Source: Dehalococcoidia bacterium (lineage in GTDB: Bacteria > Chloroflexota > Dehalococcoidia > Lucifugimonadales > UBA3495). From it: a stretch of 64,000 nucleotides of DNA. The notes beneath the pieces were generated by a model. The model did no database searches, was not told the origin of the DNA, and saw only the letters and a list, made by a program, of their open reading frames with translations. The stretch covers positions 15,492-79,491 of the forward strand of contig JAJEIA010000034.1 in NCBI GenBank assembly GCA_022823505.1, written 5' to 3'. How positions within the stretch are numbered: position 1 is the stretch's first letter; each line of letters starts with the position of its first letter. The translations under genes and the position numbers were made by a program. Shown here in pieces: positions 1 to 64,000 of the stretch.

Positions 1-1277
1 ATGTTGGGTGAGGTCGTTTGTTCGGCAGCCCAGGCCATGTAATGAGTGAAATTACCCGTGAACTTTTGCCAGTGCTTTCGTCGTCGAATCTTTTTCCCGC
101 GCAATGGCAATTCAGAGTATAAATTGTAAAGCGCTTGCTGCCTGAATGGAGCTCGTTGGCCGGCGCGCTCAGTTTCGTGTTCCCTCCGTACGTCCGCTGC
201 CGCAGTCCCTCTTTTGATTTTCCGATGGTACCGGTGGATGGAAGATGGGCGGATGAGTACGTTATCGCCGTTGAAGATAAGCCCGAGGTATTGAAGTTGC
301 CGTTGAGAGCTGAGCTCCGCGTGTTTGAGTGTCTGCGTTTTCTCGTGGCTACGGCTCAGATTGAGCGATACCAAGCACCGGTCGAGTTCGGCCAACACGG
401 TGTCTGAACCACCTTTCGGGAGCACAATCAGGATGTCGTCACAATATCTCCAGTAGCGCCCTCCCTGCTGGGTGACAAGATCGCGCATCTCCAGGTCAAG
501 GTCCGACAAGTACATGTTGGATAGCAACGGACTCAATGACGTCCCTTGGGGAATTCCTACTCCTGCCGCTGATCCCGCGCTTGGTTTCACGAGGTTACTC
601 AGAACGATTTTGTGCCGAAATTGTGTGGGCGCACACAGCCTTCGAATGTCGCGAGGTCCCTTACGCCGTCTCCTCAGCGGCAGGCCAAGTTTGTTGTAAA
701 GCTTGTGCCTTTCTACAACGCTGTAGTGCGTTACCGCTCGGAACACAGCGAAATGGTCAGCCGGCAGCCTTGTCACAGCCAAAAAACGTTGCCAAACCTG
801 CTTCAGAATCGCATGGTCTATTTGGTCGAAAAACGACTCGATATCGGTAGCGATGATTTCGCAGCCGGGGTGCAGTCTCACAAAATCGAAAGCCTTCTTC
901 GCCAAAGTGATATTGTTCTGGTTGATACTGCGGAATGCGGTGACCGTTTCATTGAGAGCGTTGGCGTTCAGCCACGCTTCGTACGGGCCTTCCAGCAGGC
1001 CTTTGTAACAGGCAAAAATATATCCGTCCTTGTGGGACGGATAAGCAATCGTGCGCGTTTTGGGCTCTTTGATGAGCTTCCTGCCGTTTTCCGTTTCCAC
1101 TTTTTTGATTCGCGGGCGTGTCAGCGAATACTGTATCAGCGGATGAAACGGGTGCCTGGCAATTGCTTGAGCGTTACTGACGAATTCAGTCGCTGCAAAC
1201 TCGCTAAGCGGTAGATCGAAGTGCGGATATGGCTTTTTTGAGTACCATTGGCTGGCCTGAGGCATTTGGAAATCCAT
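1..1277 (-). CDS. Stand-alone reverse transcriptase, defence-type (UG/Abi-like). The C-terminus runs off the left window edge; 425 codons are visible.
   Basis: Not in the supplied ORF track because there is no stop inside the window. My own minus-strand translation from ATG 1277 (alternative ATG 1265) is open to position 3. It reads MDFQMPQASQWYSKKPYPHFDLPLS...ATDIESFFDQIDH...GIPQGTSLSPLLSNMYL...YWRYCDDILIV...LSRSHEKTQ. These are RT motifs 1-2, the PQG/SP motif, YxDD and the xxKT motif. GC is visibly lower than the neighbouring acs. Confidence 0.8.
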   Translation of the reverse strand, partial: MDFQMPQASQWYSKKPYPHFDLPLSEFAATEFVSNAQAIARHPFHPLIQYSLTRPRIKKVETENGRKLIKEPKTRTIAYPSHKDGYIFACYKGLLEGPYEAWLNANALNETVTAFRSINQNNITLAKKAFDFVRLHPGCEIIATDIESFFDQIDHAILKQVWQRFLAVTRLPADHFAVFRAVTHYSVVERHKLYNKLGLPLRRRRKGPRDIRRLCAPTQFRHKIVLSNLVKPSAGSAAGVGIPQGTSLSPLLSNMYLSDLDLEMRDLVTQQGGRYWRYCDDILIVLPKGGSDTVLAELDRCLVSLNLSRSHEKTQTLKHAELSSQRQLQYLGLIFNGDNVLIRPSSIHRYHRKIKRGTAAADVRREHETERAGQRAPFRQQALYNLYSELPLRGKKIRRRKHWQKFTGNFTHYMAWAAEQTTSPN

Positions 1278-1551
1278 CCAACGTGGGCAAGGTCAAATGA
1301 CCGCGGCCTGTCTCCCCCGCCCACGTATGATTTGCTGACCTGGAGGTCTCGTCGAAAACCACCTACGTCATTTCCAACGGTTGAACCGTTGTGCCGCACG
1401 GATGTAATGAACAGGATGGACTCATGCTCGACCTCGTTGTCTCGGCGATTGCCGTGGCGTTGAAGCTCTGCTATAAGCATCCACTCTGATGCCTCCGCAC
1501 CAGATATCGTCATTATACCGTGTAAGCGACGGTCGCGCTACAGTGGCCGGG
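1278..1551 (-). other. 274-nt non-coding leader between the acs stop and the RT start; candidate 5' UTR or structured ncRNA
   Basis: No credible ORF; the 125-aa ORF at 1136..1513 is out of frame with the RT and overlaps it. A perfect TATAAT on the minus strand lies at 1512..1517. An 8-bp stem, 1281-1288 (acgtgggc) with 1319-1326 (gcccacgt), abuts the start codon. A 6-bp hairpin lies at 1375-1391 (caacgg ttgaa ccgttg). Confidence 0.3.
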
Positions 1552-3456
1552 CTACTCCTCCAGCGTCGTTATGTCCCCCGGGTCCAGGCCCAGCTCCTGT
1601 GCTTTCAGCAAACGGCGCATGATCTTGCCGGAGCGGGTCTTGGGCAGCGTCGGCGTGAACTCGATCTCCGAGGGGACGGCGATGGGTCCCAGCTCCCGGC
1701 GCACGTGCAACTGCAGGTCGTTGACCATGCGGTCGGAGCCCTCGCTGCCCATGCGCAGGGTGACGAAGCCCTTGATCACCTCGCCGCGCAGCGCGTCCGG
1801 CTTGCCGATGACCGCCGCCTCGGCTACCTCCGGGTGCGACACCAGCGCCGACTCCACCTCGGCGGAGCCGATGCGGTGGCCGGCAACGTTGAGCACGTCA
1901 TCGGCGCGGCCCACCACCATGTAGTAGCCGTCGGCGTCACGCAGGGCCACGTCGCCCGAAGAGTACACGCCGGGGATCTGCTGCCAGGTGTCGGCGTAGC
2001 GGTCCGGGTCGCCCCACACGGTGCGGGAGAAGTGCGGGAAGGGACGGCGGATCACCAGGAAGCCGCCCTTGTCCGGCTCCTCGATGGGCTGGCCCTCACG
2101 GTCGACGATGTCCATCACCGCGCCGGGCAGTGGCTTGCCCACCCGACCGGGACGGGTCGTCATGTTTGCGGTCGTACCCAGGCATGGGCCTCCCGTCTCG
2201 GTCTGCCACCAGTTGTCCACCATGTGGGCCCACTCGCCGCTGCCGCAGATGTGCTCATAGGCCCAGCGCAGCGCCTCGGGGTTGAGCGGCTCGCCGGCGC
2301 AGGTCAGGAAACGGAGCGAGCGCAGGTTGTACCGGCTGGCCGGCTCCTCGCCGTACCGCATCAGCATTCGCACCGCCGTGGGCGCGGTGAAGATGACGTT
2401 GACGCCGTACTTCTCGATGACCTCGTAGAAGACGGCGTTGTGGGGGAAGTCGGGCGCGCCCTCACGGAACACGGTGGTGGCGCCGGCGACCAGGGGAGCG
2501 TACACGATGTAGCTGTGACCAACGACCCAGCCGATATCGGACATGCACCAGAAGACGTCGTTGTCCTTCACATCCCAGAAGTTCTTGAAGTGGTAGTGGG
2601 TGCCCACCATGTAACCGCCGTGGACGTGGACGACGCCCTTGGGCCGGCCGGTGGTGCCGCTGGTGTAGAGGATGTACAGGGGCTCCTCGGCGTCCATGAC
2701 CTCGGCGGGACAGTCGATGCTGCTGCGCGCCATGAGGCCGTCGAAGTCGGTCTCACCGTCGCGCAGGCCCTCCAGAGCCAGCTCGCGGCGGAAGACGACG
2801 ACATGCTCCAGGCTGTCGCAGCCCTCCACGGCTTCGTCGGCGATGCCCTTGAGGTCGACGCGGTTGCCCCGGCGATAGCCGACATCCCCGGTGATTAGCG
2901 CCTTGGCGCTGGCGTCCTGGATGCGATCGCGCAGGGAGCCCACGCTGAAGCCGGCGTAGACCACGCTGTGGATGGCGCCGATGCGCGCGCAGGCCAGCAT
3001 GCTGATGGCGCCCTCGGGGGTCAGCGGCATGTAGATGACGACCCGGTCGCCCTTGCCCACGCCCAGGGACTTCAGCCCGTTGGCGAATCGATTGACCTGC
3101 TGGGCCAGGCGGGCGTAGGTGTAGACCTGCTCGGTGCCGTCCTCGCCCAGCCAGATCAGCGCCGCCTTGTTGCGCCGCTCGGTGGTAAGGTGGCGGTCCA
3201 GCGCATTGTAGGCGATGTTGGTCTGCCCGCCCACGAACCAACGGAAGTTGGGGTAGTCCCACTGGAAGACATCATCCCAGCGGCGGAACCAGTGTAGTTC
3301 CTCAGCGGCTTCGGCCCAGAAGCCTTCGGGATCCGCCACGGATCGGGCGTAGACGCCGTCGTAGTCGGACATGGTGGCCTGCTCGACCACGTGTGGCGGA
3401 GGCGGGATCTCCCCAGCCTCCTGCAAGAGATGGTCAATCTGTCCCTGCTGAACCAT
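1552..3456 (-). CDS. acs: Acetyl-CoA synthetase / acyl-CoA ligase (AMP-forming)
   Basis: 634 aa with the AMP-binding signature YTSGTTGRPKGV, an N-terminal DPEGFW region and a C-terminal PKTRSGKIMRR typical of Acs-family ligases. Confidence 0.9.
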   Translation of the reverse strand: MVQQGQIDHLLQEAGEIPPPPHVVEQATMSDYDGVYARSVADPEGFWAEAAEELHWFRRWDDVFQWDYPNFRWFVGGQTNIAYNALDRHLTTERRNKAALIWLGEDGTEQVYTYARLAQQVNRFANGLKSLGVGKGDRVVIYMPLTPEGAISMLACARIGAIHSVVYAGFSVGSLRDRIQDASAKALITGDVGYRRGNRVDLKGIADEAVEGCDSLEHVVVFRRELALEGLRDGETDFDGLMARSSIDCPAEVMDAEEPLYILYTSGTTGRPKGVVHVHGGYMVGTHYHFKNFWDVKDNDVFWCMSDIGWVVGHSYIVYAPLVAGATTVFREGAPDFPHNAVFYEVIEKYGVNVIFTAPTAVRMLMRYGEEPASRYNLRSLRFLTCAGEPLNPEALRWAYEHICGSGEWAHMVDNWWQTETGGPCLGTTANMTTRPGRVGKPLPGAVMDIVDREGQPIEEPDKGGFLVIRRPFPHFSRTVWGDPDRYADTWQQIPGVYSSGDVALRDADGYYMVVGRADDVLNVAGHRIGSAEVESALVSHPEVAEAAVIGKPDALRGEVIKGFVTLRMGSEGSDRMVNDLQLHVRRELGPIAVPSEIEFTPTLPKTRSGKIMRRLLKAQELGLDPGDITTLEE

Positions 3457-3595
3457 AAAAGCGCACCTCGCACATGAGCGTGTTGAGTGCGCCTATTGTA
3501 GCGGGAACGGCGGGATGATGTTTTTGAAAGCGTTTAGGCTCGACTTATCGCCGGACGGTTGCGGGCCGCATCGGGCCGCAGCCGCCGGTTGACGG

Positions 3596-3991
3596 CTATG
3601 ACTCAGCCGGTCCTGGGAATACGGAGGCGAGATTCTGGTCGAAGGTCATCATTTCGCTAACGCCGCGACGTTGGCAGGAGGCGATATGACAGAGGTCGCG
3701 GGCGGACAGGCCGGGGTGTTGCTCGTGGAGCTGGCGGGCGAGCAGGACGTCTTCGCGTTCGAGGGGCCAGACTTCAACACCCAAGCGGTAGAGAATTTCC
3801 ACGGCCGAATTGAACACCTCTCCCCGGTCTACGCGTGGATAAGCGTGTGCCAATTCTTGCAACACCTCCGCAGAAGTGCACAGTTGGATGCCGTTAACGT
3901 ACGATTGGTCGAAGAAATTCCACGCCGTTTCTTGCAAGGGGTGAGGGTCTCCCACGGTATACATGAACACGTTTGTATCGACGAAAGTCAT
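3596..3991 (-). CDS. vapC: PIN-domain toxin (VapC-like)
   Basis: MTFVDTNVFMY... is a typical PIN N-terminus. The ATG at 3991 overlaps the upstream antitoxin stop (ATGA, 3988-3991). The track ORF's longer N-terminal extension is unlikely. Confidence 0.75.
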   Translation of the reverse strand: MTFVDTNVFMYTVGDPHPLQETAWNFFDQSYVNGIQLCTSAEVLQELAHAYPRVDRGEVFNSAVEILYRLGVEVWPLEREDVLLARQLHEQHPGLSARDLCHIASCQRRGVSEMMTFDQNLASVFPGPAES

Positions 3992-4269
3992 ACTTCGGGC
4001 AACCCGTGCCGACGGGACTCGTCGATATTCTTGAGGTGCTCTTCCCAATCGGGTTCGGGCCCCGGACCTGCGTTGGCTGCTATCTCTCGGAAAAACGCCC
4101 TCAGCTCTTCGACCGACCGAAATCTAACGTCGGCTGGAGCCGCTGGTCGCGGACTGTGCTGCCGCGCCACCGAAATCAGCCAGGCGTCCAGCGTCTTGCC
4201 TTCGCGCTGAGCCTGCTCAGCAAAGCGCTGGCGGTCTTCCTCGGGTATGTCGAGCTGGATCGTAGCCAT
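3988..4269 (-). CDS. Small antitoxin (VapB-like or RHH-like) paired with the PIN toxin
   Basis: 93 aa, charged, lying immediately upstream of the PIN gene with a 4-nt overlap. This is the classic type II TA arrangement. Confidence 0.65.
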   Translation of the reverse strand: MATIQLDIPEEDRQRFAEQAQREGKTLDAWLISVARQHSPRPAAPADVRFRSVEELRAFFREIAANAGPGPEPDWEEHLKNIDESRRHGLPEV

Positions 4270-4330
4270 GGTGTCACCTTCCCTGCAAGATAGGATAGCA
4301 CTTCGCAGCGGTCTCTAACTCGCCACGCCG

Positions 4331-4360
4331 TTGACCCGCCGCGCCGTCGCGCCCTACAAT
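4331..4360 (+). promoter_or_regulatory. Sigma70-like promoter for the rhodanese gene
   Basis: TTGACC (4331-4336), an 18-nt spacer, then TACAAT (4355-4360), about 35 nt upstream of the ATG at 4396. Confidence 0.4.
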
Positions 4361-4395
4361 CCGGGGACTTTCTACCTGAACGCAGGAGCCGCTCC

Positions 4396-5235
4396 ATGAC
4401 GACCCACACCGACGACTACGCGCACCCCGAATACCTGACCGACGCAGCGTGGGTGGCCGCTCACCTGGATGATCCCGACTTGGTGGTGCTGGATTGCGCC
4501 AACACCGCCGATGCCTGGCAACGGGGACACATTCCCGGCGCTCATCACGTCGCCGACAACTGGGCCAAGAACCCCGACACCAACCGGCAGCACGTCATGA
4601 CGCCCGAGCAGTTCAAGGCCATGGCCGAGGGCCTCGGCATCGGCGACGACACCACGGTGATCACCTACGACCATGCCCAGGGGCTCACGGCGGCGCGCAT
4701 CTGGTGGGTGTTCAGCTACTACGGCCACAGCAAGGTGAAGGTGCTCAACGGCGGCTGGCGGGCGTGGGTCAACGCCGGTCAATCCGTCGACTTCGGGCGA
4801 GCCAGGGCTCCGGCGGCGGTGACCTTCACGCCTCGGGCCGACGAGTCGTTCATCGCCACCGGCGACGAGCTCAAGGAGGCCTGCACTCTGGACAACGTGG
4901 TGGTCTGGGACGTGCGCAGCGACGCCGAGTGGGACGGCACTGCCGAGAACTATCGCAACAAGCGCGTGGGCCACGTGCCCGGCGCGGTGCACCTGGAGTG
5001 GTTCCACCTGATGGACCGCAACACCCACGAGTTCAAGCCGGCTGCCGAGATCCGGCGCATCCTGACGGAGCACGGCATCACCCCCGACAAGACGGCCTAC
5101 TCCTATTGACAGGCCGGCATCCGTGCGGCGCACGGAAACTTCGTACTCCGCCTGGTCGGTTTCGAGAACGCCAAAAACTACGATGCGTCCATGGGAGAGT
5201 GGGCCAACCGGGACGACACGCCCCTGACCGTGTGA
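4396..5235 (+). CDS. Two-domain rhodanese / thiosulfate sulfurtransferase with an in-frame TGA (5107-5109) at the catalytic Cys position. Either a selenocysteine candidate or a point-mutated pseudogene.
   Basis: The track ORF stops at ...PDKTAYSY*. The same frame continues without interruption as QAGIRAAHGNFVLRLVGFENAKNYDASMGEWANRDDTPLTV* (stop 5233-5235). This gives a roughly 279-aa protein of normal two-domain rhodanese length. The TGA sits exactly where the active-site loop C-x-x-G-x-R begins. Confidence 0.6.
5120..5136 (+). promoter_or_regulatory. Hairpin downstream of the in-frame UGA (SECIS-like candidate)
   Basis: tccgtgc-ggc-gcacgga is a perfect 7-bp stem starting 11 nt after the UGA, with a G-rich apical loop about 18-20 nt from the UGA. 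Confidence 0.35.
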
Positions 5236-5267
5236 GGCAGGGTGTCTGTGGAGTTGGAAGGCCGCCC

Positions 5268-5498
5268 ATGAAAATACTGAGCCCGACGATGAACATATCG
5301 GGCGGCGCCGCCATCGTTTCCGGTGGGGCGGCGCTGCTGTTGATCGGCTACCTGCTCTACCGGCAGACCCGACAAGCCGAAGGACGCGCGGTGGCTGCGG
5401 AGGCCACCGTGGAGCAGTTGCGCGCTGAAATGGCCGATCTGCGAGCCGAAACGGCGTCGCTGCGGGACCAGCGCCGGCGCAACCGTCGGAAGCGCTAG
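5268..5498 (+). CDS. Small membrane-anchored coiled-coil protein (hypothetical)
   Basis: MKILSPTMNISGGAAIVSGGAALLLIGYLLY (TM helix) followed by a charged helical tail. A GGAAGG RBS lies about 7 nt upstream. It forms the last 77 codons of a longer spurious track ORF. Confidence 0.45.
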   Translation: MKILSPTMNISGGAAIVSGGAALLLIGYLLYRQTRQAEGRAVAAEATVEQLRAEMADLRAETASLRDQRRRNRRKR

Positions 5499-5507
5499 CG
5501 CTCGGCG

Positions 5508-6056
5508 ATGGCCCGAAGGGTGCGGATACGGCGGGTCATCGATGGCGACTCGCTGGAGGTCAAGTACGCCGGGTTGTTCAGCTTCCTGCGCCGGCCGTTT
5601 CCGGTGCGGCTCTACGGCATCGATGCGCCGGAGTTGGCGCAGCCCTACGGACAGGAGTCGCGCAAGCAGCTCGAATCTCTGGTGCGCCGGGGCGGGATGC
5701 ACATGGAGGCGATGGCGACGGACCGTTACGGGCGCACGGTGGGGCTGCTCTACCGACGGCGCCGCCGGGGTCAATCGGTCAACGTGGAGATGGTGCGCGC
5801 CGGCATGGCGTGGTGGTATCGCCGCTACGGAGGCAGAGACTTGGGGTTCCCGCAGGCGGAGGCCGAGGCCAAGCGGCAGCGGCGCGGCCTGTGGCGGGAT
5901 GGCAACCGCGCCCGGGCTCCCTGGGATTATCGGGCAGACCTGCGGCGGGCGCGGCAACGGCGGCGACGCATCCGGCGCATTCTCACCTGGGCATTGACCG
6001 GCTTGTTTGCCATCGTGCTGGCGGGGATGGCTTTGGCGATCTACACTCAATTGTAA
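5508..6056 (+). CDS. Thermonuclease (staphylococcal nuclease-like) with a C-terminal TM anchor
   Basis: VIDGDSLEV...VRLYGIDAPE...GRTVG...VNVEMVRAGMAW...AEAKRQRRGLW are SNase-fold hallmarks. The C-terminal segment ILTWALTGLFAIVLAGMALAIY is hydrophobic. Confidence 0.8.
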   Translation: MARRVRIRRVIDGDSLEVKYAGLFSFLRRPFPVRLYGIDAPELAQPYGQESRKQLESLVRRGGMHMEAMATDRYGRTVGLLYRRRRRGQSVNVEMVRAGMAWWYRRYGGRDLGFPQAEAEAKRQRRGLWRDGNRARAPWDYRADLRRARQRRRRIRRILTWALTGLFAIVLAGMALAIYTQL

Positions 6057-6062
6057 TGGCGG

Positions 6063-7478
6063 CTACGGTACCAGGGGATGCCCGATCAGTCCCCAGTACG
6101 GGACCACCCCCAGCAGCAGCACCGCCGTGACCAGCACGGTCATGGTGATGGCCAGCCGGAAAATCTCGGGGTTGGAGATGTTGGCCCGCTGGAAGATGAA
6201 CACGCTGGCCGTCCCGCCCGCGCTGTAGTACACCACCGAGTCGCCCACCACCACCGCCGCCATGCCGCACACCAGCGGGTCCAGACCCAGCGACTCCGCG
6301 GCGGCCATGGTGACCGGGATCACCAGCGCCAGGTAGCCGGCGATGTTGGGCAGGATGAACCGCAGCATCGCGAAGCACACGCACAGCATCAACAGCACCA
6401 GCATGGGCGCGGACGCCAGTTGCGCCACGGCTCCAACCAGCGTCGCCGAGAACCACGCCGCCGCTCCGGTGGTCACCAGCGTATGTGACAACGACAGCGA
6501 TGTGGCGATGATGAAAAAGTTCGACCAGCCCAGGTCGCGCTCGAATTCCCGCCAGGTAAGGATCCCCACCCTGGGCAACAGGATCAGGCACATCGCGATA
6601 ATTGCGGGAACCGACGGATGCAGCCCGTGGGCGAAATCGGTGAACCAAAGCAGGGCGGTGAGCACAACGATTGCGCCGGCACGCAATTCCATGGGGCTGA
6701 TTCGGCCCAGCGACACGGAAGCGGCCACGTCGTCCTCTTCCAGGCGGAACCCCGACCGGTAGAAGACGAACACTACGATCCCGCCCACCACCAGGTTGGC
6801 GTAGAAGGGCACGCTCATCAGCACAAACCACTGGGACCACGAAAAATCGCCCAGCAGGCCGGAGGCAACCACGGGAGTTATGCCGCCGGCCAGCAGCGCG
6901 GTGGAGCCCAGCCGGTTCAGGCTCCCCATGGCAATCATCGTCGCCTTGTACAGCGGGTGTTCCTTGGGGATGTTCCAGCGCTCCAGGACCTGCTCGTACA
7001 CGTGCACCATGATGGCGCCCCGGGTGCTGGCCGAAGGCAGGGCGAAGGTCAGCGCGGCGAAGGAGAACAGCATCTGCACGTAGAGCAGGCGCGGACTTCC
7101 GGCCGCCCCGCGCATCAGGTAGATTGCCAGCCGCTCGGCCAGTCCCGAGCGATGCACCGCGAGCCCCAGGGTCAGGATACCGATCAGGAAGTAGGACACC
7201 GGTTGGGAGAAGCCGTACAGCGCGGGTCCGATGTCGGGCACGGCGCCCACCAACACCAGCAGCACCACGCCACCCACGCCGGCCACCGGGACAGGTATTG
7301 CCTCCGTGGCCCACAGGATCACCGCCAGGAGCATGACGGCCAGGGCACGCTGGCCCGGCTCGGTCAACCCCACGGGTGTGGGCATGAGCAGGATGCCCAG
7401 GAACACCGCGACGGCCAGCAACAGCTTGGCCGCCGTCCCGCCGCGCAAGGCGGGAGCAATGGTGGATATAGCGGACAA
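6063..7478 (-). CDS. Ion-transporter-superfamily anion permease (SLC13/DASS-like or ArsB/NhaD-like)
   Basis: 471 aa and polytopic. The N-terminus, ...LLMPTPVGLTEPGQRALAVMLLAVILWATEAIPVPV, is typical of DASS/CitT-like permeases. Confidence 0.65.
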   Translation of the reverse strand: MSAISTIAPALRGGTAAKLLLAVAVFLGILLMPTPVGLTEPGQRALAVMLLAVILWATEAIPVPVAGVGGVVLLVLVGAVPDIGPALYGFSQPVSYFLIGILTLGLAVHRSGLAERLAIYLMRGAAGSPRLLYVQMLFSFAALTFALPSASTRGAIMVHVYEQVLERWNIPKEHPLYKATMIAMGSLNRLGSTALLAGGITPVVASGLLGDFSWSQWFVLMSVPFYANLVVGGIVVFVFYRSGFRLEEDDVAASVSLGRISPMELRAGAIVVLTALLWFTDFAHGLHPSVPAIIAMCLILLPRVGILTWREFERDLGWSNFFIIATSLSLSHTLVTTGAAAWFSATLVGAVAQLASAPMLVLLMLCVCFAMLRFILPNIAGYLALVIPVTMAAAESLGLDPLVCGMAAVVVGDSVVYYSAGGTASVFIFQRANISNPEIFRLAITMTVLVTAVLLLGVVPYWGLIGHPLVP

Positions 7479-7525
7479 CTGACTCGCCGGCGTCGTGCGA
7501 GCGCGTCAAACCCGGGCCGGGGCGA

Positions 7526-9799
7526 TTAGCGCTCGGTCTGCCTCAGGGGACTGCTGGTGACCCGGCTCACCGAGGTAACCCCGCGGATTCCCTCGATGCG
7601 GGAAAACACCCGGTTCAGCTCTTCCAGGTCCTTGACGTGGATGGTGAACTCCATGCTGACCGTGGCGTCCTCGTTCTCCCTGGTCACGGCCCAGGCGATG
7701 TTGATCTTGTCGTCCGACACCTTGGTGGTGACGTCGCGGAGCAGACCCACCCGGTCCATGGCCTCGATACGGATGCGCACCGGATAAAGTTCCTGTTTCT
7801 GCCCCCACGAAACCGGCACCAGGCGCTCCTGCTCGTCCTCGTTGAGCACGTTGATGCAGCCTTCCTTGTGCACGCTGACGCCGCGCGAGCGCGTTACGAA
7901 GCCGATGATCGGGTCGCCCTGGATTGGGTTGCAACACCGGGCGATGGTGGTCAGCAGATCGCCCACGCCCAGCACCGAAATGCCCGAGGTTGGGCTGGAC
8001 AGGGAGACCGACCCCTTCAGCCGGGGCATCCACGGCGCCTCGGCCATCTCATCGTTGCGGAACTGGGTCAGCCGGGCGGACAGGGCGGAGTCGCTCAATT
8101 CGCCGGAACCCAGGGCGGCCAGGAGGTCCTCCATGCTGTCGAAGCGGCACGCTTCGAGTACCTCGCGATCGGACATCTTGATGCCCATTCGTCGCAACTC
8201 GCGTCGCAGGAGTTCGCGCCCCCGGGTGATGTTGGCGCTGCGGGCCTGCCGGTTGAACCAGGAGCGGATCTTCTGCCGTGCGCTGTTGGTCGCCACGTAG
8301 CCGCGCGCCGGGTTCAGCCAGTCCGGCGATGGCCCCCGGCCTGTCTTTCCGGCCACCACCTCCACGGTGTCGCCGTTGTGCAGCGGGGTGTCCAGCGACA
8401 CCAGCTTGCCGTTCAATTTGGCCCCGGAGATGCGGTGACCCAGGTCGGTGTGGATCTTGTAGGCAAAGTCGATGGGAGTGGCGCCGGCGGCCATCTCCAC
8501 GATGTCACCCTTGGGGGTGTACACGAAGACCTGGTCGTGGAACAGGTCCTCCCGCACGCGTTCCAGGAACTCGTCGGTGTCCGGCGTCTCGCGCTGCCAC
8601 TCCAGCAACTGCCGGAGACCGGTCATCCGCTCCTCGAAGGAGGCATTCCCGTTGGGTGAGCCGCGCTGCTCCTTGTACCGCCAATGGGCGGCCACGCCAT
8701 ATTCCGCCACCTGGTGCATCTCGCGGGTCTTGATCTGCACTTCCAGCGGGTGACCGCCATCGCACAGCACCGTGGTATGCAGAGCCTGGTACATGTTCTT
8801 CTTCGGCGTGGCGATGTAATCGTCGAACTGGCCGGGGATCGGGCTCCACATGCGGTGAGTGATGCCCAGGGCGGTGTAGCAGTCGGCGATCTCGTCGACG
8901 ACGACGCGGAGCGCGTACAGGTCGTAGATGTCGCTGAGTTCCTTGCCGTCGGCCGCGTACTTCTCGATCTTGTTGTGGATGGAATAGATTCCCTTGGGAC
9001 GGCCGTTCACGTCAGCGCGGAGGCGGTTGTCCGCCAGCTCGGTCTTGAGCCGGTCGGCAACGTCCGCCACGTAGGCCTCGCGCTGGGACCTCCGGGCTGC
9101 CAGCATCTTGGAGATTTCCCGGTAACGGGTTTCATTCAGGTGCCGGAAAGCCAGGTCGTCAAGCTGCCATTTGAGCTCCCAGATGCCGAGCCGGTGGGCC
9201 AGGGGCGAATAAACGTCCAGGGTTTCCTGGGCGATGCGGCGGCGCTTGTCCTCGGGGAGCGCGTCCAGCGTGCGCATGTTGTGCAGCCGGTCGGCGAGCT
9301 TGATGAGCACCACGCGGATGTCCTCGGCCATGGCCACCAGCATCTTGCGCAGGCTTTCGGCGTAGAGGTTTTCCGCGGGCGCGGCGCCGTTGGTCTCGGC
9401 GTCCGGGGGTCGATAGTCGACGCGGGTCAGCTTGGTCACGCCGTCGACCAGTCGCGACACGTTGTGCCCGAACCGGACCTGCAGGTCAGCCACGTCGACG
9501 CCACAGTCCTCGACCACGTCGTGGAGGAGGGCAGCCATGATGGTGTCGGGGTCGAGAAACAGGTCGGCCAGGATGGTGGCGGCCGCCAGGGGGTGAACGA
9601 TGTACGGGTCGCCGGACCGGCGCATCTGCCCGTCGTGGCACTTTTCAGCGAAGTCGTAAGCTGACCTGATGCGTTCCAGTTGGTTCGCATCGTCCACGTA
9701 TTCAGAAACGCGAGCAATCAGATCGGTGGACTCGCTGGTGACCGCGACCATAGGCGCCCTCCTGATCGGCACAGGGTACGAGCGCGGTGTCCCCTCCAA
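7526..9799 (-). CDS. rel: Bifunctional (p)ppGpp synthetase/hydrolase (RelA/SpoT homologue)
   Basis: 757 aa. It has an HD hydrolase region (HPLAAATILADL...LLHDVVED), a synthetase region (YRSLHT-like QALHTTV) and TGS and C-terminal ACT-like regions. Confidence 0.95.
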   Translation of the reverse strand: MEGTPRSYPVPIRRAPMVAVTSESTDLIARVSEYVDDANQLERIRSAYDFAEKCHDGQMRRSGDPYIVHPLAAATILADLFLDPDTIMAALLHDVVEDCGVDVADLQVRFGHNVSRLVDGVTKLTRVDYRPPDAETNGAAPAENLYAESLRKMLVAMAEDIRVVLIKLADRLHNMRTLDALPEDKRRRIAQETLDVYSPLAHRLGIWELKWQLDDLAFRHLNETRYREISKMLAARRSQREAYVADVADRLKTELADNRLRADVNGRPKGIYSIHNKIEKYAADGKELSDIYDLYALRVVVDEIADCYTALGITHRMWSPIPGQFDDYIATPKKNMYQALHTTVLCDGGHPLEVQIKTREMHQVAEYGVAAHWRYKEQRGSPNGNASFEERMTGLRQLLEWQRETPDTDEFLERVREDLFHDQVFVYTPKGDIVEMAAGATPIDFAYKIHTDLGHRISGAKLNGKLVSLDTPLHNGDTVEVVAGKTGRGPSPDWLNPARGYVATNSARQKIRSWFNRQARSANITRGRELLRRELRRMGIKMSDREVLEACRFDSMEDLLAALGSGELSDSALSARLTQFRNDEMAEAPWMPRLKGSVSLSSPTSGISVLGVGDLLTTIARCCNPIQGDPIIGFVTRSRGVSVHKEGCINVLNEDEQERLVPVSWGQKQELYPVRIRIEAMDRVGLLRDVTTKVSDDKINIAWAVTRENEDATVSMEFTIHVKDLEELNRVFSRIEGIRGVTSVSRVTSSPLRQTER

Positions 9800-10025
9800 G
9801 CCGGGCGTCTCGCCGCGCTGGAACCTATCGGACGATGATAACCATCCGCCCCGGGTATGTCCAGAGCGGGATACGCCAAGTTCCGTTTGGTTGTAGTGGA
9901 TGGCAATTTTCGGGGCTATATGCGTTTCGCGCTGCCTATGCTCCCGGCGCCGGCTTCATTTCAGGCCTGTTTCTGGTTGTGGTGTACGCCCTAACGGGTG
10001 GCGAGGAACGCGAGTAAAATCGTCC

Positions 10026-10376
10026 ATGAACCATACGACTGCGGTCACGCAATACGGAGGCGAAGCGGTGGACAATGCCGATTATGAACTGATCATCGAC
10101 ATCCGAGACGAGTTGAGAGCGATTGCCGGACGCATCGAGGAGTTGACCGACCGATTAGAGGAAATTACAAACACCGCCTTGCATGGAACTCGGGCCGTTG
10201 ATTTGCGCTGCCGGGCTATAACCAAGCAAGGACATCAATGCTCCCGCAGGGCAACCGGGCGAGGCGAGCTCGCAGGGTATTGCAAAACCCACCAGCCGAA
10301 TGTGTATGTTATTGTGCACGGGAATGGCTATCGCGAGCGGCGAGTAGAGCCTCCGCTGTCAGCCCCAAAGGTATAG
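10026..10376 (+). CDS. Hypothetical protein: coiled coil plus a C-terminal Cys/His knuckle
   Basis: MNHTTAV...ELIIDIRDELRAIAGRIEELTDRLEE then RCRAITKQGHQCSRRATGRGELAGYCKTHQ. It lies in a lower-GC gap of about 900 bp between rel and prs. The start was chosen at the internal ATG of track ORF 9900..10376. Confidence 0.4.
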   Translation: MNHTTAVTQYGGEAVDNADYELIIDIRDELRAIAGRIEELTDRLEEITNTALHGTRAVDLRCRAITKQGHQCSRRATGRGELAGYCKTHQPNVYVIVHGNGYRERRVEPPLSAPKV

Positions 10377-10687
10377 CTCGGATCGCCCAATTGAATTTGT
10401 CCACGCGCTCGGGACGGATTATCCGTTCTTGTCAAATAGTTCAGTGAAATAACCGGAGATCGTATCCTGCGGCAATTCGTGCAACGCGCGATGGATGATG
10501 GCAATTGTCGGAGCTATCTACGCTTCACGCTGGCGATGCGTCCCGCACTGGTTCACTCTGACGCCGTAGGTGGTATCAGGTTCATCAGCCGATTTCAAAC
10601 GGAACCATACGCCGGAGGAGACGATTTCTGGGAGCCATCCGGTTTGCTCCTCCCGATTACCGGGACGGCCCCATCCCTCCGGACGGT

Positions 10688-11635
<948 letters not shown>

Positions 11636-11903
11636 GGCAGCACCTTGCAGTAGATGGCGGTGGAGGCATGGCAGCCGGCACGGAATCCGGCCAATGCAGC
11701 GGGGCGGTCGGGTGGTAATGGTAATCGGGTGAACCGATCCCAGTCAACGGCCGGGCCCCAAAGCAGGTTCAGTGATGTCCGCGATCGCGCTCGGTGTGAA
11801 GCGGTTTGGTGTGATGGGAACGGTTGTGGCGGCCAATTGTGGCCGGGCAATTGGCGCTCGCTCCCGGAAACGCGCCCTTTGCTAAAATAAACCCGGAACC
11901 CCG

Positions 11904-12500
11904 GTGCATGGTCATCAGATGAACCAAAGCAATTGGCTGCGCGAACTCGTTGAGGCTGCCCTCATCGGCATCGTGGTTTTCGTCGCCATCCAGGTGGCGG
12001 TGGCCAATTTCAGGGTCGAAGGCTCCAGCATGCGGCCCACGCTGCTGCCGGGTCACTACCTGATGGTGAACAAGCTGGTTTACTACCAGCTGGATACGGA
12101 GCGGCTGGGCAAGATCATCCCCTTCTGGCAGCCGGACGAGCCCCGTCTGGTGCACACGATGCGGCCTCCCCGACGGGGCGATGTTGTCGTTTTCGACTAC
12201 CCGCTGGAACCGGACCGCCAGTTCGTTAAGCGAATTATCGGGGAGCCGGGAGACCTGGTGGCCATCGACAACGGACAGGTCACGGTCAACGGCGAAACCC
12301 TGGACGAGCCCTACCTGGACGTTCTGGGTCGGACCCGGATGCACGACGTACAGCTGTCCGATGACGAATACTTCGTGCTGGGTGACAACCGCAACGGGAG
12401 CCGGGACTCCCGCCATTGGGGTCCGCTGCCGGCAGACCACATCATCGGCAAGGTCTGGGCGATCTACTGGCCGCGTTCGGCGTGGGGGTTCCCGGAATAA
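11904..12500 (+). CDS. lepB: Signal peptidase I (copy 1)
   Basis: An N-terminal TM helix, the catalytic GSSMRPTL motif, VKRIIGEPGD and GDNRNGSRDSRHWGPL. Confidence 0.9.
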   Translation: MHGHQMNQSNWLRELVEAALIGIVVFVAIQVAVANFRVEGSSMRPTLLPGHYLMVNKLVYYQLDTERLGKIIPFWQPDEPRLVHTMRPPRRGDVVVFDYPLEPDRQFVKRIIGEPGDLVAIDNGQVTVNGETLDEPYLDVLGRTRMHDVQLSDDEYFVLGDNRNGSRDSRHWGPLPADHIIGKVWAIYWPRSAWGFPE

Positions 12501-12574
12501 CCGGGACGAAGGGTTGCGCGTGCGGCCGGCCCATTGACGACGGCCGCAGGCATTGCTGAGTCGATCCCCCGGAG

Positions 12575-12901
12575 CTATTCGGCCTCAATCACCGGTCCGA
12601 CGAGGACGTCGTCGCCCTCGACGCGGACGGCGAATTTGCGCAGGGCCTCGGTGGCCGGAGGGGTGACCGGGCTGCCGGACGCAACGTCGAATACCGCGCC
12701 ATGCAGCGGACAAACCACCTCACCGTCCTCCAGGTCCCCCTCAGACAGGTTGGCGTAGGCGTGGGTGCAAATGTCGTCGCAGGCGTGCAAGTCGCCATCC
12801 AGGTTAACCAGCAGGATCTCCTCCGATCCCACGCGGACGGACATCATGTCACCCGGCGGTATGTCGCTGAGGGACGCTATCTTGACAAATTCGTCGGCCA
12901 T
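12575..12901 (-). CDS. Rieske [2Fe-2S] ferredoxin-type protein
   Basis: CTHAYANL...CPLHGAVF matches the Rieske ligand pattern (C-x-H ... C-x-x-H); 108 aa. Confidence 0.85.
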   Translation of the reverse strand: MADEFVKIASLSDIPPGDMMSVRVGSEEILLVNLDGDLHACDDICTHAYANLSEGDLEDGEVVCPLHGAVFDVASGSPVTPPATEALRKFAVRVEGDDVLVGPVIEAE

Positions 12902-13068
12902 TGGGTTGCTCCTTGGAATGTTACTTAAGATCGATGCGGCTCGGATCGGCGTCGGCAGCGGCTGCCCTCGCTGATCTGCGGTGGGCGAATATTATATATG
13001 ACAAATGTGACGCCGGCGGTGGGGAGAACCCCCGGTCGGGCCGGGCCTCGATGCTGGCCGACGGCCCA

Positions 13069-14187
13069 TCAGGCGGGGCAAATGAATTTCTGGCACACCA
13101 CGGCCGCCTCGTACATCTCGTTGATGCTGGCAGTCTCCCGGGTGGTGTGGAAATCCCGCACGCCGATGCCCACCGGCAGAGCGACGATGCCGTGCTCGTA
13201 GAAAACATTGGCGTCGGACCCGCCTCCGGTGGTTTCCAGTGCCGGGGTCAGTCCGGCGGCAGTGACCGCTCGGGCAATGTCCACCAGGGCCGGATCGGTG
13301 TCCCGGATCTGGTAGGCCTGGTACTGGTTGCGGATCTCGAGGTCGATCTCGGCGCGCGGGTACATGGCGGCGGCCTGGTCGAAGGCGCGTCGAAACTCCG
13401 CCGTGTAGTTTTCCAGCTTGGCCTGATCCCGGGAGCGCAGTTCGCCATCCATGAAGGCCTGTTCCGGAATGATGTTCCGCTTCAGGCCGCCCTCCAGCAC
13501 GCCGATGTTGCTGGTGGTCTCGTGGTCGATGCGACCCAGCGGCAGGCGGGTGAGGATATTGGCGGCGACCAACAGCGCGGATACGCCGTTCTCCGGCTCC
13601 AGGCCGGCGTGGGCGGCAACGCCGGTGATGCGACACTGCACCACGTTCTGAGCCGGGGCGCCGACGCAGATACGGCTGACGGGGCCTTCGCCGTCGAACA
13701 CCATGCCATTCGTCGCCTTGACCAGTGAGAAGTCCAGGTTTCGGGCGCCGTTCAGTCCGCCCTCCTCGGCCCGTGAGAAAACCACCTGAACCGAACGGCC
13801 CAGGCCGCCGTCTTCCATGGCGGCGGTGATCCCTTCCATGACGATAGCCAGGCCGGCCTTGCAGTCTCCGCCCAGGATGGTGGTACCGTCGGAGCGGAGG
13901 GTGTCGCCGTCGGCGTCAAGGGTCGGCTGGATGCCGCGGCCCGGTTCAACGGTGTCCATGTGGGCGGACAGCATGACCGGCGGTTCGCCGGCGTTGCCGT
14001 TCCTGGCGGGAAGGGTGGCCACCAGGTTGCCGTAGGCGTCATGTTGTATCGACGCCCCGAGTTGGCTCAGCCGGGCTGACAGGTGTGCGTCGATTGCATC
14101 CTCTTCCCCGGTGGGGCTATCGATTCGGATGAGTTCGGTGACGGTTCGGACCAGACGTTCTCGGTCGATCATGGGCGTACGCTCCAT
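13069..14187 (-). CDS. M20-family metallopeptidase (PepT-like or tripeptidase-like)
   Basis: 372 aa. LIRIDSPTGEE..., LSAHMDTV and a GGDCKAG-like motif are typical of the M20/M42 clan. Confidence 0.8.
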   Translation of the reverse strand: MERTPMIDRERLVRTVTELIRIDSPTGEEDAIDAHLSARLSQLGASIQHDAYGNLVATLPARNGNAGEPPVMLSAHMDTVEPGRGIQPTLDADGDTLRSDGTTILGGDCKAGLAIVMEGITAAMEDGGLGRSVQVVFSRAEEGGLNGARNLDFSLVKATNGMVFDGEGPVSRICVGAPAQNVVQCRITGVAAHAGLEPENGVSALLVAANILTRLPLGRIDHETTSNIGVLEGGLKRNIIPEQAFMDGELRSRDQAKLENYTAEFRRAFDQAAAMYPRAEIDLEIRNQYQAYQIRDTDPALVDIARAVTAAGLTPALETTGGGSDANVFYEHGIVALPVGIGVRDFHTTRETASINEMYEAAVVCQKFICPA

Positions 14188-14190
14188 AGG

Positions 14191-15402
14191 TCAGGGAAGG
14201 GACATAAGCTTGTGACGCGCGTCGGGGGTCATCTCGTAGCGGCGCGGTTTTTCCTTGGCGATGGTGACGCCGTGCTGCTCCATGATGGGCCAGAGCTGCT
14301 TGGCGAACCAGGTACCGAACTGGGTCGCGGTGTAGGAGGCGGCCGGGTGCTCGAACTGGGCGCCTTTCAGGGCGTACTGGGCGTCGGATGCCTTGAACAT
14401 GTCGTCGGCGATGCCGGCGGCAACCGCGGCGGCCAACTGCGGCAGGGTTGCCTCCTGGGCGAGCTTCGGCGGATGCGATGACGCCCTGGGTTCCCGCTTG
14501 GTGGACTGTTTGGGCGCGGCGTCCCCGGCCGGCGGCAGAATCTCGTAGGTGCGCGGCGAGCTGGTACGGGGCATGGTCACGCCCCGGTCTCGCAGCAAGG
14601 GCCAGATCCGGTTGACCAGGAATTGACCAAACCGTGAGGCGTCGCCGGCGGCCGGATGTTCCGGCCAGCGTCGACTGATCACCTGCTGTGCGTCGGAGGC
14701 GCGGAAGCGCCCCAAGGGCAACCGCTGCAGCAACTCCTCCGCGACGGCCTCGTCGCTGACCGCGGAAGCCGCAGCGGCGGGCGCGAGGGCGGGTCGCGTC
14801 GCTTCGGGAAGACCCTTCGGTGGAGGCGATGCGCTCACCGTCGGCTGGGGAGAAGACGGGGCCGGCGCCGCCAGGGCATCTGACAGGTCCCAGCGATACC
14901 GGCCGGGAATGAACTGCTCGATCTCCGCGGACAGAGCGCCGGCATCAGGGGCGGTGATCCACAGGAATGGAATATCCGTAACGTCCGCCTCGGCGGCCAG
15001 CTCGCGTACCTTGACGAACAGGGCGCCGAAGTCGCTGTCGTTGCTCACCACCGCGACCGCACCGGCCTGGCCGGTGATGAGATCCGCGACGGCGTCGGCC
15101 GTGATCGCCAGGTCGGCCGAGTTCTTGGCCCGGTGATTGCTGAAATGCTGTACTCCGCGAACGCGCACCCGCAAAGCGGGAAACTCGGTTTCAGCCCACA
15201 GCTGCCATAGCTCGGCTTTGTCGGCTCGCACGTAAAGGGAAAGGCTGCTCAGGGGCGGGCGGTCAGGGTCCGCCGGCCAGTTGGCAACCACTCGGGATAC
15301 CACGGTCTGGGCGTGGTCCGACTCCCGCAGATTCTCCGTATCAACGTAGATCGCCGAGCCGGGCGTGGCGTCAGCGTACGAGCCGTTGGGGTGGGTGGGC
15401 AT
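14191..15402 (-). CDS. NYN-domain (LabA/PIN-like RNase) protein with two tandem C-terminal repeats of about 75 aa
   Basis: The N-terminus has AIYVDTENL...KNSADLAITADA...VVSNDSDFGALFVKV (NYN pattern). The C-terminus has two repeats: FRASDAQQVISRRWPEHPAAGDASRFGQFLVNRIWPLLRDRGVTMPRTSSPRTYEI and FKASDAQYALKGAQFEHPAASYTATQFGTWFAKQLWPIMEQHGVTIAKEKPRRYEM. The start is taken at the internal ATG 15402; the alternative start at 15450 overlaps the upstream gene. Confidence 0.7.
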   Translation of the reverse strand: MPTHPNGSYADATPGSAIYVDTENLRESDHAQTVVSRVVANWPADPDRPPLSSLSLYVRADKAELWQLWAETEFPALRVRVRGVQHFSNHRAKNSADLAITADAVADLITGQAGAVAVVSNDSDFGALFVKVRELAAEADVTDIPFLWITAPDAGALSAEIEQFIPGRYRWDLSDALAAPAPSSPQPTVSASPPPKGLPEATRPALAPAAAASAVSDEAVAEELLQRLPLGRFRASDAQQVISRRWPEHPAAGDASRFGQFLVNRIWPLLRDRGVTMPRTSSPRTYEILPPAGDAAPKQSTKREPRASSHPPKLAQEATLPQLAAAVAAGIADDMFKASDAQYALKGAQFEHPAASYTATQFGTWFAKQLWPIMEQHGVTIAKEKPRRYEMTPDARHKLMSLP

Positions 15403-15419
15403 GACCTGATGATGCCTGG

Positions 15420-15857
15420 TTATAGCATCAACTCTGCCGGAATTAGACAATGATTTTTGGCGTCGGCAGCCAGCGCGAAAGCTTCTAACGCCACCGCTCC
15501 CAACAGAACCTTGTGAGGATCCGGTCCGAACACTACCTGTACAGTCTTGGTTCTGCCATCCAGGTCCATCAGGGTCTCTCCCAAATCCATCTCGCGTACA
15601 GAACCATCCGCAAGACGGAAGATCGCCATCTCTTCGTGCTGAACGCCCATCTCGTCTAGGATGTGCTCCGGAATTATGACGAATGAAGACCCGGTATCGA
15701 CCACGCCGGTGAGTTCGCGGTGCTGCGTTCCATCTTTATGTCGAATGGCGAAATCAACACTGAAAATCCCCACTTCACCCCCAACCGTGGTACCCGGCAG
15801 TATCGGAGGCCACGTGTATTCGGGAACGTTGATCGTGGCTGGCCGGTGTGTCGTCAT
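15420..15857 (-). CDS. Retropepsin-like single-lobe aspartic protease (paralogue P1)
   Basis: ...LTGVVDTGSSFVIIPEHILDEMGV...RLADGS...LLGAVALEAFALAADAKNHCL. It carries a D-T-G active-site triad and the retropepsin strand order. The ATG at 15857 overlaps the DUF1501 stop (ATGA, 15854-15857). Confidence 0.7.
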   Translation of the reverse strand: MTTHRPATINVPEYTWPPILPGTTVGGEVGIFSVDFAIRHKDGTQHRELTGVVDTGSSFVIIPEHILDEMGVQHEEMAIFRLADGSVREMDLGETLMDLDGRTKTVQVVFGPDPHKVLLGAVALEAFALAADAKNHCLIPAELML

Positions 15858-16984
15858 TGTACAAACTCCGGTTGCTCGAAGCTGCCACCCACCACGGGTT
15901 GCGCATCCAGGCCGAGCCACTTCTCGACCAATGTGCCGTACACGCCGCGGAAGTCGGTGTTGAATGCCAGATCCCCCTCGACCAGGTCGGCTTCGGCGAG
16001 GGATGGGTACTCACTGTACATGCCGCCCCGCACCGGGTCGCCGATGGCGAAGGCAACGCCGCCGCTGCCGTGGTCGGTGCCGCTGCCGTTGTCCTTGACG
16101 CGGCGGCCGAACTCGGTGAAAACCAGCATGACCACGTTGTCTGCGGTGTCGTGCTCCCGCAGGTCGGTGTAGAAATCGTTGACGGCGCGGCTCAGATCGG
16201 ATAGCAGCTTGGGCTGGACGTCGGTCTCGCTGGCGTGGGTGTCGTAGCCGCCCTGCTGGGTGTAGAACACGCGGGTGCCGAGGTTGGCGGTGAGCACTTT
16301 GGCGATGCCCTGGAGATTGCGGCCGATACCGGTTTCCGCGTACTCAACGGTTGAGGTGTACATGTCCGGCGCCGCCTTGAGAATGTCGGCGCCTTTCAGC
16401 GCGTCCAGGCCGGTCTGACCCAGGTAATCCATGGTGGCGCCAAGGCCCACGGTGGGCGAGTACATACGGGCGAAGATGTCCAGGGCCTGCGAACGCTCCG
16501 GCTCGTTGACGATGCCGGTGAGCACGCCGTAGGTCTCCAGCACCGCGACGGAGGCGACGGGTACGCCGGTGAGGGCCATGGCGCGGGGGAGCCCCCGTCC
16601 AAAGTTCACGCCGGTGAGCACGTTTTCCGCTTTGGGGTCCAGGTCGCGAATGACGCGGCCCAGCCAGCCCTCGGTGCCAACCTTCTCAGGTTCGCAGGTG
16701 TGCCAGATGTCCATGCTGCGGAAGTGGGAGCGGTTGGGCGTGGGGTAGCCGATTCCGTTGATGACCGCGACCTTGCCGGCGTCGTACAGGCTCTTGATCT
16801 CCGGAATCGCCGGGTTAAATCCGAAGTGGTCGTCGATGGGCAGCACCTGGTCGGCGGGGATCCCCACGGTGGGCCGGTTGTCGTGGTAACGGCCGTCGGC
16901 GTAGGGTATGACGGTGTTCATGTAGTCGTTGCCGCCGGTGAGCTGGATGACGACGAGGATGGGGTCTTTGGTGGTGGTGGTCAT
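15854..16984 (-). CDS. DUF1501-family protein (sulfatase-fold, unknown function)
   Basis: 376 aa. LVVIQLTGGNDYMNTVIPY...NRSHFRSMDIWHT...GGYDTHA...TEFGRR...GTDHG is the characteristic DUF1501 motif series. Confidence 0.85.
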   Translation of the reverse strand: MTTTTKDPILVVIQLTGGNDYMNTVIPYADGRYHDNRPTVGIPADQVLPIDDHFGFNPAIPEIKSLYDAGKVAVINGIGYPTPNRSHFRSMDIWHTCEPEKVGTEGWLGRVIRDLDPKAENVLTGVNFGRGLPRAMALTGVPVASVAVLETYGVLTGIVNEPERSQALDIFARMYSPTVGLGATMDYLGQTGLDALKGADILKAAPDMYTSTVEYAETGIGRNLQGIAKVLTANLGTRVFYTQQGGYDTHASETDVQPKLLSDLSRAVNDFYTDLREHDTADNVVMLVFTEFGRRVKDNGSGTDHGSGGVAFAIGDPVRGGMYSEYPSLAEADLVEGDLAFNTDFRGVYGTLVEKWLGLDAQPVVGGSFEQPEFVQ

Positions 16985-17070
16985 GGCAACGTGTGCTCCG
17001 CTGGGCGAATATATACAGGTCTGGTTGGTGGGCGTAGTTTAGCACAGGGGTCGCGGATGCAGATGATAAA

Positions 17071-17769
17071 ATGAGCATGCTCATTGACACCATGAGTATT
17101 TCGAGGGTTGCAATGGCTACTACGCGCACTGGTGCAATTCGCCGCTTCACCTCCGCCGAGAGGGAGGCAATGATCGCGGCCGGCATCGTGACGGACGAGG
17201 AACGCGAGGCTCTGGCAGCCGGCCGTCGGTTCACCGTGGATGAATACCTGTTGCTGGGCGCAGCCGGCATACTGGCAAAGGACGAACGCATTGAATTGCT
17301 GGACGGAGAGATAATCCAGATGGCGCCCATCGGCAACCGGCACCGAAACAGCGTGAACTGGTCGGCTGACCTGATGCGCGAGGCCATCGGACGCCTGGCC
17401 ATGGTACAAGTCCAATCTCCCATCCAACTGGACGAATTCACGATGCCTGAGCCGGACATCGCGGTCATCCGGCGGCGTTCCATCAACGATAATGCGCCGG
17501 TTGTGCCGTCCGACGTGTTTTTGCTGGTTGAAGTGGCCGACAGCTCGCTGGAGTTCGACCTGGGGGAGAAATTGGGCCGGTACGCCGCCGCGGGGATACC
17601 GGAGGTCTGGGTTGCCAACCTGCGCGCCGGCGAGTTGGTGGTCAACACTGAGCCGGATGGGGACACTTACGCCAACGTGCGCATTATCCCGCTGGATGGC
17701 GCAGCGAGCCCGCAAGCGTTCCCGGACGTGGTTCTACGGCCAGCAGATTTTATTCCTGCCGTGGACTGA
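17071..17769 (+). CDS. Uma2-family (DUF820) putative restriction-endonuclease-like protein, copy 1
   Basis: FTVDEYLLLGAAGIL...RIELLDGEIIQMAP...PDIAVI...FLLVEVADSSLEFDLGEKLGRYAAAGIPEVWV is the PD-(D/E)xK-type Uma2 pattern. Confidence 0.8.
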   Translation: MSMLIDTMSISRVAMATTRTGAIRRFTSAEREAMIAAGIVTDEEREALAAGRRFTVDEYLLLGAAGILAKDERIELLDGEIIQMAPIGNRHRNSVNWSADLMREAIGRLAMVQVQSPIQLDEFTMPEPDIAVIRRRSINDNAPVVPSDVFLLVEVADSSLEFDLGEKLGRYAAAGIPEVWVANLRAGELVVNTEPDGDTYANVRIIPLDGAASPQAFPDVVLRPADFIPAVD

Positions 17770-17805
17770 TGGCTCGCCCTGGTAGCCCTTTCGCTGGTAT
17801 CGTCC

Positions 17806-18414
17806 ATGGAGGAAGCACAAGAACGCACCACCCCGCTTATCGTGGTCGGCCTGGGGAACCCCGGGCCGCGCTACCGGGATACGCGGCACAACGTGGGCTT
17901 CGGGTGCGTCGACCTGCTGGCCGAGCGATGGGGGATCGCCGTCAAGGACCGTAGGCGCACCACCGTGCTGGGGCACGGCTACCGTGAGGGCAAGGCGGTC
18001 GTCCTGGCCAAACCGCGCACCTTCATGAACCTGTCCGGCGAGTCGGTGGGATACCTGCTGGCGCGGTTTGGCGGGAGGCCGTCGGACCTGATCATCGTTT
18101 ACGACGAGATGGCGCTCCCGCTGGGCCGCATCCGCCTGCGGGCCCGGGGTTCTGACGCCGGACACAACGGGATCAAGCACATCATTCGCACGGTTCACAC
18201 CATCGACTTTCCCCGGCTGCGCATCGGCATCGGCGGACCCGGAATGTCGGGCAGCGTCGATCATGTGCTCGGGCGGTTTTCGGATGACGAGCAACCTGCG
18301 ATGAAAGCGTCCATCGAGCGGGCTGCCGACGCGGTGGAGTGTTGGCTGGTCGACGGAATCGACATCGCGATGAACCGGTACAACACGGATCCACAGGCCG
18401 AGCAGCCAGCGTAG
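17806..18414 (+). CDS. pth: Peptidyl-tRNA hydrolase
   Basis: LIVVGLGNPGPRYRDTRHNVGF...GHNGIKHI. Confidence 0.95.
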   Translation: MEEAQERTTPLIVVGLGNPGPRYRDTRHNVGFGCVDLLAERWGIAVKDRRRTTVLGHGYREGKAVVLAKPRTFMNLSGESVGYLLARFGGRPSDLIIVYDEMALPLGRIRLRARGSDAGHNGIKHIIRTVHTIDFPRLRIGIGGPGMSGSVDHVLGRFSDDEQPAMKASIERAADAVECWLVDGIDIAMNRYNTDPQAEQPA

Positions 18415-18483
18415 AATCGGCACTGGCTGGGGACAGCAGCACGCACGGACGGCAGGCTACCACCCGGCACGAATGGACCGCTA

Positions 18484-20567
18484 TGGACATCAGGCGAATC
18501 ATGATCGGCGCGGCGTTGGCCGCGTTTTTGCTCATTGGGCTGGCCTGCGAAACAGGCTCCTCCGAACCGGCAACCGCGCTTCCCGACCCCACCATCAGCG
18601 CGCCTGCTGATCCGACTGTTGCAAGGACCAATCCGGCGCCGGAATCGACTTCCGTTGTTGCGGCCGGGCCCGGCACTGAGCGACCCGCGGGAGCCCCGCT
18701 GCGCGCAACGGAACCGATGGCGGACACCCAGACAACGGGGCCGGTTGATGTGATGGCGGCGGCCGACTTCCCGGTCCCGGCGGACCGCGACCTGCGTGAG
18801 TTGGCCCGGCAACTGCGGTGGAACGGTGTGGAGCCGGCTCCGGAGCCCGCTCGCTTCGAGGGCCAGTCGCTGGTCGTGGGCGATACGACCGACTTCTGGA
18901 CGCTGGACTACCCCCGCAGCCGGATGGTGAGCAAGGAGTTTGTCCTGGCGGCGGTGTCGGAACACGCCTACTGGTGGGTGGAACAGGGGCTTGAGGTGAG
19001 TGACAATGACCTGCGCCGGACGGTGACGAGCGCCGAGGACCAGGTGTATCCCCGGGTGACCGCCGTTTTTGGCGACGCTCCCGGCTCCGAGGCCGACCCG
19101 CAGCGGGGACACATCATCAACGGGAAGATACCGGGGGTCGGCGGGTACGTGTCCGGCGCGGACCCGCATCCGTCAGCGGTCCAGCCGTACAGCAACGCGG
19201 TGCCGGCGATCTACATCAACGCGCGGGACATCCCCCTGGGCAGCCAGGAGTACCTCACCGTGCTCGCCCACGAGCTGCAGCACGGGATCCACTGGTACGC
19301 CGACCCCACCGAGGAAACCTGGCTCAACGAGGGGCTCTCGGAACTGGCGGTCACCGAGGCGGGATATTCACCGGGCAGCATGCGTTACTACCTGCGGAGT
19401 CCCAACGCGTCGTTGGTCAACTGGCCCAAGGACCTTGATGGTGATATCGGCCGCAACTACGGGGCGGCGGCCCTGTTCGCCCATTATCTGCGGGAGCGCT
19501 ACGCTCCGGAGGGCAGATTGCATGACCTGCTGGCCGGTCCGGACAACGGCATCGCCGCCGTGGACACTTTCCTGGCCGGGCGCGGGGCGGTGTCCCATAC
19601 GGGTGAACCCGCCCGTTTCCGCACGGTATTCGCCGACTGGATCGTGGCCAACCTGCTGGATGACGATGGGGGTCCCCACGGATACGCGGGCCTGAACGTG
19701 GAGGCCAACATCACCAGGACGGAGCGCGTCGGAGACGAAGGGACGAAAGTGTCGCTGCCTCAGTATGGCATCGACTACGTCGAAGTGAAGAATGTCGAAG
19801 GCGACGTGACGATACTTTTCGAGGGCGACGGAGTGACGCGCCTGTTACCCACGAAAGTCCCGCAGGGCGGGTGCTGGTGGAGCAATCGGGGCGACGACAC
19901 TGCGTCCACGCTGACGCGCGAGATAGCCGTGCCTGACGCGCCCTCAAGTGGAGAAGAACCCTCGCTGACGTTCAATCTCTGGTACGACATCGAGGAAGAC
20001 TGGGATTACCTGTACGTCGAGGTGTCCACCGACACGGGAGCAACCTGGGACGTGCTCCCCGCCGACGGCGCCACCGACGCCAACCCAGTGGGCAACAGCT
20101 ACGGCTACGGGTACACCGGATCCGAAGACTGGGCCGAAGTGGCCGTTCCGCTCACCGACTACGCCGGCCAGGATGCGCTGGTGAGGTTCCACTACGTGAC
20201 CGACGACGCCATTCATGGTATCGGGGCCTGCGTGCATGACCCGTCGCTGTCGTGGGAAACCGCCGGCATGGATGGCGCGGACTGGCGGGCGGACGGGTTC
20301 GTGCTGGTCAACAATCGGGTCCAGCAGGACTGGATAGTGTGGGTGATCGAGGACGGCGCGGAGCCGGCGGCGGCGAGGATGGAGTTGGAGTGGGACGCGG
20401 ACAGCCAGCAGTACGCCGGTCACGTGGTCCATCAGCCGGTGGCCGACGGTGGACGGCTGGTCGTGGCGGTGGCCCCGGTGGCGCCGGCAACGATGGAGCG
20501 GGCCAGGTACCGCGTGTGGGCGATCACGGGTGTCCCGGGGCCGCCGAGTGGGCCAGGGCCCGGGTGA
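18484..20567 (+). CDS. Secreted/lipoprotein HExxH zinc metalloprotease (gluzincin-like)
   Basis: MDIRRIMIGAALAAFLLIGLAC is a lipobox-like signal. LAHELQHGIHWYADPTEETWLNEGLSE gives HExxH plus a downstream NEG/E ligand. The start is taken at the internal ATG of track ORF 18339..20567. Confidence 0.75.
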
Positions 20568-21126
20568 GCAGACACTCGGCGAATTCGCGGCGGCCGCCGG
20601 AGCGTTCGCATCCGAAGCAACGCCAGGTGACCGCAGGCAACGACACCTGGAACGACGCGGCATCGTCGCAGAAGGGGCAGGCGCCCGACAATTTCTGACG
20701 CTGGTGGGTGGTACTGCCCAGCTGGGAAAGGGACGTGAACCCGCCCACCAACCGGAGCAGCCGGCCCCGACGCACCGGCCCGGCGGGACCGTCGCCCACG
20801 TCAGGGCGATCCCGCCGGCGCAATTCGGCGAGTAACTCGGGGACGGCCGCCGGCAATTGCGCCCCAACTGGCCGGTGCACCATGGGCGGTTGGTTCCCCA
20901 GGCCAGCGACCCGAGCCATGACGACGACGAGGGTGTACAGACCGGCGCTGCTCAGGGCGGATATGCCGGAGACCAACTCACCGTTGCATGCCGCCCAAAG
21001 ATGATCCACGAACTGGTGCAGGTGGTCGTCGGTGTATTCCGGAAACGGCGTCACCGGCCAATCCGCTGACTCCGCATCCTCGCCCGTGAGAAACAGGTAA
21101 CTGTCCGTCGGAAGCGAGCTGGTCAC
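20524..21126 (-). CDS. Hypothetical protein with a C-terminal primase-type (CHC2-like) zinc ribbon
   Basis: The C-terminus, CPFCDDAASFQVSLPAVTWRCFGCERSGGRREF, resembles the DnaG/CHC2 finger (CPFH...F.V....W.CFGC..G...F), but with Cys in place of His. No Toprim or primase catalytic region follows. It overlaps the convergent protease gene's 3' end by 44 nt. Confidence 0.5.
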   Translation of the reverse strand: MTSSLPTDSYLFLTGEDAESADWPVTPFPEYTDDHLHQFVDHLWAACNGELVSGISALSSAGLYTLVVVMARVAGLGNQPPMVHRPVGAQLPAAVPELLAELRRRDRPDVGDGPAGPVRRGRLLRLVGGFTSLSQLGSTTHQRQKLSGACPFCDDAASFQVSLPAVTWRCFGCERSGGRREFAECLLTRALAHSAAPGHP

Positions 21127-21250
21127 AATGATGAAGACCTCCGGTGAGCGTTGATTCCACGATATGGAATCCCTCGCCGGAGGCGCAACGAGTCGATGTC
21201 AGCAGATTCTCGCCGGGACGGCGGTGGCCTGGCGAACTACGGTCCGGCGG

Positions 21251-22186
21251 CTACCCGGTCGTAGCGCCGGTGGCCCAGGCCTTGATCAAATGGTGGGCGA
21301 TGGCGATGGGACCCGGCACCGTCAGTTCTTCGCTGCGACCCTCCAGGGCCAGCAGGACCTCCGACCGGTCGAACCAGCGGACGTCGGTCATCTCCTCGTC
21401 GTCCATGTTGATGTCCGTGGTGTCGGCCTCCGCGAGGCAGCCGATCATCAGCGACGACGGGAAGGGCCACGGTTGGGACGAATGGTAGCGGACGTTTTTC
21501 ACCCGGATGCCGGCTTCCTCCATGACCTCCCGGGCCACGGCCTCTTCGATGGCCTCGCCCTGATCCATGAAGCCGGCCAGGGCGGAATAGGCGCGCATCC
21601 GCTGGAGCCGTCCCCTGGACTGGCCCAGGAGGCACCGGTCCCGCTCCACGTCGGCGACCACGGTGATGACCACGGGGTCGGTGCGGGGGAAGTGCTGGGC
21701 GTTGCAGGCCGGGCACTGGCGGACCTGGCCGCCGCGTTTCTTGTCGGTGGCGTGACCGCATACCGAGCAGAAGCCGTGGCGCAGGTTCCAGTCCAGTTGC
21801 GCTCGCGCGTGGGAAAGCAGGCCGGTGTTGGGGCCGGACATGGTCTCGCCGGCGGTGCGGCAGTCTTCAAAATGCCAGCCCGTCTCTTCCGCTACGCGGT
21901 CCGCCGCGTTGGTGGATTTGGACAGGTCGATCGAGAAGTGTGCCACGTCGTCCAGCAGGCCGAGAAAGATCCACTCGGCTTCGGGCGGCAATGATCGCAG
22001 TATGGCTGGGCTGAGCCAGCCGAGCTCGGGCGGAGTCTGGTCGGTCAGGAGAACGTTGAGGTTGCGGAAGGGCAGGAATTTGCTGGCCGGGTCCGCGGCC
22101 TGCTGGAGTATCCAATCCTCGTCGCGGCGCTCGGCTTCGCCGCGGTTGATGGGATTGTCGGCAAAGATATGGGGTGGATAGGTCAT
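21251..22186 (-). CDS. nudC: NADH pyrophosphatase (Nudix, NudC-like)
   Basis: Zinc ribbon CSVCGHAT...CPACNAQHFPRTDP followed by the Nudix box GFMDQGEAIEEAVAREVMEEAGI. Confidence 0.85.
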   Translation of the reverse strand: MTYPPHIFADNPINRGEAERRDEDWILQQAADPASKFLPFRNLNVLLTDQTPPELGWLSPAILRSLPPEAEWIFLGLLDDVAHFSIDLSKSTNAADRVAEETGWHFEDCRTAGETMSGPNTGLLSHARAQLDWNLRHGFCSVCGHATDKKRGGQVRQCPACNAQHFPRTDPVVITVVADVERDRCLLGQSRGRLQRMRAYSALAGFMDQGEAIEEAVAREVMEEAGIRVKNVRYHSSQPWPFPSSLMIGCLAEADTTDINMDDEEMTDVRWFDRSEVLLALEGRSEELTVPGPIAIAHHLIKAWATGATTG

Positions 22187-22296
22187 ACAAGTTCACCTGG
22201 CCGGTCACGTTCGGGTTTCTTTGGCTCACGCACGGTGGTCATGGAGCGTTTTATAACCCAAGCTTGCCGGTGCGACAAGGACTGGAGCAGTCTCAC

Positions 22297-22422
22297 GCGT
22301 ACCCAGTTTGTCATCGCGAGGAGCGTAGCGACGTGGCGGTCTCGTTGCCGGAAGAGCCGGTCCGGCCCCGACGGGATCGCTACGCTTCGCTCGCGATGAC
22401 ATTGCTTACAAACTGGGTACGC
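22297..22422. repeat. Imperfect palindromic intergenic element of about 126 bp (REP/MITE-like)
   Basis: The left arm, 22297-22331 (gcgtacccagtttgtcatcgcgaggagcgtagcga), is the reverse complement of the right arm, 22377-22422 (tcgctacgcttcgctcgcgatgac attgcttac aaactgggtacgc), apart from a 9-nt insertion and a small indel. It lies between nudC and the SBP56 gene. Only spurious short ORFs cross it. Confidence 0.5.
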
Positions 22423-22534
22423 ATCGGTCCGAAACGCGTGTTGCCCTGCCACCACCGGCCAATTAGAATGCCGTCACGCTAAATCGATGGCGTAACCGGT
22501 GGCAGGATCACACGAGATAGAGGAGACCGGACAG

Positions 22535-23917
22535 ATGGCGCTTTGGAGACCCGACCCCACCTTTTATCCCTCGGCGCGGCTGGCGATGGAGGCTCCGCAG
22601 GAGCGGCTGGCCTACGTTGCCGTCCTCAACCCTGGTTCGGGCGAACCGGACGCGATGACCGTGGTGGACTGCGACCCCAACTCATCGTCTTATTCCCAGG
22701 TGGTCCACTCGTTGGAAATGCCCCACGTGGGCGATGAGCTGCACCATTTCAACTGGAACGCCTGTAGCGCGGCCCTCTGCCCGTCTTCGGCCCACCCCCA
22801 TCTGGAACGCCGTTACCTGGTGGTTCCCAGCCTGGCCAACAGCCGCATTTACATTATCGACACGCAACCCGACCCGGAGCGGCCCCGGATCGTCAAGACC
22901 ATTGAGGCCGAACAGGTGCACCGGGCCGGCTACAGCCGCCCTCACACCGTTCACTGCGGGCCGGACGCGATTTACGTAAGCGCCCTCGGCTCCGCGGAGG
23001 GCGAGCGCCCGGGCGGCATCATGCTGCTGGATCACTATACCTTTGAGCCCATCGGGCCCTGGGAATTGGACCGGGGACCACAGGAACTGGCCTACGATTT
23101 CTGGTGGCACATCGGCATTGACACCATGATGACCAGCGAGTGGGGCACCCCTGAGATGTTCGAGAGCGGGGCCCGACTCGAGGACGTCGTTGGGCAGAAT
23201 TACGGCCACGTGCTGCACTTTTGGGATATGCGCCGCCGTGCCCACCGCCAGGCAGTCGACCTGGGAGCGCAGCATCAGATGGCCCTGGAGCTGCGCCCGG
23301 CGCACAACCCGACCCGGCACTACGGTTTCTGTGGGGTGGTCGTAAGCACCGAGGACCTGTCGGGCTCCATCTTCCTGTGGCACCGCGACGGCGACCAGTG
23401 GGCCGCGACCAAGGTAATTTCCATCCCGGCCGAACCTGCCGACGCCTCGGAGTTGCCGCCGGCGTTGCAGCCCCTGGGCGCCGTGCCGCCGCTGATCACG
23501 GACATCGACCTGTCGCTGGACGACCGTTTCCTCTACATCTCGTGCTGGGGCACCGGCAAGCTGCTGCAGTTCGACGTTTCGGACCCCTTCAACCCCAGGC
23601 AGACCGGCGAGCTGGAAATGGGCGGAGTCGTCCGCCAGGCTCCCCATCCCAACGGGGCCGCGCTGACCGGCGGGCCGCAGATGGTGGAAATCAGTCGTGA
23701 CGGCCGTCGGGTTTATCTCACCAATTCCCTGTATTCCTCGTGGGACGACCAGTTTTATCCCAACGGGCTGAACGGCTGGCTCAGCCGCATCGACGTGAAC
23801 CCTGAGGGCGGGATGTCGGTCAACCCCGATTTCTTCGTAGATTACGGCAAGACGCGCACCCACCAGGTGCGGCTGCAGGGAGGCGACGCCTCGTCCGATA
23901 CGTACTGCTTCCCATAG
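22535..23917 (+). CDS. Selenium-binding protein family (SBP56) / methanethiol-oxidase-like beta-propeller
   Basis: MALWRPDPTFYPS...LAYVAVLNP...HHFNWNAC...SRIYIIDT...HTVHCGPD...YISCWGTG are SBP56 hallmarks along the full length. A GAGGAG RBS precedes the ATG at 22535. Confidence 0.9.
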   Translation: MALWRPDPTFYPSARLAMEAPQERLAYVAVLNPGSGEPDAMTVVDCDPNSSSYSQVVHSLEMPHVGDELHHFNWNACSAALCPSSAHPHLERRYLVVPSLANSRIYIIDTQPDPERPRIVKTIEAEQVHRAGYSRPHTVHCGPDAIYVSALGSAEGERPGGIMLLDHYTFEPIGPWELDRGPQELAYDFWWHIGIDTMMTSEWGTPEMFESGARLEDVVGQNYGHVLHFWDMRRRAHRQAVDLGAQHQMALELRPAHNPTRHYGFCGVVVSTEDLSGSIFLWHRDGDQWAATKVISIPAEPADASELPPALQPLGAVPPLITDIDLSLDDRFLYISCWGTGKLLQFDVSDPFNPRQTGELEMGGVVRQAPHPNGAALTGGPQMVEISRDGRRVYLTNSLYSSWDDQFYPNGLNGWLSRIDVNPEGGMSVNPDFFVDYGKTRTHQVRLQGGDASSDTYCFP

Positions 23918-23954
23918 CAGCCATAATCGCGTCGGCTTTGGGGCCGTCGGTGCG

Positions 23955-24674
23955 GTGATGCCGGCAGTGCTGTTGCACGCCCTCATCCCCGACCCGGCGG
24001 CCCTGGCGTCGCTGGGGCCGTGGTTGGGACTGGCGGCGTTGGGTCTGTTCCACGGCCTGAACCCGGCCATGGGGTGGTTGTTCGCGGTGGCCCTGGCGTT
24101 GCAACGGCAGCGTCCGGCTCAGTTGTACCTGGCCACGGGATACATCGCCGCCGGCCATCTGGCATCCGTCGCCGTGGTAATGGTGGCGCTGTTGCTGGCC
24201 GGCGCGTTTCTGCCCCTGCGCTGGGTGCGGATCGCTGCCGGCGCGATTTTGCTGGGGTTTGGCCTGCTCCGATTGGCGCTCTACTACCGGCATCCCCGCT
24301 GGGTGGGCATGAACGTGGATGGCCGGGACCTGATCGCCTGGTCGTTTTTGATGGCGACGGCCCACGGCGCAGGCCTGATGCTCGCCCCGGTGGCGTTGGC
24401 CCTGACCGGACCGGACGCCCAGTCGGGAATCGCCGGCGATCTGGGCGAGCACGGCGGCTTTCTCTCTTTGACGGACGCCCCGATATGGTGGCTGGTGGGT
24501 CTCCTGATGCACACCATCGTCATGCTGGCGACGATGCTGGCGGCAGCGGTTGTGGTCTATTATCGGGTTGGCCTGGCGTTTTTGCGGAGGGGATGGATCA
24601 ACCTCGACTTACTGTGGGCCGGGTCTCTGGTCGCGGCCGGGCTGGTTACGCTCGTATGGGCGCTGGCGGGTTAG
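23955..24674 (+). CDS. Polytopic membrane protein of unknown function with two H-G motifs
   Basis: 239 aa with about 6 TM helices and repeated motifs GLFHGLNPAMGW and MATAHGAGLM. It starts 37 nt after the SBP56 gene on the same strand. Confidence 0.55.
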   Translation: MMPAVLLHALIPDPAALASLGPWLGLAALGLFHGLNPAMGWLFAVALALQRQRPAQLYLATGYIAAGHLASVAVVMVALLLAGAFLPLRWVRIAAGAILLGFGLLRLALYYRHPRWVGMNVDGRDLIAWSFLMATAHGAGLMLAPVALALTGPDAQSGIAGDLGEHGGFLSLTDAPIWWLVGLLMHTIVMLATMLAAAVVVYYRVGLAFLRRGWINLDLLWAGSLVAAGLVTLVWALAG

Positions 24675-24935
24675 CGGTCAATCCCAGGATCAGCAGCGGC
24701 AAACGCACGCGGATGCGTTCGGGGACCCCGGTTGGTGAATGGAACGCAAAGGAGACCAGCAGGGCGGCGAATGTTCGACCGCCGACGTGTTGACGGATGG
24801 CCGGCGCCGTCTATTTCGGTAGTCGACGGTCAGGTTCAGTGACGCCGCAGACCGCGCCCGGCGAAGTCTTCGTGATCGACCGGGCGGCATTGGGCCCAGC
24901 GGCATTGGGCCCGGCGGAGCCCGGCCGGCTCGCCG

Positions 24936-25742
24936 TCAGTCGGCAGCCGCCGACGGGTATTCCGGCCGGCGCCGCTCCCGCAGCGCGGCCAGGCCCTCCT
25001 TCACGTCGTCGCCGAAGAACCCCAGGGCCTCGGCAAGCAGTGAGTAGTCGAAGGAAGTGTGACCGGCCTGGCGGAGCCACTGGTTGAGGGCGCGCTTGGT
25101 GAACCGGATGGCGGGCTGGGGGCCGTCGGCGAGGCGGCGGGCGACCCTCATGGCGGTTTCCATCAGCTCCTCGCGGGGCACGGCCATGCTCACCAGGCCG
25201 ATGCGCTCCGCCTCCTTGCCGTCCAGGAAGTCGCAGGTGAGCAGGTAGTACTTGGCCTTGGCCATGCCGCAGAGCAGCGGCCAGATGATGGCGGCGTGAT
25301 CGCCGGCGGCGACGCCGAGGCGGATGTGCCCGTCGGTGATCCGCGCGTCCTCGGCGGCGATGGAGATGTCGGCCATGAGGGCGACGGCCAGGCCCGCGCC
25401 CACGGCCACGCCGTTGATGGCGGAGATGACCGGTTTGTCCAGGTTCAGGATGTTGTAGACGATATCTCCGGCCTCTTTGGTGTTCTGCGCGACGATGGCC
25501 GGATTGTCGATGGCCTGCTCGATCATCTCGAAGTCGCCGCCGGCGGAGAAGGCCTCACCGGCGCCCGTGACCACTGCGACCCGCACCTCGGGGTCGGCGG
25601 CGATGTCCAGCCAGATGCGGCTGAGCTCGTTATGCAGGCGGAAATTGGTGGAGTTCAGCGTCTCCGGACGGTTCATCGTGAGGGTGATGATCCCGTCGGA
25701 TTTTTCGATGAGCAGGTGCTGGTATGAGGAGTAGTCGGTCAA
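24936..25742 (-). CDS. Enoyl-CoA hydratase/isomerase (crotonase family)
   Basis: 268 aa. [13 protein letters not shown]...[14 protein letters not shown]...[14 protein letters not shown]. Confidence 0.9.
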
Positions 25743-26007
25743 TTTTGTCTCTCCCTGAAACGGGGACAGCCCTTACCGTAGTGACGAGCGTGGCGACACT
25801 GGTCTTTGCAACGCGGGTAGGGCCAGTGGCATTGGTTCGAGTGTCGGGATCTGCCGCTGAATTCCTCGTACACCACCATCCAAAATGGGAACAACGCTGC
25901 CATATAAAAAAGCAGCACGACCAGAAAAAAAGATCCATTCACCGGGACTCGTTGGAGATACAAGAAACATGGTGATGTCTCCTATCTGATCGCGTCTCCC
26001 AGCCATC

Positions 26008-27216
26008 CTACCAGACGACCTGCGCTTCCTGCAGGCTGGTGAGCTCGGCCTCGGCCATGCCCAGCAGGCCGCAGAATACTTCGTGGTTGTGCTCGCCCAG
26101 GTCAGGGGTCCAGCGCAGGGGGTCGGTGGGTGTGGCGGAGAAGCGCCACGGAGGGGCCACGGCTCGCTGCTCGCCCTTCTCGGCATGGACGGTGGCGGGG
26201 AAGGCGTCGCGTTCGGCCAGGTGCGGGTCGACCATGAGTTGGTCGGCGGACAGGGACGGAAAGGCGGCGACGCCGGCCGACTGCAGCAGGTCGGTGATCT
26301 CTCCCGCCGTCCGCGTCATCGTCCATTGGGACACTCGCTGCTCAAGGGTGTCTTGGTTCTGCCAGCGCAGGAAGGCATCGCCGTATTCGTCGGCATCCGC
26401 CCAGGCAGGATTATCCATGGCCTTTTTGAGCGAGCGCCATTCCTCGTCATCGCCCACTGCGATGGTGACCCATTGGTCTTCGCCGCGACAGGGAAACACG
26501 CCGTGGGGGGCCATGGCATCGTCCCGATTGCCCAGCCGGACAGCGTCGCGGTCGTTCATGGCGGTGTCCATCAGGGCGTGGCCCATGAAGGCGGTGGCGA
26601 TGTCGCGCACGGCGACGTCCGCGCGTTGTCCCACCTGGTGGCCGCGGTGGGCGCACAGGGCGGCGACGGCGGAGAAGGCGGCCATCATGCCGCCGGTGTG
26701 GTCCATGGCGTGGCGCAGTTCAACCGGCGGCCCGTCGGGGTAGCCGGTCAGATAGCCCAAGCCGCCCAAGGCCGCGAACATGGGGGCGTAGCCGGCGTAG
26801 CGCGCCTCCGGTCCGGTCTGACCGTTGGACGACAGCGACACCATGATGATGTCCGGCTTGATCTCGCGCAGTTGCGGGTAACCCAGGCCCAGGCGGTCCA
26901 TCACGCCGGGGCGAAAGTTCTCCAGAACAACGTCGGAGATGCGTACCAGGTCGTAAGCCAACTCCAGCGCCCTCGCCTCCTTGAGATTGAGGGTCACGGA
27001 GCGCTTGCTGGCGTTGACCTGCTCGAAGGACGACGGGGGCTTGCCGTACATGGCGTGGGGACGCCTCGTGATGTCCAGGCGTGCGGCTGATTCCACCTTG
27101 ATCACGTCGGCGCCGAGGGACGCCAGGATCATGCCGGCGAAGGGACCGGCGGCGTGGACGGAGAAGTCGGCGACGCGCACGCCGGAGAGAGGAGCGGATG
27201 TGTTGGTCATGGTCAC
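26008..27216 (-). CDS. Family III CoA-transferase (CaiB/BaiF-like), copy 1
   Basis: 402 aa. LSGVRVADFSVHAAGPFAGMILASLGADVIKVE... is a typical CaiB N-terminus. Confidence 0.9.
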   Translation of the reverse strand: MTMTNTSAPLSGVRVADFSVHAAGPFAGMILASLGADVIKVESAARLDITRRPHAMYGKPPSSFEQVNASKRSVTLNLKEARALELAYDLVRISDVVLENFRPGVMDRLGLGYPQLREIKPDIIMVSLSSNGQTGPEARYAGYAPMFAALGGLGYLTGYPDGPPVELRHAMDHTGGMMAAFSAVAALCAHRGHQVGQRADVAVRDIATAFMGHALMDTAMNDRDAVRLGNRDDAMAPHGVFPCRGEDQWVTIAVGDDEEWRSLKKAMDNPAWADADEYGDAFLRWQNQDTLEQRVSQWTMTRTAGEITDLLQSAGVAAFPSLSADQLMVDPHLAERDAFPATVHAEKGEQRAVAPPWRFSATPTDPLRWTPDLGEHNHEVFCGLLGMAEAELTSLQEAQVVW

Positions 27217-27226
27217 CGCCTGCCGG

Positions 27227-27454
27227 CTACGCGGCTGCTGAGCCGTTCTGGTATTTCTCCTGGTACTCCTGCAGTAGCGCGGGCAGCAGATCGGGGTTGG
27301 TGCGCGCCGCCGCGTTTAGCACCATCAGCATTTCCTGGGCTTCCCGCCTGGCATCTTTCTGCGCTTGTTTGCGACCTTCTTCGCGGCCCTCCGCTTTGGC
27401 CTGGTCGATGCGCCTCCGTCGTTCGGCTAAGGCGATGAACATCTTGACCCCCAA
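27227..27454 (-). CDS. Small charged hypothetical protein (start uncertain)
   Basis: 75 aa and Lys/Arg/Glu-rich, lying 10 nt upstream of the CoA-transferase gene. The frame stays open further upstream through a hydrophobic stretch (GLWEWGLFISISLIIIIEL) but has no canonical start codon there. Confidence 0.3.
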   Translation of the reverse strand: MGVKMFIALAERRRRIDQAKAEGREEGRKQAQKDARREAQEMLMVLNAAARTNPDLLPALLQEYQEKYQNGSAAA

Positions 27455-27650
27455 CTCAATAATGATAATCAGCGAGATGGAAATGAAAAGTCCCCATTCC
27501 CAAAGTCCAACGATTGCTTCTGGCGTTATGTCCCAACTCCACGGATGACCTCTCGCGAATAGTGTCAGCAGGTTGACCGGCCAGATGCGAGGATGATAAA
27601 GGGAAGATTCTTTATGGCATCGCTGAGTGGTATATCCATCCTACTCCGAT

Positions 27651-27677
27651 CCCGGCGGCGATATGGTCGCCGCCGGG
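27651..27677 (-). terminator. Strong GC hairpin just downstream of the SDR gene
   Basis: cccggcggcga-tatgg-tcgccgccggg is a perfect 11-bp stem 14 nt past the SDR stop. No clear U-tract follows. Confidence 0.35.
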
Positions 27678-27690
27678 CAGGGTCTGCCTT

Positions 27691-28509
27691 CTAGTAATAC
27701 ACCGCGTTGCCGGTGCCGCCGCCGGCCGCGATCAGCTCGCCGGTGATCGCCCACGCCTTGTCGGAGGCCAGGAAGGCGGTCAGGTAGCCGATCTCCGAGG
27801 CGTCGACCATGCGGCAGATGTGGTTGCCGCGAGCCGAGCCGGGGGAGAAGTCCTGCGCCTCGGCCTCCTCTGCGGACACGCCCAACTGCTCGGCGCGGGC
27901 CGCCAGCAGGCTCGGTGTGCGCTCGGTGCGCGTCGTACCGGGGTGGATGCAGTTCACGGTGATGCCGAACTGGCCCAACTGCGCGGCCAGGGTCTTGGTC
28001 ATGTGCACCAGCGAGGTGTTGCGCGCGCCGCCGCTGAGGTTGCCGGCGTTGCGGGCGTTGAGTCCGCTGATGTTAATGATGCGGCCGTAGCCCTGCTCCT
28101 TGAGCAGCGGGATAGCGGCCCGGGAGCAGCGCAACGCGCCAACGAATTTCACGTCGAAGTCGCTGATCAGGTCCTCGTCGATGAGGTCCTCGATGGGGCC
28201 GGTGGCCGACGGCGAGCCGCCGGGAAGGGACGCGCTGTTGACCAGGATGTGCAGTCCGCCCAGGGTGTCGGCGGCCTCGTTGATCACGCGGTCAACCTGC
28301 TCGCGGTTGGTGGCGTCGAAGGACATGGGGATGGCGCGGCGGCCGGTGGTCTCGGCGATCTCCGCGGCGGTTGCCTCGAGGTCGGGCATGGAGCGCGAGC
28401 CGACCACCACGTCGGCACCCTCGCGGGCCAGTTCCAACGCAATTGCCTTGCCGATGCCGCGGCTGGCGCCGCCCACAAATGCCAGTTTGCCTTCAAGTCC
28501 AAAGTCCAT
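27691..28509 (-). CDS. Short-chain dehydrogenase/reductase (SDR)
   Basis: LAFVGGASRGIGKAIA is the TGxxxGxG-type NAD(P) motif; 272 aa with a classical SDR layout. Confidence 0.9.
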   Translation of the reverse strand: MDFGLEGKLAFVGGASRGIGKAIALELAREGADVVVGSRSMPDLEATAAEIAETTGRRAIPMSFDATNREQVDRVINEAADTLGGLHILVNSASLPGGSPSATGPIEDLIDEDLISDFDVKFVGALRCSRAAIPLLKEQGYGRIINISGLNARNAGNLSGGARNTSLVHMTKTLAAQLGQFGITVNCIHPGTTRTERTPSLLAARAEQLGVSAEEAEAQDFSPGSARGNHICRMVDASEIGYLTAFLASDKAWAITGELIAAGGGTGNAVYY

Positions 28510-28654
28510 GGGGAATAGCCTCCGTTGGGATGCGAACGCGCCGGAAGGGGCGGGTTCGCTGGGATGGGGGGATTATACAGCCGCCGTGCGGGCACGCGAT
28601 CAGGAATTCGGGCTGGCAAAGTGGATGATATGATGGTTTCAGAGGATTTAAACC

Positions 28655-29008
28655 ATGGGTACTTTCCGTATTGAAATCAGCGTAGCCGGATTGGATGGCG
28701 ATAATCCGGCGACAGTAACGGCTTTGGTCGACACTGGGGCCACTCATTCCATGATGCCGGCATCGTTGCTGCACAGACTGGGCATCACACCTACCCGGCA
28801 GCGTACCTTCACTATGGCTGACGGCAGGACTGAGACGTACGATATAGGCGCGGCCATGATTTCGGTCGGCGCTGAAGTCATGCCGTGCCCGGTCATTTTC
28901 GGCAGGGAAGGGCGTTATCTGCTGGGGGCCACGACATTGGAGAACTTCGACCTGGCCGTCGACCCGGTGAACCAGAAGCTGACGCCGGTGGCAGAGCTTA
29001 CGATCTGA
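28655..29008 (+). CDS. Retropepsin-like single-lobe aspartic protease (paralogue P2)
   Basis: 117 aa. ...VTALVDTGATHSMMPASLLHRLGI...TMADGRT...LLGATTLENFDLAVDPVNQKL. Confidence 0.75.
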   Translation: MGTFRIEISVAGLDGDNPATVTALVDTGATHSMMPASLLHRLGITPTRQRTFTMADGRTETYDIGAAMISVGAEVMPCPVIFGREGRYLLGATTLENFDLAVDPVNQKLTPVAELTI

Positions 29009-29046
29009 GGCGACCGTAATCGTGCTCTCCTCGGCGAGAACTTACG

Positions 29047-29775
29047 CTACCCTTGCGCCGGGAAACGAGGTAACGGACCAAGATGATCGGGAGCAATCCC
29101 AGCGAGACTGCCAATCATGCGTTCCAATCCCCATGCGGGATCGAGAAAGTGGAGACCATCCACATTGCTGTCAGGGTGCCTGACGCGTAAATCATCGCGA
29201 AGCCCGAGATGGTCCGTCTCTGGAGCTAACACCGATACCAAGTCGTCCCAGGCAAAAGTAAGGGCACCTACCTTCCGCCATTCGCGTTCCCACCAAAATT
29301 CGCTCCTGCTGGATTGCCAAGTCCCCATCACTTCGAAAAATGGTGTGAGCTGAAAAATTTCGTCGTTGTACCGTTGTTCTGCGATAGCCCTGTTCATTAG
29401 AACGTCAACGTGGTTGACCAACCAGTGATGGCCGGGAGTGGCATCGATGTACCAGACGGGGTTAAGTCCTCGCTGTCGTGCCCAGATTTTTGTGAACACC
29501 ACACCATACGGTTCGAGTTGGATCTGGCGGCCTTGAATATCCGTGGCGAACGTCCAGGAATGTTCGAGTGGAGTTTCTGTGAAGCAGACCACTTCTTGGC
29601 CGGGCACTTCCCGATCTTTTGCTTTTCCTAGCTTAGTCACTGCGTTCAAGCGACGTTCGGATAAGATATTCAATAGATTGTCGCGAGCAGACGTGTCCTC
29701 TTGGTTTCGAGTAAAGTGAACCAAGAAAGTGGACAGATCAAGCCTGCGGTTAAGCAGGGATTCGATGGTCGTCAT
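29047..29775 (-). CDS. AbiGi-like (abortive-infection-associated family) protein, orphan
   Basis: FLVHFT...LLNILSE...VVCFTETPLEH...EPYGVVFTKIWARQRGLNPVWY...EREWR matches my recollection of the AbiGi-family pattern (HFT ... vCF.d.PL ... YG.ygi.f.K.W....GlnPV.Y ... EREWR). GC is clearly lower than in the flanks. The start is taken at the internal ATG 29775. Confidence 0.5.
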   Translation of the reverse strand: MTTIESLLNRRLDLSTFLVHFTRNQEDTSARDNLLNILSERRLNAVTKLGKAKDREVPGQEVVCFTETPLEHSWTFATDIQGRQIQLEPYGVVFTKIWARQRGLNPVWYIDATPGHHWLVNHVDVLMNRAIAEQRYNDEIFQLTPFFEVMGTWQSSRSEFWWEREWRKVGALTFAWDDLVSVLAPETDHLGLRDDLRVRHPDSNVDGLHFLDPAWGLERMIGSLAGIAPDHLGPLPRFPAQG

Positions 29776-29839
29776 GCAACCCCCGTTGCACAGAAGTGGT
29801 AAAGTCGGCTTTGAAAATTTCTTTTCTACTTTACTGGCA

Positions 29840-31063
29840 CTAAACCGCACCGGCCCTCGCCAGCGCCGCCAAATCCTGCGCCGCGCAGCCCAGCAGCCCG
29901 CAGTACACCTCCACGTTGTGCTCGCCCAATAGCGGCGCGCGCGTTAGCCGGGTGGGGGTTTCGCTGAGCTGGAAGGGGGCGCCGGTGTATTCCAGGGGGC
30001 CGGTGGCAGGGTGGTCCACCTCGGAGTAGAAGGCGCGCTCGCGTTGCTGGGGGCTTTGGAACACCTCTGACGGCGTGTAGTAGGGCGCGATGGGGACGCC
30101 GTGAGCCTGGCCCTCGGCATAGAGCCACTCGCGAGTGTGCTGGGAGAACCACTCCCGCATGTGCCGGTTCAGTTCGGGGCCGTGAGTGGCCGGGTCGCTG
30201 AACATCTCGGATGATGCCCAGTCGGGGTTGCCCATGAAGGCCAGCAGACCCTCGAACTGGCGCGGCTCCAGGGTCAGCAGCTCCACGTAGCCGTCGGACG
30301 CCGGCAACACGCCGCCGACGCGGAAGTACCGGGAGAAGCGGGTCTCGGTGATGCCTTCCGACTCGTGCCGCTGGATGGGCATGTAGCCGACCGATAGCTG
30401 GGCCTCCTGGGTCGAGGCGTCCACCACCTGGCCTCGTTGGCCGCCGTCGGCTCCCAGGCGGTTGTACACGGCGGCCAGCGCGCCGACGGCAGCGGTCAGG
30501 CCGGCCTGGTAGTCGCCCATGTTGGCGCCGGCGACGATGGGCGGCCGGTCGGGGAAGGTGTCCAACGCGACGCCGTTGGGCAGCAGCCAACCCTCTCCGC
30601 CGGCGTGGAACACCGCCAAGTGTCCGGCGTGATAATCGGCGTAGGGGCCGGCGCTGCCGAAGGGCGTGACGGCGCTGACGATGACGTCTGGATTGGCGGC
30701 GAGAAGGGAGTCAGAGTCGAGGCCGACAGAGGCGGCGTTGGCCGGAGTGTAGTCATGCACCACCATGTCCACGCTGGCTACCAGTTGGCGCAGCAGGTGC
30801 CGGCCGGCTGGGTTTTCAAGGTCCAGCGTGATGCTCAGCTTCCCTGTATTCAGGTACAGGAACAGACCGCTGCGCTCCGGATGGGGCTGGTCATCCGGGA
30901 ATGGGCCGCGACGGCGCCCAGGATCGCCAACACCCGGCGGCTCCGCCTTGATGACGTTCGCGCCCAGCGATGCAAGCAGCTTGCCGCAGTAGGGGCCGGG
31001 GATGAGGGAGGCGATCTCCAGGACCCGGAGGTTGGGCAGGGTGGTGGGAAGATTCGAACTCAT
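29840..31063 (-). CDS. Family III CoA-transferase (CaiB/BaiF-like), copy 2
   Basis: MSSNLPTTLPNLRVLEIASLIPGPYCGKLLASLGANVIKAE.... An alternative GTG start at 31105 would overlap the upstream protease stop (GTGA). Confidence 0.9.
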   Translation of the reverse strand: MSSNLPTTLPNLRVLEIASLIPGPYCGKLLASLGANVIKAEPPGVGDPGRRRGPFPDDQPHPERSGLFLYLNTGKLSITLDLENPAGRHLLRQLVASVDMVVHDYTPANAASVGLDSDSLLAANPDVIVSAVTPFGSAGPYADYHAGHLAVFHAGGEGWLLPNGVALDTFPDRPPIVAGANMGDYQAGLTAAVGALAAVYNRLGADGGQRGQVVDASTQEAQLSVGYMPIQRHESEGITETRFSRYFRVGGVLPASDGYVELLTLEPRQFEGLLAFMGNPDWASSEMFSDPATHGPELNRHMREWFSQHTREWLYAEGQAHGVPIAPYYTPSEVFQSPQQRERAFYSEVDHPATGPLEYTGAPFQLSETPTRLTRAPLLGEHNVEVYCGLLGCAAQDLAALARAGAV

Positions 31064-31101
31064 GCAGCCCTCATGCGGTGAAAGGTTGGTCCCGTCTGCG
31101 G

Positions 31102-31506
31102 TCACAGCAGGAATGGCGGGCCGATCTCGTCACGCGGCCGCTGTTCCATTCGCTCGTTTACCAGATCGACGTTGAACCCCAGATCCTGCAACAACCGGTA
31201 GCCCACCAGCGGCACCGCAGCCGGCACGGCGCCATTCACGAAGCCGGTTCCTTCCAGCATACCGACTGCTATGTATATGGGAGTTTGCCTGATGGTCCCG
31301 TCGGCGGTCATTAACTCAGCCGCCGCGTTGGGCACCGTGTCCAAACCCAGCGCATCGATGTCGGCTTGGGGAATGCCCAGCCAGGTAGCGCCCGTGTCGA
31401 CCAGAAAGTCGTACTCGCGCGTCTCGGTCTTGCCGGTGATACTTCCCTTGGCGTAAGTGATTCCCACTTTGTACCTTCTGCCGCCATTCAATCTGTCGTC
31501 TTTCAA
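31102..31506 (-). CDS. Retropepsin-like single-lobe aspartic protease (paralogue P3)
   Basis: 134 aa. ...EYDFLVDTGATWLGIPQADIDALGL...MTADGT...LVGYRLLQDLGFNVDLVNERM. Confidence 0.7.
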   Translation of the reverse strand: MKDDRLNGGRRYKVGITYAKGSITGKTETREYDFLVDTGATWLGIPQADIDALGLDTVPNAAAELMTADGTIRQTPIYIAVGMLEGTGFVNGAVPAAVPLVGYRLLQDLGFNVDLVNERMEQRPRDEIGPPFLL

Positions 31507-31619
31507 TTGATGCGTGCCGTATCGCCATTCAGGCGTCGGGTTTTCCGATTATAAGTTCACGCGACCCTCGATCCAACATGCGACATTTGCAAACGCCTGG
31601 ATCTGGGGGCGCAGACGGC

Positions 31620-32627
31620 TCACGAATCGTTGCTGCCCAGGAACCAGCCCGAGGTGGGCACCGGCCCGTCGCCCCGGTAGATGCTCTGGGCGTAGGCCGT
31701 CAGCGCGGCGCCGGAGACCAGCGTCAGGGCGGAGACGAACAGCCAGATCAGGATGATCAGCATCGATGCCAGCGGGCCGTAGAACAACCGCTGGGGCGCG
31801 ATGTAGGAGAAGAACAGCGCGAACACGTAAGAGGCCGCTTCGAAGATGATGCTGGCGCTGACCGCGCCCAGGATGGCCCAACGCCAGTGCACCGTCCGTT
31901 CCGGCACGTAGCGGTAGACGAGCAGGAACACCGCCACCGAAAGGAGCCAGGCCAGCAGGCTCGGCCACCAGCGCTGAGCCTCCACCGCGTTGGCCAGACC
32001 GCCCAGTTGGATCGCCCGCAGCGCGTCGACTGCGAGATCAGGAACGGTGACGTAGGTGAGCACGGAGGAAATCAACAGCCCGATGGCCATGGCGCTGAGG
32101 AACAGGTACGCGCGGGTCTTGCCAACGACGCCCACTTGGGCCGGCTCGATCCCCCAAGCTCGGTTGACCACGAGCCCAACCGCTCCGAACAGCTTGAAGC
32201 TGCCCCATAACAGGCCAAGCAGGGCCACCAGTCCGGTGGCGCCCGCAACAGCCGGCGGTTGTGATGGCCACAGGGTCGAAACATCGACATTCGGGGGAAG
32301 CACGCCGGAGGAAATTGAGGCGAACCAGGTGCGCGCGCCGGCGTCACCCAACAACAGGGGAAGGATCTGCAGGACGACCACCGAGAACGGCAGCAGGGAA
32401 ACCATCCCGTAGTAGGCGACGCCAGCCATGAGTTGCTGGTTGTCGTTACGCGTCACCGCCGATACGGTCGCCAGCACCAGCCGCACCGAGCTCCGGCGCT
32501 GCGCCAACCGCTGGATACCACGACGCAGATGCAGCGCCTGCAGCACCGGCCGGATCCGCAACAAGCGCCGGTTGCGGGTCGCCCAGTCGGCCGCCTGGTG
32601 CAGTTTCGCTTCAAAGGACGCCATCAA
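31620..32627 (-). CDS. YihY/BrkB-family (formerly ribonuclease BN-like) membrane protein
   Basis: 335 aa and polytopic. ...AGVAYYGMVSLLPFSVV... and a C-terminal ...ALTLVSGAALTA are typical YihY features. Confidence 0.75.
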   Translation of the reverse strand: MMASFEAKLHQAADWATRNRRLLRIRPVLQALHLRRGIQRLAQRRSSVRLVLATVSAVTRNDNQQLMAGVAYYGMVSLLPFSVVVLQILPLLLGDAGARTWFASISSGVLPPNVDVSTLWPSQPPAVAGATGLVALLGLLWGSFKLFGAVGLVVNRAWGIEPAQVGVVGKTRAYLFLSAMAIGLLISSVLTYVTVPDLAVDALRAIQLGGLANAVEAQRWWPSLLAWLLSVAVFLLVYRYVPERTVHWRWAILGAVSASIIFEAASYVFALFFSYIAPQRLFYGPLASMLIILIWLFVSALTLVSGAALTAYAQSIYRGDGPVPTSGWFLGSNDS

Positions 32628-32630
32628 ACG

Positions 32631-33191
32631 TCAGCCAGCCAAATCTGCGCGGTTCGACGGTCTCCGACCGAACAGCCCGTGCGTGGGCAACCTGAACCAC
32701 ATTCCGCCGATGACGGCGGACGCCGGCACCGGCCCGAATCGCCGGCTGTCCATGCTATCCGCGCGGTTGTCCCCCAGGAGGAAATACTCGTCGTCATCGC
32801 ACAGCCACGACAGGTCGGGCCCCGGCGCGGCGCGCGCTGCCGGCGCCAGGTAGGGCTCGGCCAGCGTTGCTCCCTCGATCCAAACGGCGCCATCGCCACT
32901 GACTCGGACCAACTCTCCTGGCAGACCGATCACTCTTTTGATGCTGGTAGCCAGAGCGCTTTCTCCTTCCAACAAACTGATCTCCGCCACCACCACCGAT
33001 CCGCGCCGGTAACTTCTGCCCTCCGCCGACGCCGGGCGAACGCATACCAAATCGCCGTCGCGCAACATGGGGCACATGCTGTCGCCCCGAACCAGGAACA
33101 GCGAGCGGAACAATACCCGAACTACGCTGACGGCCGCGTTACGGATGCAGGCAATTGCCGCGCTGACGCCACGGAAGTCATTCCGGGCCAC
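32631..33191 (-). CDS. lepB: Signal peptidase I (copy 2)
   Basis: GDSMCPMLRDGDLV, IKRVIGLPGE and GDNRADSMDSRRFGPV. Confidence 0.85.
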   Translation of the reverse strand: MARNDFRGVSAAIACIRNAAVSVVRVLFRSLFLVRGDSMCPMLRDGDLVCVRPASAEGRSYRRGSVVVAEISLLEGESALATSIKRVIGLPGELVRVSGDGAVWIEGATLAEPYLAPAARAAPGPDLSWLCDDDEYFLLGDNRADSMDSRRFGPVPASAVIGGMWFRLPTHGLFGRRPSNRADLAG

Positions 33192-33193
33192 AC

Positions 33194-34030
33194 TTACTCG
33201 GCGCGGGGTTCCCAGAAGGGATAAGACCCCAATATTTTCAGCATGTCAGTACGCCGACGCAGCCCTTCCAACGCGGCGGCAACTTCGGGCTGGTGCCGGT
33301 GGCCCTCGCAGTCGATCAGGAAGATATACCTGCCCAGCTCCTGCTTGGTGGGCCGACTTTCGATCTTGACCAGGTTTATGTTCCGGCTGGCGAACTCGCC
33401 GATGGTGTTGTAGAGGTTCCCGGGACGGTCCACCGTGAACGAGAAGCAGATCGAGGTGCGGTCGTGGCCGGTTGGCGCGTGGTCGGCGTGGGCGAGCACG
33501 ACGAACCGGGTCTGGTTCGCCGTGTTGTCCTCTATGCCTTGATCCAGGATTTGCACGTCGTAAATTTCGGTGGCCCGCTGCGGGCAGATGGCCGCTGCCG
33601 GAACCCTGCTGTTCTGCATGTCAGCAACCGCGGCGGCCGTGCTCAGCGAAGCTTCCCGGGGGACTTCGGGGAACCGCGACCCCAGGTAGTTCCTGCACTG
33701 GGCCAACGCCTGCGGGTGTGAGTAGATGACCTCCACCGATCGCGCTTCCACCCCCGGCGCGGATACCAGGTAGTGGGTGATGGGAATCACCACCTCGTTG
33801 CGTATCGACAGCCCTGACTGGGCGATGAGCAGGTCCAGCGTAAAGGTAACCGAACCCTCGAGGCTGTTTTCGATGGGCACCACGCCCACGTCCACCACGT
33901 TTTCCGATACGGCGGAACCCACCGCAGTGATGGTCGGATATGGCGTCATCACGGCGTCGGGCGCGTACAGGAGGGCGGCCTGCTCCGTGAATGTGCCGGC
34001 CGGTCCCAGGTATCCGATTCGGTCGCTCAT
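33194..34030 (-). CDS. pheA: Prephenate dehydratase
   Basis: IGYLGPAGTFTEQAA...TRFVVL...ESRPTK plus an ACT-domain tail. Confidence 0.9.
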   Translation of the reverse strand: MSDRIGYLGPAGTFTEQAALLYAPDAVMTPYPTITAVGSAVSENVVDVGVVPIENSLEGSVTFTLDLLIAQSGLSIRNEVVIPITHYLVSAPGVEARSVEVIYSHPQALAQCRNYLGSRFPEVPREASLSTAAAVADMQNSRVPAAAICPQRATEIYDVQILDQGIEDNTANQTRFVVLAHADHAPTGHDRTSICFSFTVDRPGNLYNTIGEFASRNINLVKIESRPTKQELGRYIFLIDCEGHRHQPEVAAALEGLRRRTDMLKILGSYPFWEPRAE

Positions 34031-34063
34031 AGGATTACCCCGCCATCCGGGACGAGCCCGCGG

Positions 34064-34723
34064 TCACCGGGCAAACGCTCGCTCGACATCTTCGTGGCTG
34101 CCGACGACCACCAGGATGTCACCATCATCGATCATTTCCTCTTCGGCCGGATTGATAATATATTCGTTGCCCCGCCGTATGACCATCACGGCGACGTGAT
34201 GCCGCGTTGATTCGGAGACGAGGCCAGCGTCCCGCAGGGACAGGCCGCGCATTTTTTCGGGCGGCCGCAACTTGTGCACCCCGGTGTCGTCGGTGATGTG
34301 CATGAACTCGACGTAATTGGGGCTCAGGTCCAGGCTGGCCGCGCGCTCGGCGGCCTCTTCCTCGGGAAAGATCACCTTGTCCGCGCCGACGCGATGCAGG
34401 ATCTCCGCGTGCTGGGTGTCCGTGGCCCGCGCGATGACGTAGGGCAACCCCATGGATTTGAGCATCATCGTGGTGATGATGCTGGACTGGATCTGGCTGC
34501 CCAGGGCCACGACGGCCACGTCCATGTCTCCGACGCCGAGGTCGCGCAGAGCGGTCTCGTTGGTTGCGTTGGCCTCTACGGCGTAGGTGACGCGGCCGAG
34601 CATTTCCTGCACGCGCTGCTCATCCTGATCGATAGCCAGCACCTCGTGTTCCCGTTGGAACAACGTGCTGGCCAGCTTCGCTCCGAACCGGCCCAAACCG
34701 ATCACGCATACTTGCTTTGCCAT
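34064..34723 (-). CDS. trkA: Trk/Ktr potassium uptake NAD-binding subunit
   Basis: VCVIGLGRFGAKLA Rossmann motif and a C-terminal RCK_C region; lies adjacent to trkH. Confidence 0.9.
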   Translation of the reverse strand: MAKQVCVIGLGRFGAKLASTLFQREHEVLAIDQDEQRVQEMLGRVTYAVEANATNETALRDLGVGDMDVAVVALGSQIQSSIITTMMLKSMGLPYVIARATDTQHAEILHRVGADKVIFPEEEAAERAASLDLSPNYVEFMHITDDTGVHKLRPPEKMRGLSLRDAGLVSESTRHHVAVMVIRRGNEYIINPAEEEMIDDGDILVVVGSHEDVERAFAR

Positions 34724-34728
34724 GATGA

Positions 34729-36252
34729 CTAACCAATTCTAACGGGTTCTTCGGGGTAGCGGTAGGTGGCGTCTTCCCGGGGAGTGAGCAGCATGACGAG
34801 GGTCAGAGGACCCACCCGGCCAACCAGCATCGTGATCATGAATATGATCGAACCGGCCAGGCTGAGTTCGCTGGATACTCCGGTGGACATCCCGTTGGTG
34901 CCGAACGCCGAGACCGTCTCGAACATCAACGGCAAAAACGGCAGGTGGGGGTCGGTGTAGGTGAGAATGGGCAAAACGATGGAAAGGAACGTCACCCCGA
35001 GCAACGCCACCAGCAGCGCGCGGGACACCAGAACGGGGGCGATCTCACGACGGAAAATCTCCGTGGTGGGGTGGCGCAGGGCCGAAGACCGGGCGGCGGC
35101 CAGGAGCACCGCCACCGTGTTCACCTTGATCCCGCCGGCCACGGACGCGGTGGACCCGCCGATGAACATCAGGCCGGCGAACACCAGCTGGGTGAAGTCT
35201 CGGGTGGCGCTCCAGTCCAGCGCGGCGAACCCCGCCGTGCGCCCGCTGACCCCGTGAAAAATCGCCGAGCCCACGACACCGTGGCCGGAATGGTCCCACA
35301 GCACGCCGTTCCATTCGGCGAACAGGAACGCCAGCGCGCTGAACCCGTAGAGGAAGGTGGTAAGGATCAGAACCAGCTTGGTGTCAAGACTGAACCGCTG
35401 GAAGTTGAACAGGAAAAGGCCCATCAAACGCCGCCGCGACCGGCTGGGGCTCCAGTTCCGCCGCATGTCCATGATGAAGGGCCAGCCCAGGGCGCCGGCG
35501 ATGATCAACGGGGTTATGACCCACATCAGGTACGGGTGCGCTCCCAGGGTCTCCGCATTGCTGCCGCCTGGAGTGTTGGGCAGGATCGAGAAACCGGCGT
35601 TGTTGAGCGCTGAAACCGAGAGAAACAGCGACTGCCAGACGGCCTCCAGGGTCGTGAAGTCCGCCACCGACCGCATGCGCACAAATATCAAAGCGGCGCC
35701 CGCCAGGTAGCCGATGAAGAACGCAACGACGATGTTGCGCGCCACGCGGGTCAGGTTTCGTGCCGAAACGTCACCGACGGTATCCTGGTACACGTCCTCT
35801 TCGAGCGCCGTTGCCCGCCGGCCGATGAAAGCGATCAACACGGTGGCGGCCGTGATGAACTCCAGTCCTCCCACCAGCATCAGCACGAAGATGACGGCCT
35901 TGCCGAACTGGGACCAGAATTCCGGCGTGTCCACCACGGTGAGGCCGGTGACGGTGGAGGCCGAAATCGCGGTGAAGAATGCCACCCGCAGGCTGGCCGC
36001 GATTCCGTCGGCGGTGGATATGGGCAGCGCCAGCATCGCGCTCCCGACCACGTTCAGCAGGAGGAACGTGAGGAGCAGCAGCAGCGGCGTCGAGGACCAG
36101 CGGCGCGGCGGGGTGCGGTGGCGGCGTATGGGAATGCGAACCGGGTCGACCCGCCGCACGCGCCACGACGTGTTGCCTTCGCCGGACGGGTCGAGCACGG
36201 TCGCCGCTTCCGGCTCGGTGGAGCCGGCGTTACCGTGGGACGGAACGTTCAC
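34729..36252 (-). CDS. trkH: TrkH/KtrB-family potassium transporter membrane subunit
   Basis: 507 aa and polytopic, with repeated selectivity-filter-like segments (SASTVTGLT, NNAGFS, GGSTASVAGGIK, FGTNGMSTG). Confidence 0.9.
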   Translation of the reverse strand: MNVPSHGNAGSTEPEAATVLDPSGEGNTSWRVRRVDPVRIPIRRHRTPPRRWSSTPLLLLLTFLLLNVVGSAMLALPISTADGIAASLRVAFFTAISASTVTGLTVVDTPEFWSQFGKAVIFVLMLVGGLEFITAATVLIAFIGRRATALEEDVYQDTVGDVSARNLTRVARNIVVAFFIGYLAGAALIFVRMRSVADFTTLEAVWQSLFLSVSALNNAGFSILPNTPGGSNAETLGAHPYLMWVITPLIIAGALGWPFIMDMRRNWSPSRSRRRLMGLFLFNFQRFSLDTKLVLILTTFLYGFSALAFLFAEWNGVLWDHSGHGVVGSAIFHGVSGRTAGFAALDWSATRDFTQLVFAGLMFIGGSTASVAGGIKVNTVAVLLAAARSSALRHPTTEIFRREIAPVLVSRALLVALLGVTFLSIVLPILTYTDPHLPFLPLMFETVSAFGTNGMSTGVSSELSLAGSIIFMITMLVGRVGPLTLVMLLTPREDATYRYPEEPVRIG

Positions 36253-36335
36253 TGAGAGGCACCGGACGCTGGTTGGAGCGCAAATTGAGGATGCCGGGTG
36301 CGTTGATGATCAGGGCGCCTTGCGCAGGCAGCGTA

Positions 36336-36363
36336 ATTATGACCGGGCTCTGGGATATGTCAA
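36336..36363 (-). promoter_or_regulatory. Sigma70-like promoter for trkH-trkA
   Basis: On the minus strand: TTGACA (36363-36358), a 16-nt spacer, then CATAAT (36341-36336), about 80 nt upstream of the trkH start. Confidence 0.4.
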
Positions 36364-36570
36364 TCGCAAATGCCAGCTCGCGCACATCCGGTGGCGTCCG
36401 CCGGAGAGCCACACAATCCGGGTTGTTCGCGCAAGCCGGCGATGCGGATTTCCCGGCCGACCATCGCACCCCACGGAGGGGCACGCACCGATAGCAGTTG
36501 CCGGTTTCGAGTCGCGCTCGCCGGTTTGTGTTAACATTCCGGGTGAAACCACGTTACAGAGGGAGGCACC

Positions 36571-36909
36571 ATGGGCTCCATACGACTGTACACTGGCGAC
36601 GACGGCCATTCCCACATTGAAGCGATCGACCCACCGTCCCATCCGGAGTGGAGCCAGTTGCACAATGCCAAGGGGATCATATTCCGCTCCTCGCCTCCGG
36701 GGTACTTCAGCGACTGGCACGTGGCGCCCCGCCGCCAGTACATCATCACCCTTTCCGGAGAAGCGGAAATCGGCCTTGCGGACGGTACCGTCCACCGGCT
36801 GGGCCCCGGCGACGTGAACCTTGCCGAGGACCTCACCGGCCACGGTCACACGACGCGCGTGGTCGGCGACGTTCCCCGGGTAACGGCCACCATTCACCTG
36901 GACGACTGA
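36571..36909 (+). CDS. Small cupin-fold protein
   Basis: 112 aa. ...DWHVAPRRQYIITLSGEAEIGLADGTVHRLGPGDVNLAEDLTGHGHTT is a beta-barrel cupin-like pattern. A GGGAGG RBS lies upstream. Confidence 0.55.
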   Translation: MGSIRLYTGDDGHSHIEAIDPPSHPEWSQLHNAKGIIFRSSPPGYFSDWHVAPRRQYIITLSGEAEIGLADGTVHRLGPGDVNLAEDLTGHGHTTRVVGDVPRVTATIHLDD

Positions 36910-36987
36910 GGGAAGCAAACCCGGCGTGCGCGCGGTCCCGACTGCGGGTGACCACGCGCACGAGCGTACCCGCTTTCGTAAATCGTC

Positions 36988-37092
36988 GGAAGCAGGATTT
37001 TCAAGATTTGCGGATTTGCCAGGATTGCAACCGTTCTCCGGTGGAAACATCCCAATCCTGGCAATTCCTAAAATCCCGTAAATCCCGATTCC
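36988..37092. repeat. Inverted array of GGATTT-type 9-mers (imperfect palindrome of about 105 bp)
   Basis: The left arm, 36988-37027, is four tandem units of about 9 nt (gcaggattt tcaagattt gcggatttg ccaggattg). The right arm, 37053-37092, is the approximate reverse complement (caatcctgg caattccta aaatcccgt aaatcccga). About 31 of 40 positions are complementary, and a 25-bp spacer separates the arms. Confidence 0.4.
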
Positions 37093-37180
37093 GACTTTCG
37101 CAACTGCAGATCAGGTGCGGTCCGTTGCCCGGCCTGGGGCCGCGTCAGCGAACGCCGGGCGGCCCGACCGGTCGGCCTGG

Positions 37181-37189
37181 TGGTATACT
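37181..37189 (+). promoter_or_regulatory. Extended -10 element (TGGTATACT) upstream of leuS
   Basis: TGnTATACT at 37181-37189. The identical 9-mer recurs upstream of the aldolase gene at 48987-48995. Confidence 0.3.
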
Positions 37190-37308
37190 GGCAGCCGCCG
37201 CGGGGACCCATAATGATGCGTGTGCTATATTGAGGGTCGCCAGACGTACGTTTGCTGGGCGCCTTCGCCGCTGCCGCCCGCGCCCACTATATTGAGGGTT
37301 GCCTTTTT

Positions 37309-39786
37309 ATGACCACAGCCCAGCGTCAAGTTGAGCTCCGATTCGACGCGGTCGAGATTGACCGCAAGTGGCAGGAGCGGTGGGAACGCGACGGGATCTA
37401 TCGGGTGGACGACAACGACCCCCGCCCGAAGTGGTTCGAAATGACCATGTATCCGTACCCGTCGGGCGACCTGCACATCGGTCACTGGTACGCCATGGCG
37501 CCGTCGGACGCTCACGCCCGGTTCCGCCGCATGCAGGGCTACAACGTGCTGCATCCCATCGGCTTTGACGCCTTCGGCCTGCCCGCCGAAAACGCGGCCA
37601 TTTCCCGCGGTATCCACCCCTACGAATGGACCATGTCCAACGTGGAGAACATGCGTCGGCAGCTCCGTTCCATCGGGGCGGTCTACGACTGGGACCGGGA
37701 AGTCGTCTGCTGCCTGCCGGAGTACTACCGCTGGAACCAGTGGTTTTTCATCAAGCTATACGAGCGCGGCCTGGCCTACCGGGAGAAGGCTCCCGTCGTG
37801 TGGTGTCCATCGTGCCAGACCGTGCTGGCCAACGAGCAGGTGCTCAACGGCGAGTGCGAGCGATGCGAAACGCCCATCACCCGCCGCGACTTCGAGCAGT
37901 GGTTCTTCCGCATCACGGACTACGCCGACGAGCTGCTGGACTTCGATACGCTGGAGGAGTGGCCGGACAAGATCCTCACCATGCAGCGGAATTGGATCGG
38001 CCGCAGCGAGGGCGTGGAGATCGGGTTTGACATATCCGATTACAACATCGAGGAGCGGGAGATACGCACCTTCACCACGCGCATCGACACCATATTCGGC
38101 GTGACGTTCCTCGTGTTGGCGCCGGAGCACCCCCTGGTGGCCAAACTCACGACGGAGGGTCGCCGGGCGGACGTCGAAGCCTACGTCGACCAGGCTCGCG
38201 CCGCTTCTGAAATCGACCGTCTGTCGGCCGACCGGGAAAAGACCGGCGTATTCATCGGGGCCTACGCGCGCAACCGTCTGAACAACGAGAAGGTGCCCAT
38301 CTACGTGGCCGACTATGTCCTGACCACCTACGGCACCGGCGCGGTGATGGGCGTTCCGGCCCACGACCACCGTGACTTTGATTTCGCGCGCAAGTACCGC
38401 CTGCCCATCCGCACCGTCATTGCTCCCATAACCTGGGACGGAAGCCCGCCCGAGGAAGCCTTCATCGGCGATGGGTTCATGACCGACTCCGGCGCGTACG
38501 AGGGCATGACCAACGAGGAGGGCATGGAGGCCATCGCGAATGACGTGGAACGACGGGGCTGGGGTCGCCGCGCCGTCACCTACCGCCTGCGCGACTGGCT
38601 CATTTCCCGGCAACGTTACTGGGGTACGCCCATCCCCATGGTCTATTGCGATCAGTGCGGGGTGCAGCCGGTGCCGGAGGCGGACCTGCCCGTGCTGCTG
38701 CCCGAAGACGCCGAGTTCCGGCCCACCGGGGAATCGCCGCTGGCCATCAACGAGTCCTTCGTGAACACGGAGTGCCCCAGGTGCGGAGGGCCGGGCCGGC
38801 GGGAAACCGACACCATGGACACCTTCATGGACTCGTCGTGGTACATGCTCCGCTACTGCACTCCGCAGTACGGAGACGGACCGTTTGAGCCGCAGGTGGC
38901 CTCCGACTGGATGCCCGTCCAGCAATACACCGGCGGCGCTGAGCACGCGGTGATGCACCTGCTATACAGCCGGTTCTTCATCAAGTCGCTGCGGGACATG
39001 GGCATGCTCGACATGGACGAGCCGTTCCTGCGCCTGTTCAACCAGGGGGTGATCCTGGGCAGCGACCACGAGAAGATGAGCAAGAGCCGCGGCAACGTCG
39101 TCAATCCCGACGACGTGGTCGGCCAGGTAGGCGCCGACGCGGTGCGCTGCTTCCTCATGTTCATCGGCCCCTGGGACCAGGGTGGGCCGTGGAGCGACGA
39201 GGGCATCAACGGCGTGGTCCGCTGGCTCAACCGCGCCTCTAACCTGGTGGAACACGACGCCGCGCAGTTGGACGACAGCGCCACCGACGCCGCGACGGTG
39301 CGCGAAACCCAGCGGATACTCCACCAGACCATCCGCAAGTGCTACGAAGACCTGGACAAGTTCAAGTTCAACACCACCATCGCCTCACTGATGGAACTGG
39401 TGAACCACCTGAGCCGGGTATGGAACGACGGCCCGGTGGACAGCACCACCTGGCGAGACTGCATCGAGAAGTTCCTGCTGATGCTCGCCCCCATCGCACC
39501 ACACGTGGCGGAAGAATGGTGGGAGCGAACCGGTCATGGCTACAGCATCCACCAGCAGCCCTTCCCCACTTGGGACGAAGAAATGGCGGCGGAGGACGAG
39601 CTCACTCTGGTGGTGCAGGTCAACGGCCGGCTCCGCGACCGGATCACGGTGCCCGCCAGCATCGGCGATGACGACGCCCGGGAACGCGCGCTGGAGAGCC
39701 CCCGGATCCAGTCCCACATCGACGGCAAGACCGTGCGCAACGTGGTGTACGTCCCGGGTCGGCTGGTCAACGTGGTGGTGGGGTAG
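37309..39786 (+). CDS. leuS: Leucine--tRNA ligase
   Basis: Class I HIGH motif (DLHIGHWY) and KMSKS (EKMSKSRGN). The total is about 825 aa from the ATG at 37309. The 19-codon upstream extension in the track starts at a TTG and looks unnecessary. Confidence 0.95.
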   Translation: MTTAQRQVELRFDAVEIDRKWQERWERDGIYRVDDNDPRPKWFEMTMYPYPSGDLHIGHWYAMAPSDAHARFRRMQGYNVLHPIGFDAFGLPAENAAISRGIHPYEWTMSNVENMRRQLRSIGAVYDWDREVVCCLPEYYRWNQWFFIKLYERGLAYREKAPVVWCPSCQTVLANEQVLNGECERCETPITRRDFEQWFFRITDYADELLDFDTLEEWPDKILTMQRNWIGRSEGVEIGFDISDYNIEEREIRTFTTRIDTIFGVTFLVLAPEHPLVAKLTTEGRRADVEAYVDQARAASEIDRLSADREKTGVFIGAYARNRLNNEKVPIYVADYVLTTYGTGAVMGVPAHDHRDFDFARKYRLPIRTVIAPITWDGSPPEEAFIGDGFMTDSGAYEGMTNEEGMEAIANDVERRGWGRRAVTYRLRDWLISRQRYWGTPIPMVYCDQCGVQPVPEADLPVLLPEDAEFRPTGESPLAINESFVNTECPRCGGPGRRETDTMDTFMDSSWYMLRYCTPQYGDGPFEPQVASDWMPVQQYTGGAEHAVMHLLYSRFFIKSLRDMGMLDMDEPFLRLFNQGVILGSDHEKMSKSRGNVVNPDDVVGQVGADAVRCFLMFIGPWDQGGPWSDEGINGVVRWLNRASNLVEHDAAQLDDSATDAATVRETQRILHQTIRKCYEDLDKFKFNTTIASLMELVNHLSRVWNDGPVDSTTWRDCIEKFLLMLAPIAPHVAEEWWERTGHGYSIHQQPFPTWDEEMAAEDELTLVVQVNGRLRDRITVPASIGDDDARERALESPRIQSHIDGKTVRNVVYVPGRLVNVVVG

Positions 39787-39798
39787 CGGAAGAACATT

Positions 39799-40155
39799 AT
39801 GGGCGAAGTTCGGACTATGTTGGGGATCTGGGCTGCTGACGGTTCAGAATTGCAGCACATAGACATGCGGGTCGATACCGGAGCTTCTTATAGCCAGCTT
39901 CCCGGCAAATTGCTGAGGGATCTGGGCTGGGTTCCCACATTTCCGCGACTCCTTGCCGACTTGGCCGATGGCACGCAAACGACAGTGGAATTGGGGGAAG
40001 TTCGCATCCACTACAACGGGGCAGACCTGACCCGCCTTTTCGTGTTCGGCGAGGACAATTGTCCGAAACTATTGGGCAGCGACACCTTGCAGGGGTTACG
40101 CTTGGGCGTGGATCCGGTCAATCACCGACTAATCAACGTAGCGGTCTATCGCTAA
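39799..40155 (+). CDS. Retropepsin-like single-lobe aspartic protease (paralogue P4)
   Basis: 118 aa. ...HIDMRVDTGASYSQLPGKLLRDLGW...LADGTQ...LLGSDTLQGLRLGVDPVNHRL. It starts 12 nt after the leuS stop. Confidence 0.7.
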   Translation: MGEVRTMLGIWAADGSELQHIDMRVDTGASYSQLPGKLLRDLGWVPTFPRLLADLADGTQTTVELGEVRIHYNGADLTRLFVFGEDNCPKLLGSDTLQGLRLGVDPVNHRLINVAVYR

Positions 40156-40284
40156 TCCACCCCGAAGTCAGCCACACAACGCGGTTTTTCCGACCGCCGT
40201 GATCCGCAAGTTTCGGAGCAATGCTGCGGAGCATGGCGATCAACCGCGATACGCTGCCGATGCATCACTGAGATATCTGACCCA

Positions 40285-40932
40285 ATGACCCTCGTTGAAA
40301 AATACGCCCTGCTCCCTGAGGAGATCGACCGCCAGAGCCTGGTGATGGTCGCTGACAGCCTGCGCGGCGACGAGGACGCCGCCAACCTGCCGGAAGCGGA
40401 GCGCTACGTGCTGCACCGTATCGTCCGCGCCGAGGGCGACCCTGAGATCGCCGCCGACGTGCGTTTCAGCGATGGCGCGGTGGACGCAGCGCTGGCTTCG
40501 CTGCGGGACGTACGACGCGTGGTCACCGACGTGCGCATGGTGCAGGTTGGTATCTCCCGGGCGGCCTTGGCCCGGCGTGGAGTGGAAACGGCGTGCCTCA
40601 TCGACGCGCCCGAGGTCGCGGAGCGCGCCCGCCGCGAGGGCACCACTCGCAGCGTCGCCGCCGTGCGCGAGTTGGCCCCGCAGATGGACGGAGCGGTGCT
40701 GGCCATCGGCAACGCGCCCACCGCCCTGCTGGCGCTGCTGGACCTGATCGACGAAGGCCAGGTGTCGCCGGCCGCCGTGATCGGGATGCCCGTGGGTTTC
40801 GTGGCCTGCCCCGAATCCAAAGCCGAACTGGCGGCGCGCAGTGTGCCGCATATCACCATACTGGGACGACGCGGGGGGAGCTCTGCCGCTGCTGCCACCG
40901 TGAACGCCCTGCTTGACCTGCTGGAGGACTGA
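40285..40932 (+). CDS. cbiC: Precorrin-8X / cobalt-precorrin-8 methylmutase
   Basis: 215 aa. ...VTDVRMV...LAIGNAPTALLALLDLI...VIGMPVGFV is the CobH/CbiC pattern. Confidence 0.9.
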   Translation: MTLVEKYALLPEEIDRQSLVMVADSLRGDEDAANLPEAERYVLHRIVRAEGDPEIAADVRFSDGAVDAALASLRDVRRVVTDVRMVQVGISRAALARRGVETACLIDAPEVAERARREGTTRSVAAVRELAPQMDGAVLAIGNAPTALLALLDLIDEGQVSPAAVIGMPVGFVACPESKAELAARSVPHITILGRRGGSSAAAATVNALLDLLED

Positions 40933-40938
40933 GCCCCA

Positions 40939-41829
40939 ATGGCCGATGCGAACGATGCCAACAACGGATCCGGAGGTTGGGGAGTTGTGCTGCTGTGCCA
41001 CGGCAGCCAGCGGGGCGCCAGTCGCGACGAGTGCTCGTGCGCCTGGGCCGCCGATGGCCCCCGGTTCCCGGCCTGGTGCCTGGGTTGTCCCAACACGCCG
41101 GTGGGTCTGCGCGACGCGGCCCGACGTCTAACCGATTCCCTGGGTGACGACGCAGAGCAGGTCATCGTGTCCTGCCTGGAGTTCCTGCCGCCACACCCGC
41201 CCGAAGCCGTTTCGATCCTGGCGGACGCTGGCCTGAACCGCGTGGTCATCGCCCCATACCTGCTGGGCAACGGGAAGCACGCAACCCTTGAGATGGACGA
41301 GGTGCTGGAGGACATCGCCGCACAAGCGCCCGGCGTGGAGGTCCGGCTGGCTGATGGCCTGGGGGCGGATATTCGCATCGCAGAACTGGTGCGCGAACGC
41401 ATCGCCGCCCTGCCCCAGGCGGTGCGGGAACCGGCCGACGGTGGCCCGGTGGGCATTTTGCTGGTCAAGGCCGGCACGCAGACGCGGTACGACGATTGCC
41501 TCTGGCTGAAAGAGCTGGGTGGATGGGTGGAACGCGATTTGGGAGCGGGCTACGTGGTGGAGGTCGCGCAGTCGCACTACGGCGATCCCACCATGGAGCA
41601 CGCCGCCGCCGAACTGGTCGACGCAAGGGGCGCCAGCAGCATCATCTGCGTGCCCTATGTTTTCTTCCCGGGGATGATCCTGCGGCGCAACGTGCTGGGC
41701 ACCATGCGCCGGCTCCAGGAAACTTACCCCGATGTCCCAATGTCGGTCGCGCCGCCGCTGGGAGTGGACGACCGGTTGGTCTCGGTGGCCCGGGATCGGG
41801 TGCGGGAAGCCCAGGCGCGGGCGGCCTGA
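40939..41829 (+). CDS. cbiX: Sirohydrochlorin cobaltochelatase, two-domain CbiX type
   Basis: VVLLCHGS...VVIAPYLLGNGKH in the first half and ILLVKAG...ICVPYVFFPG in the second half are duplicated CbiX lobes. Confidence 0.8.
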   Translation: MADANDANNGSGGWGVVLLCHGSQRGASRDECSCAWAADGPRFPAWCLGCPNTPVGLRDAARRLTDSLGDDAEQVIVSCLEFLPPHPPEAVSILADAGLNRVVIAPYLLGNGKHATLEMDEVLEDIAAQAPGVEVRLADGLGADIRIAELVRERIAALPQAVREPADGGPVGILLVKAGTQTRYDDCLWLKELGGWVERDLGAGYVVEVAQSHYGDPTMEHAAAELVDARGASSIICVPYVFFPGMILRRNVLGTMRRLQETYPDVPMSVAPPLGVDDRLVSVARDRVREAQARAA

Positions 41830-41885
41830 GATTCCGATGTGATACCATCAATGTGTCACCACCACGGGTCCAGGGAAGGTCTGCC

Positions 41886-42626
41886 ATGACCACCACAGCG
41901 TTTACATTCGCCATGTTGCCCTACGTCAAGCAGGGCGAGATCGATTACGCCGCTCTGGACTACAACCCCGATGATCCGGAGCCGATGCCCGACGCCATGG
42001 AGCAGGAATTCGTCGTAAGTGAAATCCTCGGCATAATGCACAGCCGGTTCACCGACTTCAAGACGCGCCCGGACGTTTTCCTCAGCAGCAACACCATTCT
42101 TTGCTACGACCCGACCAACCTCAACGTTCGTCGGCAGCCGGACATCTACCTGGCCTTCGGAGTTGACCAGGGAGCCATCCGTCGCCGCCGGATCTACCTG
42201 CCCTGGGAGGCCGGCAAGCCGCCGGACCTCGCCTTAGAGGTTGGCTCGGAGAGCACCGGCGCCGAGGACACCCGGGTGAAACCGGCCGTGTACGCTACCA
42301 TCGGCATCCCCGAGTACTGGCGGTTCGACCCCAGCGGCGGCGATCACCATGGGGAGCGTTTGTGGGGTGGGATGCTACGGGACGGGGAATATCAGCCGGT
42401 CGAATTGACCAGAGAACCCGACGGCGTACTGAAGGGTTACAGCGAGTTGATGGGGCTGTACCTCTGCTGGGATGACGGCTGGCCCAGGTTCTACGACCCT
42501 GACACCGGAACGTACTTGGAAAACTGGCGACAAATGCAGGCTACCATGGCAGCGGAACGGGCTGTTCTCGAAGCGGAGAACGAGCGCCTGCGCGAGTTGG
42601 TGCGCCGGCTGCAGGAAGGCGGATGA
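41886..42626 (+). CDS. Uma2-family (DUF820) endonuclease-like protein, copy 2, inserted in the cbi cluster
   Basis: ...PDIYLAFGV...PDLALEVGSESTGAEDTRVKPAVYATIGIPEYWRFDP... followed by a C-terminal coiled coil. The start is at the internal ATG 41886 of a longer spurious track ORF. Confidence 0.8.
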   Translation: MTTTAFTFAMLPYVKQGEIDYAALDYNPDDPEPMPDAMEQEFVVSEILGIMHSRFTDFKTRPDVFLSSNTILCYDPTNLNVRRQPDIYLAFGVDQGAIRRRRIYLPWEAGKPPDLALEVGSESTGAEDTRVKPAVYATIGIPEYWRFDPSGGDHHGERLWGGMLRDGEYQPVELTREPDGVLKGYSELMGLYLCWDDGWPRFYDPDTGTYLENWRQMQATMAAERAVLEAENERLRELVRRLQEGG

Positions 42627-42678
42627 GCGACCGGAACGAGCCTGCGCTCAGTGGCTGCTCGGCATAACAGTGGACCCT

Positions 42679-43908
42679 ATGACGATCCCAGACCAAAATA
42701 GCGACGCTGAGCGTCCCGAAAGCGACTACTCGCGCCCCACCAAGCGCGACCCCCGCGGGATGCGCACCGGCTACACCACCGGCACCACGGCAGCGGTGGC
42801 AGCCAAGGCGGCGGTAATCCTGATGCTGTCCGGCAAGGCCCCCGACGAAGTATCCGTGCCGCTGCCCGGAGGAACGGGCCGGGCGACCCTCAAAGTACAC
42901 AACAGCTGGGCGATGCAGCCGGAAGAAGGCGTCCGCTGCTCCGCCATCAAGGACGGCGGCGACGACCCCGACGTCACCCACGGCGCAGAGATAGTCGTGG
43001 GCGTCTGGCGCCTGCCCGACGGCATCAAGGGGTTGAATATCACCGGCGGCCCGGGCGTGGGTACGGTCACGCGGCCCGGCACCGGCATCGAGGTCGGCGA
43101 GCCGGCCGTCACGCGCGTCCCGCGTCGCATGATGGCGGAGGCCGTGGCCGAAGGTCTCGTGGAATGCGGCTGGCCGGCCGATACCGGCGTCCGCGCACGC
43201 GTCTCGGTGCCCAACGGCGAGGAGATCGCCAAGCAGACCACCAACGCCAGGCTGGGCGTGCTGAACGGCATCAGCATCCTGGGAAGCACCGGCGTCGTGC
43301 AGCCCTTCAGCACGGCGGCGTGGCGCGCCAGCGTCCACCTGGCCATCGACGTTGCCGCCGCCAACGGTCTTGATCACCTGGTGCTCTCCACCGGCACCCG
43401 CAGCGAGGAGTACACCCGCCAGTTGCTGGACCTGCCCGACATGGCCTACATCGAAGCCGGCATATTCTCGGGCCCTTCCATGAAGCGCTGTGTCAACAAG
43501 GGCATCAAGCGCGTGGCCCACGTGGGAATGGTGGGCAAGTTCTCCAAGATGGCCATGGGCTACTTCGTAACCCACGTTGCCGGCAACCAGGTCGATACCG
43601 GCTTCCTGGCCGGCCTGGCTGGACAGTGCGGCGCGTCCGCCGAGTTGCAGGCCGAAATGGCCGATGCCGCCAGCGGCCGGCATTTCCAGGAACTGGCCCA
43701 GGAGCATGACGTCATGGGGGTGTTCCCCCTGATGTGCCAGATGGTGTGCTCGGAAGCGCAGAAGTATCTTGGCGACGGCGGCGACGCGATCATCGTCGAC
43801 GCCCTGTGCTTCGACTTTGAGGGCAACCTGCTGGGGTCGGCGAGCACGTCGCCTGACGGCATACCCATGCGTTCCCCATCCACAGTGGTGGTCGATGGTC
43901 AGGGCTGA
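42679..43908 (+). CDS. cbiD: Cobalt-precorrin-5B (C1)-methyltransferase
   Basis: ...GMRTGYTTGTTAAVAAKAA...DGGDDPDVTHG...GISILGSTGVV is the CbiD signature. Confidence 0.9.
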   Translation: MTIPDQNSDAERPESDYSRPTKRDPRGMRTGYTTGTTAAVAAKAAVILMLSGKAPDEVSVPLPGGTGRATLKVHNSWAMQPEEGVRCSAIKDGGDDPDVTHGAEIVVGVWRLPDGIKGLNITGGPGVGTVTRPGTGIEVGEPAVTRVPRRMMAEAVAEGLVECGWPADTGVRARVSVPNGEEIAKQTTNARLGVLNGISILGSTGVVQPFSTAAWRASVHLAIDVAAANGLDHLVLSTGTRSEEYTRQLLDLPDMAYIEAGIFSGPSMKRCVNKGIKRVAHVGMVGKFSKMAMGYFVTHVAGNQVDTGFLAGLAGQCGASAELQAEMADAASGRHFQELAQEHDVMGVFPLMCQMVCSEAQKYLGDGGDAIIVDALCFDFEGNLLGSASTSPDGIPMRSPSTVVVDGQG

Positions 43909-44521
43909 TCCCACGGTGGAAACCGCGCCGGCCGTCAGTCGGGCGTTGGGCTTGTCGGACGACGCGTTCGCGCAGCGCCGCCCGGTGCGGGGCCAGATCA
44001 CCAAGTCCGAGGTACGTGCGGTGAGTCTGTACGCCCTGCAACTGCGCCCTGACAGCCTCGTCTGGGACATCGGGGCGGGGACCGGCTCCGTTGCCGTGGA
44101 AGCGGCGCGTATCGCTCATCGTGGCTGCGTCTACGCGATCGACAAGGACGCTGGCAGCGCGGACCTGCTGCATGCCAACGTGGCCCGCTACGGCGAGGGC
44201 CGCGTTTCGGTGGTCATCGGAGCGGCCCCTGACGCCCTGGGAGCGCTGCCCGATCCGGACGCCGTGTTCATCGGAGGCGGTGGGGCCGCCATGCCGGAGA
44301 TACTGGACACCGTACTGCTCCGCTTGCGCTCGGCGGGACGAGTCGTGGCCAACTTCGCCGCCATGGAGCGGGCCAACGACACCTACCGTGCCCTGCGGGT
44401 CGCCGGCATGTCACCGGAAATGACCGTTGTATCCGCGGCGCGCGGGCGGGAATTGCCCGATGGCGCGTTGCGGCTCGAAGCCATGAACCCGGTATTCATC
44501 GTCTGGGGACAGAAGGAATGA
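43895..44521 (+). CDS. cbiT: Cobalt-precorrin-6B C15-methyltransferase (decarboxylating)
   Basis: ...GQITKSEVRAVSLYALQLRPDSLVWDIGAGTGSVAVEAA... is a SAM-MTase pattern typical of CbiT. It overlaps the cbiD 3' end. Confidence 0.85.
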   Translation: MVRADPTVETAPAVSRALGLSDDAFAQRRPVRGQITKSEVRAVSLYALQLRPDSLVWDIGAGTGSVAVEAARIAHRGCVYAIDKDAGSADLLHANVARYGEGRVSVVIGAAPDALGALPDPDAVFIGGGGAAMPEILDTVLLRLRSAGRVVANFAAMERANDTYRALRVAGMSPEMTVVSAARGRELPDGALRLEAMNPVFIVWGQKE

Positions 44522-45234
44522 CCACAGACTCTCAGCAGGGACGACTCTACGGCGTTGGCGTCGGGCCCGGCGACCCGGAATTGCTCACGGTGAAGGCGCA
44601 GCGGGTGCTCCAATCCGTCCCCGTCATCTGGGTGCCCCAGGCTGGCATCAGTTCTGAGAGCTACGCCTACACTATCGTGAAGGGCATTATCGACGAATCC
44701 CGCCAGGAAGTCGTGCGCGCCAAGTTCCCCACCAACGATGAGGACGCCGCCGGCGAGGTCTGGCGACGAGCCGCCCGCGAGCTGGCCACCCGCCTGGAGG
44801 CCGGCAGCGACGTAGCCTTCATCACCGAGGGCGACCCGATGCTGTACAGCACCTTCGCCTACGTGCTGGAGACCATCCAGGAGGAATACCCGCACCTGCC
44901 GGTTGAAGTGGTTCCGGGAGTTTCCTCGGTCATGGCCGCGGCCGCTTCTGCAGCGGCGCCGCTGGTACACCATGGGCAGCGGTTGGCAATCCTGCCGGCG
45001 GTGTACGGCATCGACGATCTGCGGGAGGCCATTGCCCTCTACGACACCATCGTCCTGATGAAGGTCAACCGGACCCTGCTGGACGCGCTGGCAAACCTGG
45101 AGCGTTTGGGCCTATCCGGGCGCACCATCTACGTCCGCCGGGCGACCACCGAAAGCGAGCGGGTGGTGCGCAACATCCAGGAACTGTCCGCCGAGGACCT
45201 CGACTATTTCTCTCTTCTGATAATCCGGCGCTGA
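44518..45234 (+). CDS. cbiL: Precorrin-2 / cobalt-factor-II C20-methyltransferase
   Basis: GRLYGVGVGPGDPELLTVKA... is a tetrapyrrole methylase N-terminus. The size of 238 aa and the gene's position also fit CbiL/CobI. Confidence 0.85.
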   Translation: MTTDSQQGRLYGVGVGPGDPELLTVKAQRVLQSVPVIWVPQAGISSESYAYTIVKGIIDESRQEVVRAKFPTNDEDAAGEVWRRAARELATRLEAGSDVAFITEGDPMLYSTFAYVLETIQEEYPHLPVEVVPGVSSVMAAAASAAAPLVHHGQRLAILPAVYGIDDLREAIALYDTIVLMKVNRTLLDALANLERLGLSGRTIYVRRATTESERVVRNIQELSAEDLDYFSLLIIRR

Positions 45235-45263
45235 CGAGCCCCGACACCAAGGAGACGATCCAC

Positions 45264-46157
45264 ATGGCGAACGACGGCAAGGTCTACATCATCGGCGCCG
45301 GGCCCGGGGATCCGGAACTGCTCACCCTCAAGGCCAAGCGCATTATCGACGATGCCGATGTGATCATCTACGCCGATTCGCTGGTTCCGGAAGAGATCGC
45401 CGGGTTCGCCAAGCCTGGGGCGACGGTCTACGGCAGCAAGGAAATGGCGCTGCCTGAGATCATGCGGGTCACCCTGCAGGCCGTGTCCGAAGGCAAGACC
45501 GTGGCCCGCATACAGAGTGGCGACCCGTCACTGTATGGCGCGACCCTGGAACAGATGCGGATCCTGGAAAGCGAAGGAGTGGACTACGAGATCATCCCCG
45601 GCGTGAGCGCCGCGTTCGCCGCCGCCGCCGTCCTCAAGTCAGAGCTGACTGTACCCGAGGTCTCGCAGACGGTGATCATGACCCGAGCCGAGGGACGCGT
45701 GCCCATGCCCGAGGGAGAGGACCTGGTGGGCCTGGCCCGTCACGGAAGCACCCTGGTGATTTTCCTCAGCGTCACCCGAATGTTCCGCATCGCCAACCAG
45801 CTCCAGGAGGCGGGATACCCTGCCGACACGCCGGTCGCCGTAGCCTACCGCGTCGGCTGGCCCGACGAGCAGATCATCCGTGGAACCCTCACCGACATCG
45901 CGCAGAAGGTCCGCGACGCCAAGATCACGCTGCAGGCGCTGATCATCGTCGGCAAGGCAGTGGATCCCAAGCTGCTGGATCCGGAAGCCGGTGAGAAGGT
46001 CGCGGTCTCCCACCTCTACTCGGACGAGTACACCCATCTCTACCGCCGGGCGGGACAGGGCGACCACGCCGACGCCGACCGGGCCGAACTCTACGAGGCC
46101 GGCGGTTACGAAGTCCAACCGGAACGCGCGGCCCATACCTCGGCCGGCGACGACTAA
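45264..46157 (+). CDS. cbiF: Precorrin-4 / cobalt-precorrin-4 C11-methyltransferase
   Basis: GKVYIIGAGPGDPELLTLKAKRIIDDADVIIYADSLV... is the CbiF/CobM pattern. Confidence 0.9.
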   Translation: MANDGKVYIIGAGPGDPELLTLKAKRIIDDADVIIYADSLVPEEIAGFAKPGATVYGSKEMALPEIMRVTLQAVSEGKTVARIQSGDPSLYGATLEQMRILESEGVDYEIIPGVSAAFAAAAVLKSELTVPEVSQTVIMTRAEGRVPMPEGEDLVGLARHGSTLVIFLSVTRMFRIANQLQEAGYPADTPVAVAYRVGWPDEQIIRGTLTDIAQKVRDAKITLQALIIVGKAVDPKLLDPEAGEKVAVSHLYSDEYTHLYRRAGQGDHADADRAELYEAGGYEVQPERAAHTSAGDD

Positions 46158-46169
46158 TCGCCCGTAGCC

Positions 46170-47306
46170 ATGCCCGACCCGGAACGCGCTCCGACCCAAA
46201 CCGCCATCGTCGCGGTGTCCCGGCCGGGGGCGGCCCTGGCTCGCCGGTTGGCGTCGAAAATGCCCGACGCCACTCTGTACGTGCAGCGGCGGAGCGCAGA
46301 CGGCGACTCAAGCGACGGCGGCGGGACACAGATATACGACTTTCCCCTGCGCCCGGTGATCCAGGAACTGTTTGCCCGGCATCGCGAGTTGGTGGTCTTC
46401 CTGCCCGTTGGCGCCGCCGTGCGGCTGCTGGCCCCCGTGCTGGGTAGCAAGAACCAGGACCCGGCGGTGGTCTGTGTGGACGATGCCGGACGCTACGCGG
46501 TGAGCGTATTGTCCGGTCACGTCGGTGGGGCTGATGCCCTGGCCCACCGCGTCGCGGACGCCATCGGAGCGCAGCCTATCGTCACCTCCGCATCCGACAC
46601 GCTCGCGGTGACTCCCATCGATCTGGTGGGCCGCGATGCGGGATGGCGGGTGGAAGCGACTCCCACCGACCTGACCCGCACGGCGGCGGCCGTGGTCAAC
46701 GGCGACCTGGTGGCCTTGTGGATCGATCCAGTAACCGGCGCCGGGTGGCCCGACGACACCCTGCTGTCGGAAAATATCATCCCCGTGACCTACCTGTCCG
46801 GAATGCGGGACCCCAGGTACGCGGCGGCCCTCATTGTGTCGGACCGGCTGTTTGCGCTGGAATCGAGTCGGCCTCTGGTCACCTACCGTCCGCCGACACT
46901 GGTGGCGGGAGTGGGCTGCCGGCGGGGAGTGCCGGAAGACCACCTGCGCGAATTGACGCTCCGCACCATGGAAGAGCACGGTCTGGCAGCCCTGAGCCTC
47001 GCGAAAATCGCCACGGCCGACATCAAGGCCGACGAAGCCGGCATCATCGCCCTGGCCGAAACCCTCTCCGTGCCCATTGAGACCTTCGACGGCGCTCGGC
47101 TGAACGCGGTGGCAGACCAGGACGACGCGGACGTGAGCGCGTCCCACCTGCATCGGCCCACGGCATCCGCGGCGCGGGACCTGCTGGGGGTGTTCGGGGT
47201 CGCCGAGCCGGCCGCCATGCTGGCCTCCGGAGCAGACGGCGTGATCGTCCCCCGCGCCAAATCCGACCGTGCTACGATAGCCATAGCGCGTATTCCATCG
47301 TCGTAG
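46170..47306 (+). CDS. cbiG: Cobalt-precorrin-5A hydrolase
   Basis: 378 aa with a three-part CbiG layout, including ...LVAGVGCRRG... in the C-terminal domain. Confidence 0.85.
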   Translation: MPDPERAPTQTAIVAVSRPGAALARRLASKMPDATLYVQRRSADGDSSDGGGTQIYDFPLRPVIQELFARHRELVVFLPVGAAVRLLAPVLGSKNQDPAVVCVDDAGRYAVSVLSGHVGGADALAHRVADAIGAQPIVTSASDTLAVTPIDLVGRDAGWRVEATPTDLTRTAAAVVNGDLVALWIDPVTGAGWPDDTLLSENIIPVTYLSGMRDPRYAAALIVSDRLFALESSRPLVTYRPPTLVAGVGCRRGVPEDHLRELTLRTMEEHGLAALSLAKIATADIKADEAGIIALAETLSVPIETFDGARLNAVADQDDADVSASHLHRPTASAARDLLGVFGVAEPAAMLASGADGVIVPRAKSDRATIAIARIPSS

Positions 47307-47327
47307 CGACACGCGCCGGATGAGCAT

Positions 47328-47747
47328 ATGAACGAAAAGGAAACCAGGCTGCCGGGCAAGGCATTGCTGGCAGAGGCAGAGCGGCAAATATCCCTGGGCA
47401 ATTATCACAACGGCTCCGGGCTAGTATGGCGGGCCGCCATGGCGGCGCTGTCCGCCGTAGCAATGCAGCATGGTTTGCCCTGCCGTAACCGAGAAGAAGC
47501 CCGGCAGGTTGCCAGGCATCTGGACGGCGTAGCAGATTCGACAGAACGACAGGACGGCTTGGCTCGTCATAGGAACTACTTGGCATTCGGAACAGCCGAC
47601 TCGTTCCGCGAACATAACGAAGAACTCCATGAGTTGGTGTACACCGAACTCCTATGGGAGCCTGACGAGTACGCTGTATATCTCGACTCAGTACAATGGT
47701 GGATTGACTCACTGCACCGCCAACTTAAAGAGGGCAAAGCGGTATGA
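47328..47747 (+). CDS. Helical hypothetical protein A with an R-x6-H motif (HEPN/PaREP1-like?)
   Basis: 139 aa. LLAEAERQISLGNYHNGSGLVWRAAMAALSAVA... and FREHNEELHELVYTELLWEPDEY. It is paralogous to the next gene, and GC is lower than in the cbi genes. Confidence 0.5.
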   Translation: MNEKETRLPGKALLAEAERQISLGNYHNGSGLVWRAAMAALSAVAMQHGLPCRNREEARQVARHLDGVADSTERQDGLARHRNYLAFGTADSFREHNEELHELVYTELLWEPDEYAVYLDSVQWWIDSLHRQLKEGKAV

Positions 47748-48121
47748 ACGGCGTCCGACACGCCGCCATATCGCAGATGCTGGTTGAGACTGCGGAGACG
47801 TTGGCGCAGCCTCCCCGAACTGCACTGGCCGCTGGCGAATTGCTATGGGGCGCCGCTTGCCATGGATTGGCCGCCGCCGAACAGCATCCGGACGCCCCCC
47901 ACCGACAGCCACGTACGAGACGAGAACTGGTGTACGTCATTGACCACTTGCCCATCGGTCAGCAGGTGCAACACTATTTGCGCGACGGCTTGCGCGCAAC
48001 CCAGCGGAGATTGCACGACAACTTTTACACGGGCAGGCTGAGTGATGACGAACTGGCGTATGAAATCCGCGTCGGTGTCGATTTTGTCAGAGATTTGCTG
48101 CATATCTCGAACCGTTCGTAG
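47744..48121 (+). CDS. Helical hypothetical protein B with an R-x6-H motif (HEPN/PaREP1-like?)
   Basis: 125 aa. MLVETAETLAQP...AAGELLWGAACHGLAAA... and LRATQRRLHDNFYTGRLSDDELAY. Its ATG overlaps the stop of gene A (ATGA). Confidence 0.5.
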   Translation: MNGVRHAAISQMLVETAETLAQPPRTALAAGELLWGAACHGLAAAEQHPDAPHRQPRTRRELVYVIDHLPIGQQVQHYLRDGLRATQRRLHDNFYTGRLSDDELAYEIRVGVDFVRDLLHISNRS

Positions 48122-48164
48122 GCAACGGCTCACCGTCTCGCCTGTTGGCGATGTCATCGAATAA

Positions 48165-48941
48165 TTGCGATCGGGAGTACCTGTGAACACTGGCAAAATT
48201 TATCTCGTAGGCCTTGGGCCCGGCGATGCCGGACACCTGACGCCGGCCGCCGCCGCCGCCATCGCCGACAGCGACGAGCTGGTCGGGTACCGCTACTACA
48301 TCGAGCAGGTGGCCGAACCGGCATCCGGCAAAACGCTGCACAGCATGGAGCTGGGCCAGGAGTTGGAGCGTGCCGCCCTGGCGGTGGACATCGCCTATTC
48401 GGGAAAAACGGTGGCGGTGGTGTCGTCCGGCGACGCCGGCATTTACGGCATGGCCGGCCCGGTGTACCGCGTCCTGACCGACCGTGATTGGAACGGAGCG
48501 GAACCCGCCGTGGAGTCGGTTCCCGGAGTGTCGGCGCTGCAGTCCGCAGCGGCACTGCTGGGCTCTCCACTGATGCAGGACTTCTGTGCCATCAGCCTGA
48601 GCAACCTGCTCACCCCGTGGGAGCAGATCCGGCGCCGGCTCGAGGCCGCCGCGGCCGGCGACTTTGTTGCGGCCCTATACAACCCGCGCAGCCGTCGACG
48701 TACCAGCCAGCTCGACGAGGCACGGGAGATCTTCCTGCAGCACCGGGCTCCCGGCACCCCGGTGGGCATCGTGCGCCACGCCTACCGGCCGGAACAGGCG
48801 GTGGGCCTTGCCGACCTGGGCGGGCTGGACGGGGAGGTTCTGGGCGTGGACATGTTCACCACCGTCGTGATCGGCAATTCCAACACCTACGTCCACAACG
48901 GCCGCATGGTCACCCCCCGGGGCTACGAAGTGAAACAGTAG
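48165..48941 (+). CDS. cbiH: Precorrin-3B / cobalt-factor-III C17-methyltransferase
   Basis: GKIYLVGLGPGDAGHLTPAA...VVSSGDAGIYGMAG... is the CbiH/CobJ pattern. The true start may be the GTG at 48183. Confidence 0.9.
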   Translation: MRSGVPVNTGKIYLVGLGPGDAGHLTPAAAAAIADSDELVGYRYYIEQVAEPASGKTLHSMELGQELERAALAVDIAYSGKTVAVVSSGDAGIYGMAGPVYRVLTDRDWNGAEPAVESVPGVSALQSAAALLGSPLMQDFCAISLSNLLTPWEQIRRRLEAAAAGDFVAALYNPRSRRRTSQLDEAREIFLQHRAPGTPVGIVRHAYRPEQAVGLADLGGLDGEVLGVDMFTTVVIGNSNTYVHNGRMVTPRGYEVKQ

Positions 48942-48986
48942 CCGGGTTGTCAGCGCCCCGGACGGCGTCGGAGCGCGGCGGGATAC

Positions 48987-48995
48987 TGGTATACT
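48987..48995 (+). promoter_or_regulatory. Extended -10 element (TGGTATACT) upstream of the aldolase gene
   Basis: The same 9-mer as at 37181-37189, lying about 30 nt upstream of the start at 49027. Confidence 0.3.
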
Positions 48996-49026
48996 GCCGC
49001 GAACCCACTCTGCAGGAGGACCAACC

Positions 49027-49773
49027 GTGGCAGCGATACGTGCGAACCGGGTCAAGGACAAGTTGCGGCAGGGGCAGCCGGCTACCTGCATCTCCGGCCT
49101 GATGACCAGCGAGATCATCGACTTTCTTGGCCCCCTGGGCTTTGACTCCGCCTGGATGGAGTGCGAGCACGGCCCGGTGGACTGGGAAGCCCTGGGCGAC
49201 ATGACGCGGGCCTGCGACCTGTGGGGCATGGCGTCGATCACGCGCTGCAACGCCAACGACGCTGCCCTGATCACCCGCACGCTGGACCGCGGCTCCATGG
49301 GCATAGTGCTGCCGCACGTGAACACGCGCGAGGAAGCGGAGGCGGCCGTGGGCGCGGCCAAGTTCGCCCCCCTGGGTTACCGGGGCATGTTCGGCGGCCG
49401 GCAGTCCTTTGGCGTACCCGACTACGTTCACCAGGCCAACGACCAGACCCTGGTGGTAGTCCTGATCGAAGAGGTCACCGCGCTGGACAACCTGGACGAG
49501 ATACTGAAGGTCGACGGCGTCGACGTGTTCTTCGTAGCGCCCACCGACCTGTCCCAGACCATGGGCCACATCGGCAACGTGGGGCATCCGGAAGTCCAGT
49601 CGGCCATCGACGATGCCATCGCACGCATCGTGGGCGCCGGGCGCACGGCCGGCACCCTGGTCAACGACGATAACGTGGCATCGTACGTGGACAAGGGCGC
49701 CCGTTTCCTGATGACCTCATGGAACGCCTGGGTCGCCCGCGGTGGCGCCGAGTTCCTGAACCGGATACCGTAA
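49027..49773 (+). CDS. HpcH/HpaI-family aldolase
   Basis: 248 aa. ...DSAWMECEHGP...ITRCNANDAALITRTLDRGSMGIVLPHVNT...VVLIEE...VFFVAPTDLS is the class II aldolase (HpcH/HpaI) pattern. Confidence 0.85.
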   Translation: MAAIRANRVKDKLRQGQPATCISGLMTSEIIDFLGPLGFDSAWMECEHGPVDWEALGDMTRACDLWGMASITRCNANDAALITRTLDRGSMGIVLPHVNTREEAEAAVGAAKFAPLGYRGMFGGRQSFGVPDYVHQANDQTLVVVLIEEVTALDNLDEILKVDGVDVFFVAPTDLSQTMGHIGNVGHPEVQSAIDDAIARIVGAGRTAGTLVNDDNVASYVDKGARFLMTSWNAWVARGGAEFLNRIP

Positions 49774-49834
49774 CCGGCAGCAAGAGGGCGGGTTCCAAGC
49801 CCGCCCTCTTTTGATTCCAGCCGTGCGATGCCAG

Positions 49835-50800
49835 TTACTGGGTGGCGTTGGCGATGGCCTCCGTCCTGGGCTCGCCGCCGTGGTCGACGTCCCAGTCCCA
49901 CAGGTCGGCGTGGAAGCCAGACAGGCTCTCCGACAGGGTGTTGATGAAGTTGCGCACGCCCCGGCCGTGGAACTTGCCGCGCAGCGTGCATACGCCGATG
50001 TTGGCCGATGGGAAGATGTGGTCGAGGCGCACCACCGCCAGACGGTCGTGGTCCTCCGGGTGCAGGGTGAAGTCGCTGATTATGGCGATGCCCATGCCAA
50101 TCGCCACGTAGCGCTTGATCATCTCGGTGTTGTCCATCTCCAGGACCACGTCGTAGTTGACGCTGCCCTCCCGGAGTTTTTGCTCCACCCGACGGCGGCT
50201 GAGGCTCTCCGGGCTGTTCAGGATCAGCGGAAACTTGGCCATATCTTCGATTGTTACGGGATCACGGTGCAGCAGGGCGTGGCTCGGCTCGGTGATCAGC
50301 ACCACGTTGTAATCGAATAGCTCTGCGAACTCCAGGGACGGATCGTCGGTCGGGGGAGCGGAGCACAGCGCCAGATCCACCTCGCCCGACTTCACCAGTT
50401 GGATCAGGTTGGCGTACGAGCGGGCGACCAGCCGCATCCTCACGTCGGGGTAACGCGAGCGAAACTGGCGGATCGGCCTGGGCAGATGGTACGAAACAAT
50501 GTCCGGGTATGCTCCAACCACGAAAGAGCCGCGCCCTTCCGAGTAGTCCATCTGCGTTTTCAGGGTATCGATGGACTCCACGATGGGGGTCACCAGTTCG
50601 TAGAACAGCGAACCCTCGGAAGTGAGCTGTATGGGCCGCTTGATGCGGTCAAAGAGCGTAATGCCGAACTCGCTCTCCAGTTTCCTCAGGTGGGTGGTTA
50701 CCGTGGGCTGCCCCAGTTCCAGCTTTCGCGCCGCTTTGGAAACGCTCCGCAGCCTGGCGACATGGTAAAAGCTGATGATCTCTCGCAGTTCCATTGACAC
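49835..50800 (-). CDS. LysR-family transcriptional regulator
   Basis: An N-terminal wHTH (FYHVARLRSVSKAARKLELGQPTVTTHLRKLE) plus a LysR substrate-binding domain. Confidence 0.9.
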   Translation of the reverse strand: MSMELREIISFYHVARLRSVSKAARKLELGQPTVTTHLRKLESEFGITLFDRIKRPIQLTSEGSLFYELVTPIVESIDTLKTQMDYSEGRGSFVVGAYPDIVSYHLPRPIRQFRSRYPDVRMRLVARSYANLIQLVKSGEVDLALCSAPPTDDPSLEFAELFDYNVVLITEPSHALLHRDPVTIEDMAKFPLILNSPESLSRRRVEQKLREGSVNYDVVLEMDNTEMIKRYVAIGMGIAIISDFTLHPEDHDRLAVVRLDHIFPSANIGVCTLRGKFHGRGVRNFINTLSESLSGFHADLWDWDVDHGGEPRTEAIANATQ

Positions 50801-51138
50801 TACACCTTGGTGGTCCGCGTGTTACGCCCGGCGATTCCGCAATATGAGCGATATACTATATCACCGGAGCGGATAATGCAAACCCATAATCGTTGTCAAC
50901 CCGTGGCGCGACCGGAACAAACCCCCGGGCCGGCCATCACGCCAACCGCGCGGTTCTGCGTTCGTGACGCCCGAAACGTATCGCCGGCGACGATAGCCGG
51001 ATGCGGCCCGTATGTCTTGACAAAATATCGGGTCAAACCGCAGAATATGCCGCACTTGCGGGCAGTCGATGGGCCGTGCCGGTCGTCGTGTTGGTGGATA
51101 TCCGACCACGATTTATCGCCCGTGGCCGAGGTAGTCTG

Positions 51139-51378
51139 ATGGCATTCGTTATTACACAACCTTGCGAGGGAGTGAAGGACGCCTCGTGCGTCGAAGTTTG
51201 CCCCGTGGATTGTATCCACTCCGACGATGACGCACCCATGTACTACATCAATCCCGACGACTGCATCGATTGCGCTTACTGCGTCGCAGTCTGCCCGGTG
51301 CAGGCCATTTTCGACGAGTTCACGGTTCCGGCCAACCAACGCGAATACGTCCGCAAGAACCGGCTTTACTTCTCATAG
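51139..51378 (+). CDS. fdxA: 7Fe-type ferredoxin (3Fe-4S + 4Fe-4S)
   Basis: MAFVITQPCEGVKDASCVEVCPVDCIH...CIDCAYCVAVCPVQAI shows the Cys spacing of FdxA-type ferredoxins. The start is at the internal ATG of track ORF 51001..51378. Confidence 0.85.
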   Translation: MAFVITQPCEGVKDASCVEVCPVDCIHSDDDAPMYYINPDDCIDCAYCVAVCPVQAIFDEFTVPANQREYVRKNRLYFS

Positions 51379-51413
51379 CGCCGCCGAATCCTCCTCAGGC
51401 TGCCCACTCCGCC

Positions 51414-52367
51414 ATGGCACGTTTTCTCACCGATGCAGACGTAAACCAGTGTGTCGGCTTGCCCGACATGCTGTCGGCCATCGAGTCGATGATGGCAAAC
51501 TACGGTCGCGGCGAGGCCGTCAACATGACCCGCCGCAAGATCAACACGCCCAGCGGCTATCTGGCGGTCATGGGCGGCGGGCTTTTCTATGACGGCGTGT
51601 TCGGCGTCAAAACGTTCACCTTCACGGCCAATGGCTACTCGTTCCAGGTGAGCCTCTACGACGCCACTTCGGGACAGCTGATCCTCTACACGCAGGCCAA
51701 CAGGCTGGGACAGCTCCGTACCGGCGCCACCACCGGGGCGGCCCTCCGCATGCTGTCCAACCCCGACGTTCCCCGGCTTGGCATCGTGGGAACCGGCAAC
51801 CAGGCCGGCGACCAGCTCCGCGCCGCCTGTGCAGTGCGCGACGTGGGGGAGATCTACGCCTACAGCCGCAATCCCGAAAACCGCCAGTCCTTTGCCGCCC
51901 GCATGAGCGAGGAACTGGGTCGGCCGGTGATCCCTGCCGAGAACAACCGGGACGCGGCGGATGACTGCGCGGTGGTCATCGGCATTGCTCCGGCCGTCAC
52001 CCCGGTGATTCAGGGCGAATGGCTGGCTGAAGGCGCCACCGTAATCGGGGCCGGTCCGACCCGTCCCACCAGCCTCGAGGTGGACGACGCCGTGCTGACC
52101 AGGGCCGGCAGCCTGTTCGTCGACTCCATGGAACAGGCGCCCCTGGAGTGCGGCGACATCAATGCTGCCGTGGACCGGGGACTGGTGCGCTGGAGCCAAT
52201 TCCACGAACTGCGCCATGTGGCAGCCGGGCTGGTTCCCGGCAGGAACAGCGCCGGCGAGATCGTTTACTGCAAACTGATGGGCACCGGCCTTGCCGACGT
52301 CGCGGCCGCCAAACTGGCTCTGGACCGCGCCGAGGAACAGGGCGTTGGGGTCCAGGTGGACTGGTAA
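51414..52367 (+). CDS. Ornithine cyclodeaminase / mu-crystallin family protein
   Basis: MARFLTDADVNQCV...LGIVGTGNQAGDQL... is an OCD/mu-crystallin Rossmann pattern; about 317 aa. Confidence 0.85.
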   Translation: MARFLTDADVNQCVGLPDMLSAIESMMANYGRGEAVNMTRRKINTPSGYLAVMGGGLFYDGVFGVKTFTFTANGYSFQVSLYDATSGQLILYTQANRLGQLRTGATTGAALRMLSNPDVPRLGIVGTGNQAGDQLRAACAVRDVGEIYAYSRNPENRQSFAARMSEELGRPVIPAENNRDAADDCAVVIGIAPAVTPVIQGEWLAEGATVIGAGPTRPTSLEVDDAVLTRAGSLFVDSMEQAPLECGDINAAVDRGLVRWSQFHELRHVAAGLVPGRNSAGEIVYCKLMGTGLADVAAAKLALDRAEEQGVGVQVDW

Positions 52368-52402
52368 CCCGCCCTATCAGCGCCCGCGTCAACCCCGGTG
52401 GG

Positions 52403-55738
<3,336 letters not shown>

Positions 55739-55791
55739 ATCAGTAAGATACCTTTATTCTATGTAACGCGGATGTTGCATCCGGTGCCGTT

Positions 55792-56475
55792 CTAAACTGC
55801 CGTCTGCTCTGACGACCCGAAAGGCAGGCCCACAAAGCGACGGCTGAATTGCTCGGTGCGGGTGATACTGGTGCCCAAAACCGCCGTTCGCCCGGTGACC
55901 TGCGGAACCATGTCGATTCTTTCCATCTGCCGCTCGATTGACGCTATTTTCCGGTGAAGGCGGACAAGGTAAAGGGACTGAACGGCGATGAGTGTGCCCA
56001 AGACGAGAGAAATCACGGCTATGGGCGTGAAGTACAGAATGACACCGTGGTCGACAATTTTGTATGTCAACGCTGTGTACAAAAGGCAGCTCGTGAATGC
56101 GCCACACACGCACATCGTGAAATAGAAACTGCCTGCCACCACGCGGGCCGCGATAGATGCACGCCTCGCGTCGTCGGCACCCAGTTCTCCGATGCTTGGT
56201 GCAACCGGTAAAAGGGACAAGACGCCGTCTGCTCGTGTTTCTATCAGCGCGATCCAAGCAACGTAGCCGCGCATCAGCAGCTGGTACAGATGGATAGCCA
56301 GCCAGCACCCCACGGCGATAGACAGAAAACCCGAGATTCCCATTGCTGTGGCCAAGTCCAAAGACTCGCCCAGATTGGCGGTGCCGAGCGCAAGCCCGCA
56401 AAGGGCGGCAATCACTATCGTCCAATTCGAAAGCGGCAGGGTTTTCCTGACCGATTTCCATCCTTGCGTCAACAC
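55792..56475 (-). CDS. Polytopic membrane protein, unknown function
   Basis: 227 aa with about 5 TM helices, then a helical charged tail (LVRLHRKIASIERQMERID). GC is lower than in carB. It starts 3 nt after the preceding small membrane gene. Confidence 0.5.
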   Translation of the reverse strand: MLTQGWKSVRKTLPLSNWTIVIAALCGLALGTANLGESLDLATAMGISGFLSIAVGCWLAIHLYQLLMRGYVAWIALIETRADGVLSLLPVAPSIGELGADDARRASIAARVVAGSFYFTMCVCGAFTSCLLYTALTYKIVDHGVILYFTPIAVISLVLGTLIAVQSLYLVRLHRKIASIERQMERIDMVPQVTGRTAVLGTSITRTEQFSRRFVGLPFGSSEQTAV

Positions 56476-56478
56476 GGT

Positions 56479-56763
56479 TCATTCCTCAGACTGACTCAGA
56501 AAAGTTTTAGCCGCGACTACCGCTTCCCAAGTGACGATGACTGCGCCGGTAATTGCCCAAACAACGGCACAACCAACCAGCGTAACGTCCAACACCAAGC
56601 TGATGACATTGTGCGTTTGTGTACCCGGTTCGATGGAAAAACCGATGATCCATTCTAGCAGAAGACCGGAAAGTACCAGAATTACCGCCATCATCAGCGA
56701 CGTTAAGAAGGTCATTGCAGCCAATGCGACTCGGCGCAGCGCTGCGGATAGTTCTTCTCTCAT
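56479..56763 (-). CDS. Small membrane protein (2-3 TM), unknown function
   Basis: 94 aa with hydrophobic segments MTFLTSLMMAVILVLSGLLL and ISLVLDVTLVGCAVVWAITGAVIV. GC is lower than in the flanks. Confidence 0.45.
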   Translation of the reverse strand: MREELSAALRRVALAAMTFLTSLMMAVILVLSGLLLEWIIGFSIEPGTQTHNVISLVLDVTLVGCAVVWAITGAVIVTWEAVVAAKTFLSQSEE

Positions 56764-56826
56764 CGCAAGGCTTTGCGCCGGCCTGTGGTTTGATGCTTTC
56801 CGGGTTCGCCTGCCGCGTGGTGGTGT

Positions 56827-57252
56827 TCAGGAAAAACGGGGCATGGACCCGGGGAGTTCCATGAGGTTTCGCTCGGTGAGCGCGTTGATCATCTGGAAGA
56901 TGAACGCGCCGAAAAAGGCCCCCTCAGCGTCGAAGTGGGCCAGGTCAATGCCGCCCTCCGGGGTGCGGGGCGGTATCACAAAGTCGGTGGCCTCGGGCCC
57001 GGCGTTGATGGCGTGGACGAAACCCACCGGCTCGTCGCTGATAGGCTGGCCGGTGGCTGCATCCGTCACCTTGACGGCCAGTTCCCAGCGGGCGCCCAGT
57101 TGTCCGCGGCTCACCGCCGCCAGCAGGTAGCCGTGGCCGTCGTGTGAAAAGGTGGACACGGTCTCTTCCAGCAACCCCAACGTCTCGTTCAGGCTGATGG
57201 GTAGCTGGGTCTCGATGCCCTGTTCCAGGAGGAAGGCGGTAAATCCGGTCAT
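56827..57252 (-). CDS. Soluble hypothetical protein
   Basis: 141 aa with no motif I recognise. Its composition is coding-like, and it lies 66 nt downstream of carA on the same strand. Confidence 0.5.
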   Translation of the reverse strand: MTGFTAFLLEQGIETQLPISLNETLGLLEETVSTFSHDGHGYLLAAVSRGQLGARWELAVKVTDAATGQPISDEPVGFVHAINAGPEATDFVIPPRTPEGGIDLAHFDAEGAFFGAFIFQMINALTERNLMELPGSMPRFS

Positions 57253-57318
57253 TGGATGGGTGCTCCGGTCAACACGGGTGCTCCAGTCAAAGTGGTTGGG
57301 CGAAATCGAAATGGAACG

Positions 57319-58449
57319 TTACACCACCCGCCCCGCCGGCTTGGCGTCGTCCACCATGGCCAGGAAGCGGTCGAAGAGGTATTCGTTGTCCCGGGGGCCG
57401 GGGGACGCCTCGGAGTGGTACTGGATGGTGAACAGCGGCATTTCCCGGTGGCGCAGGCCCTCGACGGTATAGTCGTTCAGGTTGATGTGGGACACTTCGA
57501 GGCCGGGGGGCAGGTTATCGGCGGAGACGGCGTAGCCGTGGTTCTGCGCGGTGATGTGCACCTGCTCGGTGAGCAGGTCCTTGACGGGATGGTTGCCGCC
57601 CCGGTGCCCGAACTTGAGCTTGTAGGTGCCGGCTCCCAGCGCGCGGGCCGCCAGTTGATGCCCCAGGCAGATGCCCATGATGGGAACCCGGCCGATCAGC
57701 CGGCCCAGGTTTTCCACGATGTTGCCCAGGAGTACGGGATCTCCCGGGCCGGGCGACAGCAACACGCCGTTGGGCTGCATGGCCAGCAGGTCCTCGGCCG
57801 GCGTGTAGGCCGGCACCGTGATCACCTCGCAACCCCGACTCTGCAGCAGACGCAGGATGTTGTACTTGACCCCAGCGTCGGTGACCAGGATACGGCGGAC
57901 GCCGGCCGGCGGGGGCGTCGTCGGGTAGCCCTCCTGCTCGCCGTGGTCCCAGGCGTAGGCGTTTGGCGTGGTGACCGTGCTCACCAGGTCCAGGTCATCG
58001 TAGCGGGGTATCTCGGCCAGACGCCGCAGGGCGCGGTCCGGATCGTCGGCGGTGATCAAACCGGTCATCACGCCTCGGGTACGAATACGTCGCGTAAGTG
58101 CCCGGGTGTCCACGCCGCTGATGCCGGGGATGTTGTACTCCCACAGGAAGGCGTCCAGGGTCATGTCGCTGGAGGCGTGGCTGGGCAGGTCGCAGTGCTG
58201 TCGCACGATGAGGGCCGAAACCTGAATTCGCCGGGATTCGAAGTCCCGGCGATTGATGCCGTAGTTGCCCACCAACGGATAGGTGAGCGCGACCATCTGG
58301 CCAGCGTATGAGGGGTCGGTCAGCACCTCCTGGTAACCGGTCATGGTGGTGTTGAAAACCACCTCGCCCCAGCCGTCCCGCTGCGCTCCGAATGACTCGC
58401 CGGTGAAGACGGATCCGTCCTCCAGCGCCAGGTGTACCGGACGGGTCAT
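57319..58449 (-). CDS. carA: Carbamoyl-phosphate synthase small (glutaminase) subunit
   Basis: A CPSase small-chain N-domain plus GATase with PIMGICLGHQL and a later HRGGNHP. Confidence 0.95.
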   Translation of the reverse strand: MTRPVHLALEDGSVFTGESFGAQRDGWGEVVFNTTMTGYQEVLTDPSYAGQMVALTYPLVGNYGINRRDFESRRIQVSALIVRQHCDLPSHASSDMTLDAFLWEYNIPGISGVDTRALTRRIRTRGVMTGLITADDPDRALRRLAEIPRYDDLDLVSTVTTPNAYAWDHGEQEGYPTTPPPAGVRRILVTDAGVKYNILRLLQSRGCEVITVPAYTPAEDLLAMQPNGVLLSPGPGDPVLLGNIVENLGRLIGRVPIMGICLGHQLAARALGAGTYKLKFGHRGGNHPVKDLLTEQVHITAQNHGYAVSADNLPPGLEVSHINLNDYTVEGLRHREMPLFTIQYHSEASPGPRDNEYLFDRFLAMVDDAKPAGRVV

Positions 58450-59825
58450 GCGCGTGCTCCTTGGTTCAAAAGGGTTTCCTCCTCGAATACGATCCGGCCG
58501 CCAACCATCGTGGCGGCGATCTGCCCCTGCAGCTCAACCCCGTCCAGCGGCGTGTTGCGCCCCATGGACGCAAATTGGCTCACGTCCACCGTCCAGCGCG
58601 CGTCGGGATCGAAGATCACCAGGTCGGCGGGCGTCCCCGGCGAAAGCGAAGCGTACGGCACGAATGCATCGCCCAGCACTCGGGCCGGCCCAACGGTCAG
58701 CCGTTCGATCATCGTGTTCAAATCGATTGATCCCCGGTGCACCGGCGCCATGAGCGTGCCCAGCGCGGTTTCCAGGACGCTGATGCCAAAGGCCGCGTCG
58801 TTGTACGTGCATTCCTTGCTGGCGCGCTCGTGGGGCGCGTGGTCGGTGGCCACACAGTCGATGGCGCCGTCGGCCAGGCCGGCGAGGCACGCTGCAACGT
58901 CGTCATGGCTCCGCAGCGGCGGGTACACCTTGGTGGCGGTGTCATAGGCCATTGCGCCGGTCGCCTCGGCGTCACCCTGGCCGCCCAGGGCCCACTCGTC
59001 GGTCAGCCACAGGTGATGGGGGCAAACCTCAGCGGTCACGGCGATGCCGCGTTCTTTGGCCTCGCGCACCATGGACACGCTGCCGGCGGTGCTCAGGTGC
59101 GCCACGTGGAGCCGGCCCCCGGTGAGTCCGGCCAGCGCGATGTCCCGCGCCACCATGGCTTCCTCGGCCACGGCCGGTATGCCGGACAGGCCCAGGCGAC
59201 TGCTCACCCAGCCCTCGGCCATGACCCCGGAGGGACAGAGCGCGTGGTCCTGGCAGTGGTTGCTGATGGGCGCGCCGAGATCCCGGCTGTAGGTCAGGGC
59301 CAGGCGCATCAGGCCGGCGTCGTGCACCGGGTCGCCATCGTCGCTGAATGCCACCACGCCCGCCGCCGCCAGTTCCTCCATGTCGGCCAGTTCCCTGCCG
59401 GCCCGTCCGCGACTCACGCATCCGATGGCGCGGACCCGCACCGGCGCGTTCAAGGCCCGCCGCATCACCAGGTCGACCACCGCCTCGTTGTCCACCGGCG
59501 GGTCGGTGTTGGGCATGGCGCAGATGGTGGTGAAGCCACCCCGGGCGGCCGCCGCGGCGCCGGTCGCGATGGTCTCCTTGTATTCGTAACCCGGCTCGCG
59601 CAGGTGGGTGTGGATGTCGATGAAGCCGGGCGAGACGACCATCCCGGCGGCGTCGATCCGCCGGCCGTGTTCACCGATCGCCTCGGCGGGGATGTCATCG
59701 GCGACCTCGCGCACCACACCATTGCTGATCAGAACGTCGGCGAGTGCGTCTCTCCCATTCGCCGGGTCGATGACGCGGCCCCCGGCAATCAGCGTCGGCC
59801 CGGTGTTGTTCGCCCGCTCCGCCAT
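58446..59825 (-). CDS. pyrC: Dihydroorotase
   Basis: GFIDIHTHLREPG... is an amidohydrolase metal-ligand pattern; 459 aa. The gene overlaps pyrB and carA at its ends. Confidence 0.92.
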   Translation of the reverse strand: MAERANNTGPTLIAGGRVIDPANGRDALADVLISNGVVREVADDIPAEAIGEHGRRIDAAGMVVSPGFIDIHTHLREPGYEYKETIATGAAAAARGGFTTICAMPNTDPPVDNEAVVDLVMRRALNAPVRVRAIGCVSRGRAGRELADMEELAAAGVVAFSDDGDPVHDAGLMRLALTYSRDLGAPISNHCQDHALCPSGVMAEGWVSSRLGLSGIPAVAEEAMVARDIALAGLTGGRLHVAHLSTAGSVSMVREAKERGIAVTAEVCPHHLWLTDEWALGGQGDAEATGAMAYDTATKVYPPLRSHDDVAACLAGLADGAIDCVATDHAPHERASKECTYNDAAFGISVLETALGTLMAPVHRGSIDLNTMIERLTVGPARVLGDAFVPYASLSPGTPADLVIFDPDARWTVDVSQFASMGRNTPLDGVELQGQIAATMVGGRIVFEEETLLNQGARA

Positions 59826-60861
59826 CAGTCGCCGCCCGGTCCGGAACCCACCAGTTGGTACAGCAGGGCCATGCGGATGGCCACGCCGTTGGTCACCTGC
59901 TCCTCGATGAGCGAGCGCTCTCCGTGGGCCAGCGCCGTGCTGACCTCAATGCCCTCATTCATCGGCCCCGGGTGCATCAGCAGCGCGTTGGAGTTGGCCC
60001 GGGCCATGCGGGCGTCGTTCACCTGCCAACGGCGGATGTACTCCCGCATGCTGGGGAAGAAACCGACCTTCTGCCGCTCCAGCTGCAGCCGCAGGGCCAT
60101 CACCAGGTCCGCGCCCTCGATGGCCGCGTCCAGGTCCGGCTGCACGGTCACGTTGGCCAGCGGGTTGTGCATCCCGTTGCTGCTCGAGCCGGAGCCCCAA
60201 CCTGCCGAAGTGAAAGGGTCGGGCAGCAGCGTACGCGGGCCGCACAGCACCACGTTGGCTCCCAGCTTGGCGAAGCCCCAAACGGCGGAGCGGGCCACGC
60301 GGCTGTGCAGCACGTCGCCCACGATGACCACCCGGCGGCCCGCCAGGTCGCCCAGATGGTCCCGGGCGGTGTACAGGTCAAGCAGCCCCTGGGTCGGGTG
60401 GGCGTGGGCGCCGTCACCGGCGTTGATCACGGCCACGTTATCCAGGCTGCGGGCCAGGAAGTGCGGCGCGCCGGAGTGGGGGTGGCGCACCACGATGGCG
60501 TCGACGCCCATGGCCTGCAGCGTGAGCCCGGTGTTCAGCAATGACTCGCCTTTTTCGACGCTGCTGGCGGTGGCGGTCATGTTGATCACGTCGGCGCTGA
60601 GGATCTTGCCTGCCTCCTCAAAGGAGATGCGCGTGCGGGTGCTCGCCTCGTAGAACAGGGTGACCACGACCTTGCCGCGGAGGGTTGGCACCTTCTTGAC
60701 GTCGCGGTCCAGCACCTCGCGCATGGCCGCGGCGTCGTCGAGGACGGCGGTGATCTCCTCCGCCGTGAAGTCGTCCAGGTCCAGCACGTGCCGACGCCGG
60801 CCGTTCACGGGCGCGACCTGGCCGGAAACGGGGGCGGTCTCGATGGCCTGCCTCGTCGTCA

Positions 60862-60862
<1 letters not shown>
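59825..60862 (-). CDS. pyrB: Aspartate carbamoyltransferase catalytic subunit
   Basis: ...FYEASTRTRISFE...HPTQGLLD...HSRVARS.... The real start is the ATG at 60862. The 691-aa track ORF is this gene fused to an open out-of-frame run through pyrR. Confidence 0.92.
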
Positions 60863-61554
<692 letters not shown>

Positions 61555-61560
61555 TCACGC

Positions 61561-61585
61561 TTTGCCAGCCTCTCCGGACTGCCTT
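61561..61585 (-). promoter_or_regulatory. PyrR-binding loop (anti-antiterminator)
   Basis: The minus strand reads ...GGCAGUCCGGAGAGGCUGGCAAA.... This matches the PyrR recognition core (A/G)GUCCAGAGAGGCU with one A-to-G change. Confidence 0.6.
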
Positions 61586-61609
61586 AAAAGCGGCGTTGTA
61601 TGTGAATAG

Positions 61610-61618
61610 ATTGTAACA
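61610..61618 (-). promoter_or_regulatory. Extended -10 element (TGTTACAAT) for the pyr operon
   Basis: The minus strand reads gaattgTGtTACAATctattc, about 25 nt upstream of the PyrR-binding loop. The -35 element is weak. Confidence 0.35.
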
Positions 61619-61662
61619 CAATTCCCAGGAACCTTGAGACCGAATGCGCGGCTGGCGCAGGG

Positions 61663-61887
61663 CTATCGCATATGGATGTTGGCGAATTGGGAGAGGATGT
61701 TGATGAGGAAGTTGTCGTCCCAACCGGGCCGTTTCAGTTTGCCGCGCATGGCCCCCTTGCTTGGTTCCGGTTGCGCCGGGTTCAGCGCCAGTTTGCGCAA
61801 CAGGGCCAGGTTCTCCGCGCGATGCCCTTTCCGGTTCCGCGCCTGGTCTTCGTTGCAGGTTACGTCCAACACCCAATGCAATCGGTA
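61663..61887 (-). pseudogene. 3'-terminal remnant of an ISAs1-family transposase
   Basis: LHWVLDVTCNEDQARNRKGHRAENLALLRKLALN...WDDNFL matches the conserved C-terminus of ISAs1/H-repeat transposases (SLHWVLDVTF.ED..R.R.G.A..N...LR..ALNLL). An in-frame stop lies immediately upstream, so only about the last 73 residues remain. Confidence 0.65.
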
Positions 61888-62089
61888 TCAGGAAATGCAT
61901 CGGCCAACTTGTTCATGGTGCCCTCCCCTCCGCCACGGTTTGGACAACATCATGACCGGCGCCTAAATGTTTTATATGAGATAGCCCAGCGTCCGGGGCA
62001 ACTGAAGGTTGACCGCCTGAGACCGTCGTGATAGTTTACGGGCGTTAACATTCGAACATCCCAACCAACGCCTGTTGGTGGCCCGTCGC

Positions 62090-62305
62090 TCCAACCTTTT
62101 GCCGACGCCAGTCGGTACGCGGTCGGAAAGAGCGGGACAAAAGGAAATCCGGTGAAAATCCGGTGCGGTCGCGCCACTGTAATTGGCGAGACGCGCTTCT
62201 TGCGGCATCCCGCCAGAAAGGATGTCGATGAAAACCACTGTCCGCCCCAGCGGATGGGAAGGTGGAGACGCGTCGCTATGAGCCATCAGCCAGGAAGCCT
62301 GCCAT
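62090..62305 (+). promoter_or_regulatory. Cobalamin (B12) riboswitch aptamer
   Basis: AAAAGGAAAUCCGGUGAAAAUCCGGUGCGGUCGCGCCACUGUAA (62140-62182) and the B12 box CAGCCAGGAAGCCUGCC (62287-62303) match the conserved cores of the cobalamin riboswitch. Confidence 0.75.
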
Positions 62306-62397
62306 CAGGGGTACTCTGGCTGCACTTCGCGGAACGAGTGAAGCAGATCTGTTGGCAGGTTGCGAATCCGCAACAGTCCAACAGGACGCCCGAAAAC

Positions 62398-62431
62398 GAG
62401 CCCCGTTCGCCCAGTGCGGACGGGGTCTTTT
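62398..62431 (+). terminator. Intrinsic terminator (riboswitch expression platform)
   Basis: CCCCGU(62401-62406)...ACGGGG(62420-62425) followed by UCUUUU. It lies between the aptamer and the ABC-binding-protein start. Confidence 0.5.
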
Positions 62432-62537
62432 GCTGCCCCAAAACGGACAGCGTCCCCGCGCCGCTGATCCTGCGAAGTTGGAACTTGTTTGAGCGGTGGT
62501 GTTCGTCGAAAACCACGGGACGTCCAGGAGGACAAAG

Positions 62538-64000
62538 ATGCCTAACATACTGTCAAACAGTTTAAGAGTCGCATCACCAATCGGCCTGGGCCTGATGTTC
62601 CTGTTGGCGGTGGCCTGCGGGTCTCCCGCCGCGACCAGTGAACCGGCCTCGCCGGCGGCTGTCAGTGCGCCTGAGGCAACCGCCCCGGCCGCCGCCGCTC
62701 CCCAGCAGGCGGTCACGATCGCCACTCCGGTTCAGTCTGCGGAGTCATCATCCCCCACGCAGCAACCGGCCGAGCAGCCGGCTGCAGCCGTTGGGAATCG
62801 GCCCACGCTGAAAGCGGGCGTCATCTGGCTGGACAGCCCCCTGGATCCGGTGGAGGGCGGCTACGTCTCCACCCAATCGGCAATGTCGGAAACCTTGTTC
62901 CGACTCTCAGGAACCACCCTGAGTCCCGAACCGTGGCTGGCGACGGAGGCCACACAAGTGGACCCCTTCATCTGGAGGATAGGAATCCGGGAGGGCGTCA
63001 AGTTCCACAACGGGAACCTGATGGATGCGCAAGCAGTGAAGGCTTCCCTGGAGCGGGCTATCCGATTGTCGGCGGCGGCGGCCGATACATTGTCCGTTGA
63101 CACGATAACGGTCGAGGACGGGCAAACCATCACCATCACAACGACGGTACCGCAGCCCACCCTGCCGGGCTTGTTGATCTTGCCGGCCCTCGCCATCACC
63201 GATGCGGCGGCGGCGGACACAGCCGGAGAGGGCAATTTCATCGCTGCCAGAGCCCTTACCGGCCCGTACATCCCCACCGAGTACACTCCAAAGGAACGCC
63301 TCAACAGCGTAGCCAACGACGACTACTGGGGCGGGACACCTCCGCTGGCCGGCATTGAACACGTCGCCATTCCCGACACCAACAGCCGGGAGTTGGCCCT
63401 GCAGGCCGGGGACATCGACGTTGCCGTCAACGTCTCACCAGATGGCGCCCAGGCGATCAACGCACACCAGGGGACGCATACCGAGACATCCGGCATCGGC
63501 ACCTCGCTAGTCCTGTGGTGGGTGAATTTCGAGCGCGGCACCCTGGGCGACCCGCTGGTGCGCCGGGCGGTGGCCCACGCCATTGACCGGGAGAGCATCG
63601 CCGGTTTGGTCGCTCCTCCCGGATCCGGGTCCTTCGCTGAGCTGCTGCTCCCGGAAGCCCTGGTGGCGTGTCCCGGCGTAAACGCGCTGGGTTACGATCC
63701 TGACGCAGCGCGCGATTTGCTGGCGCAGGCCGGCTACGCCGACAGCGACGGTGACGGAATCCTGGACAAGGACGGCCAGCCGCTGGAAATTATTGTCGGC
63801 GGGTACCCCGAGCGGTTCCAGCTGCCCATTATGGCCGAGGCCGCCCAGGCAATGCTCGCTGATGTGGGTATCAAGGTAGATGTGCTCATAACAGAATGGT
63901 CGGTGGTCAAGGAACCCGCATGGGACCTCTTTGGCTGGTACAACACTGTCGTGCAAGGCGGGGGAGACCCGGTGTTCAACATCAGCAAGTTCGCCGGGTT
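62538..64000 (+). CDS. ABC transporter substrate-binding lipoprotein, family 5 (peptide/nickel, NikA-like). The C-terminus lies beyond the window.
   Basis: Not in the ORF track because there is no stop inside the window. My translation reads MPNILSNSLRVASPIGLGLMFLLAVACGS (lipobox), then an Ala/Pro-rich linker, then ...FHNGNLMDAQAVKASLER...NDDYWGG...ELALQAGDIDVA...VRRAVAHAIDRE..., a typical SBP_bac_5 pattern. A GGAGGA RBS lies at 62527. Confidence 0.85.
   Translation, partial: MPNILSNSLRVASPIGLGLMFLLAVACGSPAATSEPASPAAVSAPEATAPAAAAPQQAVTIATPVQSAESSSPTQQPAEQPAAAVGNRPTLKAGVIWLDSPLDPVEGGYVSTQSAMSETLFRLSGTTLSPEPWLATEATQVDPFIWRIGIREGVKFHNGNLMDAQAVKASLERAIRLSAAAADTLSVDTITVEDGQTITITTTVPQPTLPGLLILPALAITDAAAADTAGEGNFIAARALTGPYIPTEYTPKERLNSVANDDYWGGTPPLAGIEHVAIPDTNSRELALQAGDIDVAVNVSPDGAQAINAHQGTHTETSGIGTSLVLWWVNFERGTLGDPLVRRAVAHAIDRESIAGLVAPPGSGSFAELLLPEALVACPGVNALGYDPDAARDLLAQAGYADSDGDGILDKDGQPLEIIVGGYPERFQLPIMAEAAQAMLADVGIKVDVLITEWSVVKEPAWDLFGWYNTVVQGGGDPVFNISKFAG

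Follow-up and report, generated by a model that had tools for sequence, protein, structure and literature searches.

A reverse transcriptase (RT) gene preceded by a long leader lies at the left end of the window, by which is meant the whole stretch of Dehalococcoidia (Chloroflexota) DNA analysed here (64,000 nucleotides; contig JAJEIA010000034.1, positions 15,492 to 79,491). Which kind of RT is this, and what is its leader for? The original prediction saw a stand-alone RT of the UG/DRT type with a neighbouring non-coding RNA (ncRNA), as opposed to an RT from a group II intron or a retron. This core inference is supported and can be made specific. The locus is very likely an intact DRT2 anti-phage system, in which an RT gene and a same-strand upstream ncRNA of ~234 nt would give rise to a 'neo' gene through template-jumping cDNA synthesis.

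Translation of minus-strand positions 1-1277 yields 425 codons without a stop, and the RT motifs reported earlier, DIESFFDQIDH, GIPQGTSLSPLLSN, YCDD (446-435) and SHEKT, were all confirmed in this frame. YCDD occupies residues 274-277, and the catalytic motif is intact. As had been claimed, the frame is missing from the program-made ORF list, because it leaves the window at the left edge. The ATG at 1277 is not conserved as a start among the relatives; the RT start that they conserve is ATG 1265-1263 (MPQASQWY...). The full-length product of the window's own gene is present in the protein database (P0001, 442 aa), with codons 1-421 of 442 inside the window and 21 residues past its left edge. 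The C-terminal domain that had been expected beyond the edge did not materialize: 21 residues are missing, and the full-length protein covers the Drt2 profile from 1 to 416 of 416. An ORF break just outside the window had also been envisaged; P0001 is continuous, with no frameshift in the 21 codons concerned.

Judged from profile and sequence matches, the window RT belongs to the DRT2 (UG2) family. The PADLOC Drt2 models match it with E = 3e-117 and 5e-113 (Drt2 matches as a whole range from e-113 to e-118), and the next family follows at 1e-25. The NCBIfam Drt2 equivalog NF041746, with a cut-off of 390 bits, scores 394.9 bits on full-length P0001 and 381.4 bits on the window fragment alone. 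In sequence comparison with the PDB, the DRT2 structures 9c0i and 9lje are both matched at about 3e-82 (9c0i, from Klebsiella: E = 3.5e-82, residues 6-387). A Pfam scan of the RT gives RVT_1 alone; maturase and endonuclease domains were not found, which upholds the earlier remark that no such part is visible.

The gene was described as lying in a lower-GC patch next to a vapBC pair. The GC dip is real (50-56% across 1-1600 vs 63-71% in the flanks). The adjacency is not: an acetyl-CoA synthetase gene (acs, 1552-3456) separates the RT from the supposed pair, a gene for a PIN-domain protein (3596-4048) with a small ORF upstream of it (3988-4269). A plus-strand ORF of 469 aa at 1489-2898 was rejected as a shadow ORF of the high-GC acs. 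Comparison of six related loci revealed no conserved partner gene downstream of the RT, contrary to what had been suggested. The downstream neighbours differ between L015-L018 and L046-L051 and include small ORFs, PIN, HTH, Usp, CN_hydrolase and EF-G genes. By these related loci, the DRT2 locus, whose own downstream side lies past the window edge, is a single-protein system without a conserved partner gene.

The leader is gene-free over 1278-1551, which confirms the 274-nt ORF-free leader of the original prediction (1266-1551 if counted from the conserved start), and the program-listed ORFs within it (e.g., 1136-1513, minus strand) have no support. The perfect TATAAT reported there is present at minus-strand 1517-1512, and the relatives retain a -10 element at this place. 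Their sense -35 element is TTGnnA, 17 nt upstream of the -10; the corresponding position of the window (1540-1535, TAGCGC) is degenerate. A consensus promoter/terminator scan of 1150-1750 called nothing at its threshold, the sense -10 included.

Alignments and covariation identify the leader as the non-coding RNA of DRT2, at about 1506-1273 of the minus strand, its ends being set by the promoter position and by the point where conservation stops. Among ~25 loci of the Dehalococcoidia clade with readable upstream sequence, almost all keep the leader upstream of the RT, and its conservation extends to about 50% RT identity. The covariance model R1 scores 252 bits on the leader, the sole full-length copy in the window. 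In nearly every clade locus, R1 recovers a full-length copy upstream of the RT. The exceptions within the clade are L051, with the terminal stem alone, L050, which is shortened and weaker, and L049, which is cut by the contig end. The minimum free energy z-score of the leader RNA is -3.9. The two hairpins predicted earlier are real, but the structure is richer than was claimed, with five covarying helices. The comparison with homologous loci thus shows the leader to be conserved, structured and covarying: paired cells make up 97.3% of the alignment vs 34-49% with partners slid, compensatory change is seen in 17 pairs vs 1-6 in the slid controls, and 0/500 shuffles match the observed pairing and covariation values. 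Features of the locus are collected in Table 1. The two candidate pseudoknot strands, GCGGC and GCCGC, are complementary and invariant, both here and in other DRT2 clades, and hence no covariation test is possible for them. GCGGC together with the terminal-loop GGCCGC also occurs in DRT2 leaders from Photobacterium, Planctomycetota and others, and GCGGC is present in metagenome leaders too. R1 itself finds no match in the DRT2 leaders of other clades (L013, L026-L028, L044, L045), so that cross-clade homology of the template part is carried by shared motifs only.

Table 1. Features of the predicted DRT2 locus (window positions)
Feature	Position	Strand	Basis
DRT2 reverse transcriptase gene	1..1265	-	frame, RVT_1, Drt2 profiles, P0001, PDB matches
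Predicted DRT2 ncRNA, about 234 nt (5' handle, template, 3' scaffold)	1273..1506	-	alignments, covariation, model R1
-10 TATAAT, putative sense promoter of ncRNA-RT transcript	1512..1517	-	relatives keep TAnAAT at same place
5' handle hairpin, 8 bp, UCUGGUGC-GGAG-GCAUCAGA	1485..1504	-	helix 1: compensatory changes in 5/8 pairs
Small hairpin within template, CGGC-AAUC-GCCG	1443..1454	-	helix 3: compensatory changes in 3/4 pairs
Candidate pseudoknot 5' strand GCGGC, start of 3' scaffold	1393..1397	-	invariant in clade
Scaffold hairpin CAACGG-UUCAA-CCGUUG	1375..1391	-	helix 5: 2 pairs with compensatory changes
Longer scaffold hairpin, 'tower'-like	1336..1370	-	helices 6 and 7
Long terminal stem-loop, 14 pairs, ends 16 nt before RT start codon	1281..1326	-	helix 8: 3 pairs with compensatory changes
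Candidate pseudoknot 3' strand GCCGC, terminal-stem loop	1303..1307	-	helix 4: 100% pairable
Putative antisense -35 element TTGCCG, 17 bp upstream of element A	1449..1454	+	TTGACA, TTGACG or TTGAAA in relatives
Element A, TATAAG, preceded by TG at 1469-1470 (extended -10 without final T); RNA CUUAUA	1472..1477	+	TAnAAn in 23 loci
Element S, TGTAAT; RNA AUUACA	1403..1408	+	nnnAAT in all relatives, TATAAT in several
Putative ribosome-binding site AGGA (1413-1416) and ATG (1424-1426) of proto-neo frame	1413..1426	+	GGAG/AGGA + ATG in relatives
Predicted cDNA repeat unit, 69 nt, 23 codons, encodes EQDGLMLDLVVSAIAVALKLCYK	1409..1477	+	inferred; no stop on concatenation

The way in which such a locus could work is known from Klebsiella. 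There the RNA and the RT are co-transcribed, the RT binds the RNA scaffold, and it copies the central template over and over by jumping from the template 5' end to the 3' end (PMC11100668, PMC12039810). Upon phage infection, double-stranded concatemeric cDNA is formed. A promoter arises at the repeat junction and yields a transcript with a stop-free 'neo' frame, the repetitive protein product of which halts growth (PMC11100668, PMC12039810). The important coding information of the leader is to be sought on its opposite strand, which was overlooked in the first reading.

On that strand, a -35 element stands 17 bp before the -10-like hexamer termed element A, the two being contiguous on the genome, and a second, T-bearing hexamer, element S, lies one unit away. 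Among the 23 loci analysed, element A never ends in T (0/23) and element S always ends in AAT, although the S hexamer was assigned with some freedom in L004, L012, L019 and L020. In L003, both elements carry the same T-to-C change (TACAAA, CACAAT). Part of the -35 hexamer is at the same time a covarying RNA stem, which is a second possible cause of its conservation. The relatives have GGAG or AGGA and an ATG (GTG in two loci) at a fixed position. On the linear genome, the proto-neo frame runs for 21 codons to TGA 1487-1489. The distance from A to S is 69, 72, 90, 93, 96, 99, 102 or 111 nt, in all 23 loci a multiple of 3, and the unit delimited in this way, whose boundaries are inferred, is stop-free in one frame in 23/23 loci. 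The stretch from S to the pseudoknot strand varies in length by steps of 1-2 nt across the loci and has in-frame stops in L007, L019 and L020.

A single antisense frame is open over the template in 20/20 relatives, it varies least at codon position 2, and its peptides share M, a hydrophobic stretch and [CWV]Y[KN], with conservative replacements. The predicted Neo repeat, EQDGLMLDLVVSAIAVALKLCYK, is hydrophobic and probably helical. The openness of the frame has to be read against the shuffles, which leave a 23-codon frame open at 0.1-0.4, and against the sense strand, which is frequently open too. Counts of synonymous and non-synonymous changes put the proposed frame no higher than a neighbouring one. 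An RNA pairing behind the conservation of CUUAUAGCA was considered and found unconvincing, as a 2-bp long-range contact alone is predicted.

From these features we propose that elements A and S may be the 5' and 3' terminal repeats of the template, with the cDNA end re-annealing at S, although the exact jump sites are not readable from sequence. The repeat unit would be bounded by the two -10 cores and amount to 69 nt or 23 codons. Copying of UUAUA would leave a cDNA end ...TATAA, which could re-anneal to the downstream copy of the core, and the next base to be copied would add a T. Each junction would then read TTGCCG, a 17-bp spacer and (TGC)TATAAT, followed by AGGA and ATG. On the genome, the critical last T is absent from TATAAG, and no conserved -35 accompanies TGTAAT. 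Template jumping would thus be guided by the two copies of the -10 core and not by ACA motifs. This would delineate a Dehalococcoidia subfamily of DRT2 in which the split of the promoter falls within the -10 and not in the spacer, the terminal repeats are UUAUA and not ACA, the jump turns TATAAG into TATAAT beside an existing -35, and the product is a hydrophobic helical repeat of 23-37 codons. We hold this more detailed picture tentatively, as a possibility that falls somewhat short of an even chance. Other boundaries were tried and rejected. A unit between two ACA motifs, from 1440 to 1311 (129 nt, stop-free in antisense), was discarded because neither ACA is shared by the relatives and about 35 nt would be left for the scaffold; conservation of the ACA-1/ACA-2 kind was absent at the template boundaries in alignments A2 and A3. 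The short motifs ACGG (66 nt), TGC (81 nt) and GAGCGG (87 nt), taken as jump sites, are inconsistent across the relatives.

Three other readings of the locus were weighed. The template may instead comprise the whole stretch from the 5' hairpin to the pseudoknot (about 84-93 nt, 28-31 codons) of the same DRT2 RNA. The full TTGCCG-17-TATAAG would then be contained in each unit, and expression would be tied to the concatemer by the placement of the ORF, not by promoter repair. The templates of Klebsiella (PMC12039810) and Photobacterium do fill the space between 5' handle and pseudoknot, in the main clade no stop interrupts the antisense frame between the pseudoknot strand and the GAG that follows the hairpin, and the GAGNGG after the hairpin resembles the 3'-flank GNGCGG, the match in L016 being a perfect 6 nt at a distance of 87 nt. 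This likeness is, however, weak in L010, L004 and L007. The hairpin-pseudoknot distance (90, 91, 113, 114, 115 or 118 nt) is not constant modulo 3, and the in-frame stops and single-nucleotide steps of the S-to-pseudoknot spacer fall inside such a unit. We regard the longer template as unlikely. Slightly less likely still is that a DRT2-like RT and scaffold make another product, either repetitive DNA that codes for nothing or an antisense transcript of the genomic TTGCCG-17-TATAAG promoter, and that the open frame is incidental. Tang et al. report difficulty in annotating Neo in divergent clades of DRT2, and they suggest alternative mechanisms (PMC11100668), and the adjoining -35 and -10-like elements, the frequency of chance open frames of such length and the indecisive synonymous-change statistics all fit this idea. 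What it leaves aside is that a frame fixed relative to the hexamers is open in every locus over eight unit lengths, each a multiple of 3, and that the hydrophobic pattern of the peptide is kept.

The third reading departs from DRT2 altogether and takes the RT to be of group II intron, classical retron or Abi type, or the locus to be an inactive relic. Weak secondary matches exist, and so do clearly decayed relatives, L014, which carries an IS insertion and whose RT is broken, and L050, whose RNA lacks the 5' part. The scores are nevertheless far under the respective cut-offs: 73 bits vs 300 for the group II intron model TIGR04416, 52 vs 235 for retron St85 and 64 vs 200 for Drt3a, with the PADLOC retron RT model at 2e-11. 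A search of Rfam over 1-4500 at E <= 1 returned no matching family, and neither intron RNA nor retron RNA was seen. The window ORF is unbroken with its catalytic motif, and its RNA scores level with the best relatives. We regard such an origin or such decay as very improbable.

As a DRT2 system, the locus can be set beside that of Klebsiella pneumoniae, KpnDRT2 (PMC11100668, PMC12039810, PDB 9c0i). Both have one RT gene, of the same family, and, on the same strand upstream, an ncRNA whose central template lies between a 5' hairpin and a 3' hairpin scaffold with a pseudoknot (a candidate in the present case). The antisense strand of the template shows the same set of elements in both (putative in the present locus), namely -35, -10, ribosome-binding site, start codon and a frame without stops, and the unit is a multiple of 3, given the boundaries proposed here. 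The differences are considerable. The host is a member of the Dehalococcoidia with a high-GC genome, unlike the Klebsiella host, and the window RT has diverged (about 35% identity, measured against the Photobacterium drt2). The KpnDRT2 RNA has 281 nt vs about 234 nt here, and the units reported for close Klebsiella homologues have 111-129 nt vs the predicted 69 nt. ACA-1 and ACA-2, which flank the KpnDRT2 template, are not conserved here, and two -10 cores (UUAUA) stand exactly one unit apart. In KpnDRT2, the -35 and -10 are out of order and 91 bp apart on the genome, whereas here the -35 and the T-less -10 are contiguous.

A further comparison is offered by the drt2 of the Photobacterium damselae plasmid pPHDD1 (NZ_CP065043.1, L044), a gene annotated Drt2. 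On the RNA strand of its leader, a 5' hairpin, TGTCAA and ATTATA are likewise followed by GCGGC and by a terminal stem with GGCCGC in the loop. AGAT recurs at 563 and 674, and by this repeat the unit can be read as 111 nt, with the 17-bp spacer restored. Unlike the present locus, it shows the canonical split, with the -35 located 4-6 nt from the template 5' end, and it has no second -10 copy upstream. By analogy, telomerase RNA and DRT10 are also alike in placing a template between a 5' stem and a 3' pseudoknot and in realigning the DNA end by a short terminal repeat, a parallel drawn in PMC12039810. Here the unit is far longer and protein-coding, and the priming and the RT lineage differ.

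DRT2 is already known as a kind of system, and the locus adds a member with a shorter template, whose details are possibly a variant. DRT2 ranks among the strangest routes of gene expression, since the gene arises only after reverse transcription. The present locus places it in an uncultured high-GC lineage of the Chloroflexota, far from the enterobacteria in which it has been studied. Present annotation would name the RT alone; the hidden neo frame and the RNA, for which Rfam has no family, would both escape it. Should the proposed junction prove right, the clade would constitute a natural experiment on the essentials of DRT2, which would be a repeat at the template ends, a unit length divisible by 3 and a promoter that depends on the junction; the ACA motifs, the unit length and the site at which the promoter is cut would be its variable features. 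Such knowledge may be of use in finding hidden genes of the DRT2 sort and in employing DRT2 for making designed repeats.

The reverse transcriptase (RT) gene and its leader form a DRT2 system, which is of a known kind. Translation of minus-strand positions 1-1277 confirmed the predicted frame of 425 codons, with zero stops and the RT motifs DIESFFDQIDH, GIPQGTSLSPLLSN, YCDD and SHEKT. The gene is missing from the mechanical ORF list because its frame leaves the window at the left edge. It lies, as had been noticed, in a patch of lower GC (50-56% across 1-1600 vs 63-71% flanking). RVT_1 was the sole Pfam domain; two PADLOC Drt2 models matched the window RT at 3e-117 and 5e-113, the runner-up family UG17 reaching 1e-25, and the solved DRT2 structures 9c0i and 9lje matched its sequence at about 3e-82. 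The window fragment scored 381 bits against the NCBIfam Drt2 equivalog, slightly below the cut-off of 390. The full-length database protein P0001 (442 aa, 100% identity to the window RT) scored 394.9 bits and covered the profile completely (1-416/416), while group II intron, retron and Drt3a models all remained far under their cut-offs on it. Its N-terminus MPQASQWY sets the start at ATG 1265. A C-terminal domain had been expected past the window edge; as merely 21 residues fall outside, the RT has no further domain.

In every related locus viewed, about 285 nt of gene-free leader precede the RT, and 17 leaders are alignable end to end, down to about 50% RT identity. RNAalifold was applied to 12 sequences of equal architecture. 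On the predicted structure, 97.3% of cells are paired and 17 pairs are changed on both sides, vs 34-49% and 1-6 in slid controls; 0/500 shuffles matched the observed pairing values. The fold of the window RNA itself surpasses that of shuffles by 3.9 standard deviations. With the Drt2 profile scores, this conserved, covarying leader upholds the main idea of the original prediction, a UG/DRT-type RT with a structured non-coding RNA. GCGGC (1397-1393, minus) is complementary to GCCGC (1307-1303, minus) in the terminal-stem loop; both are invariant, which precludes a covariation test. They make a candidate pseudoknot that fits the one in the Klebsiella structure (PMC12039810), and both recur in DRT2 leaders of Photobacterium, a Planctomycetota MAG and a metagenome contig. 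The covariance model R1, built on the same 12 sequences, matched once at full length in the window (1273-1506, minus, 252 bits) and at full length ahead of the RT in almost all clade loci. Of the exceptions, L051 gave just the terminal stem, L050 a shortened match of 61 bits, and L049 one truncated by the end of the contig. R1 had no match on DRT2 loci of other clades, and an Rfam search of window 1-4500 returned no family matching the leader.

Features of the leader on both strands and neighbouring genes
Feature	Position	Strand	Remark
Pseudoknot strand GTGCCGC	from 1391 upward	plus	then 5 nt
Element S, TGTAAT	1403-1408	plus	
Ribosome-binding site AGGA	1413-1416	plus	
ATG	1424-1426	plus	
-35, TTGCCG	1449-1454	plus	then 17 nt ending TGC
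Element A, TATAAG	1472-1477	plus	
CATCCACTC, then TGA within 5' hairpin	directly after element A	plus	
5' hairpin	1504-1485	minus	RNAalifold, 12 sequences
Small hairpin in central part	1454-1443	minus	RNAalifold, 12 sequences
Hairpin	1391-1375	minus	RNAalifold, 12 sequences
Longer hairpin	1370-1336	minus	RNAalifold, 12 sequences
Terminal stem, 14 pairs	1326-1281	minus	RNAalifold, 12 sequences
acs (acetyl-CoA synthetase)	1552-3456	minus	upstream neighbour of RT
PIN-domain gene	3596-4048		farther from RT than acs
Small partner ORF of PIN gene	3988-4269		farther from RT than acs

The TATAAT at 1517-1512 (minus) proved a real element, kept in relatives as TAnAAT; the 5' hairpin begins about 7 nt past it. 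Most relatives carry TTGnnA 17 nt upstream. The window has the poor -35 TAGCGC there, and read-through from acs may contribute. This sense -10 and the antisense TTGCCG-17-TATAAG (1449-1477, plus) are convergent, with predicted start sites about 20 bp apart and the 5' hairpin between them; should the T-less -10 keep residual activity, the opposing transcription could weaken the ncRNA-RT promoter.

In Klebsiella pneumoniae DRT2, a 281-nt RNA holds a 120-nt template flanked by a 5' handle and a pseudoknot, and the RT copies the template over and over, with two ACA motifs as the points between which it jumps. In the antisense concatemer a -35 and a -10 come together across the junction, and the stop-free frame neo is present with a start codon and a ribosome-binding site; DRT2 unit lengths are multiples of 3 (PMC11100668, PMC12039810). 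Neo is difficult to annotate in more divergent clades (Tang et al., PMC11100668).

The plus strand of the window leader has one frame, including the ATG, open from the pseudoknot strand to the TGA in the 5' hairpin. The antisense layout is common to all relatives: a -35 (TTGCCG, TTGACA, TTGACG or TTGAAA) stands 17-18 bp from TAnAAn, and element S is followed by GGAG or AGGA and ATG (GTG in 2 loci). The peptides consist of M, 15-25 mostly hydrophobic residues and [CWV]Y[KN], with conservative replacements, and codon position 2 is the least variable within clades. Short open frames often arise by chance, the -35 hexamer partly overlaps an RNA stem, and the coding signal is moderate because the synonymous fraction fails to single out the proposed frame. 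A consensus promoter scan of 1150-1750 called nothing, partly since the tool demands a final T in the -10. A weak promoter-like genomic pair, TTGAAC at 1381-1386 (plus; opposite the scaffold-hairpin loop) 16 bp upstream of TGTAAT, precedes the proto-neo start in the window and L015 only, and is probably due to chance. The plus-strand 469-aa ORF 1489-2898 was rejected as a gene, being a typical high-GC shadow frame antisense to acs; its ATG sits within the 5' hairpin and is not conserved.

The repeat unit might end at the pseudoknot, as the 3' template boundary, or at element S. S starts 10-17 nt from the pseudoknot end, and the spacer differs by 1-2 nt between lineages and has in-frame stops in L007, L019 and L020; the hairpin-to-pseudoknot distance is inconstant modulo 3. 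These features argue against the pseudoknot and point to a boundary at S. The A-to-S distance is 69, 72, 90, 93, 96, 99, 102 or 111 nt, a multiple of 3 in 23/23 loci analysed, all stop-free in the same frame, with the S hexamer picked with some freedom in four distant loci. The window unit would thus be 1409-1477, 69 nt, repeat EQDGLMLDLVVSAIAVALKLCYK. Both hexamers usually share ATAA or TATAA, and L003 has an identical T-to-C change in both (TACAAA, CACAAT). Element A retains T1, A2 and the upstream TG, its last base being G, A or C and never T (23/23 loci); S is free at its initial positions and always ends in AAT.

These hexamers are most simply read as a jump at the -10 core. The RT would copy element A as far as UUAUA, leaving a cDNA end ...TATAA to pair with UUAUA of element S (UUACA in the window), and the next templated base would be the added T. 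The junction would then read TTGCCG-17-(TGC)TATAAT, with the ribosome-binding site and ATG after it. In the genome itself, the -35 has only a T-less copy beside it, and the T-bearing copy lacks a conserved -35. By contrast, the Photobacterium plasmid drt2 leader has ACA and TGTCAA directly after the 5' hairpin, ATTATA 82 nt beyond, and an AGAT repeat 111 nt apart that restores the 17-bp spacer; a second upstream -10 copy is absent. The Dehalococcoidia clade thus carries roughly 23 extra nt from hairpin to -35, made up of a spacer and a partial -10.

Close relatives found in genomes are all from Dehalococcoidia MAGs. L015-L018, the loci closest to the window (73-90% identity), have the RT in the same slot between acs and usp amid varying toxin-antitoxin pairs (HicAB, PIN with antitoxin, ParE) and type ISP restriction-modification genes, whose combination differs from genome to genome; the slot resembles a small, variable islet of defence genes. 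The order SNase, rhodanese, small ORF with PIN, acs is common to the window (within 1552-6056) and L016. The vapBC pair described as next to the RT is indeed nearby, but acs intervenes. A downstream partner, also suggested, found no counterpart: among L015-L018 and L046-L051, none of the genes that follow the RT is conserved.

Several relatives are decayed or divergent. L014 (1515-3624) has a complete RNA element 1.3 kb upstream of an RT frame that ends after 207 codons; two minus-strand ORFs (1709-2853), which from their translations look like an IS630-type transposase, are inserted in the 3' scaffold, and a second, partial scaffold match lies at 2913-2986. In L050 (1-700) the element adjoins a DDE_3 transposase gene, the model match is restricted to 510-694, and on the antisense strand element A and the 5' hairpin are no longer seen past the -35; it was probably truncated through insertion. 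In L008 (2881-3116) the RNA match overlaps an RT match that starts no earlier than query residue 28, so that this copy may have been rearranged or damaged at its N-terminus. L051 (500-700; RT 51% identity) retains just the terminal stem of the model and a GCGGTAC motif; its centre seems different, and it may represent a further template architecture inside the clade.

The unit and the split -10, read from sequence comparison, are proposed variant features. Standard annotation would name the RT correctly and would miss both the RNA and the hidden frame.

Follow-up and report, generated by a model that had tools for sequence, protein, structure and literature searches.

The segment at 4396..5235 on the forward strand of the window (by which we mean the whole 64-kb stretch of DNA that was analyzed) is, very probably, one gene whose product, a two-domain rhodanese-type sulfurtransferase, would have as its catalytic nucleophile a selenocysteine (Sec) encoded by an in-frame TGA. 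The gene belongs to a kind that was predicted two decades ago and is not a new kind of system; what we add here is the breadth of the family, with TGA at the catalytic codon of 138/138 relatives with readable DNA, the observation that all annotations retrieved are cut short, and the description of two SECIS hairpins that show reciprocal synonymous freezing.

A rhodanese frame continues past a TGA at the catalytic codon

The annotated open reading frame (4396..5109, forward strand) encodes 237 amino acids and has the C-terminus ...ITPDKTAYSY, followed by TGA at 5107-5109. By direct reading of the sequence, it is preceded by a ribosome-binding site AGGAG at 4384..4388 (+), 7 nt 5' of the ATG. 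Translation showed that the frame stays open past this TGA for 41 further codons (QAGIRAAHGNFVLRLVGFENAKNYDASMGEWANRDDTPLTV; 5110..5232, +) until a second TGA at 5233..5235 (+), in keeping with the clean continuation that had been described from the sequence in the original prediction. As the reading frame of nearly all relatives stops at the position homologous to this second TGA, we regard it as the true stop codon, and the full-length coding sequence (4396..5235, +) then comprises 279 codons plus the stop, with Sec as codon 238.

When translated through the TGA, the protein contains tandem rhodanese domains of which the C-terminal one is catalytic, the arrangement of a COG2897-type two-domain rhodanese. 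Using Cys-substituted read-through or truncated sequences as queries for searches and alignments, we found two PF00581 rhodanese stretches (Pfam, E 2e-34) and end-to-end matches to the solved two-domain rhodaneses 1UAR, 3HWI, 3AAX, and 1E0C (E 2e-42 to 1e-31) and to 1URH, with residues 8-277 of the read-through protein corresponding to residues 3-280 of Thermus thermophilus rhodanese 1UAR (E 2e-42). The column of the TGA (5107..5109, +) coincides with the catalytic Cys of 1UAR (query ...ktaysyCqagiraahgnfvlr versus ...kdivvyCriaersshswfvlk) and also with that of M. tuberculosis 3HWI and 3AAX, which bears out the earlier claim that the TGA stands in place of the nucleophilic Cys. The nucleophile heads a six-residue active-site loop, such that U-Q-A-G-I-R-A of the window lies over C-R-I-A-E-R-S of 1UAR. 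The 41-codon tail provides the loop residues Q-A-G-I-R-A together with the remaining part of the catalytic rhodanese domain, and, judged from these alignments, a product of 237 amino acids would be devoid of both the nucleophile and the whole active-site loop.

TGA is retained in all relatives with readable DNA

Among the relatives, we observed TGA at the catalytic codon in 58/58 loci from Dehalococcoidia/SAR202 species-representative genomes, many of them sponge-derived, in 78/78 metagenome loci (80 contigs were fetched, 78 of which were readable at this codon), and in 2/2 distant representatives, at protein identities of 45-96 %. In genome and metagenome loci alike, the TGA comes after [AV][YF][ST]Y. 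The 41-42-codon tail is open and conserved in the relatives, with a stop at the homologous position in nearly all of them. Many representatives with 37-46 % identity from a library clustered at 50 % identity stop just short of the catalytic residue (...HTY, ...IAH), and the DNA of the two distant representatives (L144 and L145) has the TGA, a Q[AG]GIRAAHG tail, and an identical hairpin.

None of the orthologues with at least 58 % identity has a Cys codon at the catalytic position. By contrast, Cys is present in the nearest homologues of full length (279-283 aa, 39-44 % identity), in the forms C-Q-A-G-V-R-A, C-Q-S-G-V-R-A, and C-Q-A-G-I-R-A, with the loop C-Q-[AS]-G-[IV]-R-[AS] in P0131, P0132, and P0138. 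Across the full-length homologues that were read, the aligned residue was Cys in 8/8 and never Trp or Gly. On these alignments, the Cys/Sec pair at the catalytic position is of the classical type. Four further entries that we considered as Cys or full-length forms were rejected, as P0314 proved to be an isolated frameshifted gene call (the sole disrupted copy seen) and P0337, P0346, and P0049 to be N-terminal over-extensions. The resulting well-populated Sec/Cys family, with 139 Sec-type sequences and Cys forms at ~40 % identity, raises the question of why a sulfurtransferase would prefer selenium.

We searched for the Sec machinery near the gene and in a close relative. Using E. coli SelA, SelB, and SelD as tblastn queries, we obtained no match to selA, selB, or selD in the 64-kb window, in 61 genome loci, or in 80 metagenome loci, and ARAGORN, which may miss the 8/4 form, reported no tRNA(Sec) for the window or for 58 related loci with their flanks of ±10 kb. 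Because sel genes need not be linked to the genes that they serve, their absence from the window and the flanks is uninformative. Chloroflexi are reported to have tRNA(Sec) species of unusual 8/4 structure (Mukai et al.). One of the genome loci (L011, contig MPNC01000003.1, 'SAR202 cluster bacterium bin87') contains an orthologue with 90 % identity that has both the TGA and the hairpin. Bin87 (MPNC00000000) is a sponge Chloroflexi SAR202 metagenome-assembled genome (MAG) of 91 % completeness (Slaby et al. 2017), for which the COG counts are three for COG1921 (SelA), one for COG3276 (SelB), and one for COG0709 (SelD) (Slaby et al. 2017, Table S4), and SelA and SelB occur together in most sponge-symbiont bins (Slaby et al. 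2017). We regard these published observations as good, if indirect, evidence for a Sec machinery.

These data bear on the possibility that the UGA is recoded to Cys or Trp instead of Sec, either by near-cognate read-through or by a tRNA(Cys) of the SelC* type, which has a UCA anticodon and would be delivered by a SelB paralogue. Some anaerobes do decode UGA as Cys by means of a SelC* tRNA(Cys), and a Cys would likewise yield an active rhodanese. However, SelC* genes have been reported from Firmicutes, Thermodesulfobacteria, Nitrospirae, and Proteobacteria, with Chloroflexi not among them; a plain TGC or TGT would be expected at least once if Cys were the encoded residue, whereas TGA is kept in every relative read; and SelA, SelB, and SelD are reported for the close relative bin87. 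We hence consider recoding to Cys or Trp improbable and favor the reading of the UGA as Sec.

A hairpin under RNA-level constraint follows the UGA

The putative recoding signal is a perfect 7-bp hairpin (UCCGUGC-GGC-GCACGGA; 5120..5136, +) that starts at the 11th nucleotide after the UGA, leaving a gap of 10 nt, precisely where the original prediction had placed it. Its conserved core spans 5121-5135, while the outer pair U5120-A5136 is variable, as the GGN codon differs in its third position. Folding of the 19-nt hairpin alone gave -10.7 kcal/mol (z = -3.1; shuffles -4.1 ± 2.1, 0/200 shuffles as good), whereas stretches of 71 nt (z -0.86) and 44 nt (z +0.10) showed no exceptional stability. 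The bacterial SECIS (bSECIS) consensus specifies a loop of 3-9 nt, an upper stem of 4-16 bp, a G in the first two loop positions, a UGA-to-loop distance of 16-37 nt, and a minimum free energy of at most -7.5 kcal/mol (PMC13188914). The window hairpin lies within all of these limits, with a GGC loop of 3 nt that has G in its first positions, a stem of 7 bp, a spacing of 17 nt, and the folding energy given above. Perfect hairpins of at least 7 bp with bacterial SECIS geometry follow 20/1620 (1.2 %) of the TGA trinucleotides in the window, and those of at least 6 bp follow 3.0 %, so that the presence of the hairpin is uncommon yet not decisive by itself. An Rfam search returned nothing at the rhodanese locus, the only match in the window being a cobalamin riboswitch.

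Codon usage around the hairpin indicated a constraint on the nucleotides themselves. In 52/52 main-clade sequences, TAT-TGA (codons 237-238) and the codons 242-246 (ATC CGT GCG GCG CAC) are invariant, including the otherwise little-used Arg codon CGT, while comparable 4- and 6-fold degenerate codons elsewhere in the gene occur in 3-5 synonymous forms. The mean codon entropy was 0.18 for codons 239-248 versus 0.88 elsewhere, the lowest sliding window in the gene, and the zone of suppressed synonymous variation (codons 237-248; 5104..5139, +) would thus represent the RNA-level footprint of the recoding signal. A pattern search found TGA-N11-CCGTGCGGCGCACGG exactly once in each of 70 loci.

Two mutually exclusive hairpins occur in the family

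Upon aligning 136 sequences, we found two mutually exclusive hairpins, which divide the family into 69 sequences of type H, including the window, and 67 of type N, from marine SAR202. Type H combines a tail of the form ...AAHG... with the hairpin CCGUGC-GGC-GCACGG, the loop of which lies 17 nt after the UGA (-10.7 kcal/mol), and type N combines a tail of the form ...AANS[LV]FVM... with the hairpin GGCGAACA-GU[C/U/G]-UGUUCGUC, the loop of which lies 25 nt after the UGA (-9.6 kcal/mol). The type N hairpin also agrees with the bSECIS consensus, having a GUN loop, an 8-bp stem, a spacing of 25 nt, and an energy of -9.6 kcal/mol. Its site is 8 nt further downstream than that of type H, and the two sites do not overlap.

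Type N shows free variation at the Ile and Arg codons (ATC/ATT/ATA; AGA/CGA/CGC/AGG/CGG/CGT) that type H keeps frozen, and, conversely, the codons beneath the type N stem vary in type H. This reciprocal freezing serves as an internal control and strongly argues, from sequence comparison, that the constrained nucleotides track the hairpin and not the protein. The type H hairpin is nucleotide-identical even between proteins that are only ~45 % identical. We observed no compensatory double substitutions, the stems of both hairpin types being invariant, and the pairing is therefore supported by conservation and not by covariation; of these two properties, which the original prediction had proposed to examine among orthologues, the hairpin accordingly displays the first and, its stem being invariant, offers no instance of the second. 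Altogether, the hairpin at 5120-5136 is strongly supported as a SECIS under RNA-level constraint, to which SelB would bind.

In a rough neighbor-joining tree, type H (including L144 and L145) is basal and type N is nested within it; this points to type N as the derived form, although the internal branches are short. In one reading, for and against which we judge the evidence to be evenly balanced, one SECIS was exchanged for another at the same locus of a single orthologous selenoprotein family. If true, the exchange would amount to a natural experiment in the co-evolution of SelB and SECIS; it would also make the Sec-rhodanese a recurrent selenoprotein of SAR202/Dehalococcoidia and tie sulfur-transfer metabolism to selenium supply in a lineage that is abundant in the ocean and includes sponge symbionts. 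For SelB recognition, the two hairpin types, each excluding the other, provide a clean comparative system.

We propose that, as in bacterial Sec insertion generally, SelB·GTP·Sec-tRNA(Sec) would dock on the apical hairpin, with its GGC loop 17 nt after the UGA, and that SelB would deliver Sec at the UGA against the competing release factor 2 (RF2). The 41 further codons would then be translated, and with them both the C-terminal rhodanese domain and its active-site loop U-Q-A-G-I-R-A would become complete. The likely chemistry, by analogy to rhodaneses, is a sulfane-sulfur transfer in which sulfur from a donor such as thiosulfate would presumably pass to the selenolate, yielding an enzyme Se-S intermediate, and on to an acceptor. 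Compared to Cys, Sec has a lower pKa and a higher nucleophilicity. SelB binding, selenium incorporation, the substrate, and the catalytic chemistry are all features that we infer here, and the literature searched contained no biochemical demonstration of any Sec-rhodanese. The enzyme may also have a role in selenium trafficking.

The tail downstream of the TGA is under purifying selection

Selection of this kind acts more strongly on the tail than on the part upstream of the TGA. Pooled over 59 sequences, pN/pS was 0.233 for codons 1-237, 0.159 for the tail, and 0.140 for the tail past the hairpin. Between the window and the relative L037, the tail differs by 20 synonymous and 1 non-synonymous substitutions (dS 1.65), and in distant pairs dS reached ~1 or more, indicating saturated synonymous change in the tail. 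No frameshifts or stops were found in the tail of the relatives read, and so the disruptions of the downstream codons that had been named as a possible counter-indication did not appear. Judged from this substitution pattern, the tail is translated. In-frame ATG, GTG, and TTG codons are all missing from the part of the tail that precedes codon 266, which precludes its independent synthesis.

These findings weigh against the notion that the 237-aa product is functional as it stands and that the downstream 126 nt are kept as a separate small ORF or as a regulatory RNA for the nuclease gene that follows. While the hairpin could in principle separate the rhodanese gene from the staphylococcal-nuclease (SNase) gene as an attenuator or terminator, the variation in the tail has a codon pattern in the rhodanese frame, with synonymous changes far exceeding non-synonymous ones, an internal start is missing from the part before codon 266, solved rhodaneses match the tail residue by residue, both in the active-site loop and in the C-terminal elements, and the shorter product would have neither nucleophile nor loop. 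A functional 237-aa protein is thus very improbable. Even less credible is a pseudogene, in which a recent TGC/TGT-to-TGA nonsense change, or a sequencing or assembly error, would have left an inactive or decaying 237-aa product. Such a change needs only one nucleotide, and all retrieved automated annotations do end the gene at the TGA, but the TGA is conserved across independent assemblies, namely 58 species-level genomes and 78 metagenome contigs, and the tail behind it lacks frameshifts and stops at a pN/pS of 0.14-0.16. The selection on the tail, the lack of an internal start, and the lack of an active site in a 237-aa product together therefore exclude the pseudogene, sequencing-error, and separate-ORF readings. 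Of the two outcomes that the original prediction had left side by side, the Sec-rhodanese that gene callers truncate is the one that stood, and the recent inactivation fell.

A reassigned genetic code, in which UGA would be a sense codon for Trp or Gly, has a negligible probability, for nothing speaks for it beyond the in-frame TGA itself, whereas TGA closes many of the long frames that look coding and have a high third-position GC (23/67 coding-like stop-to-stop segments of the window, a count that includes some antisense shadow segments), consistent with the initial view of TGA as a normal stop elsewhere in the window, and the residue aligned to the TGA in homologues is Cys. The only other same-frame continuations past a TGA in the window, at 40930 and 34064, were considered as further selenoproteins and rejected, as both are ordinary gene junctions at which the continuation has an ATG of its own. 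Apart from the rhodanese, the window contains no selenoprotein candidate.

Relation to known sulfurtransferases and SECIS elements

The Cys-type thiosulfate sulfurtransferases 1UAR, M. tuberculosis CysA2/3 (3HWI and 3AAX), and A. vinelandii RhdA (1E0C) have the same fold and can be aligned end to end with the window protein, but they use an ordinary Cys codon and need no recoding signal. Their active-site loop in 1UAR and the mycobacterial enzymes is C-R-I-[AG]-E-R, compared to U-Q-A-G-I-R in the window, with the Arg at +5 in common and differences at +1 and +4. The best NCBIfam match was NF008557 (SseA, 3-mercaptopyruvate sulfurtransferase), which covered 273/281 profile positions. Both the window protein and SseA (NF008557, 1URH) have two rhodanese domains. 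The active-site loop of 3-mercaptopyruvate sulfurtransferases (3-MST) is C-G-[ST]-G-V-T, unlike that of the window. Because the loop is not of the 3-MST type and the score of 118.1 bits is far below the 250-bit cut-off, we rejected an assignment of the window gene as an SseA equivalog.

In the E. coli fdhF SECIS, the hairpin extends from 11 nt after the UGA and shows a G-containing apical loop to SelB. The window hairpin likewise starts 11 nt after the UGA and has a G-containing loop; it differs from fdhF in its short perfect stem, its 3-nt GGC loop, and the absence of a bulged U, and its recognition by SelB is a prediction. The type N hairpin shares the G-U dinucleotide of its loop with the fdhF-type SECIS.

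On the basis of three sequences from the Sargasso Sea, for which a SECIS was predicted, Zhang, Fomenko & Gladyshev (2005, PMC1088965) proposed the 'rhodanese-related sulfurtransferase (COG2897)' with the motif UxxG as a new selenoprotein family, in agreement with the predictions from marine metagenomes to which the original prediction had referred. A 2026 review lists a 'rhodanese-like form 4' with the motif UxxG, PF00581, and the representative MCY3690685.1. The Sargasso Sea proteins and the window protein are both of the two-domain type, with Sec in place of the catalytic Cys, a U-x-x-G motif (U-Q-A-G in the window), a SECIS directly downstream, and a marine origin. This likeness is one of architecture and motif, not a sequence match to AACY01016424 or MCY3690685.1, neither of which is among the cluster members listed for the window gene. 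The window copy comes from a GC-rich clade with many sponge-derived MAGs, and the 139 sequences compared here, with their two alternative SECIS hairpins, extend the three of the 2005 study.

Genomic context and consequences for annotation

Upstream of the rhodanese gene lie an acetyl-CoA-synthetase-like gene (1552-3456, -) and a VapBC pair (3596-4269, -). Downstream of it follow a 76-aa ORF without a Pfam match (5268-5498, +), the SNase homologue (5508-6056, +), a DASS Na:sulfate/dicarboxylate symporter (6063-7478, -), RelA/SpoT (7526-9799, -), and a phosphoribosyl pyrophosphate (PRPP) synthetase (10688-11635, -). Members of the main clade share the gene order SNase, DASS, RelA, Prs. We rejected a functional link via these neighbors, which are syntenic in relatives and have no evident selenium connection. 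The SBP56 gene that had been pointed out as a weak thematic link is real (22499-23917, Pfam E 7e-187), but nothing links SBP56 to the rhodanese. In many relatives, 8-41 nt separate the true stop of the full-length rhodanese from the start of the SNase gene, and hence the tail occupies what appears to be an intergenic gap.

A protein search with the Cys-substituted read-through sequence gave 1442 matches, the best 120 of which had 58-90 % identity and 232-267 aa and covered only 82-85 % of the query; therefore, these gene calls all stop at the same place. The calls end at the TGA in 120/120 of these best database matches and in all named NCBI, JGI, and UniRef members listed ('sulfurtransferase' entries of 232-253 aa). 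As the public entries lack the active site, inferences on SAR202/Dehalococcoidia sulfur metabolism that draw on them rest on a decapitated enzyme, and the full-length gene points to selenium use in a sponge-associated Chloroflexota lineage. One of the truncated entries is filed under the sponge itself, as 'Sulfur carrier protein TtuD [Geodia barretti]'.

Nucleotide context of the Sec codon and a second hairpin

We found the bases around the in-frame TGA of the rhodanese gene, read as selenocysteine (Sec), to be conserved. The codon preceding it (window positions 5104-5106) was TAT in all 52 sequences of the main clade, which carry the window-type hairpin, while the Tyr situated two codons before this TAT was encoded by TAC in 45 of them and by TAT in the remaining 7. 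T was the base immediately 5' of the UGA in all of the aligned sequences listed, and C followed it directly on the 3' side throughout the aligned relatives. Judging from the alignment, these fixed flanking bases may reflect a context effect on recoding.

In a marine SAR202 sub-clade (loci L052-L056 and L064-L126), we observed, instead of the CCGUGC-GGC-GCACGG hairpin of the window, a second SECIS hairpin, GGCGAACA-GU[C/U/G]-UGUUCGUC, located ~25 nt past the rhodanese TGA, and the two hairpin sites do not overlap. Upon comparing the two hairpin clades, we observed that the freezing of synonymous sites was reciprocal between them.

Database entries of the rhodanese

One member of the protein cluster, P0286 (CAI8029023.1; UniRef100_A0AA35SFH1), is a truncated copy of the bacterial rhodanese gene that was deposited under the name of a sponge host, as "Sulfur carrier protein TtuD [Geodia barretti]". 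This entry was found on 24 contigs, the longest of 2.46 Mb, which most likely are symbiont contigs within the sponge assembly. We rejected a further entry, P0314 (ENA, 281 aa; a member of the 90% cluster), as a full-length rhodanese: it is a spurious, frameshifted gene call that crosses the tail region in a different frame, resulting in a false "full-length" protein.

Neighboring genes and other features of the window

Directly upstream of the rhodanese, and divergently oriented, a PIN-domain (VapC-like) gene and its small upstream partner occupy positions 3596-4269 on the minus strand. As only some of the related loci contain this pair, it looks like a variable insertion. VapBC-type COGs were found to be enriched in sponge symbionts (Slaby et al. 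2017). Between the rhodanese and the gene for a staphylococcal-nuclease homologue (SNase) lies a 76-aa ORF (5268-5498, plus strand) with no Pfam match, which was detected in only 4 of the 58 related loci; elsewhere, the rhodanese stop is followed directly by the SNase gene.

We found no link between the Sec-rhodanese and the full-length gene of the 56-kDa selenium-binding protein family (SBP56) in the same window (22499-23917, plus strand; Pfam E = 7e-187), which ends in a TAG stop codon. The sole Rfam match at gathering level within the window was a cobalamin riboswitch aptamer (RF00174; 62096-62320, plus strand; 72 bits, E = 8e-16), matched over its full length; according to the original prediction, a cbiD gene lies elsewhere in the window.

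Follow-up and report, generated by a model that had tools for sequence, protein, structure and literature searches.

We identify four small genes in a 64,000-nucleotide stretch of Dehalococcoidia DNA (the window) whose products are predicted, from their sequences and one structural model, to be single-lobe, stand-alone retropepsin-like (clan-AA) aspartic peptidases. These genes, pr1 to pr4, belong as old paralogues to a very large family of clan-AA proteins that are stand-alone, cytoplasmic and of uncharacterised function. The reading that best accounts for the whole of our data, and that we consider probable, is that they are accessory insertions of single genes from this large cytoplasmic protease family, spread by recombination. 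The relevant features of the window are as follows:

15420-15857, minus strand: pr1, a predicted retropepsin-like protein of 145 aa with VDTGS (open reading frame and sub-threshold Pfam and TIGR03698 matches)
28655-29008, plus strand: pr2, a predicted retropepsin-like protein of 117 aa with VDTGA (open reading frame and Pfam matches above gathering)
31102-31467, minus strand: pr3, a predicted retropepsin-like protein of 121 aa with VDTGA (start revised to GTG)
31468-31634, minus strand: spacer upstream of pr3, which appears to have arrived with pr3 and lies within the ~586 nt missing from empty sites (alignment)
39799-40155, plus strand: pr4, a predicted retropepsin-like protein of 118 aa with VDTGA (open reading frame and AlphaFold model)
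40156-40284, plus strand: tail of 129 nt between pr4 and cbiC, conserved in relatives with one copy (junction sequences)

All four open reading frames of the original prediction were confirmed on the sequence, and the start of pr3 alone had to be revised. That gene had been placed at 31102-31506; the locus stands, but its 134-aa start probably does not, because nearly all of 93 pr3 homologues are ~121 aa long, covering 90% of the longer 134-aa frame. The start is most likely the GTG at 31467, and we prefer the resulting 121-aa protein. The proposed common architecture of VDTG(A/S), ADG and L(L/V)G was borne out by an alignment of the four paralogues, which share 27-30% identity and whose invariant columns are V-D-T-G, A-D-G, G..L..L and D..N. 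LLG or LVG occurs in each of the four window proteins, and L/M/I-L/V/M-G fills this hydrophobic-hydrophobic-Gly position in 77 of the 79 sequences of a wider homologue alignment. The pr1 protein also bears an N-terminal extension of 28 aa (W-PPILPGTTVGG). There is no fifth copy in the window: when all of its six-frame segments were searched with an HMM built from pr1 to pr4, these four came back and nothing else.

Profiles, PDB sequence matches and an AlphaFold model of pr4 searched with Foldseek all uphold the retropepsin fold. The Pfam families PF13975 (gag-asp_proteas, gathering threshold 28.2 bits) and PF13650 (Asp_protease_2, 24.3 bits) match the four proteins with E values of 3e-11 to 4e-4; pr2 (44.2 and 44.4 bits, respectively) and pr3 (35.4 and 30.1) exceed both thresholds, and pr1 (25.3 and 22.5) and pr4 (21.3 and 19.2) fall narrowly below them. 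TIGR03698 matches all four over their full length (E 2e-12 to 5e-6). Profile searches had been proposed as a check of the aspartic protease fold, and they support it, although some of the scores lie below cut-offs. This holds for NCBIfam in particular, where all four proteins stay under the curated values of TIGR03698 (clan_AA_DTGF, 57.35 bits) and TIGR02281 (clan_AA_DTGA, 57.95 bits), the best scores being 47.5 bits for pr2 (TIGR03698) and 35.6 bits for pr3 (TIGR02281). Judged by these scores, the window proteins would be related to both subfamilies, yet members of neither. Among PDB entries, sequence and profile matches were found to ApRick (5c9d, E 4e-4, the best) and to the DDI1 RVP domain (E 0.005-0.016). 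The AlphaFold model, made for pr4 and tied to pr1-pr3 by alignment, has a pLDDT of 92.6, and its top 50 Foldseek matches are all retroviral or ApRick proteases; the retroviral ones, from HIV-1, XMRV, SIV and EIAV, have target-normalised TM-scores of 0.62-0.73 at 12-22% identity. The catalytic triplet is conserved as well, with DTG retained in 197 of 213 close homologues (92%) and in 139 of 146 family representatives (95%). The family comprises 7,590 clusters at 50% identity (E<=1e-3) with a median length of 124 aa; natural fusions of two and of four lobes occur as well.

Since the best-matching Pfam model bears the name 'gag-polyprotein aspartyl protease', the genes might be thought relics of retroelements or prophages, or captures from the retrotransposons of a sponge host. 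PF13975 and PF13650 are indeed mostly discussed for eukaryotic transposable elements, and the organism dwells in sponges. However, the neighbouring genes are cellular, with no reverse transcriptase, integrase, gag or phage gene adjacent; the matches to the prokaryotic TIGR03698 are full-length; thousands of family proteins are stand-alone and of 117-130 aa; and no PHROG, phage, viral-contig (IMG/VR) or plasmid match was obtained. We regard such an origin as exceedingly improbable.

Each monomer of 117-145 aa would supply one DTG lobe, an ADG flap and the hydrophobic-hydrophobic-Gly motif. As in every characterised retropepsin, two monomers would have to dimerise so that their two Asp residues form one active site, and by this analogy pr1-pr4 may well be proteolytic; that they make active dimeric aspartic peptidases is, in our view, very likely. 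Ratios of dN/dS between pr2, pr3 or pr4 and their orthologues are 0.03-0.14 (0.026 for pr2), and for pr1, whose synonymous sites are saturated, pN is 0.14. These values indicate that the four are real genes held under purifying selection. The strength of this selection, together with long retention in some lineages, is also compatible with a useful cellular function.

The four genes have the neighbours originally described, namely DUF1501, SDR, family III CoA-transferase and leuS genes. Calling the surroundings housekeeping DNA was only partly apt, given that the genes adjoining the proteases include two for Uma2, one with a NYN domain and one, of low GC, that is AbiGi-like. In our proposal, each protease gene was dropped singly into a junction at which a conserved gene, or a block of genes, comes to an end: DUF1501|NYN for pr1, SDR|variable island for pr2, BrkB|CoA-transferase for pr3 and leuS|cbiC for pr4.

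The leuS|cbiC junction illustrates this behaviour most fully. Here 12 nt separate the stop codon of leuS from the start of pr4, and 129 nt lie between the end of pr4 and cbiC; pr4 follows leuS only in relatives whose leuS is at least 86% identical. Thirteen relatives carry one or two copies at this junction, and in five others (L015, L016, L017, L053 and L057) leuS abuts cbiC. The distribution on the leuS tree, a single-gene neighbour-joining tree from which alone the direction of gain or loss is deduced, is patchy, and several gains or losses are required to explain it. Two allelic types of pr4, ~50% divergent, contradict this tree; L011 and L019, for example, have leuS genes that are 97% identical, followed by genes that are merely 51% identical. 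In relatives with two copies, a second, catalytically dead paralogue takes the place of the 129-nt tail. The tail itself was considered as a decayed second copy and rejected, showing no significant similarity. One metatranscriptome contig from a relative spans leuS, a diverged stretch of 313 nt and cbiC, with DNA carry-over possible; such RNA contigs, which come from diverged relatives, are weak evidence that leuS and pr4 are co-transcribed. A look-up of RNA runs covering pr2 and pr3 yielded no entry.

Empty sites are equally evident for pr3, which lies between BrkB and the family III CoA-transferase gene. In L058, L010, L011 and L013, BrkB abuts the CoA-transferase gene, and alignment places 63-78 nt between them, compared with 586 nt in the window. 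The gene occupies the same site in L169, is separated from the transferase by a Uma2 gene in L171, and has an orthologue in an unrelated context in L007. As for the minimal spacing to neighbours noted at the outset, the ATGA overlap of pr1 and the 12-nt gap of pr4 are present in the sequence, but it is doubtful that pr3 overlaps the CoA-transferase gene at GTGA, because homology of the transferase to its relatives starts ~40-55 nt further downstream. At the third site, pr2 is divergent from the SDR gene, with an upstream spacer of 145 nt, and its orthologues are 85-95% identical. Homology to L008, L173 and L174 stops exactly at 29008, the pr2 stop codon; past that point every genome compared has different DNA. 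L169 and L171 possess these SDR and CoA-transferase genes without pr2 between them. Finally, the start codon of pr1 (ATG) and the stop codon of DUF1501 overlap as ATGA, and 57 orthologue-like proteins are 56-91% identical to the pr1 product. The gene follows DUF1501 in L172 (87% identity, with full synteny that includes NYN and Uma2) and in L006 (78%), where homology breaks off exactly at the pr1 stop codon; no empty pr1 site was found among close relatives.

We found no copy in 64 leuS-centred loci (828 kb) or in 80 DUF1501-centred loci (525 kb) of more distant Dehalococcoidia, ~144 loci and ~1.35 Mb in total in which the same neighbour genes are present. With zero matches in these 144 loci, the density of the window, first supposed to be unusual, lies far above background, and the suggested lineage-specific expansion can be located in the sponge-associated SAR202/Dehalococcoidia clade. 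Ordinary operon members would be expected to keep their neighbours across distant taxa. The synteny comparison showed no deep partner, only synteny in close relatives, and orthologous junctions among them that are empty or carry additional copies; since conserved distant synteny was not found, the insertion reading survives.

These comparisons also bear on whether the genes could be ordinary housekeeping or regulatory operon partners that, for instance, process or regulate LeuRS, DUF1501 or CoA-transferase. Their tight upstream spacing, the synteny kept in close relatives and the purifying selection would agree with such a partnership, which is nonetheless very unlikely given orthologous sites free of proteases in genomes whose neighbouring genes are 82-94% identical, their absence from the distant loci, the occurrence of pr3 orthologues in unrelated contexts, and the fact that one protease family would have to serve four unrelated neighbours.

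Several further observations point to a flexible gene complement. In relatives, additional copies follow ECH, pr1 and pr4; a DTG copy is followed by an NTG copy in tandem active and dead pairs in L002, L014, L019 and L063, and L006 has an extra paralogue with DTR, also catalytically dead. The GC3 of the proteases (0.59-0.75, the 0.59 being that of pr1) lies below the window mean of 0.81 and below that of their neighbours, an offset repeated in relatives, for which low expression, instead of a foreign origin, could be responsible. Contig depth in other sponge samples falls over pr2/AbiGi and over pr3 relative to their flanks. The genes nearby are often of flexible or defence type (Uma2, NYN, AbiGi-like, GmrSD, MTase-Mrr and transposases). 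The idea of insertion beside essential genes is not borne out: leuS alone is essential, and the remaining sites lie at the edge of DNA that is variable, defence-like or mobile. A scan for promoter and terminator consensus sequences around pr2 and pr3 returned nothing informative. The sole Rfam match, a cobalamin riboswitch at 62096-62320, is unrelated to the proteases.

On comparison of their loci, pr1-pr4 appear to be dispensable genes, gained and lost where conserved gene blocks end, and we have good confidence that their dynamics are of an accessory, insertion type. Once inserted, pr1 and pr4 would ride on the transcription and translation of the upstream gene through the ATGA overlap and the 12-nt gap. 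Vertical inheritance over short distances would follow, as would loss, tandem duplication, occasional inactivation and replacement by divergent alleles. The most likely route, we infer, is homologous recombination through the conserved flanks and not mobility of their own. No mobility gene and no tRNA gene that might serve as an integration target was found in the window, and a search of 13-42 kb of the window for flanking direct or inverted repeats gave chance-level matches alone and no terminal repeats.

Integron-type or other site-specific gene cassettes would produce some of the same patterns: the inserts are gene-sized, partly promoter-less and, for pr1 and pr4, oriented as the upstream gene, and one site can hold zero, one or two units. 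Yet neither attC-like inverted repeats nor a flanking sequence common to the genes occurs in the 13-42 kb of the window, the window has no integrase, and the junction sequences differ between sites, which leaves cassettes a scarcely credible explanation.

The original prediction also considered selfish or addiction-like modules that spread by insertion. The insertion holds up; for a selfish or addictive nature, we found no partner, mobility gene or flanking repeat, nor any match in PADLOC, PHROG, plasmid or phage searches. The four proteases match no PADLOC model, the sole PADLOC match being a weak one to AbiGi for the neighbouring gene at 29047-29850. PHROGs gave no match for the proteases, nor did a tblastn search of PLSDB plasmids and INPHARED phages with pr2 or IMG/VR scans with pr3 and pr4. 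As had been remarked, no partner is evident, and the window shows no small partner reading frame beside any of the four. A two-gene operon of the type II toxin-antitoxin kind is likewise absent from the window, and the pairs of active and dead copies are confined to relatives. A selfish or addiction role is possible.

A broader version would treat the genes as toxin-antitoxin-like or defence-like conflict modules, in which a toxic or abortive protease is kept by addiction or phage pressure and, in some genomes, is neutralised through inactive heterodimers with an adjacent dead paralogue. Patchy presence, allele replacement that contradicts the host tree and low GC3 are what such modules would show. 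The sites border variable islands with AbiGi-like, GmrSD, MTase-Mrr, HD and transposase genes, the tandem NTG and DTR paralogues of relatives could act as the neutralising partner, and small retropepsin genes have been reported adjoining type III CRISPR loci in Sulfolobales (PMC3973734). On the other hand, all four window genes lack a partner, the database searches were negative throughout, and pairwise dN/dS is low instead of diversifying; we consider this account unlikely. Less likely still is its most specific form, in which stand-alone retropepsins are previously unrecognised minimal conflict modules, with a toxic DTG effector, heterodimer control by an adjacent dead NTG or DTR paralogue, and single-gene spread between strains. 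If this specific form were true, the four solitary copies of the window would be 'orphan' effectors or would be held in check in trans. Under the preferred reading of accessory insertions spread by recombination, the genes may belong to a flexible pool of conflict or stress genes, comparable to Uma2, toxin-antitoxin and defence genes, and not to their neighbours' pathways; a conflict- or stress-related role of this kind is a tentative suggestion.

Our literature search found no paper that describes this protease family as expanded in Chloroflexota or in sponge symbionts. In sponge-symbiont SAR202/Dehalococcoidia, retropepsins behave like genes of the flexible genome: their presence/absence is polymorphic at exact junctions, alleles are swapped, and copies stand in tandem arrays, of which some include dead paralogues. 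This natural series illustrates the duplication of single-lobe aspartic proteases and a path by which bilobal enzymes might arise from them.

Among known systems, the clan-AA proteases of PF13975/PF13650 and TIGR03698/TIGR02281 are like the window proteins in size and in having just one DTG lobe, and their profiles match over the full length. The window proteins carry DTGA or DTGS and not DTGF, and score 27-47 bits against NCBIfam cut-offs of ~57. The bacterial retropepsin-like protease APRc (ApRick) is reportedly membrane-associated, with an N-terminal transmembrane region, and acts at the cell envelope; in contrast, the N-terminus of the window proteins is not hydrophobic, and their chain starts straight with the first beta-strand. 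APRc of Rickettsia conorii (RC1339; PDB 5c9b/5c9d/5c9f; PMC4140852) is their best sequence match among solved structures. With the retroviral proteases of HIV-1, SIV, XMRV and EIAV they share the fold over essentially the whole chain, but they stand outside any gag-pol polyprotein and have no retroelement genes nearby. RimB and RloA of Pseudomonas are also small bacterial retropepsin-like peptidases, RimB being cytoplasmic (PMC12239564). They form a separate family, the match to the 'zinc protease domain' of the PDB 9g59 type reaching merely E 0.57; the window proteases have no rimK or ATP-grasp partner and, unlike RloA, no signal peptide. The RVP domain of eukaryotic DDI1 is matched over its full length by PDB profile, whereas the UBL and UBA domains of DDI1 have no counterpart in the window proteins. 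Finally, the likeness to Uma2 and toxin-antitoxin-type families lies in genomic behaviour only, their folds being unrelated. In contrast to toxin-antitoxin families, the window proteases have no antitoxin-like partner beside them. Presence of the Uma2 gene in the cbi operon of the window varies among the same relatives in the same patchy way as that of the proteases, and both kinds are small genes that occur singly and dispersed, with lower GC3.

We confirm that the window holds four paralogous stand-alone retropepsin-like aspartic protease genes, all found as the original prediction described them:

pr1: 15420-15857, minus strand, ORF of 145 aa
pr2: 28655-29008, plus strand, ORF of 117 aa
pr3: 31102-31506, minus strand, longest ORF, 134 aa; likely start GTG at 31467
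pr4: 39799-40155, plus strand, ORF of 118 aa

Their mutual identity in end-to-end alignment is 27-30%, and aligning the four bears out a common architecture with invariant columns at V-D-T-G and A-D-G, at the Gly in L(L/V)G and at D..N in the final strand. A four-sequence profile run against all six-frame segments of the window recovered only pr1-pr4 and no further copy. Since nearly all of 93 pr3 homologues are about 121 aa long and span 90% of the longest ORF, pr3 likely starts at the GTG at 31467. Minimal spacing to neighbours, also claimed from the sequence, holds for the ATGA overlap of DUF1501 and pr1 and for the 12-nt gap between leuS and pr4, but probably not for the GTGA overlap of pr3 and the CoA-transferase gene, whose start is probably about 40 nt further down.

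The four proteins belong to the Pfam Asp_protease_2/gag-asp_proteas superfamily. All are placed in PF13975/PF13650, pr2 and pr3 above the gathering score and pr1 and pr4 just below it, and all match TIGR03698 (NCBIfam, clan AA aspartic protease) over its full length below cut-off; none reaches the cut-off of TIGR03698 or TIGR02281. In a profile search, the best match among PDB sequences was the Rickettsia retropepsin ApRick (E 4e-4), followed by DDI1 protease domains. An AlphaFold model of pr4, built from a 79-sequence alignment, has a mean pLDDT of 92.6, and its 50 best Foldseek matches in PDB are HIV-1, SIV, XMRV and EIAV proteases and ApRick, with target-normalised TM-scores of up to 0.73. 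Of 213 close homologues, 197 retain the catalytic D-T/S-G, as do 139 of 146 sequences representing the family. Profile, structure and motif evidence therefore support the retropepsin fold and the conservation of the DTG, so that the genes were correctly identified; judged by fold and motifs, their products would work like retropepsins. Because no N-terminus is hydrophobic when the sequences are read directly, the proteins are most likely cytoplasmic. The wider family (7,590 clusters at 50% identity, E<=1e-3) consists mostly of stand-alone proteins, whose median length is 124 aa. Among the homologous proteins from database searches, P0214 (301 aa) has two retropepsin lobes and P0215 (749 aa) has four, each in one predicted polypeptide and with D-T/S-G in every lobe; tandem copies could have fused naturally, or the gene calls could be read-throughs. 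Two pr3-clade proteins, P0187 and P0192 (163 aa), have DNG or DAG in place of DTG and a deleted flap, and their N-terminal extension of about 45 aa resembles, by eye only, BrnA/DUF4415-type antitoxin sequences (...DAPEI.DWSQAKRG).

The window matches a sponge-metagenome contig; the genomes closest to it are MAGs that carry the label SAR202 cluster or Dehalococcoidia and whose leuS is up to 96% identical. The four paralogue lineages are old, because each has its own orthologue-like protein set (56-91% identity for pr1, mostly 85-95% for pr2, 74-98% for pr3 and 64-93% for pr4), though conservation of position is shallow. This can be followed site by site in relatives' genomes (loci numbered L).

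Behind leuS, we scanned the loci of the 80 nearest GTDB species and one earlier locus with the family profile. A protease occurs there only at leuS identities of 86% or more, with one copy in 7 genomes, window included, and two in 6; in 5 genomes, whose leuS is 82-87% identical, leuS directly abuts cbiC (0-104 nt apart), and 64 more distant leuS loci (828 kb) contain no family member. The distribution on the leuS tree is patchy (L016 has none, its sister L002 two) and therefore needs several gains or losses. Moreover, the first gene behind leuS falls into two types, which share about 50% identity and are at odds with leuS phylogeny: leuS is 97% identical between L011 and L019 and 95% between L014 and L063, whereas the proteases are only 51% and 50% identical; for L063 and L019 the values are 89% and 81%. 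Some relatives have another retropepsin-like gene behind the pr4 orthologue, at L002:6378-6743, L014:8864-9229, L019:8870-9235 and L063:8873-9235; in L010 and L013 it is fragmented. Because Asn stands in for the catalytic Asp (VKANTGA) and PWGWP for the ADG of the flap, we predict a conserved, catalytically dead paralogue adjoining the active one. In the spacer upstream of leuS lies an AT-rich inverted repeat (36985-37095; 43-nt arms, 81% complementary, 25-nt loop), and many contigs of other sponge samples break at 36964 and 37016.

At the pr1 site, L172 (pr1 87% identical) has the whole Pth...Uma2-DUF1501-pr1-NYN-M20 arrangement in common with the window, and in L006 homology stops at the pr1 stop codon, where two further paralogues come next; like the predicted dead paralogue behind pr4, L006:6571-6924 has an altered motif, DTR instead of DTG. 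No protease was found in 80 DUF1501 loci of up to 79% identity (525 kb). The adjacent NYN-domain protein (14191-15450, minus strand), whose C-terminal part has two roughly 45-aa repeats (FRASDAQ..., FKASDAQ...), is only 70% identical in L172, against 93-95% for flanking genes, and is absent from L006; its gene probably starts at the ATG at 15402, not at the TTG overlapping pr1.

In L008, L173 and L174, nucleotide homology to the window extends across the SDR gene and pr2 and ends exactly at the pr2 stop codon (29008). The DNA beyond differs in every genome, with an AbiGi-like gene in the window, an ADP-ribosylglycohydrolase gene in L008 and transposase genes in L173 and L174; L169 and L171 share the SDR and CoA-transferase genes with the window but lack pr2. 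The window's slot between pr2 and the CoA-transferase gene holds a low-GC gene (29047-29850, minus strand; GC 0.52, GC3 0.54) that matches AbiGi weakly (Pfam E 2e-6, PADLOC E 1.5e-3), and the same slot in L169 holds an HD-domain gene. An extra protease copy lies behind an enoyl-CoA hydratase gene in L173:1-1746 and L174:401-2469, with GmrSD next to it in L173 and an MTase-Mrr fusion in L174; the equivalent site of the window (about 24675-24935) has none. In L173 and L174 a direct repeat of 216 nt, its copies 73% identical, lies on both sides of the pr2 orthologue; it copies the 5' end of the SDR gene and is absent from the window and L008:

L173:5710-5925 and L173:6426-6641 (also in L174): direct-repeat copies around the pr2 orthologue

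This repeat may be a trace left by recombination that brought the gene to this site.

At the pr3 site, BrkB and the CoA-transferase gene are 63-78 nt apart, with no pr3, in L058, L010, L011 and L013 (leuS 93-94% identical), and 586 nt apart in the window, comprising pr3 plus the spacer upstream of it. In L169 pr3 occupies the site as well, in L171 a Uma2 gene separates it from the CoA-transferase gene, and in L007 a pr3 of 74% identity is flanked by unrelated genes.

Synteny is thus confined to close relatives, and the more distant leuS and DUF1501 loci scanned have no copies; conserved partnership with a neighbour across distant taxa, the alternative that the original prediction had named, was not found, and therefore pr1-pr4 are lineage-restricted additions. 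Some copies in relatives have no counterpart in the window: one behind the enoyl-CoA hydratase gene (L008, L173, L174), two behind pr1 (L006) and one behind pr4. In other sponge samples, contig depth falls to near zero over pr2/AbiGi and pr3 while flanking genes are still covered. GC and GC3 of all protease copies, in window and relatives, lie below those of neighbouring genes (GC3 0.59-0.75 versus 0.80-0.91 in the window, where genes of at least 150 aa average 0.81, sd 0.085). Pairwise dN/dS of pr2, pr3 and pr4 against their orthologues is low (0.03-0.14), which points to a shuffling of old alleles rather than rapid adaptive change. The protease genes of the window have no repeats, tRNA genes, recombinases or other signs of mobility beside them, and searches found no relatives on plasmids or phages (pr2) or on IMG/VR contigs (pr3, pr4). 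The most economical mechanism would be a rare illegitimate insertion, after which homologous recombination between conserved flanking sequences would spread and replace the genes; the 216-nt repeat offers one hint of this. Taken together, the evidence indicates accessory, insertion-type genes with rapid turnover; this behaviour is what is new here, the family being already known and uncharacterised.

The window also has two Uma2 (PF05685) genes, at 17071-17769 (plus strand) and, inside the cbi operon between cbiX and cbiD, at 41886-42626 (plus strand). The latter is present in 8 close relatives and not in 9, a gene-sized polymorphism like that of the proteases in these genomes. The cbi operon itself, which starts at 40285, has no riboswitch match of its own; a cobalamin riboswitch lies far from it (62096-62320, plus strand; Rfam RF00174, 72 bits).

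The four neighbours of pr1-pr4 are functionally unrelated to each other, and family members in relatives stand beside other genes, often edging variable DNA with defence-type or mobile genes (GmrSD, MTase-Mrr, AbiGi-like, HD, Uma2, transposases). Because of these unrelated neighbours, the variable-DNA edges and the like presence and absence of the Uma2 gene, we favour the view that the proteases are part of the flexible genome, with cytoplasmic targets of their own. It is plausible, though less likely than not, that they have a conflict- or stress-related role; PADLOC and PHROGs gave this no support for pr1-pr4. The one literature link we found between small retropepsins and a conflict system is the type III CRISPR-associated copies in Sulfolobales (PMC3973734). 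It can also be hypothesized that the proteases are selfish or addiction-like.

The characterised relatives differ from pr1-pr4. APRc (ApRick) differs from pr1-pr4 in being, reportedly, envelope-associated, and DDI1 is set apart by the UBL and UBA domains it contains. RimB and RloA, which come with an ATP-grasp partner or a signal peptide, represent another family than pr1-pr4 (PMC12239564).
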